A stretch of DNA of 16,867 bases from Candidatus Nanohalobium sp. GTDB lineage: Archaea; Nanohalarchaeota; Nanosalinia; Nanosalinales; Nanosalinaceae. The stretch covers positions 1 through 16,867 of the forward strand of contig JBDGSM010000024.1 in NCBI GenBank assembly GCA_042217545.1, in the 5' to 3' direction. Numbering within the stretch: position 1 is the stretch's first letter; every line of letters starts with the position of its first letter. The position numbers and the translations under genes are program-made. Of the stretch, positions 1-16,867 are shown piece by piece. A model generated the notes under the pieces. That model did no database searches. It was not told the origin of the DNA and saw only the letters and a program-made list of their open reading frames with translations.

Positions 1-125
1 TGTCCCCCGCAAATATTCCATGTTTGCTCTTTTCCTTTTTCCTGCTCCTGGAAAAAACTGTTTCTCTGAGTCAAGCTTCTCTAGTTGAAATCAAGTTTTT
101 AAGGCCTGACAGGTATTTCCGTGTT

Positions 126-419
126 ATGGTTGATGTAACTGTTTCGGAAGCGGAGGATGTGTTTGAGGAAGGTGAGAACTTTGTCGAGGGCATTGACCGT
201 GAGGGTGAGGAAGTTGAAGTTCTGAGGATCAGGCTTGACGATCTGCGGCATGAGCTGGAAAAGGAGTCCGGTAAGATAAGCGAAGCGACGAAAGATGTGA
301 AGGATCTTATGGAGGATATCGAGGAGGACTCTGTACATCAGGAGCCGGAGATGACGCCTGATGAAGGGAAGGAAGCCCGCGAGGAAGGGCCCCGGGACGA
401 AGAGTACTCCAACCGTTAA
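126..419 (+). CDS. Small, very acidic hypothetical protein (97 aa, probable coiled coil)
   Basis: Start moved to ATG 126 (MVDVTVSEAED...), about 25 nt after TTTTTAA (96-102). Asp/Glu-rich. Stop overlaps the convergent gene's stop (TTAA 416-419). Confidence 0.75.
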   Translation: MVDVTVSEAEDVFEEGENFVEGIDREGEEVEVLRIRLDDLRHELEKESGKISEATKDVKDLMEDIEEDSVHQEPEMTPDEGKEAREEGPRDEEYSNR

Positions 420-1477
420 GCTTCCTCAGTAAAGCTCCATTCCAGGCCTTCGTTGCCGTTTTTAACTATTATAGGAGGTTCTACCAGGTTTTCTGGTTCC
501 TGTGAGTTGAAGTTTCTTGGAGCGATGTCATTCGCTGATTCTGGGTAGAAGATCGACGCTATGGCATGTATGTGTTCTCTGCCTTTCGAAAGTTCGAACT
601 GGCCTCCGCCGTACATCTCTATCTCGTTGTTCAGACAGTACTCGATAGCATCAAGTAATTTTCTTATGCTGCCGAATCTTGAAGGTTTGATATTGATTTT
701 CCGTGGTTTGAACGGGAGTTTCTTGATCGAGCCGACGCTTGTGATCGGTTCGTCCCAGGTAATCCTTTCCCTCTCGTCTTCAAGGACAGGCCTTGTCTCA
801 TCGTTCAGGACAGGATCCTCGATCAGTGCGTCAGGAAAGTTCTCCACCATCTTCCTGTAAAGTTCTGGATCGGCTTCCTGGCGAACTTCTTCGTCCTCGT
901 AATGGCCTTTGAGGTCGATTATCCTGACTTTGCCGGATTCCGAGAGCTTCTGGACAAGTTCGTCGCCCCATTTACTTGTTGCGTCAAGCTTGAGGCCTAC
1001 ATCCGCCTGTTCCTGGATTTTCTGTACAGGTTCAATGCCTGGCGGGTTTCCGAGGCCTGGACTGGCGACAAAGTTCAGCGGACTGTATTCCCGGCCGAGT
1101 GCTTCTGCGAGGGAGATGCCTTTCTGTTTCAGTGCGAGGTCCAGTGCTGCGCTCTCGAAGGCCCAGGTCCTGTAGTTCCTGTAGTCCTCTCTTCCTGGTT
1201 CCTGTCCGAAAAAGAGGTCCTGGGGGCTGAGACGTTCCGAGAAGTCTTCCAGTGTATGGCCCTGGTCGAGTTCAAGCTCTCCTACGTGTTCCTGGAGTTT
1301 TTCGTGCTCCTCCTCGTCCCAGCAGACTTCTTCTCCGTAGCCTGTCTCCCCGAGGCCTTTGAGCTTGACCGTTGTGGTAACACGTTTGAAATCTTCGGAG
1401 ACCTGTTTCTCGTTCCTCTCAAGATCCACTTCCTTGACTTCAATGCTCAGCTCTTTCAGTTTCTCGTAAAGCTTCAT
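416..1477 (-). CDS. Enolase-superfamily (mandelate racemase/muconate lactonizing enzyme-like) protein, substrate unknown
   Basis: Capping-domain motifs GETGYGE and AFESAALDLALK. Barrel with candidate acidic metal ligands IIDLK, LIEDP and WDEP, plus INIKPSRFG. Confidence 0.8.
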   Translation of the reverse strand: MKLYEKLKELSIEVKEVDLERNEKQVSEDFKRVTTTVKLKGLGETGYGEEVCWDEEEHEKLQEHVGELELDQGHTLEDFSERLSPQDLFFGQEPGREDYRNYRTWAFESAALDLALKQKGISLAEALGREYSPLNFVASPGLGNPPGIEPVQKIQEQADVGLKLDATSKWGDELVQKLSESGKVRIIDLKGHYEDEEVRQEADPELYRKMVENFPDALIEDPVLNDETRPVLEDERERITWDEPITSVGSIKKLPFKPRKINIKPSRFGSIRKLLDAIEYCLNNEIEMYGGGQFELSKGREHIHAIASIFYPESANDIAPRNFNSQEPENLVEPPIIVKNGNEGLEWSFTEEA

Positions 1478-1520
1478 GGAAAAGAAAGAGGCCTGGAAAG
1501 GTTTAATGCCTTTACCCGGT

Positions 1521-2714
1521 CTACTGCTCCCTCATGAAATCGGTTATGACGTATCTTTCGACCTCGTCCTTGTAGTAGAGGTAGATCAACGCTACCGAGA
1601 TCGCAAGCATCAGGACCCCGATATACACGTAGAAGACTGTCACAGAGTAAATTATCGAGAGAGCCAGTAGAGGCCCTGCTACCAGGTTTTCAAGTATCAT
1701 GTACTTGATGAAGGTCCAGGTGTTGAACAGTCTCTCATTTGGTTCAAGGCCTGTAGTGTAGATAGCTACTGCCAGGTTGTAGACCGTTGCTGAGATTCCC
1801 GTTGCCAGCGAGATGAAGTAGTGCTGAGGATAGAACAGGTAAGATATGGATATGAAGACAACGGTTAAAGGCATCGTGATCGCCATGAAGGCCTCTTCTT
1901 TCCCTGTAAGTATCTTTTTCTTTCCCAGTGGCAGGTAGAGGTAGTCGTCAAGTTCGTCAAACCTGTTAAGCCAGTTGTAGACAGTAAGGTTCAACAGGCC
2001 TATCATAACGCTGTAGGAGATCAACGGATTGTTCAGGAGCACACGGGTCATGGGGAAGTAAAGGACCACGTACCAGTAGAACGCAGTCAGGAGGCCCAGG
2101 GAGAACAGTATCTTGAAAATGCCTCCTGAGGATCTCAGCACGTCCATAAGTGACTTGTCGGCGACGGTCTCCAGCTCCCTGATCCTGTCAAAGTTGAAAA
2201 GGTGTAGGGACGGTCCGTCAAGTGAAAACTGGGCCAGTACAAGGCCTGCTGCTATACCGCCGAGGAACGCAGGCAACATCATAGCTACCCCGAAAACCAC
2301 CTGAAACCCTGTTCCGATAAGAGCTGCTGCCCCGACAGGTACCAGGAACAGGCCTGCGTAGTAAGCTAGTTCTTTGACCACGAGCTGTGCAATTATCTTT
2401 CTCCTTGAGATTGGAAGAGTTCTGGAGGAGTATACGAGGTAGCTTGTGTCTCCGAGCACGTTTTTCCATGCATCTCTCCCTGAATAGTTCAGGTTACCTA
2501 TGCCCAGGCCTAGAAATGCTGCAACTATCATTACGGCTGTTCCTACTGATCCTGAGCCAAGTGTCGAGTAATTCGTGGTTGCGTAGGCGAATAGGAAGGT
2601 GAAGAGAAATATCATGACTGGGAATGCTGCAAAGTTCCTTCCCTTGTATAGTGTGGAGTGCATTCTCCACTCTTCTTTTATCATCCGCTTTACAAGGCCT
2701 GGCCTGTCTGTCAT
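1521..2714 (-). CDS. Polytopic membrane protein, probable ABC exporter permease
   Basis: 397 aa with many hydrophobic segments. ATGA overlap (2711-2714) with the upstream ABC ATPase. Confidence 0.75.
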   Translation of the reverse strand: MTDRPGLVKRMIKEEWRMHSTLYKGRNFAAFPVMIFLFTFLFAYATTNYSTLGSGSVGTAVMIVAAFLGLGIGNLNYSGRDAWKNVLGDTSYLVYSSRTLPISRRKIIAQLVVKELAYYAGLFLVPVGAAALIGTGFQVVFGVAMMLPAFLGGIAAGLVLAQFSLDGPSLHLFNFDRIRELETVADKSLMDVLRSSGGIFKILFSLGLLTAFYWYVVLYFPMTRVLLNNPLISYSVMIGLLNLTVYNWLNRFDELDDYLYLPLGKKKILTGKEEAFMAITMPLTVVFISISYLFYPQHYFISLATGISATVYNLAVAIYTTGLEPNERLFNTWTFIKYMILENLVAGPLLALSIIYSVTVFYVYIGVLMLAISVALIYLYYKDEVERYVITDFMREQ

Positions 2715-3382
2715 TCTTCTTCGAGGAATTTCTCTGTAAGGTTTTCAGGCTCCTCTATGACCTCCGTGACCTCTCCATTCTTCAGGAAGAAGACTCTGTC
2801 GCATATCTCCTCAGCCAGCGAGATAACGTGTGTGCAGAGAAATACTGTTCCTCCTGCCTCTCTTCTTGCCTTGAAAAGCTTCTTTGCCCGTTCCTGGATC
2901 ACGGGATCAAGGTTGACAAGTGGCTCATCGATGAAGACAAGATCCGGCTCATGGAACAGGGCCTGTATAATCATGAATTTCTGGCGTTCTCCCTTTGACA
3001 GGTTGTAGGTAAGTTTCTCCATCTTACCCTCCAGGTTGAACCTTTTCATCCAGTAATCCTTGTCTATCTCCTTGTCTCTAACATCGGCGACGAAATCAAG
3101 GTATTCCTCGCCTGTAAGAAAGCTTGGAGGATCCTCACGTTCAGGCAGAATACCCAGTTTTTCACGGAGCTCAACAGGACTCTCCTCGGGATCAAGGCCC
3201 AGAACATTTACCTCACCCGAATTCCTGTCGATCTGGCCCGTCAGTACCTGGACCAGCGTGGATTTGCCGGCCCCGTTCGCGCCAAGGATACCGACAATCT
3301 CACCTTCGTTAACTTCCATATCCACAGAGGTCAAGGCCTCAACATCGCCGTAGCTCTTAGCCAGCTCTTCAACTTCAATCAT
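2711..3382 (-). CDS. ABC transporter ATP-binding protein (exporter type), 223 aa
   Basis: Start moved to ATG 3382 (MIEVEELAKSYG). Walker A GANGAGKS, signature LSKGE, Walker B/D-loop VFIDEPLVNLD, H-loop CTH. Confidence 0.93.
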   Translation of the reverse strand: MIEVEELAKSYGDVEALTSVDMEVNEGEIVGILGANGAGKSTLVQVLTGQIDRNSGEVNVLGLDPEESPVELREKLGILPEREDPPSFLTGEEYLDFVADVRDKEIDKDYWMKRFNLEGKMEKLTYNLSKGERQKFMIIQALFHEPDLVFIDEPLVNLDPVIQERAKKLFKARREAGGTVFLCTHVISLAEEICDRVFFLKNGEVTEVIEEPENLTEKFLEEE

Positions 3383-3479
3383 CACATACAGAATATGTAT
3401 CGATTCTAAATAATAATCTTGGGGATAACTTTTTCCAGACCTGATTTTTAACGGTAGATTCCCCATCACACAGATATAG
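3383..3479. promoter_or_regulatory. Divergent promoter region (ABC operon / TraB gene)
   Basis: AT-rich. TTTTTAA 3445-3451 lies about 29 nt before ATG 3480. Short inverted repeat ATACA-N5-TGTAT at 3386-3400. Confidence 0.5.
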
Positions 3480-4610
3480 ATGAAGAGACACCTGGACCTG
3501 GGAGACCGGGAGGTAACAGTAGTCGGGACCGCACACGTTTCCGGCGACAGCGTCAAGGAAGTCGAGGACACGATCAGAGAAGTAAGGCCTGACCTCGTGG
3601 GGATCGAACTCGATGAGGACCGTTTTGAATCGCTGAGAGATGAATCCGGCTGGCAGGACATGGATATAGTCGAAGCGATCAGGAACGGTCAGGGCGCCAT
3701 GCTGTTGATCAACCTCGTTCTATCCATATACCAGAGAAGAATGGGCCTTGAGCAGGGCGTCAAGCCAGGTACAGAACTAATGAAAGGTGTTGAAACTGCC
3801 GAAGAACTTGGTATAGAGTACAGACTTATAGACCGGGATATAGGCGAGACATTCTCGCGCATGCTGGCCGAACTAACTTTCTGGGAAAAGATCAAGCTAG
3901 TCGCAAGCCTATTCGTCGCTGAAGAGGAAATGGATGTCGAAGACCTGAAAGAAGACAACATGCTCAACACACTGGTCAAGGAACTCGGCGAGGAATTCCC
4001 AACAATAAAGAGAGTATTTCTGGACGAGAGAAACCAGTACATGGCCGAAAAAATACTTGAAGAAGATTTCGACCATGCAGTACTTGTCGTAGGAGCAGCC
4101 CACGTAGAAGGCCTTGCAGAATGCCTCGAAGAAGAGAAAGAATACCGCGAAAAAAACATAGATTCCGGTTTCCCATGGTTCAAAGTCCTGAAATACGGTT
4201 TACCAGTCTTCATAATCGCAGGCCTTGGATACAGCTTCTGGAGGATAGGATTCGAGACAGGAATACACGCAACAGGTTTCTGGGTGCTCAGCAACGGAAT
4301 CCTTGCACTCATCGGCGCATTGATCGCAAGATCCTCACCTGTAACCTGGGTAGTCTCATTCCTAGCAGCGCCTCTAACCTCGCTCGACCCCGCTCTAGGA
4401 GCAGGAATGGTCGCAGCATACGTTGAAGGAAAGGTAAGGCCTCCAACAGTCGGTGAGACAGAAGAGATTGCCTACGTCGAAAGATACAGGGACCTCTGGA
4501 ACAACCAGGTAGGTAGAATCCTGCTCACCTTCCTCTTTGTAACACTGGGAAGCGCCGCAGCCACCTTCATATCCGCGGGCTACATCGCCTCCCTGATATC
4601 AGGCCTCTGA
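3480..4610 (+). CDS. TraB/GumN (PrgY/Tiki-like) family protein with C-terminal membrane domain
   Basis: Motifs GTAHVS, VGIELD, KPGTELM, LIDRDI, LDERNQYMA and VVGAAH, followed by several transmembrane segments. Confidence 0.9.
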   Translation: MKRHLDLGDREVTVVGTAHVSGDSVKEVEDTIREVRPDLVGIELDEDRFESLRDESGWQDMDIVEAIRNGQGAMLLINLVLSIYQRRMGLEQGVKPGTELMKGVETAEELGIEYRLIDRDIGETFSRMLAELTFWEKIKLVASLFVAEEEMDVEDLKEDNMLNTLVKELGEEFPTIKRVFLDERNQYMAEKILEEDFDHAVLVVGAAHVEGLAECLEEEKEYREKNIDSGFPWFKVLKYGLPVFIIAGLGYSFWRIGFETGIHATGFWVLSNGILALIGALIARSSPVTWVVSFLAAPLTSLDPALGAGMVAAYVEGKVRPPTVGETEEIAYVERYRDLWNNQVGRILLTFLFVTLGSAAATFISAGYIASLISGL

Positions 4611-4618
4611 TCGCCGGC

Positions 4619-4624
4619 TTTAAA
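4619..4624 (+). promoter_or_regulatory. TATA box for probable leaderless transcript
   Basis: TTTAAA ending about 26 nt before ATG 4650. Confidence 0.55.
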
Positions 4625-4649
4625 CACCTGAGACCTTAAACAAAAAGTT

Positions 4650-5252
4650 ATGGCAGACGAACAGGTTGGAAAACACAAGGGCGCGATTGAAACCCTAATG
4701 CATGAAAAGAAGGAACTTTCAAGACTTCTCCAGATCGTTAACTCACAGCTCCAGCAACACCTGGAAGCACTTGACGAAGCCGGGATCGATACTGATCAGT
4801 ATATCGAACAGCTTCAACAGGAAAGCCGGCAGAAACAGCAGAGACAGAGCCAGCAACAAAACAGAAACACTGGACGCTCCGAGAGCAGCAGATCTTCAGA
4901 AAACTCCAAAAGGCAGAGAAACAACAGCAGAACAGGAAACTCCAGTAGAAACCGGAAAAAAGGCAACCAGCGGCAGAACAGCTCTAAAACAGACAGCTCC
5001 AGGAACAAAAATAGGAGAAACACGGGAAAAAGCAACAGCAGGCGGAGGAACACCGGTAACTCGCAAAACAACAGTAGTTCAAGAAGTAGAAACCGGGGAA
5101 GTCAGAGGAACACCGGAACCAGAAGGAGGGGAGAGGGGGAAGGCCTTGACGAGGAAGATGTTGACAACTTCCTAGAGGGAGGAGACAGGACTGAAGAAGA
5201 GGAAGAAGACGAAAAAGGTTCAGGTAACAGGGATTTCAACCCTCTGAACTAG
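4650..5252 (+). CDS. Hypothetical protein: helical N-domain, long Arg/Asn/Ser/Gln disordered region, acidic tail
   Basis: TATA at the expected distance. The N-terminus (EQVGKHKGAIETLMHEKKEL) resembles a small DPANN family from memory, unverified. Repeated RNTG units. Confidence 0.75.
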   Translation: MADEQVGKHKGAIETLMHEKKELSRLLQIVNSQLQQHLEALDEAGIDTDQYIEQLQQESRQKQQRQSQQQNRNTGRSESSRSSENSKRQRNNSRTGNSSRNRKKGNQRQNSSKTDSSRNKNRRNTGKSNSRRRNTGNSQNNSSSRSRNRGSQRNTGTRRRGEGEGLDEEDVDNFLEGGDRTEEEEEDEKGSGNRDFNPLN

Positions 5253-5256
5253 GCCT

Positions 5257-5895
5257 TCAGTCCTTCATATACTTTTTCTCCCATCTGCTTATCCTTTTCT
5301 CCCAGTTGGATACCTCCACCTCATCCTCATCATCTTCTCCCGAGAAGAAAGGTTTTTCACGGAGCCTGTAGCCTATTATGCCTCCTGCGACGATGCCCAT
5401 AAGATGGGCCTGGTAGGCGATATGCGCATTCCCGGTAATTCCTGCAAAGTTTATCAGCAGGTAGCCGAGCAGCACCATGTACATTGGAGCAGGTATTCCA
5501 AATACCAGGCCTATCTGGTTAGGCCTCAGAACCGATAGAGCAGCCAGTATGCCCATCGCTCCTCCGGAAGCCCCTATTATGTAGGAGTTAGGGAAGAAGA
5601 TGAATGCTGCAAGGTTTGCAAACAGTGCTGAGATCAGGAAGGTCCTGTAAAACTGGATTTCAGATGTATGTAGCTCGTAGATTGATCCAAATAGGGCAAT
5701 GAAAAATATATTGTTGAAGAGGTGGTCCGGACCTGCGTGTGCCATGAAGGACGTGAAAAACTTCCAGAAAGGTGATTCAAAGGCCTTATAAGCCAGATCA
5801 AGGTTGTAGAAATACTGTAGGCCGTAGATCAGTGACAGAACGGCGGAAAGCTTGATTGCTCCGTAGTTGAATTTCTGGAAGTCTTCCTTTTTCAT
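5257..5895 (-). CDS. Rhomboid-family intramembrane serine protease
   Basis: HLFNN (HxxxN), catalytic GASG and AHLMG motifs, multiple TM helices. ATGA overlap with the upstream methyltransferase. Confidence 0.92.
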   Translation of the reverse strand: MKKEDFQKFNYGAIKLSAVLSLIYGLQYFYNLDLAYKAFESPFWKFFTSFMAHAGPDHLFNNIFFIALFGSIYELHTSEIQFYRTFLISALFANLAAFIFFPNSYIIGASGGAMGILAALSVLRPNQIGLVFGIPAPMYMVLLGYLLINFAGITGNAHIAYQAHLMGIVAGGIIGYRLREKPFFSGEDDEDEVEVSNWEKRISRWEKKYMKD

Positions 5896-6503
5896 CTTTC
5901 TCTTGGTGTTGCGAAGACCCAGAAATGGGTTTCATCCCTGTAATTCTCCGTGTATGTTTCGATGATTTCGAAACCTGCTTCCCTGAGAAGCTGAAGATTT
6001 TTCTCCGGCGAGTAAGAGCTCCAGAGCATCTCCTGGCCTCCGATCTCGCCTTTATGCATCTCCATCTCCTCAGGTCCCAGAGTGATGAGCACTGCGCCTT
6101 CTTCCTGGACCCAGTCCCTGATCTTCTCGAAGAGCCTGGAGTGTTCCTCCCGGGGAATATGGAAGATTGCGTAGAAACTTACGATAGCTCCGAAAGAACC
6201 ATCCTCAAAGTCCTGGTCGAAGAAATCTCCCTGAACGAACTCGGCACCAGGAACGTTTTCACGTGCCTGAACCACGTGTTTCTCCGAGATATCAACGCCC
6301 AGAACTTCAAGGCCTTTATCCGCCAGGAAACGGTCGAAAGGAAGGCCTGTACCGCATCCAAGATCAAGGATACGGGAATTTTCAGGAAGATGCTTGAAAA
6401 GATTGTTAAAGAGCTTTCTTTCTTTCTCCCTGATGTCTCTGCCTTCTCTGTAATCAGATTCGTAGTCTCCTTCCTCGTAGCCTTTCTTTACCTTGTCTCT
6501 CAT
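5892..6503 (-). CDS. Class I SAM-dependent methyltransferase
   Basis: Motif I ILDLGCGTG, GVDIS, FVQGD, and FGAIVSFYAIFH. ATGA overlap with lysS. Confidence 0.9.
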   Translation of the reverse strand: MRDKVKKGYEEGDYESDYREGRDIREKERKLFNNLFKHLPENSRILDLGCGTGLPFDRFLADKGLEVLGVDISEKHVVQARENVPGAEFVQGDFFDQDFEDGSFGAIVSFYAIFHIPREEHSRLFEKIRDWVQEEGAVLITLGPEEMEMHKGEIGGQEMLWSSYSPEKNLQLLREAGFEIIETYTENYRDETHFWVFATPRER

Positions 6504-8107
6504 ACTTCCACCTCTTCCAGTATATTGACTGATTCCTCGAGGCCTATAGACATCAGGAGCGTTGAAAGCCGTGGTCCCTGATCTCTGGAAAGGAATACCT
6601 GATAAGCAGTATCGAAGAACTCCCCTGTATCGAGCTCTGAGTCATCTTTTACCGCAAAGATCTCTCCATCAAGCTCCTCGGAGTCCTCAAAGCTCTCAGT
6701 TTCCAGCAACTCCTTCAGAAGCTTCAGGGCCCCCACCTGCGGTTCTGAAAGATTTTCAATCACCTGTTCAGGAACTTCATAGTTTATCTCGAACCTGTAG
6801 TCCTCGGGAGCGTACTCCCGTGCCCAGTTCTTGGCCCTCCTCATCCTGTCCAGAACCTGCTGTCTGCCTTTCTCCGAAATATCTTCCTGGAGATGGCCGG
6901 TCTGCTGTAGAACTTCAAGGCCTTTACCTTCCCATTCGTCTTCCGGGACAGTCTGGGCTATAAGCGAGGCATGCTTGAAAGGAACTCTTACCGGCTGCTC
7001 CTCAGGCGTCTCCACCATCGCAAGCTCGTAGACTCTTTCCTGATGCCTCTGCTTTTTCTCGTTGTCCATCTCAGCCGGGTTGAAGTAATGACCTTCTATC
7101 CTGTCAAACCTGTCGTAGATCTGGATGATCTCCTCGTCAAACGCCAGGTTGATAACCTTCTTAGGCTTCGTCTGCGAAAACAGGAATCGGATCATCTCAG
7201 GCGAATAGATCTCCTTCATATCTTTCAGGCGGAGAGTATTTTCACCCGAACTGGATGAGATCTTCTTGTCACTTCCTTTAGGCCTTACAAAGTCGTACAT
7301 CTGGTACACAGGTGCTTCCGCATCGTAGACCTGTTCTATTATCTGTTTACCTGTATCTCGGGAACTTCCTGCTGCCGAGTGATCCTTTCCCCCGGGTTCG
7401 AAGCTTACGTTCTCGAAGAACCATCTCATTGGCCAGTCAACCCTCCACGGCGGCTTTACAGAATCATTCTCCTTGAAATTTATCTCGAACTCTTCACCGC
7501 ATTCCTCACAGTGGTACTCTACCGTGTATTCTCCGTCATAGGCCTTGATCTCGGTGAAGTCTTTCTCACATTCCTTGCAGTAGACTCTGAGGGGCATCCA
7601 GTCCTCTTCAAGTTCCTCCTGCCTGTACTGGTCGAGTATCTCCTTGATCTCTTCCCTGTGGTTCATCGCTTTCTTGATCAGGTCCGCATACTTCGAGGCC
7701 CGGAACATTTCTGATTGTCGGATGAACTCGATATCCATATGCATGTCCTCCAGCTCTTCCTCCAGCTGTTTCTCGAAGTGTTCAGCGTAACTGTCGTGAC
7801 AACCTTCTGGATCAGGAACCTTTGAGAGTGGAAGCCCTATGTATTTCTCGAACTCATCTGGAACATTTTCAGGCACTTTCCTGAAACGGTCGTAGTCGTC
7901 CCATGAGTAGATGAAACGTGTTTCCTCATCGTAATATTTGAGACTTTTCACGACGAAATCCGTTGTAATTATCTCCCTGAAGTTTCCGATGTGAACGAAA
8001 CCTGAAGGACTGATCCCTGAAGCGCAGACATAGGTTTCGCGGTCGGAGAACTTTCTCTTAACCCCGTATGCCAGCTGATCTGACCAGAACAACGGCTGTT
8101 CACTCAT
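6500..8107 (-). CDS. lysS: Lysine--tRNA ligase, class I
   Basis: SGISPSGFVHIGN (HIGH), SWDDYDRFRKVP, two CxxC, WRVDWPMRW, EPGGKDH, KISSS (KMSKS-like), C-terminal QGPRL. Confidence 0.97.
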   Translation of the reverse strand: MSEQPLFWSDQLAYGVKRKFSDRETYVCASGISPSGFVHIGNFREIITTDFVVKSLKYYDEETRFIYSWDDYDRFRKVPENVPDEFEKYIGLPLSKVPDPEGCHDSYAEHFEKQLEEELEDMHMDIEFIRQSEMFRASKYADLIKKAMNHREEIKEILDQYRQEELEEDWMPLRVYCKECEKDFTEIKAYDGEYTVEYHCEECGEEFEINFKENDSVKPPWRVDWPMRWFFENVSFEPGGKDHSAAGSSRDTGKQIIEQVYDAEAPVYQMYDFVRPKGSDKKISSSSGENTLRLKDMKEIYSPEMIRFLFSQTKPKKVINLAFDEEIIQIYDRFDRIEGHYFNPAEMDNEKKQRHQERVYELAMVETPEEQPVRVPFKHASLIAQTVPEDEWEGKGLEVLQQTGHLQEDISEKGRQQVLDRMRRAKNWAREYAPEDYRFEINYEVPEQVIENLSEPQVGALKLLKELLETESFEDSEELDGEIFAVKDDSELDTGEFFDTAYQVFLSRDQGPRLSTLLMSIGLEESVNILEEVEV

Positions 8108-8187
8108 CTGCTTTCACCGCTTTCTTCAGTTTTGGAAAAACCAGTGAACTTTCGGGTCCGGAACAAAGGCTGCTCTTGATCGGTCAT
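8104..8187 (-). CDS. Putative 27-aa upstream ORF coupled to lysS (MTDQEQPLFRTRKFTGFSKTEESGESR)
   Basis: ATG 8187 lies about 30 nt from an AT-rich TATA-like tract (8212-8223). Its TGA overlaps the lysS ATG (ATGA). Contains a GGTGA SD-like sequence upstream of lysS. Confidence 0.4.
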   Translation of the reverse strand: MTDQEQPLFRTRKFTGFSKTEESGESR

Positions 8188-8211
8188 AACCCGGTTTTCG
8201 AGGTGAAAGAA

Positions 8212-8223
8212 TTTAATTATAAA
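8212..8223. promoter_or_regulatory. Bidirectional TATA region (lysS operon / site-2 protease)
   Basis: TTTAATTATAAA is about 25-30 nt from ATG 8247 (+) and from ATG 8187 (-). Confidence 0.55.
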
Positions 8224-8246
8224 CTTCGGGGCCACCTTGAACAGAC

Positions 8247-9509
8247 ATGATCGGAGTTAGCCCCCGCCTGATCTTTCTAGCACTGTTCATAGCAGGCCTT
8301 GCTTACCTGCTCTACCGCGACAGGGATAAAATCCAGAGAAGCTCGATACTTTTCTACCGCAGAACAAAAAACGGGATAAACCGGATAAAAGCGATACAGT
8401 CAAGATTCCCCCGTTTCTGGAAGGCCTACGGCTGGGCCGCAGCGATCTCAGGCGTTCTGTCGATGATTCTCGCTGCTCTCTACATCGGTGGGAAGTTCGT
8501 AGATGTCTTCAGCACAGGCTCCGTGAAGAAGGCAGGCCTCTCATTTGTCGCGCCAGGCCTTGTTTCACATAGCAGTTTTCAGCCAGGTATCTCGTTCATC
8601 CCTGTTGAGTACTGGCTTATCGGCGTTGGAATAGTGATGACAGTCCACGAACTAAGCCATGGCATCGTCGCCCTGAGTGAGAACTTCGAGATCAACTCCG
8701 TAGGCTGGATCGTCCTCGGCATATTTCCCGGCGCCTTTGTAGAGCCTAAAGGTGAGAGGATGCTTCCAGCAGGTGAAGGCGAGGAAGAGGAGTTCCACCA
8801 CGAAGAAGACGGGGAAAGCTCAGGAATGTGGGACCAGGGAAAGCTCTCCTCCAGGATAAAGGTCCTTGGAGCCGGAAGTTTTGCCAACTACCTCACAGCT
8901 TTAATCATGATACTGCTCTCAGGCTTTGTACTATCCATGGTTGCACATCCAGGGCAGATATACTACACGACTGTGCCTAACCAGTCCGCCTCTGGCGCAG
9001 GCATGACCAACGGAACGCTGAACAGTATAAATGGTAACAGGATAGACAACGTAAGCGAACTCCAGAAAACCACCGCAGGCCTGAAACCAGGCGACAACAT
9101 CGTACTGAACACCAGTGAAGGAGTATTCAACGTCAAAGCTGGTAAAAGGACCTACCAGCCAACTATTGGAATCCCCGGCATATTCACAGTACCGAAAGGC
9201 CCTGAGAAGACAGAAGGATACATAGGAATGCAGTTCTACCAGAGCTCCGTGATAAATCAAGGCCTGAAACCTTATCAGGCAGGTCTGAGCTGGTTTATCT
9301 CGCTCCTGCAGACCATAGCAATACTGAACCTGGGAATAGGTTTGATCAACATGCTGCCCCTGAAACCTCTTGACGGAGGACAGATAATGGGCGGTGTCAT
9401 CGAGAACTACCTGGGCGAATCAGCGTCAAAGGCCTTCAACTACTTCTCGGGGCTTGGAATGCTGGCACTGATAGGTGTAATCCTTCTATCCGTGGCTACG
9501 GCCCTCTGA
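8247..9509 (+). CDS. Site-2 protease family (M50) intramembrane zinc metalloprotease with PDZ-like insert
   Basis: HELSH (HExxH), GAFVEP, AGSFAN, and NMLPLKPLDGG (NxxPxxxxDG). Confidence 0.93.
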   Translation: MIGVSPRLIFLALFIAGLAYLLYRDRDKIQRSSILFYRRTKNGINRIKAIQSRFPRFWKAYGWAAAISGVLSMILAALYIGGKFVDVFSTGSVKKAGLSFVAPGLVSHSSFQPGISFIPVEYWLIGVGIVMTVHELSHGIVALSENFEINSVGWIVLGIFPGAFVEPKGERMLPAGEGEEEEFHHEEDGESSGMWDQGKLSSRIKVLGAGSFANYLTALIMILLSGFVLSMVAHPGQIYYTTVPNQSASGAGMTNGTLNSINGNRIDNVSELQKTTAGLKPGDNIVLNTSEGVFNVKAGKRTYQPTIGIPGIFTVPKGPEKTEGYIGMQFYQSSVINQGLKPYQAGLSWFISLLQTIAILNLGIGLINMLPLKPLDGGQIMGGVIENYLGESASKAFNYFSGLGMLALIGVILLSVATAL

Positions 9510-10877
9510 TCATCCCTCTTCTTTATCGAGGCCGTCCATGTCTTCTATCTCTTCTCTTACTTCTTCCTCTTCCTCCTCAACTTCTTCCTCCACGTCCTTT
9601 ACTTCTTCCTCTATCTCATCTCTCTCGAAGTAGAGAAGTTCAGCCGATATCACACCTATCGCAATGAGGATCACAGAACTGAATACTTCAGGTTCTGCAG
9701 TCCGCAGATGGTAGAGCAGTGCAAGAACAGTTGAAACAGATCCCACGAAGCCCAGAAGAGGAACAGCTCTCGTAACAAGAGAATCGCCCTCCCTGAACGC
9801 CAGGAAGCTTACAGCACCGAAAATAGTGATGAAAGCCAGGGAAGCAAACGACGTTATCGCATTAAGACTTCCCAGGACAGTGAAAGCAGCTGTGAGGCCT
9901 CCCAGTGCGAGAAGCGATTTCACTGGTTCGTCCCCGGATCCACGGAGCTCGGCAGGAAGAAGCTTATCTGAAACCAGCTTCCTGGAAAGACGGGCCGAAC
10001 TGAAAAGCGTGGCATTGATCGCACTCCCTGTAGAGAAAAGAGCAGCCAGGGAAATAAGTACGAATCCTACACTCCCCAGGAAAGGCTTTGCAGCTATTGC
10101 GAGCGCGGTCTCGGCGTTTTTCGCAATTACCGATGGGGTCAAAAGATTAGTGGTGACGACCGCAACTATGACATACAGAAAAGTAGCGATCAGGATAGAA
10201 GCATATATAGCCTTCTTCAATGTCTCCTCGGCATTCCTGAGCGAATCCTGGTCGAACAAAAGGAGTTCCCAGCCCTCGAAAGCCACAAAGGAAATTGCTG
10301 CAGCGATCAGGGGGCCGAAACCGAAGTTTGCAAAGCCAAGGCCTATCATGCCATGTGTGAAGCCATAGTAAAGGCCTCCAAGCCCGAATACCAGAAGTAT
10401 AATGACTTTGAGAAGTACAAGTATGTCTTCAGTCTCCCCTGATGCGTGGGCCCCCAGAACGTTCAGCCCTACAAATATTACAACGACGAGGAGAGATATT
10501 ACAGGCCTTAACGGGAATCCCAGCACGTGCTGTATACCTGCAAGTTCTTCGAAGTAGCCTCCGAAGGCAAAGGCGTACATCGCCATAGTCCCTATGTATC
10601 CGAAGAGGAATGTCCAGCCCGTCATACCTGCAAGTTCCTTACTTCCCGTGAACTTGTGGATAAAAGTGATGGGGCTGTCCTTGCCTTCTGTCAGACTGTT
10701 GAGACGTATCATGGAGTATCCTGAGGCCAGTGCTATGACTCCTGAAACGATAAATGCCATCCAGGCCAGCGGTCCTGCAGAGCTGGCGACTACGCCAAGT
10801 ACGGCGAAGATTCCACCTCCAACCATTCCTCCGACTGCCATGGATACAGCTTCCTTCAGTCCTACCTTCTGACTCAT
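9510..10877 (-). CDS. APC-family amino acid permease
   Basis: TM1 motif AVGGMVGGGIFAVLG, TM6 FVAFEGWE, about 12 hydrophobic segments, acidic C-terminal tail. Confidence 0.92.
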   Translation of the reverse strand: MSQKVGLKEAVSMAVGGMVGGGIFAVLGVVASSAGPLAWMAFIVSGVIALASGYSMIRLNSLTEGKDSPITFIHKFTGSKELAGMTGWTFLFGYIGTMAMYAFAFGGYFEELAGIQHVLGFPLRPVISLLVVVIFVGLNVLGAHASGETEDILVLLKVIILLVFGLGGLYYGFTHGMIGLGFANFGFGPLIAAAISFVAFEGWELLLFDQDSLRNAEETLKKAIYASILIATFLYVIVAVVTTNLLTPSVIAKNAETALAIAAKPFLGSVGFVLISLAALFSTGSAINATLFSSARLSRKLVSDKLLPAELRGSGDEPVKSLLALGGLTAAFTVLGSLNAITSFASLAFITIFGAVSFLAFREGDSLVTRAVPLLGFVGSVSTVLALLYHLRTAEPEVFSSVILIAIGVISAELLYFERDEIEEEVKDVEEEVEEEEEEVREEIEDMDGLDKEEG

Positions 10878-12227
10878 TCTATCTCCTCCTCAAAGCTCTC
10901 AACTTCTTTTTCGACTTCCTCCACTTCCCCTCTCTATCCTGTTTCTCTCGAAGTAAAGGAACTCAAGGCCTATTATCGCGAGGAATATGCCTGTGATGCT
11001 GGCAAGCATGTGTGGGGCTGTGTCGCCCACAGATGCCAGAGCAGCAGCGGAAGCGCAAACAAAGTGCCTAAAAGGCCTATCAACGGTATCAACCGGTTCT
11101 CAGTGACCTCGTTGTCCAGCAGGCATACAGTATTTACAGCTGCGAAGACAGGTGTATAAAAGCCACGGATGCAAACGTGCTGATCTGCTCCAGGCCGCCC
11201 ACAGCAGTGAAAGCTGCCATTAAAAATCCTATTATCAGGAGGCTTTTCGTTGGCACTCCGTTACTGTTCCTGAAGGAGAAAACCTGAGGTAGCTCTTTCT
11301 CCGTAGCGATCTTATGAGAAAGTCTTGCATTCCCGAACAGGGTCGCATTTATCGCCGAAGCCGTCGAGAAAAGAGTGGCCACAGAAATAAGGATGTATGA
11401 AATCCCATTCATCACATGTAACGTGAAAATCTTCTGAGCGGCAAAGGCAAGAGCTGTCTCCTTATGAACAACGATCTGATCTGCGGTCAAAAGATTTGTG
11501 GTCACGAACGACACAAGGATATAGATAAGCGTGGCTGCGACAATTGAATAGTAAACAGCTTTCCTCAGAGTGGAAATGCCGCCACGGATTTCGGAGCACT
11601 CATAGGTAAGAAGTTGAAAACCCTGGAAAGAAACAAATATCACGGCAGCACCGACAAACATCGAGGAAAATCCTTTATTGAAAAGGCCTCCTGCGAAAAC
11701 ATTGAAGTCTGGCTGGCTGAAGATGCCCAGAGACCAAGGCCTCAACAGGATCAGGATCATAACTTTTACGTACACAAGTACGTCCTCGCTGATCCCGGAA
11801 CTGCTGGTTCCAAGGAAGTTAATAGCGATGAACAGGCCTATAACAGCAACTGAGATCAGCGGACGGATTAGAGCCGAGGCCTGGAAACCAAGTATTCCTG
11901 CGGCGAACGATCCGAAGGCGTAGGCGTACATAGCGGCACTTCCTATATATCCTACGATCAGTATCCATCCTACGACGCCCGCATAGTTTTTGTTGGACAT
12001 GAAATGCTCAAGGAACGTGAAAGATCCTCCGTCCTCCTTGAGATGTTCTGTAAGCTCTACATACTAGTAACCTGAGGCCAGGGCGATCACCCTATCAAAA
12101 AATACGATATAAACGCCGCGTTACCCACCTTTTGAGCGGCAACGCCGAGTACAGCAAATATTCCGCCGCTAATAAGGCCTCCGAGCCCCATTGCTACTAC
12201 TTCTTTCAGACCCAATTTTTCTGCCAT
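10874..12227 (-). pseudogene. Degraded APC-family permease, tandem paralog of the downstream gene
   Basis: ATG 12227 gives MAEKLGLKEVVAMGLGGLISGGIFAVLG. Frameshift near 12090, in-frame TAG at 12066-12064, and further frameshifts near 11150, 11010 and 10930. Ends EFLYFER...EEEIE-TGA overlapping the next ATG. Confidence 0.88.
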
Positions 12228-12284
12228 ATTAAGTTATTACGGTCTCGTTTATCTTAAAATCTCTTCACCGGCTTCCCTCAAGCG

Positions 12285-12290
12285 TTTTTA
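12285..12290 (+). promoter_or_regulatory. TATA-like box for ferredoxin
   Basis: TTTTTA ending 25 nt before ATG 12315. Confidence 0.45.
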
Positions 12291-12314
12291 TTCTTCAGGC
12301 CTCCATAACCAGTT

Positions 12315-12620
12315 ATGACGCATAAAATCAAACTTGTGGACCAGGATGAAGAGGTGGAAGCAGAGGACGGCCAGACAGTCTTGAACGCACTGCTGGAAGG
12401 GGGAGTAGAATGGATGCACGCCTGCGGTGGTTTCTGCAACTGCACAACCTGCCGTATAAAAGTTGAAGAAGGCATGGAAAACCTCTCCGAGCAGAAACAG
12501 GACGAGAAAAATACGATAAGACGTTTCAAGGGCAAGGAAAAACTTGAAGGCCCTTTCAGACTCAGCTGCCAGACTAAGGTCTACGGCGACATCAAGATCT
12601 CAGAACCGGAATGGTACTAG
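12315..12620 (+). CDS. 2Fe-2S ferredoxin, adrenodoxin/ISC-Fdx-like
   Basis: HACGGFCNCTTC (C-x5-C-x2-C) and distal RLSCQ. Confidence 0.9.
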   Translation: MTHKIKLVDQDEEVEAEDGQTVLNALLEGGVEWMHACGGFCNCTTCRIKVEEGMENLSEQKQDEKNTIRRFKGKEKLEGPFRLSCQTKVYGDIKISEPEWY

Positions 12621-12638
12621 AAAGAGAGGCTAAGAAAT

Positions 12639-13721
12639 TTGCTTGATGTAATGATTGTAGGCGGCGGACCTGTAGGCTCCCAGCTCGCGAAAAAATTCCG
12701 TGAAAAATCCGGGGAAGACCTCGATGTACTTGTAATCGAACGCAGCGAGGAGATCGGCGAACCGCTCGCGTGTTCCGGACATGTATCGCCGGACATCAAA
12801 AATTTTCTATCTGAAGAGGAGTTCGAGGAGATCTACCAGAACGAGATAAGAGGTGCCCGGTTCCACGTATCAGGGAAAAACTACGAGTTCTTCAAGAAAG
12901 ATGAGACCGTCTCATACGTGATCAATAGGATCGGACTGGACAAAATCAAGGCCGAACAGGCAAGGGATGCGGGTGCCGAATACAACCTCGATGAAACAGT
13001 TGAGGAAGTAGAGGAAAAAGATGATTGCGTGAAAGTTTCTACTGACAGAGGAAAGTACGAGGCGAAAGTTCTAGCGGGCTGTGATGGAGCCTCTTCAAAA
13101 GTTAGAGATGAAGTCGGGCTGGAGGAGCCGGATCATTTCTACCAGGGAATCCTCTGTTTTACTGAAGAGAAAGATTCTTCTGATTTTGTCGATGTCCTGA
13201 TGGATGTACCGGAGTTTTTCGGCTGGCGGATACCACGTTCTGATTCAGTTGAGTACGGTGCAGGTGTGCCGAAAGGTGAGAACACGATGAAGTGGCTGGA
13301 CGAGGTAACCGAAAAATTTGATATAGAAAAAGAAAAGAGGAGAAACGTCTGTGCCGGTGCGATACCTATCGGGCCACCGGAAAGAGTGACAAGTGACCGG
13401 GTTTTCCTGGTCGGCGATGCTGCGGGCCAGACCAAGCCGTTCACAGGCGGCGGAATACTCTACGGTATGCGTGCAGCTACCATCGCAGCGCGCGAGATCG
13501 ACCCAGAGGAACCTGATCTACAGGAGTATGAGGATGCGTGGCGTTCCGAGTTGAGGAATGAGATTCTGCTGGGTAAGTTTATCGAGCGGATCTATTCGAT
13601 GCCGTCCCCCGTTCAGATGCTGGGCATGGGTTTGTTCGAAGGGGAGATAGGCGTCCATATGGACCGCCCCACGACGTTACTGAGCGTTGAGCAGCTGAAA
13701 GCGATGCTTCCCTGGAGCTAG
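12639..13721 (+). CDS. Geranylgeranyl reductase family FAD-dependent oxidoreductase
   Basis: IVGGGPVGS Rossmann motif, PLACSG, GCDGASSKV, FFGWRIP, and FLVGDAAGQTKPFTGGGI. TTG start after GAGG. Confidence 0.88.
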   Translation: MLDVMIVGGGPVGSQLAKKFREKSGEDLDVLVIERSEEIGEPLACSGHVSPDIKNFLSEEEFEEIYQNEIRGARFHVSGKNYEFFKKDETVSYVINRIGLDKIKAEQARDAGAEYNLDETVEEVEEKDDCVKVSTDRGKYEAKVLAGCDGASSKVRDEVGLEEPDHFYQGILCFTEEKDSSDFVDVLMDVPEFFGWRIPRSDSVEYGAGVPKGENTMKWLDEVTEKFDIEKEKRRNVCAGAIPIGPPERVTSDRVFLVGDAAGQTKPFTGGGILYGMRAATIAAREIDPEEPDLQEYEDAWRSELRNEILLGKFIERIYSMPSPVQMLGMGLFEGEIGVHMDRPTTLLSVEQLKAMLPWS

Positions 13722-13778
13722 GAGGTATAAAAAGCTTTCAGGGAATACTCTTCGTAACGAGGGGAGAGTTGAGAAAAA

Positions 13779-14450
13779 ATGCACATTGGAGTTATTCCTG
13801 ATGGTAACCGTCGTTACGCACGTTCTCACGGCATCCAGAACTATGACGCTTACGAGGAAGCTAGAGACACTATAAAAAATGTTACTGACTCCCTGAACGG
13901 TTTCTCAGATGACCTGGAATCCATCACTTTTTACCTACTCTCCGAGGAGAACCTTGACCGGTCTAAGGAGGAGCTTGAGACTCTTTTCGATCTACTTGAA
14001 CAGAACATAGACGATATGGCAGAGTTCTTCCAGGGGAAGGATTTCAATGTAAACTGGGCGAGCACCAATCCTGATCCTCTCCCGGACGGTCTGAAGGATA
14101 AGCTGAGGAAAATAGAGGACAGATTCTCAGGCGGTGACACTAGGGTCAACCTGCTTATCTCGTACGATGGAAAAGAGGATATACTCGAAGCAGGGGAGGA
14201 GGTAGCTGCTAACGGAGAAAACTTCAACCGTAAAGATTTCTCGACCCATCTACAGATCCAGCAGGATATAGACTTCGTCATCAGAACAGGCGACAATCCA
14301 GACCGTGAATGCCTGTCCGGTTTCCCGATCTGGAACGCCAGCTACGCCGAGTTCTACCACATCAAGAAGAACTTCCCGGCGGTACAGCCGGAGGACGTAG
14401 AGGAAGCCCTCGGCCACTTCAAAAAACTTAGAAGGAAGAAAGGCGAATAA
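13779..14450 (+). CDS. uppS: cis-prenyltransferase (undecaprenyl/polyprenyl diphosphate synthase family)
   Basis: HIGVIPDGNRRYA, LSEENLDRS, SYDGKEDI, DIDFVIRTG, and LSGFPIWNASYAEF. Confidence 0.85.
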   Translation: MHIGVIPDGNRRYARSHGIQNYDAYEEARDTIKNVTDSLNGFSDDLESITFYLLSEENLDRSKEELETLFDLLEQNIDDMAEFFQGKDFNVNWASTNPDPLPDGLKDKLRKIEDRFSGGDTRVNLLISYDGKEDILEAGEEVAANGENFNRKDFSTHLQIQQDIDFVIRTGDNPDRECLSGFPIWNASYAEFYHIKKNFPAVQPEDVEEALGHFKKLRRKKGE

Positions 14451-14456
14451 TCCCTT

Positions 14457-14564
14457 ATGGTCGACATGACCTGCTGGAACTGCAGCCAGACTATGGAAAA
14501 ATACGTTGCCTGTGAACTCAAATGCATGAACTGCGGCATGGTCAGAGACTGCAGCGATCCCTAA
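14457..14564 (+). CDS. 35-aa Cys-rich zinc-finger microprotein, HVO_2523-like (MVDMTCWNCSQTMEKYVACELKCMNCGMVRDCSDP)
   Basis: Manual translation, not in the ORF track. Starts 6 nt after the uppS stop. CxxC...C-x3-CxxCG...DCSD pattern. Family name is from recall. Confidence 0.8.
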   Translation: MVDMTCWNCSQTMEKYVACELKCMNCGMVRDCSDP

Positions 14565-14656
14565 TCTCCTGTCTCTACTCTCTGATCCGTACAATTATTG
14601 CATAAAGCAAAGAACGTCTTGTTACTGCATCCTTCTTTGTAACACTCCTTGAACAA
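14561..14656 (-). CDS. Putative 31-aa Cys4 microprotein (MFKECYKEGCSNKTFFALCNNCTDQRVETGD)
   Basis: Manual translation. TTG start preceded by GAGTGA (SD-like). C-x4-C-x8-CxxC. TAG overlaps the convergent TAA (CTAA 14561-14564). TTTAAA at 14711-14716 upstream. Confidence 0.55.
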   Translation of the reverse strand: MFKECYKEGCSNKTFFALCNNCTDQRVETGD

Positions 14657-14800
14657 CAGGGATCACTCTCGTTAAGCAGGCCTCTGTCCAGATAAGGAAA
14701 CCCCAACCAATTTAAACCGAACACATCCACTCAGCAAAAAATTTCTTCCAGAAAAACTTCACCCAACCCATTTAACCATTGCAGTCACCAGAAGTTAGGT

Positions 14801-15940
14801 ATGAAAACCTGGCTCATCACCCTACTTGTCGCAGGAGGTATCATAGCAGGCGGAGCAGGATACCTGGCGTTCACATTCCAGAAACCAAGCTTCGGAGTAA
14901 TAGACAAGGGAGACTGGGGCCAGGTAAACGACCAGACAATAAAGATCAACTCCACGGTCTGGCTGGACAACCCGAACGTCATAGGCCTACCACTCGGATT
15001 CGTACACGCAGGATACGCCGCCAACGCCAACAACATCACTCTAGCGGAAGGCGACATCAACGGCATCAACATAGAAACAGGAAACCAGACAAAGAGCTTC
15101 ACAACAACCGTGGAACAGGGAAAAATACCTGACTGGTGGGTCAGCCACCTCAAAAACGGCGAAAAAAGCACTATAACAGCAACAGTAAACGTAGATCTAC
15201 CTCTCGGAAGCTTCAAGACACAGGCCTTCCGGAAAAACATACAGACAAACATAACAAACAGGATAGAGAAAAGCCTGGCATCACTCGAAGGAACATACAA
15301 AGGACCCGGGATACAGAGAAGCGCAGGCCCTATCACTGCAACTGTAAGGCCTGAAATCCAGGTTAAAGACTTCAAGGTTTCCTGGGGCAAGATAACATCC
15401 AAGAAATCAAACATTTTAATGGATGTCACACTCTACAATCCAAACGCCTACCCGATACCGACGCCAAGCTTCGCAGGAAACGCCAAGCTCAACAACGTCA
15501 CTGTAGCGGACTGGAACGCAAACCCACAGGCCCTCACAGACCTTCCAGAAGACGGCATGATCCCGCCAAAGCAGTCGACAGATGTCAGATTCAAGGCCTC
15601 ACTTCTGAACCAGAAAATGGACGAATGGTTCGAGACACACGTCAAGAGAGGAGAGCACACGAAGGGGAGAATAAGAGCAAACCTGGTCTTCGACTTTGAG
15701 GGAAGACAGTTCAAAGTACCGGCAGGAGGCATCCTCTGCAAGATGAACATCCAGACAGCAGTACTCGTCGACAACCAGAAGAACAAGTTCGAAAACAAGG
15801 GGTGCAAACCAAGACTTGAAGGATACAGCTCCCTCCCTACAGGAACCGGAGACAACAATACCTCAACGTCCATAGGCAACCAGAGCCTGCCTGACAACAC
15901 TACAAAACAGGATCTCCTCAACTCCGGAGCACTCCAGTAA
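14801..15940 (+). CDS. Membrane-anchored LEA type 2 (WHy) domain protein, two domains
   Basis: N-terminal hydrophobic anchor. Two NPN motifs (LDNPN, LYNPNAYPI). Beta-rich with many N-x-S/T sequons. Confidence 0.8.
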   Translation: MKTWLITLLVAGGIIAGGAGYLAFTFQKPSFGVIDKGDWGQVNDQTIKINSTVWLDNPNVIGLPLGFVHAGYAANANNITLAEGDINGINIETGNQTKSFTTTVEQGKIPDWWVSHLKNGEKSTITATVNVDLPLGSFKTQAFRKNIQTNITNRIEKSLASLEGTYKGPGIQRSAGPITATVRPEIQVKDFKVSWGKITSKKSNILMDVTLYNPNAYPIPTPSFAGNAKLNNVTVADWNANPQALTDLPEDGMIPPKQSTDVRFKASLLNQKMDEWFETHVKRGEHTKGRIRANLVFDFEGRQFKVPAGGILCKMNIQTAVLVDNQKNKFENKGCKPRLEGYSSLPTGTGDNNTSTSIGNQSLPDNTTKQDLLNSGALQ

Positions 15941-16043
15941 AAAAGGTCCTAGACACCAACACATTCTTAAAGGTTGGCCTGATTATTCTTAGTTGCGGTC
16001 GAGTGAATACTTTTCGACCCACCACCAGAAAATATTTATTTTG

Positions 16044-16060
16044 TTATCACGAAGTGATAA
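16044..16060. promoter_or_regulatory. Palindromic operator candidate TTATCAC-N3-GTGATAA
   Basis: Perfect 7-bp inverted repeat between an AT-rich box (16031-16040) and ATG 16062. Confidence 0.55.
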
Positions 16061-16061
16061 T

Positions 16062-16250
16062 ATGAACATGTCAGAAGACGCAATCAAGGAATGTCCTTAC
16101 TGTGGCGAAACCTTCGAGGGGGAGGACGCGATCACAAATGAAGGAATTCACAGAGCAGAGGAACACGTGAACCAGAACGAATCCACGGCAAAGGCGACCA
16201 AAGGCCAGAATATCGTGGACGAGTGGAAGTCAGAAGGAAAGAAGGCCTAG
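16062..16250 (+). CDS. Small C2H2-type zinc-finger protein
   Basis: CPYCG-x14-HRAEEH. Start at ATG 16062 or 16068 rather than TTG 15993. Confidence 0.75.
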   Translation: MNMSEDAIKECPYCGETFEGEDAITNEGIHRAEEHVNQNESTAKATKGQNIVDEWKSEGKKA

Positions 16251-16339
16251 AAGCTTTCTGACTGGAAGACTGCCTCCCTTAATTCTTCTTTATTAACCTC
16301 GGCGACACTTTAAAACTTCTCAACCACATAAAACCATGC

Positions 16340-16621
16340 ATGGACATACTAAGCCTTCTAATCGGACTAATCGTAGGCGCAATACTTGGAGTAATAGGCA
16401 GCCTCTACTACATCAAATGGAAAATGAACCAACAACTCGGCCAGATGCAACAGGAAATGAGCGAAATGATGGAAGCCACACAGGGCCTACAGGACGGCCT
16501 CGGCGGCATCGAAGACCTCGAAAAAGAATCACCTGACACCATGAAAGACGTCATAGAACCGGAAAACGTCAAAGAAGAGGCCTCAGAAAAAGACTCCGAA
16601 GAACAAGAGGAAAAGAAATAA
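16340..16621 (+). CDS. Hypothetical single-pass membrane protein with Gln/Met-rich helix and acidic tail
   Basis: N-terminal TM helix (LLIGLIVGAILGVIGSLYY). TTTAAAA 16309-16315 lies 25 nt upstream. Confidence 0.75.
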   Translation: MDILSLLIGLIVGAILGVIGSLYYIKWKMNQQLGQMQQEMSEMMEATQGLQDGLGGIEDLEKESPDTMKDVIEPENVKEEASEKDSEEQEEKK

Positions 16622-16645
16622 CAGCGAGAGGATAGCGGTTAAAGG

Positions 16646-16838
16646 AAACTTGCGGCCGCCGGGATAGCCGAAAAACTAAATTTTTCTAGAAAAACTCCGG
16701 CATCTGCAACTTCAAGCCTATAGAAAACTTGCGGCCGCCGGGATTTGAACCCGGGCACGAAGCCATAGCTTCTCAAGGGCGTCAAATCACCGGCTCAAGT
16801 AAATCGCAGATTTGCGGCCGCCGGGATTTGAACCCGGG
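16646..16838 (-). repeat. Three direct copies of a tRNA 3'-end sequence (core TTGCGGCCGCCGGGAT on +)
   Basis: Copies 1 and 2 share 20 nt (16646-16665, 16725-16744). Copies 2 and 3 share 27 nt (16729-16755, 16812-16838). Periods are 79 and 83 nt. Confidence 0.92.
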
Positions 16839-16847
16839 TCTTCGCCT
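16813..16847 (-). tRNA. 3' half (about positions 38-73) of a Gly-like tRNA: either the 3' exon of an intron-containing gene running off the window or an att remnant
   Basis: Minus strand reads A-GGCGA-AGAC-CCGGG-TTCAAAT-CCCGG-CGGCCGC-A: perfect T arm, acceptor strand implying a GCGGCCG 5' end, A73. No anticodon is visible, so identity is inferred. Confidence 0.55.
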
Positions 16848-16867
16848 AACTCTAACAGGCTACGCCT

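Follow-up and report, generated by a model that had tools for sequence, protein, structure and literature searches.

The window, that is, the whole 16,867-nt stretch of nanohaloarchaeal DNA analysed here, carries 57 copies of the palindrome AGGCCT between positions 102 and 16583 (3.4 per kb), the local share of 3,699 copies in the genome. An exact count verified all 57 starts given in the first-pass annotation and found zero additional copies. The enrichment had been put at about 14-fold; the excess itself holds, and its size falls to about 10.5-fold after correction for composition, since 200 dinucleotide shuffles of the window yield a mean of 5.41 copies (sd 2.18, maximum 11). Fifty of the sites lie within called genes, on both strands, with 8, 11 and 31 in phases 0, 1 and 2, respectively, and the other seven lie beyond called genes or straddle gene ends. 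ORF arithmetic places the site at 3585..3590 (plus strand, inside the gene at 3480-4610) in phase 0, where AGG CCT encodes Arg-Pro; that at 4109..4114 (plus strand) in phase 2, where xxA GGC CTx encodes X-Gly-Leu, the most frequent coding context; and that at 8422..8427 (plus strand, inside the gene at 8247-9509) in phase 1, xAG GCC Txx. The earlier description of a motif found in all three codon phases, in genes on both strands and in intergenic DNA is thus accurate.

Several individual features deserve mention. The site at 5251..5256 (plus strand) overlaps the stop codon of the gene at 4650-5252, an arrangement shared by 72 of 946 stop codons genome-wide, and the tightest pair in the window (5507..5526) has starts 14 bp apart, a spacing that is depleted genome-wide. 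The gene at 6500..8107 (minus strand), which from its sequence we take to encode a class I lysyl-tRNA synthetase-like protein, served as the query for fetching relatives, and its top named matches are nanohaloarchaea (78-83% identity). A truncated amino-acid permease (11095..12087, minus strand) retains four sites (11684, 11737, 11834 and 11877); because it is shorter than its 466-aa orthologue, its earlier designation as a pseudogene is plausible. A 2.4-kb stretch without sites (12303..14677) covers three genes, which offer just four site-capable codon contexts, none of them filled.

Genome-wide enrichment of AGGCCT

In the genome containing the window (G000, 82 contigs), AGGCCT occurs at 3.6 per kb and on every contig (range 1.3-5.9 per kb), with an observed/expected ratio of 13.0 under a first-order Markov model, compared with 2.5 for the runner-up palindrome. 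Synonymous shuffling with the proteins held fixed gave at most 646 coding sites in 20 shuffles, against 3,211 observed. Relative to a baseline of variants at least two bases off, site-capable codon contexts are enriched 39-, 27- and 50-fold in the three phases in G000 and 44-, 42- and 34-fold in a complete genome of high density (G019), compared with 0.8-, 0.7- and 0.4-fold in a genome of low density (G021), and AGGCCT is enriched 20-fold in G000 spacers. The excess recurs in the single-contig genomes G001, G003, G019 and G054, and contigs from the probable source runs read unbroken through the sites, which argues against a library or assembly origin. Counts, phases, spacers and relatives therefore bear out the first-pass proposal of a HIP-like, genome-wide signature in a nanohaloarchaeon that protein coding alone does not explain.

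AGGCCT reshapes proteins as well as codons. Across 530 three-way orthologues, Arg-Pro occurs 344, 281 and 189 times in G000, G019 and G021, respectively, and Glu-Gly-Leu 223, 152 and 88 times, while the control Asp-Gly-Leu occurs 53, 42 and 52 times. Site occupancy is flat with respect to gene conservation (0.65-0.72); the palindrome is written almost everywhere that genes permit, and adjacent copies are rare. Among the closest loci compared, 62 of 68 sites are shared and fourfold-site identity is 0.905 within sites versus 0.464 outside, a difference that arises partly because occupancy is high in both genomes. Some islands without sites occur in G019, and a plain periodogram of that genome gives a peak at 38.8 kb whose height (6.1 among 524 frequencies) is at chance level.

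Distribution among the Nanohaloarchaeota

High AGGCCT density (2-4.7 per kb) characterises 13 of 70 Nanohaloarchaeota genomes, and the trait varies within a single genus; partly decayed relatives exist, and intermediate densities are found in G042, G051 and G050/G052. As judged from gene trees, the high genomes do not appear to form one clade: a single high clade is rejected by NucS (0.007), by EF-2 and NucS combined (0.019) and by RadC (0.003), though EF-2 alone leaves it unrejected (AU p 0.118, in a test run without G000, G013, G025, G027 and G028). An NgoPII-type (GGCC-type) restriction system is present in two relatives, both depleted of AGGCCT, and in the low genome G021 the restriction system may have caused the loss of the site. 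No other strong HIP was found in 16 samples of 2-20 kb from low genomes, the best alternative palindrome being ACCGGT in G011 (6.5-fold, 12 copies). The main contigs, compared with probable-source contigs only, show seven differences, none inside sites, a number that gives the polymorphism comparison no power. No nanohaloarchaeal virus appeared among the matches listed for at least 120 stretches, and the proteins at 15 viral-scan loci inspected are non-acidic. A literature search found no description of hyper-abundant AGGCCT in nanohaloarchaea.

Interference between neighbouring sites

Enrichment depends on the distance to the nearest existing site, rising in G000 from 5.9-fold at 6-12 bp through 12.7-, 14.2-, 21.5- and 31.5-fold to 36-fold at 60-150 bp, and in G019 from 2.7-fold to about 30-fold. 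Conditional on opportunities, the data are fitted by 1-0.80*exp(-d/27.5 bp), a decay length of about 28 bp (spacers alone gave no clear outcome). Common control words cluster, unlike AGGCCT, and other palindromes in G019 are flat with distance. A 10-10.5 bp ripple in the spacing was not significant over the 13 periods tried. A hairpin or repeat cost was rejected as the cause of the interference, since other palindromes do not repel one another in G019 and G021 (in the corresponding G000 control the first bins are spoiled by N runs).

AGGCCC avoids real sites (0.40-0.65 at 6-25 bp), and outer variants in general do so, while inner variants and controls do not; AGGCCN variants act as weak sites. 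In G019 spacers, outer one-base variants are raised 2.7- to 4.1-fold and inner ones stand at 0.5-0.9; in G000 spacers the values are 2.0 for AGGCCC, 1.5 for AGGCCG and 0.8 for AGGCCA, and the T:G-derived neighbours AGGTCT (1.10) and AGGCTT (1.06) are not depleted. That inner variants in spacers are neither depleted nor elevated speaks against a one-way form of the methylation-coupled repair suggested in the first-pass annotation.

AGGCCT is thus the object of a DNA-level force of 30- to 40-fold, similar in all codon phases and in spacers, which reshapes proteins, partly credits AGGCCN half-matches and weakens beside an existing site. The interference and the weak-site behaviour of AGGCCN point to a sequence-reading protein of short reach.

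Candidate genes

No C5, N4/N6 or D12 methylase common to the high genomes was found, so that the cognate-methyltransferase link drawn from HIP1 finds no support here. One of the 13 high genomes and 14 of the 57 low ones carry a C5 methylase; D12 methylases above the cut-off occur in 0 of 13 high genomes, and a strong N4/N6 match in 1 of 7 high genomes tested. Type I/IIG and MT-A70 methylases were covered by a motif scan in G000 and G019; the complete G019 encodes only type I- and type III-like methylases, neither matched in G000. The sole G000 match to PF01555 was discarded as the cognate enzyme, its THUMP region and DLPY motif marking it as a Trm11-like tRNA methylase. A nanohaloarchaeal methylome described in the literature is reported to show GDGCHC only.

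Screening G019 against a single low genome, G021, left 87 of 1,062 proteins with a match in G000 and at most a weak one in G021, and the 83 of these that were scanned include no DNA methylase, Vsr or glycosylase; the orphan GGCC/AGGCCT methylase or Vsr-like gene sought on the strength of the first-pass annotation did not emerge, and a GGCC-type system is found instead in depleted genomes. No candidate came from small ORFs, from the 195 G019-only proteins (about a dozen scanned) or from gene-tree outliers among the 530 orthologues, and these screens revealed no gene exclusive to high genomes. The trait is not tracked by a SPEARE VirB4-like ATPase (7 of 13 high, 20 of 57 low genomes), a membrane OB-fold protein, DnaG, histones (3-4 genes per genome, high and low alike), HhH-GPD glycosylase or UDG (59 of 70 genomes). 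MutS (searched as MutS_V) was found in 0 of 5 single-contig genomes and ComEC in 0 of 5 genomes (three high, two low). Of 30 genomes searched, 29 have NucS; neither its presence nor its residues track the trait, and it offers no diagnostic residue.

Encoded head-to-head with nucS is radC (HhH + JAB), whose product is a full-length member of the RadC/UPF0758 family (Pfam PF04002 + PF20582; PDB 2QLC; PMC3239186) with an HNHPS...D...DH metal motif. The available family literature gives no DNA sequence specificity (PMC3239186), and RadC tracks HIP1 in cyanobacteria, according to the accessible part of a recent account (PMC13756078). G042 is the sole genome of the high genus in which radC is absent, both at the syntenic place and genome-wide, and in this comparison of one genome over 10 kb it fills 8 of 37 contexts, versus 157 of 207 in its genus. 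Its proteins are still site-shaped, and 18 of the 37 contexts are one base off, a near-miss excess that falls short of significance when compared with its genus (p 0.15). Of the family's 37 low genomes, however, 34 also encode RadC. Residue 145 scored 0.90 in 21 genomes and fell to 0.68 in 41; as a diagnostic it was rejected, since the prediction made from it in advance failed in G002 and G045, the two high genomes not seen beforehand, and columns of control genes score just as high. The residue is one-way, being N, D, E or R in 9 of 12 high and 0 of 30 low genomes. Relaxed constraint on RadC in low lineages was likewise rejected, divergence being no greater there. High genomes carry RadC alleles that scatter beyond a single clade, and genes at nucS-radC appear to have passed from one genus to another. 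RadC is accordingly treated as a candidate only, as reader or effector of AGGCCT.

Discussion

The reading that we tentatively prefer, with a probability of roughly 0.4, is that a sequence-reading protein with a reach of about 30 bp, RadC being the candidate, targets AGGCCT and that the palindrome spreads by molecular drive through biased short-patch heteroduplex repair, a best guess that takes account of the presence of NucS and of the failure to find MutS. Two alleles or strands would mismatch through recombination, chromosome-copy conversion or replication error; the AGGCCT-bearing strand would be kept as template within a very short repair patch; and a neighbouring site, present on both strands, would compete as a signal and so dilute the bias. 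In effect this would be Elhai's HIP ratchet stripped of its methylase and acting over about 30 bases instead of about 1,000, as suits cells that possess NucS/EndoMS and lack MutS; saturation near existing sites is a prediction of Elhai's model (PMC4390886, section 3.4).

Equilibrium counts cannot separate such drive from ordinary selection for binding sites, as both yield the same numbers. A somewhat unlikely alternative is that sites, each of them slightly beneficial, are selected because they bind an abundant protein that organises or protects the chromosome and covers 30-60 bp, a second site under one footprint adding less. The uniform density and flat occupancy, the graded outer-base preference typical of protein-DNA recognition, the footprint-sized interference and the several histone genes per genome accord with this, and HIP1 has been argued to serve chromosome structure (PMC5861425). 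However, histones do not distinguish high from low genomes, the interference is gradual rather than a step and lacks a significant 10-10.5 bp ripple, no kilobase period stands out in G019, and close relatives live without the sites.

A methylation-coupled ratchet as in cyanobacteria, with a methylase that is unrecognised, host-supplied or recently lost in each high lineage, is unlikely. AGGCCT contains GC and deviates at its outer bases, as Elhai's model expects, intermediate genomes exist, and it has been suggested that a methylase passed between a nanohaloarchaeon and its host (PMC11001535); but the methylase counts given above stand against it, the C-to-T products show no excess in spacers (1.06-1.10), MutS was not found and the NgoPII-type system accompanies depletion. 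Slightly less likely still is a DNA uptake or self mark, by which site-bearing DNA is preferentially imported and recombined. The proteome reshaping and near-saturation resemble uptake sequences in general, the G019 islands and the apparent mobility of the nucS-radC locus would suit it, and HIP1 raises cyanobacterial transformation (as cited in the available part of PMC13756078); this first-pass suggestion is weakened by the ComEC result, by the scatter of the VirB4-like ATPase and by an interference range presumably far below usual uptake fragments. Very improbable, and for the most part already contradicted by the interference and by the spectrum of neighbouring words, are one-way very-short-patch repair (Vsr/MIG type), codon or peptide preference, and assembly artefact: in their favour are the presence of UDG and HhH-GPD glycosylases, the scarcity of CTAG and CTAA and a 2.4- to 4.5-fold rise of AGGTCT/AGACCT in G000 coding contexts, but one-way repair should deplete its substrate neighbours, none of which is depleted, and would not produce interference, and the excess persists against codon-fixed nulls and in spacers, with complete genomes showing it too.

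Returning to biased short-patch repair, a more specific and doubtful conjecture is that the deaminase-fold protein RadC reads the palindrome and together with NucS biases heteroduplex repair toward the carrying strand. Highly iterated palindromes of archaea and cyanobacteria would then be driven by one common mechanism that needs no methylase and whose target changes with the RadC allele. RadC has no known job, and its involvement can be tested directly, given the contrast seen in G042 and the correlation with HIP1 in cyanobacteria; any candidate protein must also account for the physical length of 28 bp over which the interference acts. The origin and use of HIP1 have been debated for three decades (PMC13756078, available part); a signal of its kind is seen here in genomes that hold about 1,100 genes in 1 Mb and in which neither the methylase nor the MutS needed by the main model was found. 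As no matching methylase was found, these genomes form a simple system for finding the driver of such repeats, with presence and absence within a genus and partly decayed relatives at hand for comparison. Because it alters codons and amino acids alike, such a force also matters for codon-based tests of selection and for binning and tree-building in this phylum.

Comparison with known systems

Cyanobacterial HIP1 (GCGATCGC) and its alternates (PMC4390886; PMC5861425; PMC13756078) are likewise single palindromes that greatly exceed chance expectation, both in every reading frame and in spacers. AGGCCT resembles HIP1 in containing GC with deviations at the outer bases, in its conservation above the synonymous background and patchy place in the tree, in being driven down where a cognate restriction system arrives, and in the presence of radC. 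It differs in being an archaeal 6-mer and in reaching 2-4.7 per kb, compared with about 1 per kb for HIP1 as cited by Elhai, whose model requires MutS/MutL mismatch repair (PMC4390886); neither the cognate methylase nor MutS was found in AGGCCT genomes. Local saturation, moreover, is near 30 bp rather than about 1,000 nt, and no clear kilobase period is seen.

In Neisseriaceae and Pasteurellaceae, uptake sequences occupy most of the positions that tolerate them, alter protein sequences and accumulate by drive; they are longer, non-palindromic words that need competence machinery. AGGCCT likewise fills tolerable positions, reshapes proteins and, on the preferred reading, would accumulate by drive, but it is a palindromic 6-mer with very short interference, in genomes where ComEC was not found. 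Very-short-patch repair of the Dcm/Vsr and MthTI/MIG kinds biases word counts to a small extent and depletes specific neighbours. The likeness lies in a GGCC core and, if the preferred reading holds, in repair-biased word counts, whereas the AGGCCT effect is 30- to 40-fold, leaves its neighbours undepleted and proceeds in genomes where no partner methylase was found.

Abundance and distribution of AGGCCT

The AGGCCT signal is real and strong, and it was not found in print: the first-pass annotation knew of no such report, and searches of a literature collection with few subscription journals gave no description of AGGCCT excess in nanohaloarchaea. Every one of the 57 start positions that it listed in the window is exact, while 200 dinucleotide shuffles of the window yield a mean of 5.41 copies and a maximum of 11. 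The excess is not confined to the window, which opens contig C17 of the draft genome G000 (1,032,751 bases, 82 contigs, 92% complete): the genome carries 3,699 copies (3.58/kb), with sites on each of the 82 contigs (1.3-5.9/kb). A first-order Markov model puts the observed-to-expected ratio at 13.0, a second-order one at 5.1; the runner-up palindrome reaches 2.5. Within genes (custom gene calling, n = 1,113), the excess persists against a protein-preserving codon shuffle, with 3,211 copies versus at most 646 across 20 synonymous shuffles, and a further 458 copies lie within 109,023 non-coding bases. Codon contexts able to encode the site are largely filled (Arg-Pro 556/737, Glu-Gly-Leu 398/467, Lys-Ala-Ser 176/217). 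With the codon background estimated in contexts unable to form GGCC, enrichment is 39, 27 and 50x in the three codon phases, and 20x in spacers of 20-600 bases. In the complete, site-dense genome G019, no copy is found in the tRNAs (2,553 bases) or the 16S region (1,814 bases); the G000 16S region has one in 1,742 bases.

Other features of G000 include a genome-wide scarcity of CTAG (0.24), CTAA/TTAG (0.33) and CCAA/TTGG (0.46); despite the first of these, no CTAG methylase was found in this genome. The window contains a tandem pair of related amino-acid permeases (9510-12087), the second truncated. A giant protein of 8,305 aa followed by a VirB4/HerA-like ATPase forms a SPEARE-type locus (G000:C9:32587-59378) with relatives in 27 of 70 genomes. 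At G000:C81:1966-3638 an HD-domain protein, without close match in the sparse comparison genome G021, adjoins an OGG-like helical protein, a call based on a weak Pfam match of its G019 orthologue (E 0.008).

The best named relatives of the window's LysRS gene are nanohaloarchaeal. AGGCCT is dense in 13 of 70 genomes of the phylum (0.95-4.75 sites/kb, genome sizes being rounded), comprising all members of genera g1 (3/3), g18 (3/3) and g21 (5/5) and 2/6 of g2; the remaining 57 have 0.04-0.69/kb on the same rounding. Five of 160 LysRS loci exceed 1/kb, namely L280 (Ca. Nanosalina sp. VS9-1; 104 copies in 21.6 kb), L283 (archaeon SG9; 99), L288 (MAG NHA29; 94) and the metagenome loci L205 and L227; the named records belong to the same genome collection and are not additional genomes. 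A single clade of dense genomes is rejected by the NucS, EF-2+NucS and RadC trees, but not by EF-2 alone. Among the loci examined, site-over-far ratios are intermediate in G042 (11), G051 (4.4) and G050/G052 (2.7); G047 and the sparse members of g2 stand at 1.8, the other sparse loci at 1.0. This patchy density may reflect an old trait lost several times, or repeated gain.

Several sparse genomes show a mild CCGG excess of 1.9-2.4x (L176 in G011, L175 in G017, L183 in G015), and ACCGGT, at 6.5x in 20 kb of G011, is possibly a weaker second word. Among the matches listed are also two non-halophilic, tailed-phage-like records lacking the control word TCCGGA: L450 (G070; 27,888 b, 55 AGGCCT, also rich in CTCGAG and CGATCG) and the provirus L463 (G073; 27,544 b, 39 AGGCCT). 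The bacteria that host them may themselves be enriched in AGGCCT. In the related gut-phage-like contigs L404, L452, L474 and L444, AGGCCT clusters between genes, which looks like a conserved intergenic motif rather than a genome-wide signal.

A force on DNA that bends proteins

The force behind AGGCCT acts at the DNA level and bends proteins. Across 530 orthologue trios (G000/G019/G021), peptides able to encode the site follow its density, with counts of 344/281/189 for Arg-Pro, 223/152/88 for Glu-Gly-Leu and 528/372/288 for [KEQ]A[FYCWS]; the control Asp-Gly-Leu, unable to encode it, gives 53/42/52. Context occupancy is 0.65-0.72 irrespective of gene conservation, and the longest site-free gaps in G019 (up to 13.4 kb) fall in an island region bearing an integrase. 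Over 8,371 residues aligned between G000 and the closest dense relatives examined, of which 79% are identical, identity at fourfold positions is 0.905 within sites and 0.464 outside; same-peptide sites are shared at 62/68 with these relatives versus 14/447 with G021.

Interference between neighbouring sites

AGGCCT sites interfere over about 30 bp. Against a null that holds opportunities fixed, pairs at 6-18, 18-30 and 30-42 bases number 70, 85 and 109 in G000 (null 111±8, 133±7, 129±8) and 29, 43 and 53 in G019 (null 53±6, 60±6, 59±6); spacer-only pair counts are small or uneven. At the same distances common words cluster (1.3-1.6) and other G019 palindromes are flat. Co-occupancy of pooled opportunity pairs fits 1-0.80(±0.11)exp(-d/27.5±4 bp), with no significant 10-10.5 bp ripple. 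With increasing neighbour distance, G000 enrichment rises from 5.9x at 6-12 bp (21/52 contexts filled) through 12.7x, 14.2x, 21.5x and 31.5x to 34-36x, so that next to an existing site the logarithm of the force drops by half without the force being cancelled; in G019 it climbs from 2.7x (5/28 filled) to about 30x.

One-base variants differ by position. Outer-base variants are enriched 2.7-4.1x in G019 spacers and scarce 6-25 bp from real sites (0.40-0.51 in G019; 0.65 for AGGCCC in G000), which marks them as weak targets of the same reader rather than remnants of lost sites. Inner-base variants have enrichment near 1, flat with distance. Target strictness varies among lineages.

Mechanism and alternatives

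From the computed abundance, spread, protein effect, interference and methylase results, we infer a repair mechanism, to which we tentatively assign a probability of roughly 0.4: a protein would read AGGCC(T), without a known methyl mark here, act within a few helical turns, and raise AGGCCT by drive through short-patch heteroduplex repair. This reading is favoured because a competing neighbour should dilute, not cancel, the bias, because the reach is short, and because NucS (29/30 genomes searched) is the only mismatch nuclease found; MutS was found in 0/5. Selection for binding sites of a chromatin-type protein would give the same equilibrium counts as drive, and is a possible if rather unlikely explanation.

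A hidden or host-supplied methylase is weaker and improbable. The cognate methyltransferase proposed in the first-pass annotation did not emerge: C5, D12 and N4/N6 searches found none for AGGCCT. C5 methylases occur in 1/13 dense and 14/57 sparse genomes, D12-class methylases above cut-off in 2/70, both sparse, and strong N4/N6 matches number nine among 41 genomes, one of these dense. A motif scan of complete G019 gave two methylases, one type I-like and one type III-like, neither with a match in G000. The sparse genomes G021 and G017 encode an NgoPII-family nuclease with a C5 methylase, whose target we take to be GGCC; they hold 97 and 73 AGGCCT copies, with GGCC at 0.44 and 0.36 of expectation, respectively. 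This pair (G021:C1:840488-842407, L165; L385 in G017) spans two genera, at 75% and 87% identity. ACGT is also avoided in G021 (0.25). A DNA uptake mark is weaker too and slightly more improbable, ComEC being found in 0/5 genomes searched.

RadC as a candidate

Head-to-head with nucS lies radC (G000 C28:442-1116), whose predicted model matches PDB 2QLC, with weak matches to JAMM and deaminase folds. It was found, in some cases in pieces, in 12/13 dense and 34/37 sparse genomes of the family. The sole dense-group genome without it, G042, shows no remnant at the locus and has 8/37 contexts filled, versus 157/207 when L288 and the examined loci of its genus are taken together (Fisher p 5e-10). Per 1,000 codons it retains 12.5 contexts, compared with 14.9 in its genus and 6.9 in the sparse pool. 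Its empty contexts are one base off in 18/29 cases (p 0.002 versus never-enriched genomes, 0.15 versus its own genus). On 10 kb of this one genome, G042 reads as probable decay after the force stopped. A cyanobacterial study places RadC among the tightest HIP1 correlates (PMC13756078). RadC is a candidate lead for the AGGCCT effect, in which we infer its role.

Several results weigh against this lead: RadC residue 145 failed as a diagnostic in an out-of-sample test, control genes score equally, relaxed constraint on RadC was not seen in sparse lineages, and RadC of the dense genome G002 is nearest to those of sparse genomes. The latter groups with genus g20 (L553), and NucS of G051 (L551) groups with g1, which suggests that genes of the nucS-radC-rpoH locus have passed from genus to genus.

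Relation to known systems

These results give the force a length scale, a relative in which it has probably decayed (G042) and one testable candidate, RadC. The first-pass annotation had proposed a HIP1-like system, and the likeness stands as far as behavior goes. Neither a cognate methylase nor MutS was found in the genomes searched, so AGGCCT is not classed as a member of the cyanobacterial HIPs, although the two work in a similar way.
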